A DNA stretch of 64,000 nt from NCBI GenBank assembly GCA_050084985.1, contig JBITNC010000001.1, forward strand, positions 10,602,001 to 10,666,000, written 5' to 3'. The stretch is from Nageia nagi. Lineage: Eukaryota; Plantae; Pinophyta. A model generated the notes under the pieces. That model was not told where the DNA came from, did no database searches, and was given only the letters and a program-made list of their open reading frames with translations. Within the stretch, counting starts at the first letter, position 1, and the number at the start of each line of letters is the position of its first letter. Below, piece after piece: positions 1-64,000 of this stretch. The translations under genes were made by a program, and so were the position numbers.

Positions 1-659
1 ATGGGATCACTTTTGCCCTTTTATTTCTTCGCTGGGCTCTTGGTACACACTTAGTACACGTCATGGTACGCTTTGAGTGCATACCCATGTACTCCGTATG
101 TACGGTACGGGGTAGGGACCTTGGGGAGTGTACCATGTATGCGAGGGTTTGTACTTGTGTAATATTGTAAGAGGAACTAGTTTTGAGATCAGTTTTGAAG
201 TGTTTCCACTTTCAAGATGGGACGTCCAACCCTAGAGGGGCCATTTCAGTGTTTTGAAAACATTTTTAGATTTGTGGAGCTCAACGTCCAGCCAACACAC
301 TGCAGGAATATATTCATTGAGATTAGATCGATTACCTGGCCATTTTTAGCCAAGAACCTCAGCCCTTTTGGTGTGAATTTGCTATTTCTGTTTATTTTAT
401 TCGTATATTTCAAGCACCATGGTTCAATTCCATTTGGTGCTTTGGAACGTTGATATACCATTTGTAGAATATATTTTTTCTTTTCCAATGTACCTTATAT
501 AAGGTATGTGACATTGAATATGGTTTTTTTCTTGGCATAAAACTTTTTGTTCTTGTTGAAACCCAAAAATCATATACATTTTTATGAAATACCATGGCAT
601 TGCATAAATTTGTTGAACAATCATGAATGCAAACTATACTATTGGGACCAAGTAATTTA

Positions 660-957
660 TGTTTGAATAGAATGTGGATCAACTACAACTTCCATTTCTA
701 TTCAGATGATTTCAGTGGAGGAATGTGATTTATACTACTAGTGTACTGTTATGTTCTTGTTTTATTTTGTATAAATTAGGAGTAGAATTGACATGTGTAA
801 TTAGTTATAAGCATGATGTGATTATTTAGCATTATGTTAGTATGTTAGTTGCTACATTCAAGGAGTTAGTTGAGTAACCACTTTTATGGTTCTATAAATT
901 TTGTAACTGTTGGAGTTTTTCATTAATCTAATTTGTAGTTTTGATCTAAAGCTGACA
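660..957 (+). repeat. Candidate 5' LTR of the Ty1/copia element (left boundary uncertain)
   Basis: Ends ...GCTGACA immediately before a tRNA-iMet PBS and contains TATAAA motifs. No partner LTR is in the window, so the start is approximate. Confidence 0.45.
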
Positions 958-958
958 T

Positions 959-970
959 TGGTATCAGAGC
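959..970 (+). promoter_or_regulatory. Primer binding site (tRNA-iMet)
   Basis: TGGTATCAGAGC, 1 nt after a CA LTR end. Confidence 0.85.
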
Positions 971-2003
971 CTTGTTACACAACTCCATGCAAATTGATTT
1001 TTCATGTTTGTACTGTTGAGAGAAAACATGAAGTCTTGCTTGTTGTGTGAAAGCTGCTGACATAGGAGCTCATTGAGGTTCATTAACTAAGAGTATGCTT
1101 CGTTTTCCTTGTGGACTTGCTGTTGCAGTTTGTGCGTTCCATGTTGTGAAGCGTGTTTGTGCTGTTGTCTTTGTTGAGTATCCTGCCATGAAGGCCATGG
1201 TTTGTTGTTTGTGAGGAGTCCTAACGTGATATTGCTGTACGTAAATGCAAGACTTGGCTTTGCTTTGTGCCTCTTGCTGTGCTATTGCTTGCTGGCTGTG
1301 TGGAGAGGGTTTCTGTTGGCGTAGTGAAACCCTTGCCGCCTGATGTGAATTGAAGGATGACGAAGGTGGGTATGCTGTTTGTGCTTGCTTTGCCCTTGTG
1401 TGACATGGAGTGAACATTTGCTGTTATGACAATTCATGTATTTATTTGAAGCCCCCCTCCAGCTCGTTGTTCTCTCCACATACTGATGTAATGTGGAAAA
1501 CTTCACCTTCGTTGCAAGACAAGAACCCTGCTTGCTCTCGTGAGTCGACATCCTCTTTACTTCATAGTCAACTCTCTGCATATGTGCACCCTCTTTGTTG
1601 TGAATGCTCTCCTGTGACCTTCGCCTTCAAGCTCGTCGTGGACGTCGTGGAGGTCATGCTCTTTGTAGACATGGCCCCTCTGTTGCGCTTCTCCATCATT
1701 GGTTAAAAAGAAGTGAAGTGATCCCCTTGAATTAAAGGTTACTCTCATTTGATTTTCAAAAGGCTTAGCATTTTGTTTTTTAAAATATTTTGGAGCCTTC
1801 TTTGGAGAGATAAGGTGTTGTATGGTGCATTAAAAGTATTTAAAACAACATTTAAATATTTTCGTGGGTGTTTTTTAAGCATTTTCTTTTGGAGCTATAA
1901 GGTTGCATTTAATATTTGAAGTTTTTTAAATATTTTGATTTTGTATTAAAATATTCTTGGCGTTTAAATATTGGAGTAATAAGGTTACATTTGAGCTATT
2001 AAA

Positions 2004-2585
2004 TGATAAGGTCACAAGGATGCTACTCAACTCTTCTCTATCGTCTTGATGAGAGAACTAAGCCTAATAGACCAAAATCCTCTTCTACCAAGATCTCATG
2101 AAAGCTCTCTAAAACATCATCACAATATCATAAACACAATAGCCAATCTCACAAATTTGATACCAATATAAAATGGTTCCTCCAACCAAGGGAGTACATC
2201 CACTAATCTAAGATCTTCTTATTCTCAAAGAGCATTCTTTTACAATTCTTCTTTCTCACTTCTCCTAACAATCCTAGAGCATAACTTTTCTTCAAGTTTG
2301 AGTGAGTAATCTCAAGGAGAAGGCCTCTATTTATAGGCCAAAATCTTCACTTGGATTACTCTTTTAACCATTGTACAATGTCATGACATGCATCACCCTT
2401 TAATCCAAGGGGCATGCTCATGAGATGGAGTGTGAGACAAGTTACATTATTTTATTCACAAATGCTTAAAAGGTATCTAGGGATACTTTTAAGTATTAGT
2501 GAATTTACATAATCATATTCATTAAATACTTAAGGTATTTAGGATACCTTTAAGTATTAAGTGAATTACATATAGAGACCTTACA
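2004..2585 (-). mobile_element. Probable solo LTR (~580 bp)
   Basis: Imperfect inverted ends TGATAAGGTC...GACCTTACA; TATAAATA on the minus strand at 2328-2335. No clean TSD, so boundaries are tentative. Confidence 0.5.
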
Positions 2586-4011
2586 ATAATGCATTATACA
2601 TCCCAACACTTGAAAATGAAATTTCTGAAGCATCTGATGAAGACGTACGTGTGTATGGTTTGTTGGGGGATTTTTCTTTCCTACCTTGTTGATAGGCTAA
2701 TTAGCTTGCAAGGCTTATGAAGACACCAACACCTAAGTGATAGGGCGTGACCCCTATCCGCAATGAGGACTGGTTACCTCAAAGGTCTCGTGATTGGATA
2801 TGCAAGAGGTTACTCAGGAGATTGGTTGAGATGTTTAAATTTGTTTCCAACTCAAATAGAATTTGTTAATCAAGGACTCAAAGTGTCCCTATTTCTAGAA
2901 AATGGTTGTTTCTCAAAAGAAAAGTAAAATTGGGTAGTGAAAATCGCGGGAAAAAAAAGATGAAAAATAAAAGAAAAAGGTAGATTAGACTATGGTATAT
3001 GAGTTGAGCACAAGTGCATATGGTCTCATCGACTTGTGTAAGGAATGGAATCTACTTCTTTCAGGCTTGATGCAAGTTCCACGCACTCCTTATTTTTATC
3101 ACTATCCAACTATACGAATGGACAGTGCAAAGAGCATGAAGCTATAGGCGAGGATGGTTGTAAGGCAAATAGTGGGTGAATCATCAACGGTGGAGTGAAG
3201 TTCTTGCTCTAAGTGGCATAAAAGGAGTCATCCCAAACGACACAAGTCTTATATGCAAATCATAAACTATTGCACATCAAATCTCATGCAATGATTACTT
3301 CAAGTAGTCAACAAATTCTTTCATCCACCTCAACACAAGGTTTATGAAATGAACCAAGTAAGCTTGGGCAACACAAGATAGCAATACCATTCAATCAAGG
3401 ATTCAATAATGCATTCAAGACATGTTCATGATTCCATTAATGAGAACATTGACCATTCAATTGCTTGAGATAATACCACATTCACAAATGGAGCAACTTG
3501 TTTATTTGGAAGTAACAGTTAAGTCTTTCACAAGTGCAAAATGTCTAATCCCTTTCAAATGAGCCCAAGTGGGCTATAAATAGTTTTCTTGGCAACCCTA
3601 GATGTTGCCCTAACCCTAATTCCAAAATTTGAGAAAATACAAATGGTCCAATCAAGAAGTGCGACATGGCATTACAAGGTTTCTTCCAAACTTGTGGGAC
3701 CAATTCCTCATCCATTACAAGTTTGGGAATTAAATAACAAATATAATAAACTATGGAGAAAATGTGACTTCTAGATTGATAGGTGTTGACATCATTTGTC
3801 ATTAGCCTTGTCATTAAGTATTTCAACCTCCTTTTGTACCTTTTGGAAGCGAGTGGCTATTTAATGGATAACACCCAAGTAGAACCAGTAATCTTCACAA
3901 AACTTTACATCCTCAGGCCTCTGATCCTAAGTCATTTCAAATCTCAATATCATTGGTTTTCGGGATTCTAGAATATTTTGAGAAGGCTGACTTTTGCAAC
4001 CATAATATCTT

Positions 4012-6559
4012 TCAATTTTTGTTCTTCAAATGTGACCCTCTGCAATGCACAATGAACTGTTGCACCACTATCAAGACTTCGTCGATCACTCTGGTCAATC
4101 TCCTTTGAGTGGCTAACTCCTTGAGGCTCTTTATCTCTTCTTCTTTTAGCATCCCATCCTTGGCGATTGCCTCAGTGTTGGATATGATTGCATGTTTTCT
4201 ACCAACCACACCAATAGGACCTGTATTGATAATCTGGTTTATTTGCCTAAGGTCTCCAGGTCGTTGTGGGTTGTCCTTGTCAGCAATTATGGTCTTAATG
4301 TGAACTGCATTATTAGCCAAATGCACATAAGTTTGAATCTTACCCAGACAAGTGGAGCTTTCTCCAACTTGGTCGTTAACTTCTAACTCCAAACTCCTCC
4401 TCGACATCCATGTGCTCATCAGTGGGTGATGGCTAAAGGGTTTTAACAACTGTCTCCTGAGTATTGGTGACATTTCTCTTGGTTCTTTTCAAAGGTCTTT
4501 CTTCTTCTTCAATATGCTCTTCGGAGGCTTCTGATGATCGAGACTGGGAAGTTCTCTTCAATTGTGCTCTTTTTTGTACTAACTATGAAGCTGGACTTTT
4601 ACCCTTCCCCGTTGAAGGTTCCGAAGAAGTAGGCTTTTGAACTACCTTTAAAATCTCTAAAGATCTATCCTCTTGTTGGGTATTTGGAACATCGTTGCGT
4701 TGAGTTGTACTCACTTCCTGTTCATCTTCTGATTCACTTGCTTGTCCTTCCTCTTGAATTTCATCAGGTTCATACATGGGACCAGAGGATGAGGACCCAG
4801 ATGGCGGAACGACTAGTGATGGACATGCAGTTGATTCTCTAGGTGGTCTTTGCGGTTGGGATAGATCCTTCTCTCCGTTCCTGACACACCTCACCATTTT
4901 ATTAGTGGCCACACGTTCCAACTCTCTCATGTCATGCTCATCAATGGTGTTCCTAACTTGTACTATCTGCTCCACTGGATTCTTACCACGCATTAAGGTA
5001 TATTGGCCAACAGGTTCTTCAATTCTAGGGGGAAATTGGGTGACCTTGGAAGTGAACTCTTGTGGTCTTCTCCCTCTTGATTGTGACAACCTTTTGTCAG
5101 TAGTGGCCTCAATAGTTTGTTGTTGCTCCTGAGCATCCTTATGCATCTTGGCATGAATCCTCTTAATCTCCACCTCATTGGTTATATTTATGAAGGGCTC
5201 CTCTTTTGTGAGTGGCTTATGTTCATAAGATCTTTTCCTTTCCTTCATGTAGAGTTGGTGAATTCTGTGTTGTGGATCATAGTGACTTGTGGCAGGCATT
5301 TTCTTGAAGTTGTATCTCTCCAACTCCACTTTCATAATATCAACATCTGCCCATGTCCTGCATTGGTATTCTCCAACTATGATTGACAAGTTTGAGGTGG
5401 CCGATTTCTTTTGCCATGCCTGCTCATGCAAGTAGGTCAATTGCCTCATCATCTTCATTAGGAGCAATCTATTGCTCACATACCCTAGCAATTGATATGG
5501 CTTCATGACTAACCCATGAATTCGGTTGTAGGAATAGTGTTGCTGATGGATGAAGAAGTTCCCATGCTTCCTGAACGTGTCTTGGGCTGAATTTGAGATC
5601 CTAGCCATTGTGATTTCTCCCTTAAGCTCTTTGTAGATCTCATACTTCCATCCATCGTTCTTCATGATGAAACTATCCCATCTTCTCTCAAGCTTCCATT
5701 TGGGATAGCACTTCCAAATAGTATATGTTCCTTTTTCAATCCATGTTGCTTTCCCTTTGGCCGTGGACCTATACTTGCCATGAAGCAGCAAGTATACTAA
5801 GTAGGAGTTGAGATAAAATTTACGTATGGTACCCATAGATGACAATTGGTATGTAATAGTTTTGCCCAACACCTTGCTTCACTTGATCTTCTTCCCTTTG
5901 GCTATCTCCACGATGAAGCCAAAGAATTCCTTCTGAACTTGGTGCATCTTCTTTTCCAGGACTCTTTAACACCATAAAGATCATTAATTCCACAGAGGGG
6001 TGGAAGTTGGAGCGAGGGGTATTGATGAGAGCATTCCCCTTCATGCCATGATGCTTATCAAGAATCCAATTCCTTATAGCAATGGCAACCTTGTTAGTAT
6101 GCTGATAGCAAGTGAGTCTGCTTTGTTATATTCAAAATTTACTTATGAAGTCCATTGGAATGCCATTTTGATGGCGTCGGGACTGAAGTCCATGATGATG
6201 TTTCCCTTAATATCCTGGAGCACCGTCTCTCCCTTTTGCCAGTGGGGATTGATTTCCATGCATAATTCTGGAAAAAGGGCTGTAAATGGGACGAAGGTAC
6301 AATTGGAAAGCTTGGAGAAGAATACTATGTCTTGTTTGAGATCATTGGTTTGCATTCTACGTATCCTCTCTCTCATTTGCATGGGGTCTACGTTTTGAGA
6401 ATCTGTGTCTCCAATTGTAGCAAGTCCATTTTTGGAGAATATGGCTCCTTGAGGAAGAGGGTCTTGTCTCTCACAAATGGCGATGATGCAATCTAGCCTT
6501 ACTCGTTCGAGATCTCTTGCAAAATCCTTGGCTGAACTGCTTTTGGAAGTGGTCATGAT
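4012..6559 (-). pseudogene. ORF A: decayed protein (~850 codons) of the uncharacterised retroelement accessory family
   Basis: ORF pieces 6143-6622, 5820-6044, 4583-5872 and 4012-4473. Motifs IGDTDSQNVDP, PFTALFPELC, IIMDFSPDAIKMAFQW, KFYLNSYLVYLLLHGK, PYQLLGYVSNRLLLM and HYDP are shared with ORFs B and C. Confidence 0.8.
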
Positions 6560-6918
6560 GCTCAACTTTGTGACGGGATTCTTCAAGAGTGATGCGTGAG
6601 TCTTTGTCATGAGGCTACCCAACGTTGGGTATCTTGTCTCTCAACTCCTTGCGCAAGCCCTAAGATGCAATGGGATGGATTCCAAACTCAAAAAATGGCA
6701 TTTTTCTGCAATTTTGGCCCAAGGGTAGAAGAGTGAGCTTGTAGTTATAGCTGAAATTGGTCTGCAAGAAACCCTAGTCGGCTATGCATGAGGTAGGATT
6801 TATCCTGGCCGTCCAGATGGCCGACCTCAGGATGTGTGCATATTTGAAATCACATGTCGAGCCATGGGTAATCGGATGTGGGGGTTCTGGAGCACTTCTA
6901 GGCCTAGCGAATGCCCAT

Positions 6919-7430
6919 AAAAGACAAGATTTTGTCTTTCTGGAGCATGCGCCAACCCTGGGGATGCATGCTCTTTATTCATTGGTCTTTCTGGCTCCCG
7001 TGCTCGTTCGTCTTGACTTTGAAGCTCATCCTGAGACCTGAACTTGCCTGATTTTTGCTCTTTCTGGTGCCCAACCTTGTCAAATTTGATCATTATGCCC
7101 AACTTGGACACCCCCCAAGTCAAGTGCATGATTCAAAAAGACAAGATTTTGTCTTTTTGAAATGTGTGCCCCACTCTCCAACTCTCCCAGTTTAAGTGCA
7201 TGATCCAAAAAGACAAGATTTTGTCTCTTTGGGGCATGCGTTGGGTTGTAGACTCGATCTAGGTTGCTCCCTGACCTTAGCGCATGCTCCAGAAAGACAA
7301 GATTTTGTCTTTTGGAGGCATGTGTTGGGCCTCAAAGTAGCCCAGATTGCCTTTCTTTGACTTGATTCTGGATTGGATGACTCTTGGACATGAGCACATG
7401 TCCCAGCAAGACAAGATTTTGTCTTCTGGA
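6919..7430. repeat. Five copies of the palindromic motif AGACAA-GATT-TTGTCT upstream of ORF A
   Basis: Cores start at 6922, 7139, 7211, 7295 and 7409; most are flanked by GCATG-type arms. Confidence 0.9.
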
Positions 7431-7752
7431 GGCATGCGCTGGGCTTCAAAGTGGCCCAGTTTAACCCGACTTGGCTTACACTCGTCTTGGATTCTCCTAA
7501 CTTGTCTAAGGACAACTTTTAATTTTCCAGACTTAGCCAATTTTTGGAATTGGAATTTCAGCTTTGGTTCAACATGACTGAGACGGGGCAAATGATAAGA
7601 CTTAGGCTTAGGAGGACTTGACATAGTAACCAGGTCTTAGGAAACCTCTTGAGTTGCATGAGACAAGTACATGACACTACATGGACACAAGTTGTTGAAG
7701 GTCCCCAAAATTGCTGGATTTAGGGGCATTTTGTGTTAGTCACAACATGGTC

Positions 7753-9319
7753 TTGATATTGTCTTTCAAAGACTCCAAAATTATGTAATTGAGAATCTTG
7801 TACCCGACATTGATTACGATGGTGATTCTGAAGAAAATGATTACTTTGATAGCGCATCTATTCCAAGTGACACTGAGAATAAAGATTACAAACCAGAGGA
7901 GATTGAAGTAGACTCAGTTGAAGAATACATATTAGCACCAGTTGAACCTGAGCTGATTATCATCAACGATAGTGACGAGTATACTCCTGTAGTCGCATCG
8001 GTTGATCAAAGTTTTGACCTTGATCTTGAAGCATCCGAGTCAAATTCTAGTTTTCTGGTATCTCCACTAGCACCGGTTGAGCCATTTGTTACTGAGGTTC
8101 CAATTTTCAACAGTGATCAAAGCTACAGGTGTAACCATTGATATCGCTCTTGCAGCCTTAATCAAAGCCTATGTCCCACATACTCCACTTATCTTGAATC
8201 CTTGCAAGCAAGTGGACAGTTAGCCTCTCTCACCTTCGACACCTTTGCGGAGAAGATTTAAAGAGCGCGAAAAAGCTTTTGGAAAGAAGACAATTGAAAC
8301 TACCTCAGACACTTTCTACATTGCTCAATTAGAGAAGAATTGATCTCATGATTCTTCTTGTGCAGAAAGTAGCAGCAAAGGTCGTGGTTGGTGAAAATTC
8401 CGAGGCAAGGGGGTAGAAATCAAGTTGGTTGTGGCGATAAAAGTGAGCGGTCCCATCTTTATTGCACTAGATGTGGATGAAAGGGCCATGAAGTTGCTAC
8501 CTGTCATATACCATGAGAAAAATTCACATAATTCAAAGTAAAGAGCAACATGGTGATCAGAGTATGAATTTTGCATCTACTCATTTCGTTACAGCTGAAT
8601 ATAACGTTGGTCTTAGTGAACTATTGAATTTTTCATACGCATCATAGAAAGATGCATGGTTGCTTGATACAAGAGCAACATGTCAAATGACTTACATGAG
8701 GGATTTCTTTGAGAAATTAAATGAAGACATTGATGGTGCAATCTATTTTGTGGATAGATCCAAACTTAAGCCACCTAGAATTGGTTCTATCAGGCTCAAA
8801 TTACCAGGTTTTCCAGATTTTGTGCTTCAAAATGTTCTTTATCTTCCAAAATTGCGGAGAAATTTGCTTCCCTTGTTCTTGTTTGGCAACAAGGACATTC
8901 AATCCATATGTTTGACGACAAGGTGAAGATATGACGATCTTTTGACAACAATATCGTTATGCTTGGTTTGGAGGATGGAAAGCAATTGAAGCTCTCTGGC
9001 ACTTCTATTTGATCAAGGATTTTGCATTCCTTGCCTATCAAGAAAAAGGTACAATTCCCTCCAATCTTTTGTGGCATGCTCGATTTGGGCACCTTAATTT
9101 TGATGACCTTTGCCTATTAAAGAAACAAGGTCTTAATGGTTTGCCTACAATCCCTAGAAACATTGCACCTTGTGAAGCTTGTATCCTGGGAAAGCATCAC
9201 ACGCAACCGTTTTTAGATTCCCAATGGAGAATAAGTAGAATAATTGAACTAGTTTGCTCCGATTTGTGTGGTTCATTTTTTGTTACTTATGTAGTTGGCA
9301 ATAAATATCTTATGACTTT
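7753..9319 (+). pseudogene. Copia gag-pol fragment: CCHC, protease, GAG-pre-integrase, integrase N-part
   Basis: CTRCG*KGHEVATC (~8463-8504); WLLDTRATCQMT (~8657); LWHARFGHLNF...CEACILGKH; ELVCSDLCG...KYLMTFI. Contains stops and frameshifts. Confidence 0.9.
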
Positions 9320-10917
9320 CATTGTGTTGGGATGCTTTTCTTTCCCACAGAGACTCTCTAAAAATCACACGCGGAACTTAGGAGATCCCAAGCAACATAG
9401 TCGGGAATGCGTGACCAATTCCTCCATTTGAAAAGGAATTTATACCTCCAAGGCTTTTGTCGAAACACCCTACTCAACAACTCAATGTTATGACATTGTA
9501 GGTATGCTTGTCAAGCGTGTTTCTGGTATAGGGATAGATAAAAGAAAGTGTGGTATCCCTCTTTGGAATCAGCCTCAATGGAATGGAATGAGAGGTAGCA
9601 GTCTGTTAACCAATGTTGTTTTATTTGATGTATAGAGTTTATTTGTAACACTTTTGTGTGGATTTAAGTATTGTATTTGGGTATGAAAGCATAAAGGTAA
9701 TACAACAAAAGGTGAAGGACAACACCTTGGAGAAGGAACAGATACTTGGTCGGATATGAGTTTGAGGTTCATTGATGGGAAAGTGTCTAAGAGTTGATCT
9801 CTTTCGAGTTGGTTAAGGACCTTTCATCCAATTCATCCAACTTTGCAAGCAAACAACTTCAATGTTCGAATTGCTTCAAAGAGGAGCGGAGAGGAACACC
9901 AAATGTCGGTTCTCTATGAATAGGATCGATGCAATTGAATGGAAATGGAAGGTTTCAAAGTGAAAGGATCATGGTTTTGGATGAAGGACCTAACAAGATG
10001 TCATGAAAGTAGAAATTAACATAGAATACCCAATCAACTTGTATGTTAAGGACCGAGCAACAAGCATAGGTAAGCTTCAAGCACTTTTTAAAGTAGTTCA
10101 AAGATAACTTCTCTAAAGCTCGAAAGCTTTCAAATGAATAAAACGAAAGTGCACAAACCAACTATGAATGTCTTCAAGATTAAATCCATAACACCAATAT
10201 GAAAAATATCAAACTCAAGTCTTTGCATAACCATTTCGTATTGATTTGAAAAAGGAGGTGCAAAGATTTACAATATGCTCCCACTTCTCAAAAGTTCTCT
10301 CTTCAAGAATGAAGTGTTTGCTTCAGAATGAAGTCCTTCCAAAAATAAGACGCTTGGTCTCTGACTTACAGACTTTTGGAAACCCTAAAAGTAACTTTTG
10401 AAACCCTAAAAATGAGTTTCAAAACCCTATTCTCTAATTGCATCATTAACACCTATTTACAAGCTAATTGAAAATGCTAATTGAGATTACAATTGGACCT
10501 AGTGGAAATGCACTAAGTTAGCCAATATTTGACTTACATATCAAAATTTTGCCAAAATAGTCCCCTTTCTATACCGGCGATGGTGGGAAGATGGCTTGTA
10601 CATTTGTCGTGATTTTAGCTTCAAAATCATCTCCCATGAACGCTTCTACATTCCAGATGGCTTGGTGGATAGTCTAGAGGACTCCTTTGTTTGGTATCAG
10701 GTGCTACAGGATGGTCTTATTGGTTTTGACCATTTCCTTGCACCTTGTAGCAAAGTCTAATTCCTCCTTTCATTTGTTTCCCTGTTTTCAGGTTTTGTGG
10801 ATCATCGGGACATAGTTGCTTTGCAATAGTGGTGTGGATTGTTGTCATCAACGTCATATACTCTTTGATGCTGTCGTTTTCCTCAAACAAAGGTACTTGG
10901 AATTGGTATTCCTTTGC

Positions 10918-13824
10918 TTACTCACTGATAATGGCTTTGAGTTGAGCCTTGGTGTATATGAAGTTGGTGGATTTGACTTTTATGTAGAATAGATAATCAT
11001 ATAGTTGGAACTTGTCTATGCAAAAATCTAGCACGATCGGATGATGGGAAGCCCTTCTCCATAGATCAAACATTGTAGGGTATCCATTCTTCCATTTGAT
11101 GATCAATTGGTCTAATCTTTCCGTCTAAGAATGTGAATCCTCCTCCTCAATATAAAATTTTTTCATATTTGAGTGGAGTGCTTTGATAGCATCAATAAGA
11201 TCCTTGGTCCATTCTTGTTTCAAGGCGATGATTCCAGTATTTAACTCAACTTGCTTTTTGATATCTTCAATTGTCAAATTAGCAGCCTTGACTTCTTTGG
11301 CAATCATTTCTTGACTAGCCACCGTTTTCTTTATTTCTCGGATATCTAGCTTTAACAAGGTATCAGATTCTCTCAGTGCCCTTGCATTTGTGATGATGCT
11401 ATGCTCCATTCCCAATGGGCCAACAATCTCTGCAGGGGCTTCTTCTGTCTCGATTGTGAGAGCAAACTTCTCGGTACCAACCGTTTTCTTTTTGGAGTAG
11501 AGCTTGCCCTTGTAGGTGACTTTACCTATAGTGGTGGTGAGAGTATCAATTTGCTGAAGTTCCTCATTTTCATCTTCGGAATCTTCTCCTTCGCAGGGAT
11601 GATTAGAACTCAAGTTAGCCATCACTGTAACCATGTCGAAGCAATGTTCCATGGGTTGTTTTCTAAAAGGAACCATCTCTTTGTCTTCGATGATTTCAAT
11701 GTCATGCTCTACTAGTCTTCTTTTTCTTCTTTGGTCTTCATTTTCTCCTATGTCTTCCTGATTTCCATCATCTCCCCTTGAAGATGATGCCATTGTCTTG
11801 GGTCTTGATGTACCCTTCTATGTTGATGTCTTCGTAGCCCTCCGAGATGGTGGCATTTGTGACACCTGTTTCTAAGAAGCGGATTTTGGGCTAGCTGCTT
11901 CTGGTGCATGTTGTACAATCATATCAATAGGGTGATTGTCTTTATCAAGGATCTCTACTGAGTGATCAGTGTCGACCCTATCAAAGGTAATATCTCGGTT
12001 TACTTCCATGTCGATGTCGATGATTGCACTAAGATCCATCTCTTCATTGATCTCTGATGAGCTACTCGGTCCATACTTGTTGGAACTGGATGATGGTGTA
12101 CTGGGGTTCGGATTTAGGCGCATGCCACTTCGATTCAACCTTGCGGGATATCTATCTTCTTTTGCAAGTGTTTGAATGGTTGAGAGATCAAGCTTGCTCT
12201 TTTGAGGTCCATGATTCCATTCTTCGTACCTGTGATAATTATTTCGATGGTTTGTCCGAGGGTGCTATTGGTAGCATATTGCCCGTTCTATCCTTGAGCC
12301 AAGGTTAGTAAAGGTGATATTATGGGGATAATATACCCATGGCTCGTGGGTATTGTGACCTGTGCCTTGGCTTTCAACCTGGCAGCTTCTTCGGCTTCTT
12401 GTTTTTTTGCTCTTTTTTAGCTCTTTGTGAATCCGTTGAACCTGTAAGGTGTCCTGAATGCTTCTGTACCTCTCAATATAACCAAGGGATTGGTGTGGAT
12501 ATGATGAGCTCCATGTTCTTTGAAAAAATGCATCAATCACTCCATCAAGATCATAATGATCCGCAGCTACCTCAATTGGGAATTCATACAATGCCATCTC
12601 TTGTTTGATCATATCAATCTGACTCTAGGTACTCATAATTCCTAATGATGACAGGTAATTGGTAGGTGGTTGCAACCTTCTTTACCCATACCTTATCATG
12701 CATGTTAAGCAAGTGTTTGGAAAATTCCATGAGGATGAGACGATTGCTTGCATAACGGGGTAGCTTGTAAGGGGCTTCTTTGGAGCCATAGACTCTGAGG
12801 TATGTGAACTCTATGTCCTCTGCAAAGAAGTCCGCATGTCCCTTGATAGTGGCAACAACTTCATTAGATATTTTGAGCATGTTACTTTTGCCCATGATCT
12901 CTTCATAGATATTGCCTTCGAAACCGGCAGTCATCATCATCTAGTTGTCGTCGTTCCATTTATTGTGAGCATGAACTATGGGTAATTTTCCCACATTGGG
13001 TGTGTGGGGTCATACAAATATTTGGTATTGGCAATAGAGGTTACCTTCTCCCTACAGTGAAGGAGTAGGTAAACCAGGTAGGAGTTCATGTAGAATTTCT
13101 TGCTTCTCTGAATGTTTTTTAGTTATTGAGCCAAGGAATCACTAATCACTCTGCTCCACCTTATGCCTTTACTGCCACCGATCAAATCTATAAACCCAGT
13201 GAATTCTGGCTAGAATTTGGTGTCATCATTCTGTTCGGTCACTCTGGAAAGCATTGATATAAGTCTGGAGACTACTGGATAGAATTCTCCTCTGTTAGGC
13301 AATGCTAAGGCTTTCCCTATGAGATGCTTGTAGTCATCGGCCAACCAATCTTTGATCAAATCAGATGGAGGTTTCAGACTTTTGTAGAACCTTAGAGAGT
13401 CTTGCACGCTATATGATATGCCTTTGCTTTTCCAAGCAAATGCCTTTTCTATTCCTTTCTCAAAGAAGACCATGATTACTTCGTTGTTTCTGTGAAGGAG
13501 TCTCCGCCTTTGGGTGTCACAATGCTTTCCTAGCTTGTAGCACAGCTCAGGGAAGGGGGTGGCAAATGGCACCGTAGACGCTGCTAATAGCAAGGAAATT
13601 TTTAGTGGGTCCTTTACTAGTGTAGCTGGATCCATCGTTTGTATTTTCATCAAAGTTTTGATGGGGTCCAAGGAGTTACAGTCTGTGTCCCCAATTTCAC
13701 TCAATTGATCAATGATCCTTGTAGCAAGCATCACAGGCTCTGTTGTATGTTCAAGTGTGATGGGGCTATCCATTGCGAGCCTTCTCTGCTTCCTGTCCTT
13801 GATATTCTGAGCGACTAATGCCAT
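10918..13824 (-). pseudogene. ORF B: decayed protein (~950 codons) homologous to ORF A and C, with acidic and coiled-coil-like C-terminus
   Basis: ORF pieces 13210-13824, 12614-12940, 12265-12612, 11872-12138, 11125-11793 and 10918-11106. Motifs IGDTDCNSLDP, PFATPFPELC, KFYMNSYLVYLLLH, RVYGSKEAPYKLPRYASNRLILMEF, HYDLDGVI. Confidence 0.8.
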
Positions 13825-14280
13825 CCCATCCTTGTCTTAGAGAATAACACAGAGTTAGAAGAGTCCTAAGAAGCTTGTGGCACTTTCTGGGCAAGCAAAA
13901 AGAGGTTTTGAAAAATTTGGATTTTTGGGTTTTTACTCTAAGTGTACACCATCGAAAATGCCAAAATTTGCAAGGTTCAAGGCTTTTGGGTGAGTTTGGG
14001 ATAACACAAAGGTAACTAGTTCAAGGGAAAATGCCTTGGGAAAAACTTGGGACTTTTGAAGAATTTTCAAATTTTGGCTCAAAAAGTTGACTTTTCCAAC
14101 AGGAAAAAAGGGTGAAATTTGGCAAACTTGCCAAATGGTGTCGGAATGAGTGGGGAAGGTGTTTTAAACTTTGAAACAGCCAAAACGGACTTGAAAAACA
14201 CTTTTTGGAGTTTTTGAAAAATTTTCTAGATTTTTTTGAAATTTTTTGAAGAAATGAGGATTTTGGCACTTAGATCTTGG

Positions 14281-14283
<3 letters not shown>

Positions 14284-14337
<54 letters not shown>
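14284..14337. repeat. (AT)n microsatellite, ~27 units
   Basis: Read directly from the sequence. Confidence 0.95.
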
Positions 14338-14341
<4 letters not shown>

Positions 14342-14690
14342 TTTTTTACTGAAAATAAAAGTTGATCACAAGAATAAAGGGTATCCAAAAAAGTGATCAA
14401 ACTTGAAATCTGGAAAAATAGTTTTTCAAGTGTTTGAGAGTTTGGAAAATGGGGTTTTGGTATGAAAATCCTTAAAAAACTTAAAAAATAGAGTTCATGT
14501 GGGATGGAGGATGTTTGGATCTTGAATTTCAATGGAGTTTGGATGAATGGTAAAGATGCTAAGTGTTCAAATTATGCTCCAAGGGTGAAAATGGGCTTTC
14601 TTCCTCACTTCAACTCTCCAATTCTCAAAATTTTTGGCAGCATAAGGGTGCAAAATGGGAGTATTGAGTGAAATGGAGGGGGTATGGGTG

Positions 14691-14698
14691 TATTTATA
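14691..14698 (-). promoter_or_regulatory. Candidate TATA box for ORF B
   Basis: TATAAATA on the minus strand, preceded by GACATGTGGCAC, ~870 bp upstream of the ATG at 13824. Confidence 0.45.
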
Positions 14699-15039
14699 GA
14701 CTTAGAGGGTCAAAAGGTGCCACATGTCAACACCATATCAACCCTAAGTGCAAATTTTGCATTTTGGACTCTTCCTCCTCATGCCCAACGTTGGAAAAGT
14801 GGAGTAAAATGGGGCAATAAGGCAAAACTTGTGCCTAAATTTGGAAGGAGCAAGTTTGGTCCAATGTGGGGGCTCTTGGAAGCAAAGATGATGGGTCTAG
14901 GGTGCTCTCCAACCTCCACACTTCAGATTTGGATTTCAAATTTTGAGAATTTTTGAGAAAATATCCAATTTTTTTGAGTTTTTGAGCCCTTGAATCCTTC
15001 TTGAAGGCAAAAAGGTGGTTTTTGGGAGTTTTTATGGAC

Positions 15040-16330
15040 CAAATTGCACAAGTGAGAGACCAAAGTGGTGTAGAATCACACAACCTATCACATGGAAGCA
15101 TTAAATGTCACCTTTGAGCAATTTTGGGCGTCAAGGAGGCTAGGCGCAGGTTTTGGGCATGTTTGGAACTTTGGTAAAAATGGCCCAAAACTTTCATAAC
15201 TCCCCCTAACTTTTTGGAAGGCAAATCTTGAGTTTTTTGAAATCTTGCAAGAGGCAATGTTGATCATCTTTGGATTTGCCACCCTACCTTTCTCTCCAAT
15301 TATGATTTTGATCATTTTGAAAAATTTGGAAATTTTTTCCATCTCTCCCATTGGCTGATCCATTTTTTGTGATTTTGAGGGAGTAGATCCACATTTTTTC
15401 AAAAACTTAAAACATGAAACTTGTGCAAAATTGGATTTCCCATGCTCCTAGGATCAAATTTTTTTATTTTTGAGCATTTTTAGGCACTCCCAAGCTTGGC
15501 GCAGGTTTTAAGACTTTTGGGCAAGTTTGCAATTTTGGGAAAATGAGGGAAAACTCCTAAAATTGTTGCCTAGCTTTGTGAGGGGCAAAAATTGATTTTT
15601 TTTGCAAAATTGCAAGAGGCAACCGTACCTCTTTATCCTTTTTTTTATTTGGCCAACTTTGAAAAAATGTGAAAAGTTTGGAGCTCTCTCATTGGCTGAT
15701 CGTTTTTTGATGATTTTGAGGAGGTAGAACTCATGTTTTTGGAAAACTCAAATCATCAATCTTGTGTGAAATCCCATCCTCCACCTCAAGAAGATCAGAA
15801 ATTTCATTTTTTTTGCAATTTTGGGGTGCAAGAAGGGTAGGCGCAGGTTTTAAGAGAAATAGGTCATTTTTGAAGTTTGAGAAAAAGAGAGAAAACCAGC
15901 ACCTAACTTTTTGAGGGGATTTTTTTGTGTTTTACGAAAATTTCAAAAGGTAAGATGCCTAGAATTGGATTTGGCACCCTACCTCTTTCTTGGATTTTCG
16001 TTTTGACTTTTTTGAAATTTTGGAAAATTTGAAGCATTCCTATTAGCTGCCCTTTTTGCTCATTTTCCACTTCTGAGGCAGCGAAACTTGTCGAAATTGC
16101 GAACTTGAAAGACCAATTTGATGTAGAATCGCAATCTCCATGCCCCCAAGCTCAAAAATTCCACTTTCAGATCAATTTGGGCCTCCCAAAATGTAGGCAC
16201 AAGTTTTCAAGATAATAGGCCATTTTCGAGATTTGGTGAAGTGAGGGAAAACTTGCAAAACTCCCCCCTAGATTTTTGGGGGTCAAAACTCGAATTTTTT
16301 CAACATTTCAAGAGTAGAGTGGCCTTAATT
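15040..16330. repeat. Diverged ~350-bp tandem repeat (3-4 units) in element B
   Basis: GGCGCAGGTTTT-like anchor at ~15143, 15498, 15840 and 16196 (spacings 355, 342, 356). Confidence 0.75.
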
Positions 16331-17264
16331 TGTCATTTGGCACTAGACCTCTCTCTCGGATTTTCATTTCGAGCATTTTGAAAAAACTCATTTTTCGAGC
16401 TCAAAAAGTTGGCTTTTCAAGTGCCAAAACATTCATTTTTTTATTTTACCCCCCAAAGGGTGCTCAAACTTGCTTTCCTGATCTATTTCGGGCTATACTG
16501 TACATTCCTGGTCTTTCCCATCTTTTGTGGGCCCCAACTATGCATTTCCGGCATTTTCAGACATTTCCAAGCCCAAACGGTGAAAAAAATGATCTTTCCC
16601 AACATTTTTGGACTCAAGATGTGCAAAAAACGATCATTTTGGGCATTTCTGTGCACTTTGAGTTCAACTTTGTATTTTTGGTCATTTCCGAGCATTCCGG
16701 GCCCAAATTGTGCAAAAATGCACATTTTTACCATATTGACCACTTCCAAGCTCAAAATTGTCCTATTGACCATTTTTTGGCTCTCTAGGCTCAAACTTTG
16801 ACAAAAACTCACCTTTTGGCCATAGTTGCCATTTTCAGGCTCAAATTGTGCAAAAATGCACATTTTTGTCATCTTGACTATATTGACTGCTCCTAGTCTT
16901 AAACCTGACAAAAACGATCATTTTGTCACCTTGGCATCTTTGTTGCTCAAACTTGCAAAAACGATGCCTTTTCCCCCTGATGGCCATTCGTTCAAAACTC
17001 CACTGCTTGGTCGCTGTCGTGACCCAAAACTCCATCTTGTGAGATGTCGCTTGAAATCGGGCCCTTACTTGGCCATTGGCTATGTTGAATTCTCTTCATG
17101 ACCTTGGGGCATGCTCATGCGCTGTTTGATCATCTGGCCACTCTGGGTCTCCATACTAGCCATAGGTCGATCATGCCCAGGCAATGTCGCCCATTGTCGT
17201 TGCAAAAAAAATGGGTCCCCAAAATGCTGCATCTTGGGATGTGTTGTGCGGGTACAACACATTG

Positions 17265-17883
17265 ATGATTATTCTAGGATGTCTTGGGTCTATTTATTAA
17301 AACATAAGTTTGAAGCTTTTTCTAAGCTTAAAGAGTTTCATATTAGTATTGAAAATGAAGCCCATACACGTATTGTTATTCTTTGTTCTGATAATGGGGG
17401 AATATACCTCAAATGACTTCAAATCTTACTTACATCAACATGGGATCAAATATCAAACCATTGTTTCTTATAACCCACAACAAAATAGTAGAACACTCTT
17501 GAATATGGCCTATGCAATGCTAGTTTTCACAAATGTGAAGTTATTATATTGGGTTGATGCAGTTCTTCAAAAATACGAAGTTGATATTTTGGGGTGATGC
17601 AGTTCTTTAAAAAATGTGAAGTTAATGTTTTGGGGTGATGCAGTTCAATGTGTTGTTTATTGAGAAATAGATGTCCTTCACATGCTCTTGCGGATAAGAC
17701 TCCATTTGCAATATGGTTTGGTTGTATTGTTCGATGCGTCATCTCATGATTTTTAGTTTCAGTTGTTATGCACTTATTCCTAAGGAACAATGGGGCAAGC
17801 TTGGAGCTTGGAGTCGAAAGTGTATATTCTTGAGCTATTCAGACGCTACCAAGGGATACAAGCTTAATGTTGAGGTAAACAAG
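17265..17883 (+). pseudogene. Copia integrase core and C-terminal part, with a ~40-bp triplication at 17531-17646
   Basis: DDYSRMSWVYLLKHK...SDNGG/EYTS...YNPQQN...RNRCPS...KLGAWSRKCIFLSYSDATKGYKL. Confidence 0.9.
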
Positions 17884-18480
17884 GTAAACCACTAGGTGGG
17901 TTTCGTCCACAAGGGTAGGAAGAGAGTCGACGCCCTACATCTAAAATAAATAAAGAGAAGTAATAATCAAGCATGCCTAATGAGTCCAAATCTCCTTTTA
18001 TAGCCTTCGGGTGTCCTTCCTATCTCGTGCCAGCCTTGGGATGATCAAATCAAGTCGTAGGGTTTAGATTCACCCAAGGGGTGAGATGTCACATCTTGGA
18101 GTGTCTCCGGGCCCATGTAGTCACATCTAGCGGTGCCAAATAGCTCTTCTAGGTGTCACGCCTCCCTCTTGGTGTCTTCTATGCATCGAGATCAATGTCA
18201 CCTCCTTGGAATCATCATGCTCTACCTCTACTGATGCGTCCAACCTAGAAGGGAGCAAAATTACATCGAGAGGCTTCTAAGTGCCTTGGGATACCAAATT
18301 ACAACTCATCAAAGCCCAAATATGCAATGCCTCATTATAGGAGGCTAATATTACATTTACAAATATAATTTTGCCATGGTATTACAAATTACAATATTTA
18401 TTTGACATCCATAAGTGGCCTACATAATTACCAATATTGAGCTAATTAAAATAACAAATAATGACTCTTAGAGTCCAACA
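17884..18480 (-). repeat. LTR-like fragment at the point where the copia element is truncated
   Basis: Minus strand starts TGTTGGACTC and has GGCTATAAAAGGAG near 17995. No TSD found. Confidence 0.4.
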
Positions 18481-18622
18481 TCCCATGTTGGAGAGCCTTC
18501 AAGTGGAACTTTACAAAGAAAAGGATCTTAATATTGTCCAGCTTATCACAAATTTCCCAAATTTACTCAAAAACTACTAAAATACCCCTAAATAGCTAAA
18601 TGAGCACAATGAGGGTGAACTT

Positions 18623-19090
18623 CCCATTCCTTGTGCTGGAGTGAGTGAGACGCCAAAATTTGGGAATATTGCAGTTTCTCATCAATTTCTGGCCATTTCT
18701 TTTTCAATTGATAGTAAATATTAGTAACTCCAGTAATATTTTGTTAGTTAATATTAGTAACTGTCAGTTAATACTTGCAATTCTAGCACTAGTTGCACAT
18801 TTTTATCACTAAAATATTAGTAACTCCCTTAATTTGTAAAATATTGCTAACGATTTCTTAAAATACAGTACATATTAAAAGCCAGTACGTCCCATACCTT
18901 GTGACGGAGTGAGACATTAAAATTTGGGAATATTACAGTTTTTCATCAATTTCTGGCCATTTCGTCATCAATTGTAATATTAGTAACTGTCAGTTAATAC
19001 TTACGATTCTAGCACTAGTTGCACATTTTTATCACTAAAATATTAATAACTCCCTTTATTTGTATAATATTGTTAATGATTTCTTGAAAG
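18623..19090. repeat. Imperfect tandem duplication (two units, ~270 and ~200 bp)
   Basis: CCCAT.CCTTGTG...AAAATTTGGGAATATT.CAGTTT.TCATCAATTTCTGGCCATTTC recurs at ~18623 and ~18891. Confidence 0.85.
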
Positions 19091-19847
19091 CCATTACATC
19101 TATTTCAATTATAAGGATCCGTGTTCAACACTCAGCCACAAATTATTACAATGCCTCGGGGGATTTTTACAATATTACTTTTGATATCTTAAAAGCAGTA
19201 CATCTATTAAAATTACTTCTGATTTAATGTTTTATAGAACATTGAAATATTTAAAATTAATTTGATGTTTTATAAATAGGTTATATTTATATGATGTTTT
19301 ATATAACATTTCTTTTCTTTGATGTTGTATAATTATATATTTTAATGTTACTGCCATGTAATTGATGTTTTTGTATAGTTTATAGTTTCTGTTCATGAAA
19401 TTGAGATTTCTTTTTATGTTCATATGTAAAGATATTTAAATTTTATATATATATATATATTTCATAACCTATATTATTGTCGTTTTTCATCACATTGCCC
19501 GTTGAGGTCATGTTTCTCGTTTTTGGTAACTATGCAACAGAGTAAAATTGCCTACAGAGTATAAAAATGAAAATAACTAAAAAAAATAAATGAAGAAAAG
19601 GATGAAAGTGAAGAAAAGGATGAACATACAGTAGTTGCAGTAGCAAACTACCTACAAAATATTTCTAAAGCATCGCCTTAGTAACTGGAAGACTTAATTT
19701 ATGTACCCACGAAAGTATATGGTGTACTTGGCTATGCATTTTTATCCATAACATCTTGGTGGCTATATGTAAGTTGAAGAGATTTATCTGATCCTTAAGT
19801 TATTTGTAAGTTTATGTTTCTCTTTTCCATCAATCTGAATTTGACAG

Positions 19848-19946
19848 TTTGAAGATATTGGACCACACGGCACCAAGATTATTGTTTATAACTTATGGCT
19901 TAATGATGATGGTCAAATGGAGCTTGATTTCGATACAGACAAAAAG
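19848..19946 (+). CDS. MORC6: MORC exon: FEDIGPHGTKIIVYNLWLNDDGQMELDFDTDKK
   Basis: ttgacag|...|gtaaac, 99 nt; MORC HGTKxIxYNLW motif. Confidence 0.95.
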
Positions 19947-22900
19947 GTAAACTGATATATGTTTTTATCTACAGCGGAGGTTGTTATTCCGAATCTCGTT
20001 AGTAATTGGAGATTAATTAAAGATGATCATATTTGTAGGCAAAATAAATTAGGGTAATTTTGTAATGCCCAATTTGAATGGGAGAACAGTTTTTTTTTTC
20101 AAAATATGCAGGATATTCAGTTGAGGGGAGCACCTGATGATAAACAATTTAATCAACAACATATTTCGAATCGTCTTCGTTATTCACTGCATGTAAGGGC
20201 ATTCATCATATTAAGGATTTCTTCTATTTTACTGGAACAAGTATAATACATTAGTCATACACGCCTTTGTTTCCAATATTCATAAATCTTATGCAAGAGT
20301 AGTAAGCCAATGATGTTGCTTCCTGCAAGATTTTAAGTCGAGCATTATTTCAAAATTCAATGTGCAGACATATTCTTCTATATTATATCTTCATATGCCA
20401 GATAATTTCAAAATTATTCTGCGTGGTCGGGTGGTAGAACATCACAGCATTGGTCAAGATCTTAAATTTCCTGAATACATTTTGTATAAACCACAAGTTG
20501 GTGGTAACAAAGAGGTTTGATTGGAAACAATTTTGTTTTTCTATTCATGCGGATTTATTTTGTATTTATTGTAATATTCTTGTACTCTTGTAGTTCCTAT
20601 GGTAAAATCTTTCATGCTCGTTTTTATTATCTAGGTTTCTGTTATCACTACAATTGGGTTTACAAAGGAGGCTCCTCTTGTTAATGTGCATGGATTCAAT
20701 GTGTATCACAAGAATCGCCTTATAATGGTAAGTTGTCTATCATGGTCTATTTGAATTGTTTGAGATCCTAATGTCAATAAATATAGCTCCTTGTGGCATT
20801 ATTTGTGATCAAGTACTCATAAAATCATTACTATACATAAAAGTTACATTGGGTATATTTATCTTGTGTACAAATAGGCTGATAGCGGTTATTTTTTGCA
20901 TGTGATTTGAGAAGTCCTTATTGGTTTCTTACAGGGAAAAGACTATTCCAAGTGCTTTAATTTTTTATCACAGTAGATAGGAAAAGCGAGGTATGTGAAC
21001 CCATGATTGCCATCATCTCTGGGATTCCAATACAGCACCTCCCACTGTTACTCTATTGACTACTTCTTTCTCTCTTCATTTCCTGCTACATTTTTACCCT
21101 GCATTCTTTGTTTTTTCTTCTGTCTGGTTTTTAGTCTAGTGCCTCTGTTTTCTTGATCATGTTTCGTTAGTCTTTTTCTCTGTTGATCACTTTTCTTTCT
21201 CCCTTCCTGAAATACATCTTCCTTCTTGCTAACTATTGTCTCTCTCTCAGAAATATAGCCAAACTTGGATGCCCCCAATCCTCACCTACAATTAGCCATA
21301 CTCGTATGCCACCGATCCCCACTTATCATGTCCAGTGTTCTGCAACAAATTCCCTGCTCCCATCTTTATCTGTTCTGCATGTTTCCTTCATTTTAATTTA
21401 TCCTCTTCCATCTTTTATTTCTCCATTTTTCCTCCTGTCTTCATCCTCTTCCATCTTTTATTTCTCCATTTGGCCTCCTGTCTTCCATATTTCTGTTTCT
21501 TTGTTTTGTTTGCGAGACCAACATTAGGATTGCTCATCTTTCATTACCTGAGGTGCTTTCTGTGTATGACTTCAACTTTGATTCAATCTTCAAAAGTTCA
21601 AAGTCACGTGACATCTGGAAGCATGACTTTACAGATCTAATCTACCACAAAAACTTACAAAAAACATTAATCGTATTAAAATGATAAAATACATTTACGC
21701 AGATGCAGTCCTATTAAATGTAAGAGTACTTTGTAAATATGTGTATGAAAATTACTATTTAAGGAATTATTAAAACTTGGTGAGTCACTGAGTCTTAACA
21801 TTAGGATATAAAAGAGGGAAATCGGGTATTGTATATAGTTTCTCTTTATTAACATAAATTATTTTTCTAAATTAAACAGTTTTTGATTGTTTTTAACTAT
21901 CAAACTTGAACTGAAATTAACTACATGGAAACAGATTATGAAGTTGAAACCAGTAAGCTTTCATCTAACAATGATGTTTCCAAACTTATTCCATCCTCGA
22001 TGATGAGTCTTTTGAAAATGTACTTGAAACATTCACTCAACCAGTGATGAATGACTAGGATGATAACCATGCGATAAAAAACTTTTGAACTTATAGCTTC
22101 AAACTTATTCATCATAGCATTTTTTGAATGTTGTCAGATTGAACAATCAATTAATATTAGTCACGATTATAATAATTTAACTTTTTGAAATTTACAGTAT
22201 AACTTGATATCTTGAAATTTGATCTCAGTTGGATTATGTTGTGCCTGCACAACAACCCCCCCAAAAATTTTGCATTTTTGAGGACCCTCATTATATTGAA
22301 ACACTAAGGCATGAAATTTTTTCTAAGTAAAATTCATGAGTTTTAGGCCAGAAAAGATAAATGTGGTGAGTTTTGCGTTTTCAATTTCAAATGAGTCAAA
22401 AAATTGCCATTTTATCCTAGGCGCATGGTTTAGGAGACATGCTTTTGCATGTACCAAAAACATTGCGCCGACATTCACGTTGCATGTTTTCGGTCAAATC
22501 TTGCATTTCTGTGTTTAAATTGTATTTTTCATGCCCATTTTGTACTTGGTCATTTTGTGGAATTGCATCCCCCCATTGCATATCATTTCAAGGGTCATTC
22601 TGGTCATTTTCGAGAAAATCATCATGTTTTTCATTTGAGTGCATGCTTTTAGGGATATGCTTTTGCATGTACCAAAATCGATGCACCCAAGTGGATGAGT
22701 TACTTTCAACACTTAGCATATTTTTGAAGGAAATTGTCAAAATTGACCAAGCACACGGTTTAGGGGACATGCTTTTTGCATGTACCAAAATCGGTGCACC
22801 CCCTTCTCTTAAGCGTGAAAAATTGGCTAAGTGTCTGAATTTTGGATGTCCACTATAAGGGAGATAGGTGTGTTTGCATGCATTGGGCCTTCACTCACAT

Positions 22901-25900
22901 CAATCACGGCATGACATCTATCCATGTGGGCAAAGGCTATAAAAGGAAGGTCAACTTTAGGATTTAGTTTCTTTGTTTAATTTTGGAGCTTTGTGCTAAG
23001 TTAGGGCAGGAGAAGCACGTCCCCAAAAGGATCTGCCCTTCCCTAGATGATATTTTGAAGGTCATTTTACTTAAATTTTAATTTGTTGCATCTAGGAGTG
23101 TGCCATGGGACTGTGCGGATGATTTTGGGGAAACATGAGAGCACTCATGCAAATTGGCGTGCTAGCTTCTAGACATCCTGGCTCAGGGGCATTTTTTTGA
23201 CTAAGTATAAAATTTCATTAAAGGTCCAGGCACATGTTTTCTGGCACATGCTTTTTCAATCCTCCAAAAGCGTGTGCCCAAAATTCTGGGGTATTTTCAG
23301 GTTAAGTCTTTTTGAGGTGCCTACTTTCCTAGGTGCAACGGTTTTGGGACATGCTTTTGCACCCCTCCAAAAGGGTGAGACCAAGTTGCAAGGGTTAAAG
23401 GGTTGATGAAACTTGACTAAGTCTTTTTGATGCACCAAGGTGGAAGGCGCATGCATTCCAGGACATGGAAAAGCACACACTCTAATATGTGCACCCACCA
23501 TCCTAGCTCCATTATTTGACCTTATTATTGACCAATTAGGAGGTGACACGTGGCAAGGCTAAAAGTTAAATTTATGAGGTCACCCCTTGTACTATTTACC
23601 ACTTCATTTCATTTTGATTAAGCCTCCTAGTCGCACCATTGTTCGGATGTACTAAAGAACTCACTCAAAGTGGTGCACCTAGGAGAAATAAGGGTTTGAG
23701 AATGTGTCTGAATTGCCAAAAGCCATTTTTCTAAGGGGTGAGCTGGATCTCAGGGTTTGTTTTCTGAAATTCACTTTCACTTTTTTCTGCATAAGTTTGC
23801 CCTAAATTGACCTAGACTCATGTTTTTCCATTAGTGCTCAAGGACTCATCCAAAACGATGCGCCCAAGTCCAAATCCAAGAAATTGGCTAAGTATTCATA
23901 CTTATCAGGTGCATTCCATTCTCCTTTCAATTGTGCATGAAATTTTGAGGGGCATGCTTTCAGGGACATGAAAATGTACGTGCCCAAATCTGTGCGCCAT
24001 AGCATGAAGTGGTTATTTGACCTTTCAAAGTGAGAAATTGTTGCCCTAGCAAGCATAAATTTGACTAAGTGATGTGTTTTCATATCAGGTGTCCAGTCGC
24101 ATGTATTTTGGGATATGAAAAAGCACCCTCTTGAAAAGGTGCACCCTAGAGATTATGAGCTGAAATTGACTAAGTATTGAGGAAGCTGGGAGTCAAAAAG
24201 ACTGAGAAGATACGTGGCACTCATGCAACGTGCCATGCATAAACCCCACATGCAACCTCTATAAAAGGGCTATCCCAATTCATTCTAGTAGAACAATTCT
24301 GCAGCTCGAACCTGTATGTCTGGCCATTTTTCCTACATTTTCCAGAACACATCCAATTTGGTGCTTGACCCCTTTTTGGACATTCCCAACCAGAATTTTG
24401 GTTTTTTTCAAAGAAACCAAAGCTCCCTGAAGCCAAATTTAAGGGGAGATTCCTTTTTGTTGGAGATACAGATTGGAGAAATGTTGATCCCATCTAGACC
24501 ACAATCTCCACTTCTTCTATTAGCAAAGAAGATTTATTAGATGAAGTCATCCACCCTTGCCACCATGATGCCTTTTGTTGTTTATTTTCTTGAACTATGT
24601 TATGAAGTGTCTAAATGTGATCATGGATTTTTCTCCAGAGGGGATTGAAGCCACCTTTGGTTGGAAGAGGTATGGGGATGATTACACTTTGGCGCATTCA
24701 GAAGAATTCCATGACACCATTACCCGACCTGGGGATTACATCAAAAGATGGCTGTGTGAAGACTACTACTGCATCCATGGCCAGAGGTTAAATAGTGCTC
24801 GTAGGGAGGAGTTCCTTCCCATAGTAGCTAAATTGATACTTTGTTGTCCAGAGTCACAAGTCAGGAAAATGACTCTTAAGTACAAAAAAGAGTTCATTGG
24901 TTCATTGCAATGATCAGTTCAGGGAGAGCTATTCGATGGAGCAGGGTAATCAGTGATGCCTTGCGCCACTAGTTGGCCTACTTTGGCTCTTCCAAGAGGT
25001 TCTATATGAACTCTTAGTGTACTTGTTACTGCATGGCAAATTCAATTCAAAGGATCATGTAGATGAGAGACATTTGGGCAAAAAGGGCACCCCAGTGTGG
25101 CAATTTTATCCCAAGTGGTGGTATCACAACAAGTTTAGGCACTACTATGAGAGGAACAACTAGTGGGAGTACACTATTTACAAGGAAATTAAAGGAGAAT
25201 CAGTAATCAAGAGAATTTCTTATGCAGCCATCTAGGCCATTAGTGTACATGCAGACTTCTACCTGCAGTATACTGACTACACATACAATATGGTTTATGG
25301 CTCTGAAGAATGGCCTCTACACCTGCCCATATATGCTAGTGATAGGCTGGTCCTCATGGAGTTTGCTAGGTAGTTGTTGTTTTTGAAGGAGCGAGTGTGG
25401 AGAAAGAAAGATGCTACCATTAACTTGCCTATTTCCATTGCAAATTATGTTTTACATACTTGGGTTGAGGCCAACAATATGAAGAAGGAGTTGCAGCAGT
25501 ATGTCTTTTACAAGGAGGCAACAACCAAAAATTATGATCCCAAAGGTGTTATTGCCCGTTTCTATAGCATTGCATTCCAAAAACTTGTTGTTTACAAGCA
25601 TAGATCCTCTTTACATAGAAAAGGCACCTCAAAGACCTAGAACTGTGAAAGAAAAAGCCAAAGAGGTCCCACAAAGGATCAAGGCGCCTCCTTCCATTAG
25701 CGTTGCACCTCCACAAGTCAAGGAATTCTTGCTTCCCATTGGGAGAAGACAAGGGACCTTGGGGGAGTATGCTTCAATGGGATCCAGTAAATGCAGTGTA
25801 GTGGCCAACTCAGCTAAGATAAGCCACAAGATCTTAGGGATGTTGGCTACCATGATGTCCCTTTGAGCTTATTGGAGAAGGCTTGTGCCAGTGATTACCT

Positions 25901-28900
25901 TGTCAGAAAAACTCAACAAAGATTCACTTACCATCCTAGATGCAGAGAGAAAGTTCCCCCATTGCAACCAAGTTCTAGTTCTTTCGAACACTCTACCTCT
26001 TCCTCTAATGAAGAAAGTGATGAAGAACTCAGTTGTGCTGAAGAAGGCTTGAAAGAAGAAACAGAGAGCTAGGGAGATGATGAAGTAAGCCGTGGTGAAG
26101 AAGAGGATGATGATGCCGATGAATGGTATCCCGATCAAGAGAATGTAGCTATAGGTGCGTCTGCACCTGATGACACGGAGATTGAAACTCTCTCGGATAA
26201 TGATGATGACCTATCTATAGATGTTGAAACTTATGATGGAAGATGTCCATATTGTTGGTGTGAAATGCACCAAGGAAGTGGGTTCTTCCAAACCCTCTCT
26301 TGCAGAACATAAAAATAAGTCATCCACATCTTCTCAAAAAGTGTCTATGAAGAAGACTAGCCATGAGAGATCCCCCCAACCACGTAAGAAAGTACTATCA
26401 TTAGGAGGTGATTGTGGAGATGAAGAAGATCAAGGAGAGACTAAGTGTTGATCAGTATAGCGTAACCTCAAGGGTTTGGTCTAGTCGTGTTCTCCACCTC
26501 TTGCATAGTAGGTTCCTTGAAAGAGCAGAAGGTGGTGGGGATGCGTTCGTGTTGATTTTCTGCTCAATCTCCGGTTTATAGGCCGGTTCCTATCTATATT
26601 TAAGGTCAAAAGTAACAGAAAAGGAATAAAAAGATGAAGAGTTATAGGAAAGAGATAAGCAAACAAACAACTAAAATAGGAAATTTACAACCCGAGCATT
26701 GCAGCACAGGCAACAATCCATAGCCAAGATTAAGAATAGCAAACTGTCTCGCAATTGGGGTCTCACAATCACAATACACAGCCACAATTTGAAGAAAACC
26801 ATTCCACACATAACATTCACAAAAGCAATAAAAGCCACTTTGTTGCAGGAGGGCAAAGCATTGTCTGTTTGCATTATCATATGTGAATTGCTTTTACAGA
26901 TTAAGGCAAATTTGCCAAAATGTCCGACCTTTAATTTTTAAAAACTAGATATTTATACAACTTCTCCCCCTTGGCTGGTTGGGTTTCATTAATATACATT
27001 ACTACTAGCATTGAATGAAACAACTAAAACAACACTATTTACATAAATGTTACAACTGTGCTAGATTATACAGTGGACAAGTACTAATCAACATAACTAT
27101 TTGAACTATCTGGGAATTTGCAACTTCTGGTCAGCCATGTCTATAAAACCGTAATCCTTCTAACATGTCGTTGATTGCTCCTTCCTCAGCCCTGTAGTTG
27201 ATTGAATATAACACTGTTGCTGATTGAAGGTAGCACTGTAGCTAATTGAGCAGTTATTTGATTGCACATTGATTGGTACGATTTGGTTGTATGCTTTATT
27301 AACCGCTATTTGCTTCTCTGTAATCTTTATGATCTCTACTTTGGATGTCAGTAATCAGAGTAATGATAGTTGATAGACATTATGTTCACTTGGATCGAGA
27401 AGAATTGCCACTGTTATGTGGAAATGAGTTGTTGTCGACACATTAACAAGGCCCCAAGGGTTAAACACTTAAGATGAAGTGGACCCGAGTGTTCTTTCTC
27501 ATGCACTACTTTTTCACTTGCTTGGTGGGCTCTATATTCTTCTTTCGGGCTCTGTTGATGATCTGGTTCTTCCGGGACTCGCTTATTTTCATCGAAAACT
27601 ATGACATGATCCTTCAAAATCCCTGGGCTCTGTTGATATTTTGATTCTTTGGGACCCGCTGATTTTAGTTGAAAATCATGATGTCATCTCTCAGGATCGA
27701 CGGGTTCTATCGAAATTCTAATTTCTCCGGGACCCGTTGATTTTCACAAAAAAGTGTGATGTCACCTTTTGAAATCGCCGAGCTCTGTTGATTTTTTTCA
27801 AAAGTTTGCACCCGCCACTGCTTGTTTCGGGACTATTGATTTTTACCAAAATTTGTGACTCATCCTTTAAAATCCCCGGGCACTATTGATATTCTTCAAA
27901 AGTGGAACTTTGAATGTGTACAAGTTTTGGACATTTGTGCTAACAACTCCTAGAGACTCTAAGGCAACAAATATGATTCCGAGAATTTTTACATACATGA
28001 CTTCTTGAGTATATTGGAGAAGATGACATGATTCTCGGGCACTTTCAACTCCCGGTTACTAAAGAATAAAAGAATTAAAATTGACACAAGTCTTATTGAC
28101 ATAACTCTCGGGTAACTTTATTTACATAATCCCTGGTACTACTAAAAAATGAAAAAATTCCCGAGTAACTTTATTTACATAATCCCTGGATACTAAAAAA
28201 ATGACTCCCGACATCTTAAGGAAAAAAATGAGAAAGGGGGGAATTTATAATGAAAGAATACAAAATTTTATAACTCATGAGACTCTAAAAGAATAATGTC
28301 CCCTCCGGGTACTCTTATATATACAACTCCTGAGTAGTAAAGAATAAAATAATGAAGAATGAAAAATAATAGAATTACCCAAATTTTTGAGTGTTATTCT
28401 GGAGGAATACAATCTTCTGGCGACTCTTAGGGGTCTCCGCCTGCTGGAGAATAGAACCTTTCAACTGTTGCTACCAGTGGCTTGCCCAAAATTGGACCTA
28501 GTTGCAGTCTCAATTGCTACTAGCATGTTTGGTTGGAGAAATGCTTGCATCCTTTTATTTAGATCACTAAGATCTTTACAATCAGCTTGTGATAGGATAG
28601 CGGATGCCTTAATCTTCTCTGTGTCTACTCTGAACCCTTCCAGGACATTGCTTAGCCTTCAGCTTGCAAAAATTTTGTAATGGCTTCCTGAGCCAACTCA
28701 TTTATTTGTTGAAGATCTGAGATTTGTTTTTTAGAGAAATATTGTTCCAAGAATTGAATAGTATTGGCTACCCAATTGGCAGCACTACTTTGTACATTTT
28801 GCTCCTTCCACAATTTGGGAGCCTTCATGTCAAATAAAGAATTAAAAATTTTGTTAATAAATCCCAGCTTTGTTATTAGCTGGTGTTTATTTATGTCCAT

Positions 28901-31900
28901 ATCAAATATTAATATTTGGAGTTCACAAATTTGATGGATCCTTTTCTGATATGACTGTTTTGGTTTGGAAGAGATTGTTGTGAACTCCTTTTCAGTCAAG
29001 ATCTTCAACCAGATCTGCATTCTTTCCAAAACTGCTGTAGGTATATCCGAGCCAGTTTATTAAGAGCATTTTGAGCATGAAATTCTTTGATGGCCTGTAT
29101 AGTTTCTTCCTTGAGTAGATGCAAATGAGATAATGTTACCATTCTATTATCGACTTGCTCTACCAAGGATTTTCTAAAATTGTTCACTAGCAATAACATC
29201 TTTGCATTGTCATCTAATAGAACTTTATTTGCTGCACTGATTGTCTGCATCTCGGCCTCAATCTGTTTCATCTTCTGAGCATCCATGAATGTAGCCTGAG
29301 CTTTGAGTTCTATCACTTGGTTCGCACTATCTAGCTCAGCTTTTGATGTTGCCATGCTCTTATCAAATTCTATTTTTGCTTCTCAAGCTTTAAAATCAAT
29401 TCTTTATTCTTATTCTGCAACTCGACCATGTTTTGTCCTTAAGGGAACAATCTTTCTTATATTAATCAATCTTTTTATTCAATTTCTCTATTTTAGTCTC
29501 CATTGCCTGAAGACTTTTTCCAGCTGCCATTGAAGTATTTACCAAAAACCTGGACTGGTCAATAGCCGGTGCACTCTGCATATTTACATCTATTATTGCC
29601 GTGGGAGTGAAATCTAGTTGCCCTTCTTTAAAGGCATCTAAGCAATTTTCATGTCTCCCGTCTTTGTTACTTTGCTCAAAATTCTCGACTGTTGCTCAGG
29701 GAGCAGATGAGATTTATTTACAAAAGTTGCCTAATCAATGGGCTCTACAATTTGTGTAGAAAAAATAGACTTTATTTCCTCTTGCGAGGCAATAGGAATA
29801 AAAGAATGAGTAGGAATAATTCCACCTGCAATAGGTGTCTCACCTTGTTGGACTGGTTGGGACTGCCAGGGAGGAGTAAATTGTTGGACCTCTGGTTCAG
29901 ACTCAGCTTCTTCCATGGCTTCACCTTGTTCCTCAAGCTTATGCATTGGGCCAGTCCTTTTTTTTTTAAATTCATCATCATCATCATCATCGTGCCCAGT
30001 CCTCCTCCAGGTGCAACTGCTGCTGTTTTACTGGCCTCAGGTATACTTTCCCTGCTTTGTTGAATCTGGCTCTGTTCCTCTGTTAGGATTTCTTCTTGTT
30101 GTTGTTCATGAACTTGTTCAGTAGCACCAGCATCTGTATCTTGTGGCTCTTTTATTCCTCTGTATCAAAAATTTCTATTTCTTTTGTCACCACCTTTAGG
30201 GCTTCTTCTATTGCCTCCAAAGGTGAAGGTACACTTGTTTGTGACTGTGACCTTGCTGTAGCTGACCGAGGCTTTTTAATAGGCTTTTGCACCTTCTCCA
30301 ATGTCTGCTCCCTTTGAGCAAGAGTTTGAACTTTTCTTTTCTTTTTGAGAGAAGGCTCCTGGGAAGAAGTGGTGGTGTTCGAAGGGTTTTGTTCTCCCTT
30401 CTTTGGGACTTGAACCATGCCAGATGGTTGCTCTGTTTGCATTGTTGTCTTCTCTGCAGCAGGTTTTCTGCGAAAATGAGGAGGAAGAGGCTGTCCCAAC
30501 TTGGCAGAGGATCTTTGGAATACTCTACCTCCCAGTATTTATCGTATTTAAATTTTTCAAATAATTCACCTTCAATGTGGTGAATTTTTGTGGTGTACTC
30601 AAATCTGAATCTTGTAAAATAATGAATTTTATTAGTACCCCACCCAAGATATGCTAATTGGATGAGGACCTCTGGGTTGAGGACAAAATCTTGCCTCTTA
30701 TTTTCCTAATTCCTATATTTTCTTATTCCTTCAAGGGCCATCCATGCTTTATTCAGGGGTACAAATTCCCAATCTGGGTACATTTTTGCCTCTGGTCAGT
30801 TTTATTTACAAAATATTCTATATGGGGCCTACTATCATGGATGAATACTGGACGTTTCTTGCTAGTCCTTATTATCTGGGTCGTTTCCCCTGATGGGTCA
30901 TACATCGATGCAGTTCCCACCTTATCTAATTTGAAATTTTGTACAATAAATTGGGTTATACTTTCTATACATTCTATCTCTAGTTAGAGTAAAATTCTCA
31001 ATAGAAGCTGATATATTTACAATAGATTTGAAATTGCCCTCAGACCCATATTTACTCTCTATAGCACAAATCTGTTTACCCATCTTTATTGAATACAAAT
31101 GGGGGGTAACATATTTAGGCAAAAAGAAGGGTTTCTCAAAATACCCATATCTGATTATTATGGTGCGGTTCTTCAAGAAATACCAGTTATCGATTTTATT
31201 TCTGTCTTGTATCTCCCTTATTGTGCTTTTTCGTAGCCTATTGGGGAGTTTTCCAGTTAAAATTTTTACTACGGTTGAATAGAACTTGTGCATGAACTCG
31301 TAGTAGGATCCATGCAACTTGATCAAAATTGGTACCATCAAATCAATTGGCACCGACGCAGCACTGGAACTGGTTGGCTCAATTGGGAGCCCCACCTCTA
31401 TACGTTTGTCCAAATTTTGATGGACAAAAAGCCACCAAAGATAAGAAGAATGTCTGAAATTTGATTTTTCGATTTTGAACAAACATTTCTTAATTTCTCT
31501 GGTTATGAAAGCCGAGAAATCATAGCAGACATGGGCTTCTGAAATATTATCAGCCATGCGCACCATAGCTTCGTTTGCTTCAATCTGGGTTTTCTTTCCT
31601 AGAATGGCCGCGAGTGCCTGCAACACTTCTCTTTCTTTCTTTCAAAAAAAGCTATATGGTAGCTCGGCAAGAGTTTTGCTTTTCTGCTGTCTTGGTATCT
31701 TCCACCGATCCAACTCAGCATTTCATCTTGATTAATGTAAAAATCATGTTTCTCTTTTTTCAAATCAATTTGTTTTTTAACATGAAATGTCCAATCTGCT
31801 GGAACAGCAAATGCTTGGACAATGGAGTCAGGAGAGTAATCTAGCACTGCTTCAAATACTGGCTTAGAAGCACCTCCCTCTTCAGTGCTCTTGAACATAC

Positions 31901-34900
31901 CAATTTGGTACCCCTTTTGATGATGCTTGCGTGCTAGAGAGTACAAGAGCTCAAGGCAGGTGAAGGACTCATAGGGCACATAATATGCCAAGCCCTAATC
32001 AATCATAACATCCCTTCTTGAATGAGCAAGCGATTTTCCTTTTCCGCTCACCTTAGGTGTCTTAAGCTTCAAAAGAACATGACTACAGTCAGCTTTCCAT
32101 GTATCCATATAATTGATTATTTCCATCTCTGTCTAGTTCACTCCTGGTGCATTCTCGAGATATTCTTCTTGTAAAAAGAGTAGGTCAGTGTCAAGTTGTT
32201 CCACTTCAGCTGCAGAGGATGATTGAGAGATCGCCATAATACTAACACTTTTTCTTGAACCTCTAGTTGTTATTAAAAACAACATTCTAAGCGATGTGAG
32301 GTCCTACAACCTTTTACTTTCTCAAGACAACTCGGCTTTGAAAACTCTAAGCTTTGAATGCTCTGGAAACTTGAGTGCTCAAAATTAGGTAAGTGTCGAA
32401 CTATAGAGTATGGGAGGAATTTTAGTTGTCCTAGGTTGGTAAGATTTCTATTAATGACAATTACTTCTTTAGGATTTTGAGACTTGCGCATTGTACGGAT
32501 TGAGCTAGCATAGACTGGATTAGTAAATTCAAAGCACATCAGACCTAATTGTTGTACTTGTACGATGGTTCATGAAATTCGAGGAAAACTTTCCTTAAAT
32601 GTTGTTTAATTCAGTGACAGCTGAGCAACATGCCAGCATTAACTCTCAACTAAGATGAATTAAAGTTGATAGCTAAGCAGTACGCTAACATTAACTCTTA
32701 ATAATACTGAATTAAATTTGATCATTGAAGACTTTTTTTGAGTTACAAAAGCTTGACAGATTGCCTCCAGTAAATGCTCGACCATTGTTTGATACCATAG
32801 TCTGTGGGATTCCCAAGCAGGTGATTATCCTTTTAATCATTTCTATCACCGTTTTTGATCTACATTTTTGCATGGCATTGCCTCTAACCATCTAGTGAAG
32901 TAATCTGTTGCAGTCAAAATAAACTTGTGGCCTGCTAAGGAATTTGGTTTATGACACCAATAAAGTCCATACCCTACTGTTGAAAAGGCTCTTTGACTAC
33001 CACAGGTTTGAGAGGCATGGTAGCTTGTCTTATCTTTCCCACAAATCTGTTGCACTTATCACATTCCCTTGCAATCTTGAATGAATCCTAAAATATAGTG
33101 GGCCAATAATATCTAGCTTATAATACCTTTCTTGCTGTAGTTGGTCCACTGTAATGCCACCAGAGAATCGTAATGAAATTCGTGCAATATTCTACGGGAT
33201 TTCTTGAGTCACACATCTAAGAAGGGTTTGATCAAAATTCTTTCTATACAAGCAATCATCTATTATGATAAATTTAAAGGCATGCAACTTGAATCTCCTT
33301 TTTTGGAATCTATCAAGAGCTTCAAGGCACTTACCTATTTGAAAATAAGCCATAATTTACTTAATCCAATCACCTTCCTAATTAAGTTGCTGCACATCCT
33401 CCATAAGAGCAATCATATGTGAAGCTTTAGCCATACTTTTACAGAGATCCCTACCTCTAATCAGCTTGGTTAGCTTGATCTCTATATCATATTCTATTAT
33501 TTTAGTTATCCAACCAACTTTTTCTTCACCTAAATCTCTTTGTATAATATGATTTCTTACATCTGGATGAATAGAATATACAAGGATTCTATTGTGGGAT
33601 ACATAATGCTTGAACTTTTTAAGTCCTTTCATAATGGAAAACACTTTCTTTTCAATAAATGAGTATCTTTGCTGATATTGATGCAGCGTCTGACTATGAA
33701 AAGCAATCGGGTGTTCTTCGTTATTGTCATCCTTCTGTGTAAGAATTGCAAGCAATGCTCTTGTCTGCTTCGTGTGCATACATGATGAAATCTTTTGACA
33801 TATCAGGGGTTTTAAGCACATGAGCTTTTGTTATAGCTTTTTTTATCTCTTTGAAGGCTATTTTTGCTTCACAAGATCAGGAAAATACATCTTTCTTTAG
33901 CATTGAAGTAATTGGAGATACAATTTTTGAAAAATTATTAATAAATTTCCTAACAAAATTGATCTGACTAAAGAATGATTGTAAGGCCTTCTTGTTAGAG
34001 GGAAGTGGCAATGCTTCTATAGCTTTTACTCTGTCTAGATCAATTGCTAACCCTTCTTTTGAAACAATGTGGCCAAGTAACTTTCCTTGGTTGACCATAA
34101 AAATTGACTTTTTTGAGTTGATTGAAATGCCGAATTTCATGCATTTTTCAAAGATTAATCTTAATGTTCCAGTTGATCACTTCTACTTCTAGAGAAGACA
34201 GTGATATCATCTAGATAGATCAATATAATTTTATTTATTAGCTTGCCAAATATATGATCCATGGCTCTTTGAAAAGTAGCTCCTGCATTAGAAAGACCAA
34301 ATGGCATCATTTGAAAAGCAAATGTCCTCCATTTGGTTGTAAATGTGTTTTGAACTGATCTTCATCCTTCACCCAAATCTGGTTAAATCTTGAGTAACCA
34401 TCTATCATTGAAAAATAGCAAGCTCCGGCTACTGTATGCAGGATTTGCTCCATAGGAGGGAGAGGATAATTATCTTTCAGGGACATTTTGTTCAAATTTC
34501 TGAAATCAACACAAAGCCTGATTTCTCCACTTTTCTTTCTCACAGGAACTAGATTTGCAACCCAAGAAGAATGTTTGATGGGATAAATAATTTTTGAATC
34601 AAGGAGCTTGATTAACTCCTGTTTCATAGCTTCTTCTATTTTTGGATTTACGGGTCTTTGTTTTTGCTTGTATGGTTTAGCTTCTGGTTCAAGCTCAACC
34701 GTGTGTTGGATGACGTCTTTGTCATATGTCTTAAGATCATCATAAGTCCAAGCAATCACTAGAAAAACTCATGATAAATCTAAGACATAGCAGTCTTTTT
34801 TTAAGCCGAACACTTTGAACCAATTTTTATGTGCTTATCGGGCTCTACCTCCAACTCAACATAATTCTCCTTCAAGATGACTGAAGACTCGTCCTTTAGG

Positions 34901-37900
34901 ACATCCTCTGAATCAAACAATCTTTCAAAGAGAGTAGTTCTTTTGGTATTACATTGTTTTTAAGTTGAATGACATCTGATTCTTGGAAACAATTAGGCAT
35001 TTCTTGAGTACCAAAAGTGTGAGCCACTGCTTCATCTACAAGGAAGTTGACAATATGTTCATCGGAGTCAAATACCTACCAGAAGTTTGCAACATCGGGT
35101 ATTGAAGGCTCTTGAACTTGACTTCAAGAGCTTCTTTATGATGGCGGGTTATAACGTGCTCCTCTTCCAACAAGTGCATCAGCTATTTGGTTGTGCCTTC
35201 TAGGAACAGATACAAAATTGATAGCAAAAAATGACTTCAATAAATCCCACACTGTTCCTATAGTTCTTCAGATAATGGTGCTTTGCATTGATTTGATTTT
35301 TCACTTGCTTGATGACCAATTCTTAATCACCATGGACAATCAGGCATCTAATACTTATATTGATTGCTTTAAATAACCCTAAACAAAGGGTTTCATACTC
35401 AGTAGCATTGTTTGTACAGGTCCATGTGAATCGGAAGGAGAATCTTTGGTAGTCCCCTTGGGAGATTTGAAGACCACTCCAGCTCTACATCCATGGTCTA
35501 CATCGGGAACTATCAAAATACATCGTCCATACCTCATGTTCTTTATCAGCAGTAATTGAAACCGAATAAACTTTCTCATATAAACAATAATTGCTTATGT
35601 TGGCATCTGTGACCTGATAATTTAGATCATTAGCTGATAGAACTTCGGTTGTCAGTAGTGATTCCTTAGTGTGTCACTTTCAAATATCTCCACTGGTTGT
35701 GGATCATTTATATAATTTACTTTATTGATTCTTTTGAGATGAACAGTTTTAGTGCCTTCATTCAGAATCTTCACCTGTTTGTTTTGGAAAGGAAGTAAAA
35801 GATGACTATAGTTAAGGTTAGGTACCCTCCCAATTTAGATAAATTCTCTAGAAAGACAAATTTCGAATAGAGGTAGAAGATCAACTACAATAATGTCTTG
35901 GACAACAGAATATCAGGGAAGGCATTCAAGGTTATTTGAACATCTTTAACATTACCAACATGATCTACCGAGGAAGAATCTAACTGTATTACACCCAATG
36001 CATCTTGTAATGTACAATTTCATTTCGTCTACAACAGCTTTAAGGATAACAGTTATGGCAGTTCCAGTATCAATCATACAATTGTTTACTACCTAGCCTT
36101 TTAATCTCAGGGATAAATAGAAAGGTGGGGGTCTTGTTACACCTATTAGAGCTGAAGGGACTACTTGAGACACAACATAGACAAGATTTTCTTCATTTGT
36201 CTTCTTTTTACTGTTTCTTAATTTTAAAGTTTCTTGCAGAAGATCTAATTGACCTGGTATATTTAATGAATCAAACATTGTCATCTTAGGAGTTTTCTTC
36301 AATTTTTTCACAATATTATACGGAGCATATGAGATGGACTTACTTGGTTCTGTTTGCTGATGTGTTCTGAAATGTTGAGTGGCATTTTCTTTATGATAAT
36401 TAGTGATGAAAGGATATTTCAACGTATCGGGTCTTTCTTTCTCCGGGACTCTTTTCTTGTTACAGTGGGGTTTGTTTCACTCGGGGCACTAGTACCTGGG
36501 TTTGACGGAACAGTACCCGGACTTGATGGAATAGTACTCGGGTTAAATGGGACTTGATGACGGTTCTGAGGTTGAGCTAAGGGATTCTTAGCTTTCTTAG
36601 GTTTAGGTTGGGCTTGAGTGGGAGATCGATACTGCTAAGTGCTTGAGGTTGCTATGGGGCTGCTGAAGAAGTTGCTTTGGTTTGGACACAATTTGCTTGT
36701 TCTCCAGCATATCTCGGAACCCAAAAGTTAACCATTGTGAGGTCAGCAGCAGGATCTGAAGCAGGTTCTACCATCTGGTTCAGAATGTAACCCCAAATAC
36801 TGATGTTGATATACCGTGCATGAATATGGAAAATGAGAAGCTGAACATGGTGGACACCATTCCTCAATACCCGAAGCAACACTATGTGTAGAACTGGTCA
36901 TAACAACAATCTCAATTGTTTTAGGAGGATTAGATTGTTCTGGTTGATTGACCTTGGGTTGGAATCTTGGTTGATACTGATTATCGTATCTTCTGTAATT
37001 AAAACCATGATTCTGCCTTTCTTGCAGAGTGAGTTTGTTGGTTAGATTTCTGATAGTTATCTTCAATTGCCTTATTCTCTCCTCTTCTTGAGATTTAGGT
37101 TCAGTACCAACGCTTGTGGATGCAAGAGCAGGTAATGTTGGTAGCTGATTTTGAACAGTAGGTTTGGGAGGAGGTGGTAAGGCCAGAACTGCAGGGTGAC
37201 CTATTTGTGGAGCCTACTTGGGAGGTAAACTTGGAAATACAGGCATGATTGTTTTGGGCTGCATTTTACCAGAGGATACCAAGGTATGTTCTGCTGTCTT
37301 TGCTGTTTGGTAAAAATCTGGGAATGTATCTCCTGACATAACAATAAGCATATTGAGGTTAGAAAGAAAAGCTTTTCGGTAATATATCAGAGCTTGAGCA
37401 TTTGTCGGTTTAATCTTTGTTGGTATGGATTTCAATTTTCTCTCAAATCTGATATTAAAATCATCAATACATTCATGCGGATGTCTTTTGATTCATGCAG
37501 AACGTGCTATCATCGCCATCTGCAGAAAATCTTTTAATCAGGGCCTAACAAAACTCTCCACATGAATTTATAAATTGGGGGGTGAGAGTTCTGAACCATT
37601 TAGCTGCTTTGCCTTCAAAAGAATGTGACAATAACCTTGTCATCACAGTTTCATCAGTAATGTTGAAGCTTGAAGCTAAAATGATACATCTTGACAGTGC
37701 TCATATGGCGTCTTTTCGGAGCCATCATACTTAGGCAAAACGTTAAAAGCTGCTTGAGGTATAGGCGGTGAATTAGCAGCTACAATCAAAGGATGACTAT
37801 TATTCCCAGGCAAGAAAATCCACTGGTTGAGCCATACTTGGAGAATGTACAGGAGGCAAAGGATTTTCTGAGAATGAGTCAAATACAATTGACAAAGGGG

Positions 37901-40900
37901 TAGCCCTTAAAGGGATCAAAGGAGACACAACCCGAGATATCTTTCGTCTAGTCCTCTTGTAAGGAAGTGACATCTCTTGAAATCTAGGCTGTCTAAGGGA
38001 ATTTCTGGCACTACTTCTAGTTAGTTTATGTTTTGAAGGTGCCAAGGTTCAAAAAACATTTGATTGGTTAACAGAAGAGTCGCCAATGAGGTTACAAAAA
38101 CCTTATAATCTTGAAGGATCAATTTGATAACCTACCAGACGAGGCTATCAGGCCTAACAATGCCTACTAAATATGATATTTAGCTCGTGTCCCATCGGGC
38201 GTGCCAAAAATGGAACTTTTTACTGTTGATCGGTATAGCGTAACCTCAAGGGTTTGGTCTGGTTGTGTTCTTCACTTCCCGCAATGCTAGGTTCCTTGAA
38301 AGAGCTGAAGGTGGTGGGGATGTGCCCGTGTTGGTTTTCTGCTCAATCTTTGGTTTATAGGTTGGTTCCTATCTATATTTAAGGTCAAAAGTAACAGGAA
38401 AGGAATAAGGAGATGAAGAGTTATAGGAAATTATGGTTGATAGACATTATGTTCGCTTGGATCGAGAAGAATTGCCACTGTTATGTGGAAATGAGTTGTT
38501 GTCGACACATTAACAAGGCCCCAGGGGTCAAACACTTAAGATGAAGTGGACCTGGGTGTTCTTTCTCATGCACTACTTTTTCACTTGCTTGGTGGGCTCT
38601 ATGTTCTTCTTCTGGGCTCTATTGATGATTTGGTTCTTCCGAGACTTGTTTATTTTCATCAAAAACTATGACGTGATCCTTCAAAATCCCCGGGCTCTGT
38701 TGATATTTTGATTTCGTTGGGACCCGCTGATTTTAGCCGAAAATCATGATATCATCTCTCAGGATCGACGGGCTCTATTGAAATTCTAATTTCTTCAGGA
38801 CCCGTTGATTTTCACAAAAAAGTGTGACATCACCTTTTGAAATCGTTGAGTTCTGTTGATGTTTTTCAAAAGTTTGCACCCACCATTGCTTGTTTCGGGA
38901 CCCGTTGATTTTTACCAAAATTTGTGACATCATCCTTCAAAATCGCCGGGCACTATTGATGTTCTTCAAAAGTGGAACTCTGAATGTGTACAAGTTTTGG
39001 ACATTTGTGCTAACAACTCCTAGAGACTCTAAGGCAACAAATATGATTTCAAGAATTTTTACATACATGACTTCTTGAGTATACTGGAGAAGATGACATG
39101 ATTCTTGGGCATTTTCAACTCCCGGTCACTAAAGAAAAGAATATAAAATTGACACAAGTCTTATGACATAACTCTCGGGTAACTTTATTTACATAATCCC
39201 GGGTACTACTAAAAAATGACAAAACTTCGGGGTAACTTTATTTACATAATCCCAGGATACTAAAAAAATGACTTCCGACACCCTAAGGAAAAGAAATGAG
39301 AAAGGGGCGAATTTATAATGAAAGAATACAAAATTTTATAACTCATGAGACTCTAAAAGAATAATTTCCCCCCTGGGTACTCTTATATATACAACTCCTG
39401 GGTAGTAAAGAATAAAATAATGAAGAATGAAAAATAATAGAATTACCCAAATTTTTGAGTGTTATTCTGGAGGAATACACTAAGGAGCAAAGAAGAAGAG
39501 GAAGCAGGTTGAGCACCAAGGTAAGGAGGTTGCCTTTATTCAAGCCACTCCAACGAAGGAAGTCAAGAAGATAAGCAAAGGCAAAGTGCTGGTGCAGAGA
39601 CTCCCTCCCAAGCCAACAATTGAATATCCAAATCTTGACTTGGGTGCCTGTCTAAGAGCTTTGAGCATGAGCACAACTCATGATGAAGAGATTGATCAGG
39701 ACCTAAAGTTTGAGGACAAGGAAGAGGATCTCTCCGATGGTGAAAAAGTTAGAAGAGTAGATACTTTTGGTTCTACTTCAAGAAAAGAGATCTCCATCAA
39801 CCATTGTTACTCCAAGGAGAAATGTACAAAAGGACTTAAGAACTATATGATTGAGACATATAAGATGCTTGTGAAATTAGGTTTGATAGCTAGGAAGCAT
39901 ATTGTCACTCAAAATGCTGCTATCATGGAACAAGAAGGCTATGAAGCCAAGAAGGAGGTGAGAAGATTGAAGAAGGAACTCACAACTAGCAGGAAGATCA
40001 TAAAAGAGTTCCAGACCATAAGTACCACCCTTGTAGAATTGAATAAACAAGCCTCGTTCCATCTAGGATGGAATTTGATGAAGAACTTTTGAAGAAATAG
40101 ATGATGGCGACCATTGAGAAGTTATCGTCTCAAATCTACATCCTCCTAGAGGAAGCTGTTGAAATCAGGGAGTTGAAATTGCAAATAACAATCCTTGTCG
40201 AAAAGCTTAACACCCATCTTCCCATTGTCACCCATTTGTAGCAAATGTTTGCTGACAGACATGAGAAATTGGTCTACTACGATGAGTTCATGTACCAACA
40301 TGATTGGCTAAAGCATTGACTAGACAAATGCCATGCAGTTTTGAAGATTAGAATCTCTTTGAGAAAAGAAGTGGAAGAGCAGATGAGCCAGCATGTATGT
40401 CAACTGAAGTTCCAAGGGGAAGATAACAACGTGCGGAGGAAGGAAGCAGTCTTGGCAGAGGCACAAAATTTAATCCAGGAGCATTTTGAGGTCGAGGATC
40501 TCAATTTACTAAAGGCAGGCCAACCCATTCATCATGAGAGGCAGATGGTCATCTGGAGATTTCAGATGCAGCCTACATCCACGTAGATTGGAGACTACTT
40601 CAGATAGAATGGCAGCATCATGGGTATGATTTCCATGGGATACGGAAGACCATAGCATTCTTGGAGGAGACCATAGAATTGTATGGTCTCACCAACAAAG
40701 AATGGAACTCCGTCGATGCTGGATCAGATCTGGCCTAGATTTGATCCACTCGCAGATTCTGTCTGTGATTATCTTTTTCATGTTAAATGCATATTATTGA
40801 TGGTTGTTGTGTTCAGACTTTTATTTACTTGATTTGACTGGTGCAGGGATGAGGTTTTGCTTCTGCCAGATCAAATATGTCAAACTCATTTTCTCCTGCC

Positions 40901-43900
40901 AGTTTAGATGTCAGACAATTATAGCATATCTGATTTTATTTTGCATAGATTAGACATTTTGCGGCTGTGACATTTATATTTTGTCAGTTTTTAAATGCCA
41001 CTTGCATAGTTATTTGTAAGCAATGAAATTTTGCATTGGTATGTGTGTTGCATGTAAGCACACCACATCAGATTTGATGCCTATAAGGCAACACTTCTAG
41101 TGGCCTATTTATACACCACTTGGGCCATTTAGAAGGGATTTTTGCATAATATTGATTGCATAAGAGGATTATTGCATACTTATGGTTGCATATTGTTACA
41201 TCTTTGGTTCATTTTGAAATATCATATTGAGAGTTTTGCAATCAAGAAAGGAATGCGTCTGTTCATGTTATTGATTATCATTGTGAGTTGATTTCTTTCT
41301 AGAATGGTTATGTAAAGTTAATGCTGTGAAGATTGTCATTCGTGGGATTATGCATATGATCTTGTAAGATTTTCTTGTTGGGTTGAATAGTTTTCACTGC
41401 TTAAGTGCATTCTCTTTGAAAACTACGAGTTTAAAGGGAAGATAGTTGAATATTTTTTGAAGTGGTTTCAATTGTTCATTGCATGATTTGCACATAAGTG
41501 GATGTATTCTATGGCTTATAGCTTATCTCTATGTCATTTAGTTAGAATTTATGTATTCACATGTTGGTCATTCCCTTCATCCATCTTCAATTGAATCTCC
41601 CACCATAGACCCTACAACATCTTGATTTCGTCTGGTAGTAATTTGAGCTTTTGCTATTTGCTGCTTGGCTTGATAAGTGATTACATTTTCTTAAAGAACC
41701 GGGAGATGACCGGCCGAGACATTGCATCATTGGTGACACCTTTATAAGCTTATTATTTATATTCCTATGCATTTATCCCAGCATTTATGATCTTTCTTTG
41801 CTTTCATTCACATTTGCAGTTTTTCCTATTTGTGAAAAAGAATTTTGATAGTAAATTTCCCTTGTATACGGTTAACAACATGCATCTCTATCCATGTGCC
41901 TTGGTCCATATTCCATGTGAGTGCTTGGGGTAACCACTCCTTTCAGGCAGAAACAAGTAATGCTGTTTCCTCTAAGTCTTGTGCATGTTTTGGATGAGGA
42001 AAGAAGAACATACCAATAGATTACTCAAGATTCAATCTGTAATTGAGGATGAGTGATGCTAATGTATAATAGTCTTGCAAGGTTCCCATCTTAGATGAAT
42101 TGTAGTTTAAGTGGATTAATAATATGACCTCCAATTTCATCCCCAAAGCTAGAATAAAAATTACATTATGAACCTGGCAAATTTGTCTGGTTGCTGTTTT
42201 ATATATGGCTATGGTTTTAATTTCACTACTTTGTTTTCCTGCATGTATTTTCTTGTTTAATATGTGTGTTCTGAATTGTCAATCTTTGATTGTCCTCCCA
42301 TATGGCCAGTATATTGGGGTGCTTGTCAGCCATTGTGCAACCCAGACATAAATAAACAATGGACTGCCAATGCTCTGTAAAATTCAATGAAAGGCTAATG
42401 TTGAGCACTTATGTCTCTCAAGGCCAATGGAAATAAGCAAACAAGGTTGAAAACGAAAGAAAATCACAAACCCCTGATTTATTTAATATCTGCAAAGAAA
42501 ATTTAATAAATGTTTGCAGAAATTGCAAAGAGAATATAGTAGGATGATTCTGAGGCTGCACACTAGTTCCTCTGAATGTCAGTATGTACAACTATAATGC
42601 AGGTAGCCTATCAACAGGAACTGCTCAAGTTGCCTAAAATGCCGGCCAATATAGGATAAGCCTCAACATGTATAAGAATCCACATGCCACCAAGAGTTGC
42701 AAAATATTACCGAACAAAATACACCTCCAAATTTAAGGTTTGTTTGCTATGTTGTATGAGTTCTTGATGCATTCGGATGTTCATTACTCATGATATTTTT
42801 TGTTTTGTTTAGAGTTGGCATGATAGGTGACATCTACCTGATTTCAGTTTTATATTTTTCCTTTTTATCCATCAATATGTTTTTGTTCTTGATGCTTGTA
42901 AGTTTTATATTTTTGCTTTTTATCCACGAATAACTCTTTGTTCTTGATGCTTGTAATATTGTTCTATGCAGCCATTTTGGAGAGTATTTCATGAGAATAG
43001 CAGCAGAGGAAGAGGTGTTGTAGGTAAGGAAATTTCTTTGCGCTGTACAAAAACCTACAGAATAAATTTTTGCAAATAGGGAATCAATGCATTTATTTCT
43101 TAGGTAAGAGTGATGCTTCTCTCGTGACATAAATATATGTATTGTTTATATTCTAGTTTATTACTGTCACAGTGATTTAAGTACAATTTGCACAATCATG
43201 AATCTATTCATCTTTTTTTATTCAGGTGTTCTTGAAGCCAATTTTATTGAACCTGCACATGACAAGCAAGATTTTGAAAGAACTGCTGTGTTGCTCAGGC
43301 TTGAAACTCGCTTGAAACTGATGACAATAGAATATTGGTGTGTATTACATCATGATACAACCCTGGATTTTGTTTGCTTATGCTTAGCGCATGTCTCAAC
43401 ACTAAAAAAGTGAGATCTTTTTTTTTTGATTTGATTAAATCGAGTAAATTTGATATTTAATAAAAAAAGCCAGAGTTTTGAAAGGACTTTTGGGAACCTT
43501 GTACATCTGTGGAGTCATAATAGGCTAGCTCATAACTCCTGAAGAAAAAACAACGAAGCATTATATATATTGATAAAACGTAGCAGATCATATGATAACT
43601 GATAAGTAACATTACAAAGTAAAAAACATAGCACATTATAAATGATAAGAATCATAGTAAAAACAAAGCATTCTAAAATGCTTCGTTTTTCATTATAGTG
43701 TCTTAGTATGACCGTTTAATAAATCATTTCACTGCAGATCCAAAAACGTTGAAGAGGTGCTCTGTTTAAGCCCGACAACCCCGTGTTCTCCAGCACCTCG
43801 TACTGTTTGAAAGATGAGACTCTTCCTCGTACCAGATTTGAGCTTTATGATTCATCTTACTTATGCTACGGTCTTCTATCCCAACAAAATTACAAATCAC

Positions 43901-46900
43901 TTTGTACATGTCTAGAAGTGGAGCAGAAGAGCTTCATTTGAGCTCGACATCTCCATGCCCTCCAACACCGTTGTTTGAAAGAGAAGTCCTCTCTCTCGTT
44001 TTAGATACGTACTCCATGATTCATTTGCTAGCTTTATGAGCTCCAACTCTTAGGGTCATTCTTCCTGACAATCTCTACTGGAACTCTCCATTGCCATCAA
44101 AAGATAGCTGCTCCATATCAGTGGAGCAAAGATCTGCTTATAGGTATTGACCCACACAAAAACCCCAAGGTTTCCCCTGCAAATCTGAGAAGCTCTCAGT
44201 GCAAATTAGCATTTAAGCGCAAACCCTTTCTCCTATGGGTTTGAGAAATGTAAAACATGAAAGATAAATCTTAAAATCATGGCTACACATATTTTCATTC
44301 TTGTTCAGCCATGCTCTCCATTCATAACAGCTAGCTGTTGTTCTTTTGATCTGGGCATTGTTAATGCAGCAGCACCAGTATGGGTCTGACAAACATGGGG
44401 TGTGACCTTGTTCTTCTGATCTGGGCATTGTAAACATAGTAGTAGAATCCGCCATTGGAGACTTGTGGGAGCTTAGGGTTTTCAAAATTCCCGCCCATGC
44501 GAGCGGGTGCCCCAAAGTGATATCCTTTTTAAGAGCTTGTATTTTATCATCTTTCTGCAATTTTGAAACTAAACATGAGGCAGCTTAGCTGTTGAGCATC
44601 ACATAATAAAATTTTGTTAGGCCATGCATACATGAATATATGCTGTGTTGTATACTTATTGGTTTTGTCTATTCTATGCATTCTTATTATTTTGTCCATC
44701 CATGTATAACATAGTCACACATAGTACTTGATATTTTTTTTTGGTTGAATCATGAGGTAAATTGTTCTAGGAACCCCCTCACGGTTGTCAGTAGGGTAAA
44801 CTTTTAAAGTCTCTACTATCCACCCGATGGTTGTGGACAGTTAGCTTGACTGTAGTCAAATTGTAGCCAAACTACGACATGTTGAAACAACCGTTGTGAT
44901 TTGAACCTTGGACCTCCCAAAGATCAACCGAAGCTTAATGTATTGCGTTGTTCCCTTAGGGATAATTATGCTGAGAGGCATCCTACAATTGCAGCCAGGT
45001 GAGGGCAAGAACTCATATGCCCCGCCGTTTAACATTTTTTTAACATTTATTATGGCTGACATTAAAAAATAAAAATTAAAAATAATTATTATTTTATGGA
45101 CACACATTCTTTTTGACCTACATTATTGAATTAATATTTTATTCATTTAAATATAAATCAATGGTGGTCGTCATGCACAAGATATGAATATCCTGTCTAT
45201 GTGACAGGTCGCCCTTCATTTGCATCAGGTAAAGTTTGGAAAGATCACATGTGAAGAGCTGGTGAAGTGATCTTAATTGAGGTATTTTGTGACAAAGATA
45301 ACAAGAGTGGGATCGTGGATTAAAAAATCTGAATCTAAAACTTTTGAATTATCAGATTTCAACCAACTCAGTTTTCCAGATCACTCTTAGAAATGCACAC
45401 ATGTAGAATGGTGTCATGCCTGTGAAAATAAGGTCTGTAAAACTTAATCAACGGTTTCGCTGTATTTGATTGGAATTTCAACGCTGGGTACAATACAAAT
45501 AAAAATCAATAGGGAATGAGCACGTCTGATTCTGTTGTTCATTTTAAACATGATAGCCCTAACATACTGGCTTCATGTCAATATATTTTATGTTTAAGGC
45601 ATCTCACAAATAAAGTTAGTAAACTGATATGAATTATATCTATGTCTGCAACCAACAAAATACAAGCAAATGGATGTCTTTTCTGTTGTTGCGTCATTGC
45701 TATAGCTGGCATCTTCCTATGACCCTCCAAATATCACGTTGCTTATCCGATTCTAATTCCACATTCTAAATAAATCCCCTACACTCGACCTTAACTTACC
45801 TATACTATTTCTCTTGCAATGAACAGCACACAGCTTCATTTCGTTTCCAACCACCGTTATTGGCGAATGGAGGCATTGTTGAGGAGATGTGTGATGAATG
45901 GAAGTTAAGGTATCTGTAGTCACCAAATAATGAATTGTAATTAAACAAGACACTATTGTGCTACAAAATGCCAATTGAGATATTATGGAGGAAGATACGG
46001 GTATGCAATTGCCAGATGGGATCAGATACTCTCTTTGTCAGACCTGTTGAGATCTACATGAATTACATAACATGTGGTACCTTTCTTGATATTGGCACCA
46101 ATTACATTAATTATGATGTTTCTTTTGACACTTTCATCACCTTTTTACACTTTATACCCTTGTTACATAAAATATGATTTTATATAAAATAAAAATCATA
46201 TTTAGGTGGCTACAATATCAAAATGCGGCCACTGGGGAAGATATCGTTTTTCATATTTTTTATTACTTTGTAATACATGATATCGTTTTGATATTTGGTG
46301 TGTATATATAAGATAGTTTTATGAAGAATGAAAACATATTTGAAAAGTGCTTTATTTGAATTATTTGTGGAGATTTTACAAGGATTAAGGACTGATAAAG
46401 TTTGTATAATTCTTTCTCCAATGTGGTAATTGTAGTTGATGTCCATGATAATCTATTATATGTTTAAGAAATTGTAATTAAGTTATAAAGTTTATGATAT
46501 TAAATAAAATAAGCAGTTTGATCTCTAATCAAGTTTAATGATAGCTTACAAGATGTAATGTATAATACTGTTAATAATGATTTAATTTTTTAAATAAAAT
46601 ATATACAAGTGAATAAAGTTTAATAGAATCGATTTTATACCTCAAGCTTATAATATACCATACTAGCTTAGATATCTTAAAGACATACATCTAAAACGCC
46701 TAGAGTTATCAATCTCGAGGTGCTTATCTCATTTTCTTGGAAGAGTGACTTCCAAGATAGATGCCTTGAAATTGATATCTGTTGGTTTTTTAGATATATG
46801 TCTTTTAGATATCTAAGGTAGTGATGTGGGATTTCTATTCAATCAAAACAATAGCTTACAGATATCTGGTTTTTGTTTTTCATCTTTCTCATTCTAACAA

Positions 46901-49900
46901 TAAATGCCTATTGAGATTCAGTACGCCTACGACAACTGTGTTTTAATGTGTTCCTGTGTTTTCTATTTTTTGCTGTTATTTTCTGTATGTTTATCAAATC
47001 ATTGGTGATTAATAATAGATGGGCATGCCAAGTACAAAGGGTTATGTTGAAATATTGATCTAAAACATATCAAGGTAGGTCCCAAATGTCCCAGAAAGGT
47101 CAATTAATATTGCAAAAGGTTCTAGGAGGTTGAAACAACTTAAAAAGTGTCAAAACTCAGACTGGGTGGTATGGGAATTTAGAGCCAAACCATAGTCAAC
47201 TTGGAAAGTGCCCAGAATTTGATGAGACAAATGGGGTTATATTTTACATGAACATGTGTATCTAAATCAACAAATTTCATGGAAGAGCACATATTAAATA
47301 AAAATTATGAGCTTCTCAGCAGACTCTTAAAAAAATCTGGAGAGCAAACAGTGAATGACACACAAATATGGGTGTTCCCTTTATTGCCGACATAGTAGAT
47401 ACAATATAGATGTATGATAACAGCGTACTGTGTATCACTAACTATGGACACACAGACACACCTATTCTTCAGTCCGTATGCTTCATTCATGCATATAGTA
47501 GCTATTTTACACTAACATACTTACTGGGTACATGGCGCTTAATTTCAAATTCTCGTTTCACTTCCATGATGTTTTATAAGTCTCACGTGTCTTTTTGCTC
47601 CTTCAACTCACGTGACATCTACCTCAGCATCAATATCTCTAGCAAGGTATCTGAATTTTGTTCTAGACAAGGAACCTCAGCTCTTCATTTGTGTTTTTGT
47701 TGATGACATGGCTAGGACCACTTTTAATTCCAATGAGAGGCTATCAATAGTTGCATACTGGGCCATGGGGCTAATGACACAAGATCTTGTACATATGCCA
47801 TATTGGTTTCAAATTGGGAAGCTAAGGGACTCCAATAAATTGTAGCTAGGCTTTTGTGTTATAATTCATCTGTTTCAGCTCATATACTAACGTAGAAAAT
47901 GTTTTCAGGAATTTGCATTGTGCGTTGATTGGGTATCAGCCAACTAATATGAAGGGTAACAAGCCCCGCAATGTGCACAACAGCATGACAGGGCCAACTT
48001 CAAGCCCCCCTGCAACAGCATCCACATCAAGCCATGGTGTAGAGACATTTGCGAATACTTCTTTCCAAGCAAGTAGCTCAACAGGAATTGGGAACATACC
48101 TCGAAGTAAAATGGCGTCAACACCATCAAATTATGTGCCCCTTTCATCAGGGTTGCAGGTGGAACAAAGGAACGCCTCTAGTCAGCATATGAATGTTGGT
48201 GCAAATAATATAGATGTTGACATTAAGCCAACAGTATTAATCCCTGGTGTTGTAAATCAGTCTCACCATTCAAATTATGTGCCAGCAAATTTGACAGAAG
48301 ATGTGAAACCCGTTGTATCTGAAATGCCCTCAGCTAGGGGTGCATCTCCTAATACAAGTGTCTCTGATGAGATTCCATATGCTCCAGCTTCAGCTCCTTC
48401 TACACCTCCACAACAGAGTTCAGACATTGAAGATATTGCACACAGCTCATTGAGGCGTAGAGGGTGATAGAATGATGGATCAAATTAATGAGGACATCAA
48501 CAATGCCCATGAAAGAGACCAAGGAAGAACAGAAGATTCTGCCAGCAACCTTGAAAGAGATCATTTTTCTTTGATTGGATCACACTCTGCATTTCCCAAC
48601 GGTTGTCCAAGTACAATGTCTAAAACGAAAAGAAAAATTTCAGATGTTATTTCATCTGAGTTGTCCTCTAAGAGGCAGGCAATTGGAAACAATAATGGCT
48701 TGGCAAATGATAATCGTTTGGACATTCAGGTGAGTCTCATCGTAGTTGAGTTATGATGATTCTAGGGGTCCTTGGTAATGTGATTTGGTTTGCCACCTTG
48801 GCTAATGTTTTGAGCATGTAATGTATGCTTGCCTTCCCTATTTTTAAAACAGGTATTTGTACCCCCAAAATTTTAAATGTAACATTAGCCTGTGTAGCAG
48901 ATACACTGATAGGATCCCTAACTTTAGGAAGTTTTATATGAGCATTAATTAGACCATATGCTCTACTGAAGATACAATGATAGGGCTATTTGAACCATAA
49001 TATCAAACAAGCGTAAGTTATATTGGACAACTTGTCTCAAGTGTATTGATAATATCTTTTTTTTTTTAGCATACCAAGAGAAGCTTTTGAGATATGCAGG
49101 TAAGTTGATGATTGTGTAATTTGTTTTTCAGGGTGCATTGGATGATGTGGACATCGGAAGCATCCCTATTAGTGAGGAGCCAGTGACTACTGAGAACGGA
49201 ACTATAAATTGCAAAGAGCTCGAAATGCTTCTAGAAGAAAACAGGAGGCTTCACATGCAGTAAGTTAAAAGAAATTGATATTTAATTGTTGTGTTAAACC
49301 CTTTTCCTATAAATGTAGACCTTTTCCATGATATAAATAATTACCTGAAAAAAGGCACTAAGCAATAGAAAGTTATAGGTAATGGTCAGGAAATCAAAGT
49401 AAAACCAAAATAATTTAAGAATTCTTTGAAAGAATTTAATGTTCATGGTTAAGCAATAGAAAATTATAGGTAATGGTCAGGAAATCAAAGTAAAACCAAA
49501 ATAATCTAAGAATTCTTTGAAAGAATTTAATGTTCATGGTTTGATATTTGATGTCATCGGCAGATGCCGTGTTTTGATTTTTGATGTCACCGGTAGATGG
49601 TGTGTTTAACTCCACTCTCCTCCAATGCCAACTTGACTCCATCTACCGGATTTTGTGTTGTTCAGATTTGATTTTGTACTGCAACTATGAGCACACATCT
49701 TGTCCCATCCTTTTTGCAGATTGTTCATAGATTTCCTGAGCGGATGTTGTACTTCTGCTAGATTTTGTTGAAGAGTGTTAAACACTCAACTCCTTCGTTC
49801 AATGCATGTATAGGGATGAAGTCACATTGTATTGTAACAAGTTTGTATTCATTTTTTTACACATTAATAGCAAGAAAAAAGGCTTTGCAACCTCTTCCTT

Positions 49901-52243
49901 GCATCTCCGCTTGTGTTTCATATTTTGCGGTGTGTAGTGATTAGAAATCACTCCAACGGTGTTATATTTACTTGTTTCATGGCTTATAGGCTAGTGGGTA
50001 CTTGTTCGTTTCTCATTTCATGCACTTGTTTTAGAGATATCCATGTTTGCGACTTGCCACCTTGTATAGATCTGTAACAATTCTACTTGCTTCCGGAGGC
50101 TATAGACTTCGTTCTTGTTCTCCGTTTGATGTGATTCCTTTTGTGTTGTATGGTCCTTTCGAAGACCTTTCCTATGGACAACATCAGCAAAAACAACGAT
50201 TTGCCAGCATGCACTTACCCAGTTCTCCTCAGTTGCAGTCTGTGAACACTTTCACTTTTGCCTGATATTTGCCACATTTATCTTGCTCCATATTTCTTGA
50301 ACCTATATATTTGGAAAGCTGATGTCTTTCCCTGTTCATCCATATATTACACAACACACTTTGAATACAAGTCGTCACCTTGTCGACCTCTTCTTTCGGC
50401 ACTATCTGTCCAGTCCTGTTATGGCAATCCAGTGAACACCGTTCACTCTTTCACAAATCGCCAGAGTTTGACAACTCCTTTTAAGTTGATTCTTTCTCCA
50501 TTGGAAAGTAAGCTTCGCCACCTTTCCAACGGGGTATAACACGACATACTTTGTCATTAAACATCTTTGGCAAAATTGCCAATCTTTGGCGACCATCTAG
50601 TTTTAGGACTATTTTGGCGATCTGGTGAACCAAAACTTCAGAAGCAAATCGCTAGGGATCTGTAGATTGGTTTGAGGTGTGTGAGCACTTGTTGGAAATG
50701 TCTCATCGATGCTTTTCCAACTATATGCTAGACTTGACGTTTTGATCAAGTAAAACTTGGCGAATTTAGCAAATTTGTCATGGTATATTTCTGCAGTTGC
50801 CAAAACTATTTGCCATTATATTTGAGCTCTACAGCGTCAAAAGTTGTTTGTCAGCACTTGGAGGTTGGCGAACGTCAAATTCTTCATTTCACAGCATTAG
50901 AGTACTAAGGTCTTCAGCCTTTCTTCATTCTTCTATTTGCATAACATGACAAACTAATATTTCAAGGCGCTAGACTATAGAACACAAACATAGGAGTCTT
51001 TAAATATCTACCTTCAAATAGTGATCCAAAATACAGGCAGAATACTAAAAATTGATTTAAACAAATGTTTTCACTTTGTGAATTTCATAAAGTTAACATT
51101 AGCAAATGGGCTTTCCAGAATTTGGCGGTTGTTGCATATAAACAGGTATCTCCAGTTCAATACCTCTTTCCTCTCCCCATTTTCTCTAGGGAGATTCCTG
51201 AGCTTGTTCAATTACATGTGCAGAGATATATTTTACTTCAGATATCTAGGCGAGCTAAGTATTCTTAAGGGAGGAGTATTTTCATTCCTCAAGGAATATG
51301 TCAACGCAGCACAGGTTGGGCCACTAAGTTGATGCCTCATTACGTGTAACTACTTGTTGATAATAAAACTTTTTCTTTGTGGAATGACTCGGTATGGAGG
51401 GTAGGGATTTCACCCAGCTTTTCTTATACCTCTTTCGTTTTCTTTTCCATTGGCATTTTTTCTATCCATTTTGTATCTTGTAAGTTATTATATTTACAAT
51501 TAGCGTTAGCAAGTGTTATCATAAAACAAAGTGCACACACAGATGCTAGAAAGAACCTTTAGATGTGTGCCTTCTTTCTGAAGTCTTTCAGATTGGCTGA
51601 AAAACCTTGTTTCACTAGCACATTAATGAAAATAAAAACAATTCATTATCGTAATCAAAGTTAAAAACTCTAAGCATCATGAATGCTCAGTGTGTACTCT
51701 CCAGCGATCCTGGCTGTACCTGCATCTTATAATCCTACACTTTTCTTCTATGTGTTACCTGTAGAATTAACTATAGTTATCTTCAAGGTGTCAAGGTTTA
51801 AATAGGGAAGTCAAGAGAGGAAATTCTTCTCTATTTTTTTTATCGTTCCCAGAATCTACTGGAATATACAGTTTTAGAGTCATTTCAGTTTACTGTGATT
51901 CAATAGTAGTTCTTTCATACTTACACTGAAAATTGACTTAGTATTGTTGCATTTTGCTTGATGTTCATGGCTTGTGCTGTCTTCTTTTTCAGGTGTCTTG
52001 AATACGACACAACAGAGAAAGAACTTCAACAAAAGGTAACTCAGATTTATTTTGTTACTTATCATGTTGTTCTTTTACTGAATGGGATCTTATATAACTA
52101 GGTCTCAAAAATATGGACTGATTATATGTACCATTTTCACTTTAAAGGTTACAGATTTGGAAAATGAACTCCAAGAGGTTCAGAGTGAGTATGCAAAGCT
52201 CATGATCGAGTCTCAGTCTCTCATTGTAAAAGACGAAACTTAG
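19848..52243 (+). CDS. MORC6: MORC6-like microrchidia GHKL ATPase, 3' ten exons (S5-like fold, disordered linker, coiled coil)
   Basis: AG/GT-bounded exons with compatible phases: 19848-19946, 20112-20192, 20368-20514, 20635-20727, 42972-43023, 43226-43337, 47909-48729, 49132-49259, 51993-52035, 52148-52243. The peptides match plant MORC signatures; YILYKPQ and the C-terminus resemble the MORC6 clade (from memory). The ATPase N-terminal exons are not in the window. Confidence 0.92.
20112..20192 (+). CDS. MORC6: MORC exon: DIQLRGAPDDKQFNQQHISNRLRYSLH
   Basis: tgcag|...|gtaagg, 81 nt. Confidence 0.92.
20368..20514 (+). CDS. MORC6: MORC exon: TYSSILYLHMPDNFKIILRGRVVEHHSIGQDLKFPEYILYKPQVGGNKE
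   Basis: tgcag|...|gtttga, 147 nt; SILYL...FKIILRG..VEHH motif. Confidence 0.95.
20635..20727 (+). CDS. MORC6: MORC exon: VSVITTIGFTKEAPLVNVHGFNVYHKNRLIM
   Basis: ctag|...|gtaagt, 93 nt; GFNVYHKNRLI motif. Confidence 0.95.
24260..24267 (+). promoter_or_regulatory. Candidate TATA box for ORF C
   Basis: CTATAAAAG preceded by ACGTGGC, ~200 bp upstream of the first conserved ORF motif. Confidence 0.45.
24450..26440 (+). pseudogene. ORF C, N-terminal part (homologue of ORF A and B)
   Basis: VGDTDWRNVDPI, VIMDFSPEGIEATFGW, EFLPIVAKLI, RFYMNS..YLLLHGK, VYGSEEWPLHLPIYASDRLVLMEF, VWRKKDATINLP, NYDPKGVI. Many stops. Confidence 0.8.
26446..28411 (-). repeat. 3' LTR of element D (1966 bp)
   Basis: Direct repeat of 38224-39479, with internal subrepeats at ~27540-27900. 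Confidence 0.95.
28460..32237 (-). pseudogene. ORF D: extra sense-strand ORF between pol and the 3' LTR (~1250 codons), distant homologue of ORFs A-C
   Basis: ATG at 32237. Motifs VPYESFTCLELL, VLDYSPDSIVQAF, FRHSSYLWWLFVH, RYGYFEKPFFLPKYVTPHL and YDPSG occur in the same order as in A-C, followed by low-complexity and coiled-coil segments. Confidence 0.7.
32730..38045 (-). pseudogene. gag-pol of element D: Gag, protease, extra (archaeal-type) RNase H, RT, RNase H, truncated integrase
   Basis: LPKYDGS...SFEGKAAKWF; CPPCSASHFPYSC; MIDTGTA (~36070); TNNATEYE...VHGD...NQIADAL (35160-35500); CVDFRNLNK, MPFGLSNAGATFQRAM and YLDD (~34210); PIAFHS; TDYFTRWLEA...VSNNG. Confidence 0.95.
38189..38206 (-). 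promoter_or_regulatory. PBS of element D (tRNA-Arg type)
   Basis: TGGCACGCCCGATGGGAC on the minus strand, 17 nt inside the 5' LTR end. Confidence 0.8.
38224..39479 (-). repeat. 5' LTR of element D (1256 bp, internally deleted)
   Basis: Matches 26446-28411 but lacks ~26652-27365. Confidence 0.95.
39485..40740 (+). pseudogene. ORF C, C-terminal part (charged, coiled-coil-like), resuming after element D
   Basis: The frame continues across the CTAAG TSD (...DQGETK|EQRRRG...); ORF pieces 39586-40092 and 40341-40586. Confidence 0.65.
42972..43023 (+). CDS. MORC6: MORC exon: PFWRVFHENSSRGRGVVG
   Basis: tgcag|...|gtaagg, 52 nt; continues KNRLIM-PFW across a 22.2-kb intron. Confidence 0.95.
43226..43337 (+). 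CDS. MORC6: MORC exon: VLEANFIEPAHDKQDFERTAVLLRLETRLKLMTIEYW
   Basis: ttcag|...|gtgtgt, 112 nt; hallmark GVLEANFIEPAHDKQDFER. Confidence 0.97.
43418..44513 (-). mobile_element. Candidate non-autonomous retroposon or retrocopy (~1.1 kb)
   Basis: T10 run at 43418-43427 (poly-A on the minus strand); flanked by AAAGTGAGATC (43407-43417) and AAAGTGATATC (44514-44524); GC-rich 5' end with AAACCCTAA. Confidence 0.55.
46661..46823. repeat. ~160-bp fold-back or MITE-like inverted repeat
   Basis: ACTAGCTTAGATATCTTAAAGACATACATCTAAAA pairs with TTTTAGATATATGTCTTTTAGATATCTAAGGTAGT. Inner arms ATCAATCTCGAGG/CCTTGAAATTGAT and TCTTGGAAG/CTTCCAAGA. Confidence 0.8.
47909..48729 (+). CDS. MORC6: MORC long exon (WNLHCALIGYQ plus disordered linker) containing an apparent +1 frameshift
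   Basis: tttcag|...|gtgagt. ORFs 47913-48467 and 48472-48756 are in different frames. Confidence 0.8.
49132..49259 (+). CDS. MORC6: MORC exon: GALDDVDIG...EMLLEENRRLHMQ
   Basis: tttcag|...|gtaagt, 128 nt; start of the coiled coil. Confidence 0.88.
49360..49541. repeat. 91-bp tandem duplication
   Basis: AAGCAATAGAAA.TTATAGG...GTTCATGGTT occurs twice, nearly identical. Confidence 0.92.
51993..52035 (+). CDS. MORC6: MORC exon: CLEYDTTEKELQQK
   Basis: tttcag|...|gtaact, 43 nt, phase-compatible. Confidence 0.85.
52148..52243 (+). CDS. MORC6: MORC terminal exon: VTDLENELQEVQSEYAKLMIESQSLIVKDET*
   Basis: tttaaag|, 96 nt to TAG; coiled coil resembling the MORC6 C-terminus. Confidence 0.88.
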   Translation, partial: VTDLENELQEVQSEYAKLMIESQSLIVKDET

Positions 52244-54720
52244 CTGGTTGGAAAAACTAAATCTTTTTCCATTTTCTCATTGTAAATGCTATTTGTAGTG
52301 AGTTGCAACTATTTTGAATATGGCAATTTACATCCCATTGTTGGTTATTCGGGTTGATCTGTTGCTTCTTGTCATTATCAACAACTTATTTTGTATTAAG
52401 TAAAGATTGTTGTCCACAACTCCCATGTTTCATCAGGTTTGCTGATTTAAAAACCTTATAAGCCACACTCCAAAGCTTTGATTTTACAGTTTCGAATATG
52501 CTTTTGGTCTCTCTTTCAGAATAGATAAAATACCTGATTTCTGAATCAAAGCTGTCGACAATTTTCTTGATGAAATGCTCTTAACAGTGATGTTCTCATG
52601 TCAACAAAATTGAGTCTTCTGTGTTGCTGAGATGATATACTTTAAAAAGTATTTGACATAAATTATGAGAGTAAATCGAGTTTATAACATTTCTGAGATG
52701 GTGATACAATTTTAAAATAATTTAACATAACTTAGCTTAATTTTCTAGGCACTTCCAAGTATTTACCGTGTATAGATACTGCTATATATAGTACCATTTT
52801 AATCGTGGAAATTTCAAAAACTAATTTTAAGTTAATGTTTACTGTTGCATAATATTTGAAAATCTGTAAAACGAAATGATATAAATTTAGATATCTATAT
52901 CTTAATTCTGCATTTAATGTAAGCATTTGACATCTGGATCTGTTAGCTATCAATGTTAGGAATGAAGAAACATTATTAAGGATTATTAAAATTGAATATA
53001 AAATATAGAATTAGATAATGAATGGATTTGGTGAGCAAGATGAAGGCAAATTGAATGTCAATTATAAGGTGTTATAATGTATTATTATAGTTTTTTGAAG
53101 ATGTGATAAGTATTGTACAAAAAAATATAAATATAATTCGATCATGTTTTGATCCTGTTGCATCTTGTGTGTTATGTTCAATTCTCATTATGAGACATAC
53201 TTGCTATGCAGTGGTCCACTACAGTCGTTCCATAGATTGATGCTGATTTTCTGTGGATGTTAATATACTTTCTTTCTTATGATATATAATACATTAGTTT
53301 TATTCAATATGATTCTTGCTATTTTCAAATACGTTATAAGTTTTAAAAAGTGTTTCATCAAAACTAATAATTTCTCAAATGATATTTTAGTAGATAATTT
53401 GTTTTAAATTCTAAATGATAATTAAATAAATAGAACTTCAAAGAAATTTAATTTATTGTCATATATGTGAATTATATTGGTATTTTCAAAATAAAAGGTA
53501 CAATTTTTAATTATGTTTGTAAATTTTATATAAAGTAGAACATAAGGTTTAAAAGGTATAAATTGAAATTTAATAATAATGTTCTTAGATAACAAAAAAA
53601 AAATGGTCAATGAAAATAGTAGAATATATATATAAAGAGTAAGGGAGTGTCTATAGTGGGTTAGATATCTAAGAGCAATAAGTTGATAAAGAGTGTCAAA
53701 CATAGCATGTTAGCGGTAAAAACTATAAATATGGAAAGTCAAAGGGTTCCTTTAGCATTTGAGAATGAAAAGAAGTCCATGATGTTGCAACCAAAGGAAG
53801 TAACACTAATGGATTAAATAGTAATACATCGACGAGTAACCCTTTCAAAGTTTGTAAGCATTTGACACTTTCGAATCATAGTTTTTTGTAGTCTAAAATA
53901 GGATGTGACAAGTTTGAAACTCGTGTTGCAAGGTTTATTGATGATAACTTTCTATTTGAGGTAGGTGGTTTTTTTGTTATAGGGTGAAGCATTTTTTATC
54001 TTTATAATTCATCCAAGATTTCAAAGTGTGGGCACCTTTGAATAAGCAATGGAATTGACTTTGAATTTTATACTAGATGGGGCAAATAAATATGAAATGT
54101 TCTTTAGTATTCGGTTCCATTTCACATAGTTTGCATATGCATTGGCCTCTAGGGATATAATGGTTTGTCTTGATAAGGAGTTGGTGTGAGCAAACTTTTA
54201 TTTGGTCAAGAGGGAAATTGAGACCAGGTGATATGTTGTTTTATGTAGTTAAGGTTGACTATAGCACCATTCTCTAGTTTCATGTAAACTTGAAGATAAT
54301 GCAAGAGCTTTGATGAGAGCGGTTTTTTTGGTTCATTGCAATTTTTCATCATGTATGTTGAGTAGATTTCTACTCAGAAATGGAAATTTGTGATCATAAA
54401 ATTACTAAAAAAATGTAATGTCTCAAAAGTTATATATGATCTTTCCATATCAAAGATCTTTTTTCCATGATTCCAACAATTTGAACGATATGTCAATCCG
54501 ATCTTCGAATAGTTATTTTGTTAAAAAAAAGGCAAATATTTTATTATCAACACTATATGGTAGGACCCTATGTCGCATCAACATTGTGTGTGGTAAACAA
54601 CCCATGGTGGTAACTGGAGTTAATAGGTGGCCTTCTACAACCCAACCAAAGAGCACATGGAAATCCACAAGGCATGCATTGGCATAGGTGTATGAGCACA
54701 TTGGAGTACAATTGACAGAT

Positions 54721-55913
54721 TGTTGATAGGCTCCAAGCGTGAATGGTTCAAAACCCTAGCACATGAAGCACTCAAACCATCTATGAGCACTCAAAGAATC
54801 TTGAATCATTCAAATCTGACCTTCCTATGATGTGATTTGACAAGAATGACAAAAGAGAGTTTAAATATAGTCTTTTATGCTTCAATGTTGCAAATGATGT
54901 TCAAATTTGAAAGGAAAACAATAAAGATTAGTGGAGACCTCAAATCACAAGCCCTTTGGACCTTGTGATCGTCCAATTAAAGTGAAACCCCAACTCAAAG
55001 AGGCTGTAGGTCCCCTAATCCACAATCAAATGGATGCAGGAAAGATCACAATGCGTCAAGTGCAATAATGATTTAGACTCATAAAGACTATGGACAAATG
55101 CTTAGACAATGATAAATAACAAAGATAATGGACAAAGCTATGATAAAGACAATGTATGCTCAAAGATCTAGCCATATGACAAAGTATGATAACAATGATT
55201 ATGAATTTAAGGCTATAAACAATATATCTAAAATCTAAAATGCAAGAGACATAATCAAGAACCTTCAAGTCCTAGGGTTTGGACCTTAAAGGTCAAACCC
55301 TAGCCTAAAATCGTAAGATGAATTAGCCTAAATAATGCTTATACGATAAGCACAAATGCAAATCTATAACTAAATGAAGGATAAAAGTCTTTAATTAACA
55401 ATGTCTTGAGCTTCAAATCTACAATTAACCATGAAATCAACCATTAATAACCTAAGCAAACCTGAAATAACCAAAAGGTACCTCAATCCATGAAGCATGG
55501 AGAAGTGTGCCCAAGGTTGGAAGAGCAAGGCTCAAGATGTGATGTAGCCTTTGCAATGATGTCACAAAACCCTAGTACAAGCATTGAAAATTGCAGAGAT
55601 CATAGAGTTCATGCAAGAGCATGTCAGAATGCGGAAGAAGAAGCTTGAAATGTGAGCCCACTAGTTTTTATAATACTTAGGATTGTCCGAACGATTATGA
55701 TTCCTGCAGAATCATGTGGATGACTAGCAAGTCATATGGGTGATTGGGAACAAATGTGTTAGCATAACTTAAAGGCCTAAACTGAGTCGATCAAACTGAT
55801 CGAATGACTTAAAAACACACATTAGTCCAACAGGATAGTAGAATACATGATAAATGTTAAAATTTCAAGGTAACCCAATCAACGAAGCGAAATGTGTTTT
55901 TAGGGTGTTTACA
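54721..55913 (-). repeat. 3' LTR of element E (left boundary tentative)
   Basis: Minus strand TGTAAACACCC...TCAACA; TATAAAAA near 55668; directly preceded by a PPT. Confidence 0.6.
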
Positions 55914-55927
55914 GTTGCCCCTTTTTG
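55914..55927 (-). promoter_or_regulatory. Polypurine tract of element E
   Basis: AAAAAGGGGCAAC immediately before TGTA on the minus strand. Confidence 0.7.
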
Positions 55928-56404
55928 TGTTGAGCTTCGAACCTATGAGAAGTTAAGTACAAAAAACTTATTAAACTAGTAAACTGATAATGATAGTCGA
56001 AAATGATAAATGATCTTTGATAGCAAAATGATCAGGATGAGAGTTGGTTTTGGAACATGACAGGCCATATAAGATCATCCTAATCACTTAACCCTAATCT
56101 AATTTCAGCACATGACAGGCCGTATAAGATGAAATTAGCTCTCATGACAATGGACATGTAATAAAAATTTGACAAGTAGATCAAGTAGCCATTAGAACAA
56201 TAAAGTAAAAATTTAATCTAATCTAAGCTAAGCTAAGCTAGGTACGAAAAAGGAAATTATCTTTGCTTTGCCCTAGTAGTCGAAGGGAATGATCTCTGCT
56301 TTGCCCCAACAGTTGAAGGGTGAATGATCATAGGCTCATAGTCCTACCAAGCATAAAACTATAGCACAAGGGCATATGATGCTTGCACAAGAATGATCAA
56401 ACTA

Positions 56405-56640
56405 GATATGATGTTCGAGTATGTTGATCATCAATCAATCATGTCGTGCTGAGTGATAATGTCGAACATGGTGATGTCAGAATGTGTTTATTACCAATCC
56501 ACCATGAAGAGCTGCAAGGACAATGTCAAACATGATGATGTCAAAATATGATGATTTTCATTCCATCATGTCGACCTAAAGTGACCATATTAGGTATGAT
56601 GGTGTCATAATATGTTTATTACCAATCCATCATGTTGAAC
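56405..56640. repeat. Diverged ~64-bp tandem repeat (~4 units) in the 3' region of E
   Basis: ATGATG.TGTCA.AATATG...CAATCCATCATG recurs. Confidence 0.7.
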
Positions 56641-57984
56641 TCATAGTTGTCCAGCGAACATTCACGATGCAAGAAAGGTTGACCATGCATTTGACATGCT
56701 CCTGATGAAGTCGATGATATACCTACGAAAAGCAAAAATTTAATTAGTTTAAAAGTTGTGTGAAGCTCTCCCCTTCAAATGGGAAGGTGTGATGGATGAT
56801 AAGAAAAGAAGCATGATCATTTAGCAGTATAAATCATAAAACTATGCTCACGATCAAAGGTTTACAAAGTGTGACATAGACCAAGCAAATCATCTGGGTG
56901 ATTAAGGATCATCTAGATGATCTGATTAAGGTAAAAATAAAAAATAAAAAGCAAAAATTATGATTTGACTATCGACACTTACTGTTTACTAAGTTACTAT
57001 TCATATTTTGCTGACTATTGAAGACTTGGGTGATAAACCTGTTGAGAGAGTGTTTGACCTGAAGCAGATAGAGACAAGCAAACTAGACAAACATCACTCT
57101 CATGGTGGTGGCGGTAGGGGGAGGTCCACTTGGGGAAGAGCCACCACCAAAAAAGGTGTGGCCCTAGAAACACAACTTTGCTTTATTTATTTTACTACCT
57201 TATTTTTAATGTATTGGTTATTGTTTGTTGTACCTTTTATATCATACATTTTGTTTTCCTTGGTCTACTTGTTATAGCATACTTAGCTAGTGTAAACAGT
57301 AACTTAGGGCTTTAACTTATTAGCCATTCGAAACCAAAAACGATGTAGTCGTAAAACAGGTAAAAACACCTCTTAGGATATGAAACTGACATTGAAAGTA
57401 GAAAAATGCTTCAATGTGTCATGGTATTCTATGTGGTGGCTGTCATTTGATTGTTGATTGGTTGTTTTAACGGATTGCAAGAAATACAACACAGTTTGTT
57501 GAAAGGTTGATTAGGTGAATTGAAAACCCTAGCATAATAGAAAACCAAGCATAGACCATAGGGATAGCAAAAAATACAAACAACGATGGACATTTCAAAA
57601 TTAGCGCACAACCGCAAAACCCTTTTAGAATGTTTGATCATTGAAAAACTTAGCCCAACATAATTGTAAAATAGGGTATTTTTATTGTTGGATAATGATT
57701 TAGTAGTTATTATAAAATAAGTTTTTACTTCGATGCTCAAATTTAAAATTTGAATTGTTATGCATAGGATAATTATTTTTTTCTGAATTTGAACTCTATA
57801 AATAGTCTGGTAGCTGGACGATTCGATTTAGAGGTCATTTGATTGATGGATGATTCACAAATCATCCAGACGATTGGACTACTCGTATGAAATTGGAAAA
57901 CTAGGTCAACCTAGCTGTCCCTTATGAGGATGATTTTGACTTAGGTGAAACTAACAAAAAAAATGAAATGCAATTTAGACGAAA

Positions 57985-59850
57985 ATGCCAATAGACATCC
58001 TAGGTGACACGTAGGACTGACTTGGACATAGAGACCACTAACTTAGTAATAGATGAGATGAACTAACTAATAAAGACTAACATCTCAAAATTTATACCAG
58101 ATGAAACTCAAGCACAAGTTTCAATTGCTTTGGATAAAGGTTGCGAGTAGCATTGAAACCAACGAATTAGGCTTGCCTAGAGGCGTGGGATTAGCAAGAG
58201 CTAGCTAGGATTCTCCTAATTAAGTGAGACATATCCTATATGATAATGCTCAGAGAGCGCTATGACCCAGATCATTCGACCTTCCTTCTCTCGGGGGGAA
58301 AATGATAGTGACATTGGAGGACATATACAAGATTCTATAGGTACCCCTTGAGGAAGAGCTAGTTACAATAGACACTGCCAAGGTGGTCATACATCCCTAT
58401 GTCAATGAGGGGTATCGGACATGGGATCTCTCCAATGAAGGGGTGCTCATTGATCTACTCTATCATCAAGGTTGCCTTGGGGGTAGGGAGGTGATAACGA
58501 TGCTCCTCATTTCATCCTTCATCTTACCAGATTCCTCGAGACCCAGGTTCCCTTGGAACATGTTCATGGTGGTGAGGTTGATGGTTCTAAAGAGTATAGT
58601 GTTTGCTTGGGGACCAGCATTGCTGGCATATACCTATGGGGAGTTGGTCGCAATATCCAAAGGACATCGAGGTGTGAGCACCTATCTCTTGCTCTAGATA
58701 TGGGCATGGGAGCACATTCATCCTGGGAGGTCGAACAAATTGCCTATGGATGTACATAAGCTAGAGATGACGAGGGACATACCCCCAATGGCAAGGACAC
58801 AGATGCCATATGCTTGACGTTGGGATTACAATCAGAAGATACTAAAAAGACACCCTCATGAGGGCTATACACATTGGTATAAGGATATGCTTATGGGGCT
58901 ACAACCCTAAGATATCATTTATCAACCATATCAAGGGGAACCCATATGGATGGAGGATGTAGTGCAGTTGGCACGTGCCTCTAAGACTAGGCACATAAGA
59001 GGTTGACATGTTAGGTATGTGGAGATCTTTTGGTTTGAGAGGGTCCAGCACCAGCACAGGCTGGTACAGGATGTGTTGCCATATCCAACTCTATGGTAGA
59101 GTGGGTAGGGAGGGCTTTGCAAGGTTGAGGTTAGCATATATCGATCCAAATGCGATGCTAGATGCTCTAGTGGTTAAGGTTGTAGAGGAGGATTGGGCAC
59201 CACACCTGGGTATGATGCTTAATGGGCCCCATAGGGGGACTAGCTCCCTACATGGCTCATTTCAAAGAGGCAAAGGGGAGCTCCTTTTGTAGACCCATGG
59301 GTCCCTGATGGAGGAGTTGGCCCATTTGCCAAGGAGGAGGTGGTCAAAGAGGTCGAGGGGGAGGATGAGGGAGAGGGAAATGATGCCCAAGAAGATGATG
59401 ATGAGGAGGAGGCTCCTAGGATGGAGGACATTCTCAAGTAGCCCAAGTAGGAGGAGGTTGAGTCGGAGAGAGGGGAGCTGAGAGTTTGAGCTATAGGAGC
59501 TCAATCCTTATATGATATAATTCCAAATAGAGCATGATGCATTACAGGCCCAGTTCAATGCCATGTAAGTGTAGCTAGACCTGATGCAAACTTAGTTGAT
59601 AAGAGAGTAAGTGGCTAGGACCACGGTAGAGGTAGCACAGGCGATAGCCAAGGCAATGTGAACAATCATTGATACAATGAGAGAAGATGCAAACGGGCTA
59701 GCTAAGATACTATAGGGTCATCTTGAGGTGGAGCAAACAATGAGGACAAAGGTAGAGGGCTGGGCTAGGATCCTTCAAGGTGACATGCAATCATTACTGC
59801 TTTTTTTGTTACGGTGGCTAGGGAGAGAGATGCATTGAGAGTGCAACCTA
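57985..59850 (+). pseudogene. Plant mobile domain (PMD, aminotransferase-like) ORF, antisense to pol of E
   Basis: ERYDPDHSTFLL/MIVTLEDIYKIL*VP (58252-58350), WGPALLAYTYGEL (~58608) and LLL*IWAWEHI (~58690) match PMD consensus motifs, followed by an acidic tract and coiled coil. Boundaries approximate. Confidence 0.8.
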
Positions 59851-62800
59851 AGGGGGGCATGGGCCCAGGTGTAGAGATCAACACCTAAATAGATTCCCTA
59901 CTAATAGGGTTGGGGGATAAGAGATAGTTCTTAGTGGACATGGCATTTCATATGGACCCATAGGTGATAAGGAAAGGGATGGAACCTCCAATTACACCTA
60001 GTGATATGGCATGGCATTTGAGCTAATTATTAGATGAGGTAGATAGGCCAACATCATAGCACTAGCCTGGCATAGATAGTTGGTAGGAGGTAGGGATGGT
60101 CCCCATTGACCTAAAGGCATCGAGGATGATGTCTATCGCTAGGAGTTTGTCATGTAATGTGGCACAGAGCCAATAGAGTGAGGGACACTCAGTAGATAGC
60201 TAGTGCCTCCATAGGTATCAAGGGTAGTAGAGACCACCACGACCATAGAGATTGGGATAATGGGCGAGATTGGTGCAAGCATAGGTGGGCTCATCAGACA
60301 ATCCATCTCCTAGGTCATTGGGTAGTGTTTTAGCTTGCCACCCTCAGTGGGTCAGAGTGAGGTGATAGGCGAGAGTAGCCCATCAGGGGTAGGGAGAGAC
60401 GAGCACTCCCCCTAGCCAACGATGGGGGAGGGATGACCCCACACTTTAGGGGCATGAATTTGTGACATGACTATATACCATTTTTGGCACCACAATGTGT
60501 GCAAAACCATGTATACATTTTTGAGTTTAACATTCATGTATATGCATACATTGATAGATACCTAATGATGCATTTATTTTATGTATGTGACACATATTAT
60601 GGACTCTTTATATGCTCTCCTATATGACTTTTATACTGACATGTTATATGATATGGTATGATGAACTTTTATTGACCCTACATTGTATGGACATATGACG
60701 ATGGACATGACTGCACCATTTTGACATGCGTCTATGTGATATGATGACTTCATGGGACCGCATGCTTATGTATATAATTGTTATGGATTTATGGATTTAC
60801 TTGTATGTTATGCATATGAATTAGACTATGAATGGATGTGAATGATTAAGATGAAACCTAAAAAGACTTGAAAATGATCCCTTCAAATGAACATCAACAT
60901 TACCTTAAAAGGATAACTTAAAATGAACTCAAAAAGGAACTTAAAAGACTTGAAATGAACATTGATAAAAGACTTAAAATGGACCTAAAATGAACTTGAA
61001 GGAACATTTAAAATGAACCTAAAAGAAAGACCTAAAACGAACTTGTATGCTTAGCCACATCATATGGGTAAATGAACTTGTATTCTTAAACACACAAAAG
61101 AATAAATACAATGACAAACACAAAAATGATCATTAATAAATAAACACAAAATATAAATAATAAATAATGATAAATAATACGACAACAATAAAGCCTTCAA
61201 AAATGAAAATAAACCAAACACATGATCACAAATAAAATAACCAAATGAAGACCTACAAAATAAACATAAAAGAATGATGCCAAATAAGATAACATAATAA
61301 ATGACTCAACACACACAAAAAATCAAGGAAAATAAGACAAAATGTTGTCATAATTATGTTCGAATTTTGTCATGAGGGCACGTAAAATGAGGTAAGAGCA
61401 TGTTGAAAAGACCCTCTTGACATACTCGATTTACATTGATCATGATAAACATACTGATAAACATGATCAAAACATTGCCAAAATGCAACCAAATTGGATC
61501 GAAACTGAAACAAAGCAAAAATGACACTTGAAAATGTGAAAATTAGCAAAATTCGATAAACCATAACAAACAACGATGTTGACGATTTGATGAATTGTCT
61601 TGATGATATGATAGATAGTTGCATGATCTAATGCAGATGAAACAGTTCAAAAAATGAAGATCATTTTACCTATTTTCAAAATAAAAAAAAGAAGGCTACT
61701 TGGATTAGGGTGACAAACCTTCAATGTGTACTGAAAGTGAACTGTTACAATCAACCCTCAAAATGACTCACAAAAATGTATCAAACAATGAAGTTAGGTT
61801 ATAAAACTAGATGTGATGATCACATTTATATCGATTAAGGACTAAAAAAAGATGGATCTGAAAATAGACATTGTTTGATTCACCAAAATGATAAATTAAA
61901 TAGTCAATTTTTACAATGGTTAAATTTCATGACCACCATCCCTAAACCAAAATGAGCAACAAAATGACTCGAAACGATACAACATGATGTGATAAGACCT
62001 AATGAGACCAAATATGAATAATTTCCAAGCCAAGACCAAAATGTGACACGGGGCACCATGGTAGGGTGACCATGCACACATGCACAAAGGGCCAACTTCA
62101 TACTAGAAACCAATAGGCAAGATTTGATCGAAAATGAAAGAAATTGAATTTTTAGTGATACCAGTATGAAGGTGAAGCTAATGAAATTGATTTCTCATCA
62201 AACCATCAATGTTAGACTAGCTTACAAAATGAAAATGACATCCATTTTTTATAGAATGATAAACAATAAAACATAATAAAAGCGAACATAATGCGACGAA
62301 AGCAAAAATGACCATGACCATGATATCAAAATGATAATTAAAGAGACTAATAAAGAAAAAACAAAGTCAAAGAAGACTTGCATCCATGACTTAACGCAAG
62401 TCCATCTAGGTCACAAATCATGACAAGTTTGTATGGTATTTCCTTAAGAAACCATGATAGTCTATAGCCTGTGATCAATCCCAAGGGAGTGATTTTTCAA
62501 AAATCTCAATATGGTGACTAAAACTAAGATCCAAGTGGTTATATCCTCGTTGGGAATCCGTGAATCATGTATGTTGATAAGTGACATAGATGGACATGTG
62601 AAAATGCTAGGGATGGGGTCTTGCATGAGAAGAGTACAAAGAAACCCAACACAATAAACAAGATGAACAAAGATAATGATTCAAATACAGATAAGATGAA
62701 CACGATAGAAAAAAATGACTTAATTCAACTAAGTTATTTTGGGTCTAACTTCTACACATGTTTAGGACTGTTCTTACTTCATTACAGAATGAAGATAATG

Positions 62801-63239
62801 TCCAACAACCTTGAATCAAAGGAGGAAAGAGAGCAGGGGAAATAACATGATAAATGCAAGATGATGAAAAAAGGTAGAAATGACCCGATGATACAAGGAT
62901 CGATGCATGATAGGGAGATGAGTGACTGGTGGTCTTCATGCACCCAAAAATGTTAGGATGACACTAAAAATGGAGAACCAAGTATCGACTCCCAATGATA
63001 TGATAAAAAAAAAAACAAAGTGGTGAAATAAAATAAGTGGTACACATGCCTAAGCCTAAGGAAATGGTTGCATGTAAGTCATTCCTCAAAACTTAGGGTA
63101 ATATAAATGAGTGATTGGATCAAGATAATATGTTATGATAAACAAAACAAGGATGACAAGTTAAAATGCAAGCAAAAATGAACTAAATCGATAAACACAC
63201 ACAAAGATAAATAAAGACAAACAAGGCAAGGTAAACTAA

Positions 63240-64000
63240 ATGTAGAATGGATAAAGATGGAGGATATTGATAGGCTCCATCTCCTCTTGACCCTTTAGAT
63301 CTGCCAAATGGTAAGTGCCTGTATCGAATTTCTTCCTAACTATATAAGGCCCTAATCAATTTGCTACCAATTTGTCCCGTAAAGGCCTCTCAAGATGTGA
63401 TTGTTGCTAATTTTCTTTAAGTACTAAGTCATCAATTTCAAACTCTTTGGGCTGAACCTTTTTATTTTATATTGCTTCAACCACTTTTGATAAACCTTAT
63501 GATGGTGCATGGCATTGATGTATCTTCCATCAAGAAGGGTTAGCTTATCTAATTGAGTTTGCCTAGCATCCTCATTTAGAATGAGGCTTGTAATTGAACT
63601 CTTAAAGATGATATATCTACTCAAGGAGCATGACTTATTCAGTACCATAGACTAATAAGAAAGGGGTATTTATCATGAGCATCCTAATGCTGGTGTGATA
63701 GGCCCACAAAGCATAAGGGAGACACTTAAACCAATTTCTATGATTATCATTGACCATCTTCATCATAATGGTGATAATGGTTTTATTAAAAGATTCTTAT
63801 TATCTGTTACCCTAGGGGTAGTATGGAGTAGATAAGGAATACTAAATATTGTAATCATTGCATAGTGCCCTGACATGTTGATTCTTCAATGGTGTCCCAT
63901 TATCTGATATAATTTTATGGGGGTGCCAAAACTAAAAATAATATGGTTATCAATAAGTTGGCAATATTGGGACTAGTGGTAGACACAAGTGTCTCCACCT
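63240..64000 (-). pseudogene. Gypsy integrase core and C-terminus of element E
   Basis: FSFGTP..., NWFKCLPYALWAYHTSIR...TPFLLVYGTE, LTLLDGRYINAMHH, GTYHLADLKG...PINILHL. Confidence 0.9.

Follow-up and report, generated by a model that had tools for sequence, protein, structure and literature searches.

Which kind of mobile element encloses the remains of a long gene between the two ends of an LTR? The question is posed by three units, here called A, B, and C, in the window (the whole 64,000-nucleotide stretch of Nageia nagi DNA that was analyzed; Table 1). Retrotransposon-type ends, a decayed gene that bears the mark of selection, palindromes, and an outward-pointing promoter-like block together make giant solo LTRs the most likely answer. 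A, B, and C are probably solo LTRs of Tat-like (OTA) Ty3/gypsy families, in which the extra ORF now lies in U3. We infer a U3/R/U5 division of the units and the existence of paired parent elements.

Extent, Termini, and Insertion Sites of the Units

The ends and duplications of the units are of the integrase type. The TGTTG..CAACA ends (CAATA in C) and 5-bp target-site duplications reported in a sequence-only reading are present in all three units, the plus-strand duplications being CATTG/CATTG in B, GATTA/GATTA in C, and TGGTT/TGGTC in A, where four of the five bases agree. A copy in an independent contig (L005) has a perfect CTGAC duplication, which brings the perfect 5-bp duplications to three of four units. 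The terminal inverted repeat comprises 5 nt and the two ends are strongly asymmetric. The restored host frames, cited earlier in support of the boundaries of A and B, were confirmed by joining the flanks: the host reading frame is open across the site of A, and at the site of B, whose left flank matches gag_pre-integrs, the copia integrase motif ..NKYLMTFIDDYSRMSW.. is recovered. To the right of A, the depth of related contigs drops to about zero beyond position 7767. Unit C corresponds to 22237-42018 minus the nested element D, and an uninterrupted C-like copy in L002/L005 spans the point at which D is inserted.

Inside the units no transposase, gag, or pol was found, which upholds the earlier statement on gag-pol. 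The accompanying claim that a PPT is missing needs qualification, since a purine run resembling GGAAAGAAAAA sits 6-10 nt inside every 3′ end. The relatedness of the three units holds in that they share one protein family; at the nucleotide level, however, blastn aligns only their termini and one promoter block common to A and C, which makes them three old families rather than copies of one. The common motifs at the 5′ and 3′ ends are real and recur in independent copies. The double hairpin of the A 5′ terminus has the same layout in B (17213-17259), in C (22237-22287), and in three independent copies in L001/L005. A reading of the first 20 nt and the last 10 nt as miniature LTRs flanking PBS-like and PPT-like motifs was considered and dropped, since neither end repeats the other.

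Table 1. Positions of the units, their parts, and the nested element in the window.
Feature	Positions	Strand	Description
Unit A	2661-7747	-	5087 bp; gene on minus strand; ends TGTTG..CAACA
A 3′ terminus	2661-2685	-	Purine run GGTAGGAAAGAAAAA, 5 nt, CAACA; design common to every copy
P2, promoter-like, A tail	3571-3619	-	Telo-box TTAGGGTTAGGG and TATA CTATTTATAGCCC
A ORF remnants	4015-6640	-	Pieces 6640-6146, 6125-5823, 5878-4586, 4488-4015
P1, promoter-like, upstream of A ORF	6737-6779	-	CTAGGGTTT telo-box and TATA, mutated in A
A palindrome array	6920-7426		Five nested palindromes of ~46 nt, core AAAGACAA-N4-TTGTCTTT
A 5′ terminus	7690-7747	-	Conserved double hairpin TGTTGTG-N-CACAACA, then CCCCAAAAT-N-ATTTTGGGGACC
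Unit B	9325-17259	-	7935 bp; sits in copia integrase gene; CATTG duplication perfect
B tail telo-box-like repeats	10372-10429	-	Three TTTAGGGTTT, ~1.05 kb from B 3′ end
B ORF remnants	11128-13836	-	Piece 13836-13213 scores 1e-57 against family HMM
B palindromes	16710-16867		Core CAAAAATGYRCATTTTTG
Unit C, left part	22237-26445	+	5′ terminus, palindromes, ORF remnants from ~24369
C palindromes	22437-23364		Core ACATGC-TTTT-GCATGT
D, nested Ty3/gypsy LTR retrotransposon	26446-39479	-	LTR pair, CTAAG duplication, RT and RNase H hits
D extra ORF	28655-31994	-	Between pol and 3′ LTR; N-domain, acidic linker, coiled coil
Unit C, right part	39485-42018	+	Coiled-coil ORF end (to 40089), TATA, 3′ terminus; GATTA duplication
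C tail TATA	41105-41117	+	CTATTTATACACC

Palindromes and Promoter-Like Blocks

Upstream of the ORF each family has palindromes of its own, two in B and five each in A and C, which measure about 45 bp in A and C and whose cores differ among the three units. The A core has five matches against 0.15 expected, with none elsewhere in the window, and is also repeated in the A-like copies of L001/L005.

The promoter-like block P1 is conserved in an alignment of A, L001, and L005, its sequence in the latter two being GCTATAAATA. The second promoter-like block varies by family and consists of a telo-box and TATA in A, a TATA in C, and telo-box repeats only in B. Of the single layout that had been ascribed to all units, the palindrome array, the ORF, and this second block were found in each, but only the A family showed a promoter preceding the ORF. 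In A and C the second block (P2) lies about 910 nt from the 3′ end of the unit and points outward. It is the best-conserved non-coding part of A. At the nucleotide level, conservation of the units is highest in the tail, and the TATA block is the sole tail segment that can be aligned between A and C. P2 is also retained by a 2.6-kb ORF-less derivative in L005, which keeps the 5′ end and some upstream sequence and has a damaged 3′ end. A conserved outward TATA block at this distance from the 3′ end resembles the U3/R boundary of an LTR, which would place the ORF in U3.

The Encoded Protein Family

The ORFs of A, B, and C are homologous, with 35-48% identity over about 430 aa, as had been noted; the single long ORF of about 900 codons, however, is intact in none of the three units. 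Each contains several frameshifts and stops, and the longest stretch left open measures 431 aa in A, 230 aa in B, and 202 aa in C. Copies in the contigs are likewise interrupted, and open pieces of 320-544 aa exist outside the window. The pieces from A are 61-78% identical to P0003, P0002, and P0001, and the order of domains is kept across the three families. Unit A is covered throughout by thousands of short contigs from related genomes, matching at 85-95%, which indicates that the A family is highly repeated in those genomes. In Cryptomeria japonica, a RefSeq isoform starts with 83 residues that are 40% identical to the ORF family.

Purifying selection on the ORF is strong. The dN/dS comparison proposed earlier, carried out on related copies in metagenome contigs, gave values of 0.13-0.18 with an excess at third positions for the N-domain and the coiled-coil part of copies from different genomes; a non-coding control gave 0.42-0.59 and a flat distribution over codon positions. 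Selection of this strength in related copies indicates that the gene is real in active lineages.

No Pfam family was matched at E up to 10 by P0001-P0004, eight ORF pieces of A and B, and ten homologues; the Pfam families PMD (PF10536), DUF1985, and DUF287 matched no family member searched, and the ORF family gave no match of the integrase type (rve/DDE). The ESM Atlas returned nothing for the 431-aa piece and weak leads only (0.80-0.83) from P0003 to Transposase_32 and ATHILA ORF-1. A search of sequencing runs gave four low-share runs only and no clear holder of the RNA. The protein models as a helical domain, and one predicted model matched VANC21 (9LNK) with Z 6.3 (rmsd 5.1 over 229 residues), the next best hit reaching 3.0. 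VANC21 was absent from the Foldseek hits against the PDB, also on re-inspection, and was not found with a second model, made from a 208-aa piece of B (pLDDT 74, pTM 0.39, domain truncated), for which the best Z was 3.0. A sequence-profile search of the PDB returned no VANC and nothing relevant.

The Nested Element D

The LTRs of D (26446-28411 and 38224-39479) are 93% identical, and its extra ORF region of 3.3 kb lies downstream of pol, the usual place in OTA elements. By sequence comparison, this ORF is probably a distant homologue of the A/B/C protein with the same layout. The homology is weak: hhalign aligns 175 collinear columns at E 0.001 and a preceding piece at E 0.023, BLASTP against P0038, an intact family member of 488 aa with both conserved domains, gives E 3e-4, and the family HMM does not find the ORF. 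The idea that the LTR of D resembles the A/B/C tails was rejected, as no similarity was found.

Proposed Solo LTRs With a Gene in U3

The units would derive from three old, related conifer retrotransposon families in which the extra ORF of the lineage, usually placed between pol and the 3′ LTR, lies within U3. In the proposed order, the LTR would begin with an att end bearing the double hairpin and continue with the family-specific palindrome array, P1 (A family only), and an ORF of about 900-1000 codons for a helical N-domain, an acidic linker, and a coiled coil, followed by the core promoter P2 (telo-box and TATA), an R-U5 region of about 0.9 kb, and the second att end. The genomic RNA of a full element would start at P2 of the 5′ LTR and include a single copy of the ORF, located in the 3′ U3. 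Unequal recombination between the long LTRs would reduce an element to a single unit whose duplication remains intact.

Several observations support this solo-LTR reading. Four units combine TG..CA ends and a 5-nt inverted repeat with 5-bp duplications, and transposase, gag, and pol are missing within them. The conserved TATA block of A and C points outward and the tail is the best-conserved part; the ORF-less derivative in L005 keeps both the 5′ end and P2. A probable homologue of the selected ORF stands just upstream of the 3′ LTR of D, and extra ORFs and long LTRs are known features of OTA elements (PMC6317226).

Other observations count against it. Among about nine units in the window and five contigs (A, B, and C, four in L002/L003/L005, and one each in L001 and L004), none is adjoined by a PBS, PPT, or gag-pol and none is paired; gag-pol is missing from the 8.4 kb that precede the L001 unit, and no TGG occurs within 5 nt after the C-like 3′ end in L005. 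The single, gag-pol-free state of all units, the missing TGG, the weakness of the homology with D, and an LTR of D unlike the A/B/C tails all weigh against solo LTRs. Solo LTRs have been reported to be rare in Pinaceae, so that a sample composed entirely of them would be odd.

Alternative Explanations

An unlikely alternative, raised for a gypsy integrase in the sequence-only reading, is that the units are complete single-unit elements without an LTR pair, whose insertion in trans is due to a gypsy or copia integrase working on the TG..CA ends. In that case, ORF and palindromes would form the element's own regulator module and the ORF-less derivatives would be non-autonomous forms. All units are indeed seen single, and an internally deleted derivative that keeps the 5′ terminus is typical of autonomous/non-autonomous pairs. 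The 5′ end moreover resembles an LTR end joined to the PBS-region hairpin seen beside the 5′ LTR of D, the 3′ end has its PPT-like purine run, and the depth of contigs from related genomes is higher on the termini, P2, and palindromes than on the ORF, although depth cannot rank these parts. However, there is no known mechanism by which integration-ready DNA would arise without repeated R regions, a conserved outward promoter 0.9 kb from the 3′ end would have no role, and the sample is small and non-independent. Also unlikely, and a shade more so, is a self-contained class of partnerless LTR-like elements that would combine a borrowed integrase, a regulator or anti-silencing gene, their own palindromic targets, and two promoters, and whose ORF-less forms would use the protein in trans.

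It is improbable that the units are solo LTRs in which the ORF is a neutral passenger, captured or decaying, with no function for the element. This would agree with the broken state of every copy in the window and contigs and with the lack of a Pfam family, but it is disfavored by the selection test on the N-domain and coiled coil between copies of different genomes, and also by the constant domain order in three families at such low identity and by the long open pieces found elsewhere. Slightly more improbable still is an origin as cut-and-paste DNA transposons, either Ginger-like or non-autonomous relatives of such elements, that have TG..CA ends and make 4-5-bp duplications. It would account for a single ORF, deletion derivatives, a 5-bp duplication, and ends of the TGT..ACA type, but the inverted repeat of just 5 nt, the strongly asymmetric ends, a helical protein with no integrase/DDE match, and the missing transposase led to its rejection. 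Least credible are non-autonomous LARD or TRIM elements whose short LTRs escaped the sequence-only reading, as the size and the absence of gag-pol are compatible but no direct repeat of more than 12 nt connects the 1.5 kb at the head of A, B, C, or the L005 copy with the 1.5 kb at its tail, just as that reading had maintained for the units.

Comparison With Known Systems

Solo LTRs of Tat/Ogre-type (OTA) elements resemble the units in their TG..CA ends, 5-bp duplication, very long LTRs, extra ORF, and tandem or palindromic repeats in non-coding parts (PMC6317226). The extra ORF is internal in the described OTA elements, whereas in A, B, and C it lies wholly between TG and CA, together with a promoter in the A family. 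OTA LTRs measure up to about 5 kb, and the units, at 5-8 kb, are at or above the 6-kb limit on LTR length in the standard REXdb survey (PMC6317226). LTR finders limited to about 6 kb would miss or mis-split such elements, and the ORFs will be mistaken for host genes in gene prediction, as the Cryptomeria isoform already illustrates.

The gene sag of MMTV lies wholly inside the U3 of a retroviral LTR. The unit ORF would likewise code for a protein, precede the start site of its LTR, and occur in each of the two LTRs of a full element. It differs in being about three times longer, in belonging to a plant retrotransposon, in encoding an unrelated protein, and in its array of palindromes that resemble binding sites, and its U3 position is deduced from the TATA block rather than mapped. 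No report of a plant LTR containing an ORF turned up in a literature search. If paired copies exist, a plant retrotransposon lineage keeps a selected gene of about 1000 codons in its LTR. Each full element would then hold two copies, and solo-LTR formation, the usual removal route, would leave behind a promoter-equipped gene with putative binding sites. A conifer genome with thousands of such units could be a large dispersed source of trans-acting factors.

Such a lineage would be the retrotransposon counterpart of the VANC anti-silencing system of dicot DNA transposons. VANC proteins are anti-silencing factors of VANDAL (Mutator-like) transposons (PMC5735166, PMC10398659), with a structure available (9LNK), and are described as dicot-specific (PMC13547354). 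The likeness consists in a transposon-encoded accessory protein with a coiled-coil part, in short family-specific motifs repeated in the non-coding DNA of the element, and in the quick divergence of both between related families. By analogy, the unit protein may perhaps bind the palindromes of its own family as a regulator or anti-silencing factor. In contrast to VANC, the host element here is a retrotransposon LTR in a gymnosperm, the motifs are 45-nt palindromes instead of 9-mers, there is no sequence or profile similarity, and the fold resemblance, middling in strength, was not reproduced.

Among the domains of extra ORFs in Ogre elements, PMD is the most frequent (57%; PMC6317226). The structure of VANC relates it to MAIN (PMC13547354). 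The A/B/C family is set apart from these Ogre ORFs and from MAIN/MAIL1 by the negative Pfam PMD result, and could be a far relative of the PMD/MAIN fold.

Elsewhere in the window, at 58341-58694, lies a true PMD fragment that matches Pfam PMD weakly.

Ends, Insertion Sites, and Internal Design

In gene orientation, units A, B, and C start with TGTTGT and end with CAACA (CAATA for C), and each is flanked by a 5-bp duplication, perfect in B and C and identical at 4/5 bases in A, which bears out the sequence-only reading that all three are real insertions at the positions in the table. The restored host frames are likewise recovered: a single open frame crosses the A site after joining of its flanks, the left flank of B matches a gag-pre-integrase domain, and a copia integrase motif is rebuilt once the B flanks are joined. 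As had been claimed, terminal direct repeats are absent from every unit when heads are compared with tails. Low-share sequencing skims of relatives show A as a highly repeated family with a sharp boundary at 7747, and no junctions are visible for A in them.

The proposed common design of the ends also stands. The first ~50 nt consist of two hairpins, TGTTGTG-loop-CACAACA followed by CCCCAAAAT-loop-ATTTTGGGGACC, which are kept in all three families and in all copies, and the last ~25 nt contain a purine run and then CAACA. Upstream of the ORF, where a repetitive region had been described, lie nested palindromes, each family having its own core: five ~45-nt copies in A (core AAAGACAA-N4-TTGTCTTT; 0.15 expected by chance), five ~45-nt copies in C (ACATGC-TTTT-GCATGT), and two copies in B (CAAAAATGYRCATTTTTG). 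The TATA-like box reported before the ORF holds for the A family, where a promoter-like block, P1 (telo-box and TATA), lies just ahead of it. A second block, P2 (telo-box TTAGGGTTAGGG and TATA CTATTTATAGCCC), is located in the tail, ~910 nt from the 3' end and oriented outward in both A and C. P2 is the best-conserved non-coding segment of the units and is retained in an ORF-less derivative; no other part of the tail can be aligned between A and C. In the tail of B, three telo-box-like repeats lie comparably far from the 3' end.

One host sequence is expected on both sides of A; summed contig depth in related genomes is ~20,000-40,000 for the left flank and ~0 for the right, and the left flank includes a segment that varies among contigs of these genomes. 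The copia element hosting B contains a short tandem array.

Positions of the units and of other features (window coordinates unless a contig is named)
Feature	Position	Strand	Duplication
Left flank of A	2461-2643		
Variable ~70-nt segment	2509-2581		
Unit A	2661-7747	minus	TGGTT/TGGTC
Right flank of A	7768-7947		
Unit B	9325-17259	minus	CATTG (plus strand)
40-nt tandem repeat x3	17517-17646		
Unit C	22237-42018, minus D	plus	GATTA
LTR retrotransposon D (Ty3/gypsy)	26446-39479	minus	CTAAG
710-bp insert in one D LTR	26652-27361		
Apparent truncation of D integrase	near 32740		
Sequence directly past D 5' LTR	38190-38223	minus	
Two adjacent open pieces	47865-48753	plus	
Plant-mobile-domain fragment	58341-58694	plus	
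ORF-less A-like derivative	L005:12019-14601		

The Gene and Its Protein

A, B, and C give no mutual blastn alignment, and tblastx and HMM comparisons link them over ~430 aa at 35-48% identity. The homology of the "one long homologous ORF" is thus upheld, but its intactness is not: the reading frame changes several times within the copies and the longest open stretch, in A, has 431 aa, so that the single ORF is a reconstruction, no copy being intact. A word-based protein search matched only unnamed pieces, namely P0002, P0003 (320 aa, N-terminal part), and P0001 and P0004 (496 and 544 aa, C-terminal part); together these imply a putative A-family protein of ~900-930 aa. HMMER, run in full against 1.84 billion representatives, returned 78 matches, nearly all short unnamed fragments. 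One match is an open homologue of 488 aa (P0038), and another is a Cryptomeria japonica mannosyltransferase isoform (XP_057824563.1) whose residues 1-83 match at 40% identity, probably as an exonised or mis-annotated transposon fragment. These matches place the family in conifers.

In comparisons of window with contig copies, dN/dS for the ORF is 0.13-0.18 and third-position changes are clearly in excess, alike in the N-domain and the coiled-coil part, against 0.42-0.59 and flat codon positions in a non-coding control selected likewise; both are biased downward because the HSPs were picked by tblastx, and the contrast is what counts. Judged from sequence, the gene in these families is real.

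The protein has no Pfam match. The AlphaFold model of P0003 (pLDDT 69 overall, ~85-97 at residues 120-270) has one standout match among 48,161 chains, DNA-bound VANC21 (rmsd 5.1 over 229 residues; next best chain Z 3.0), with a Z of 6.3, an intermediate value for a helical model. VANC21 was not recovered by Foldseek for this model, nor did the match recur with a second model, which was truncated. VANC motifs build up as repeats in the non-coding DNA of the element, co-evolving with the protein (PMC5735166), and the VANC structure is akin to that of the plant-mobile-domain protein MAIN, with a coiled coil serving for self-association (PMC13547354). Here, similarly, a coiled-coil protein gene adjoins family-specific palindromes, an attractive likeness but one thinly supported, given that Z, the Foldseek result, and the second model. 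By analogy, and at somewhat less than even odds, the protein may serve as a regulator or anti-silencing factor that binds the palindromes of its own family.

Related Copies and the Nature of the Units

Five metagenome contigs with related copies were fetched (L001-L005), and their independent copies bear out the unit. L005, which covers the same region as L002 and L003, holds a 7.3-kb A-like unit with termini as in A and a perfect CTGAC duplication, 33 bp past the end of a C-like unit. Farther along L005, a 2.6-kb A-like derivative interrupts a reversed C-like unit. It retains the 5' terminus together with some upstream sequence and a portion of the tail; the ORF is missing, the 3' end is damaged and without CAACA, and a duplication cannot be recognised. 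Another A-like unit occurs in L001, and the 8.4 kb upstream of it show no gag-pol similarity or Pfam match.

The units are, on balance, probably solo LTRs of giant size from Tat-like gypsy families, in which U3 contains a selected extra gene along with its cis-array. The outward P2, ~0.9 kb from the end, would then mark the U3/R boundary, followed by R-U5 as an LTR needs, and on this reading the ORF is placed in U3. Single-unit elements mobilised in trans would agree with every unit in the window and fetched contigs being single, none paired, yet a stand-alone element would have no obvious use for such a promoter, and this explanation is unlikely. Longer LTRs recombine more readily (PMC7251063), which would favour solo forms. 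No description of a giant LTR with a gene in U3 was found in the literature, possibly because the standard plant survey limits LTR length to 6 kb (PMC6317226).

Element D

D, which splits C, has LTRs that are 93% identical (apart from an insert missing from one of them) and RT/RNase H on the minus strand. A C-like metagenome copy continues without a break where D is inserted in C, confirming that C was correctly reconstructed. The interval between pol and the 3' LTR of D contains a 3.3-kb ORF region whose parts follow the same order as in the A/B/C family; it was missed by the family HMM, and aligns weakly but collinearly with the family by hhalign (E 0.001 and 0.023) and with P0038 (BLASTP E 3e-4). 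D supports a route by which the extra ORF may have reached U3: a plus-strand priming site shifted upstream of a D-type ORF would leave that ORF in U3.

The D integrase is apparently cut short past its N-terminal part. Directly past the 5' LTR of D stands AAAAAG-TTCC-ATTTTTGG, then CACGCCCGATGGG, an arrangement similar to the second of the terminal hairpins in A, B, and C.

Other Features of the Window

The two adjacent serine-rich open pieces (200 and 100 aa) have no Pfam match and could represent either a host exon or a different transposon ORF. A plant-mobile-domain motif (..AWGPALLAYTYGEL..) occurs in an ORF fragment that matches Pfam PMD below the cut-off (E 5e-4), and the 58-60 kb stretch around this fragment is G+C-rich, at 46% vs ~36% elsewhere.
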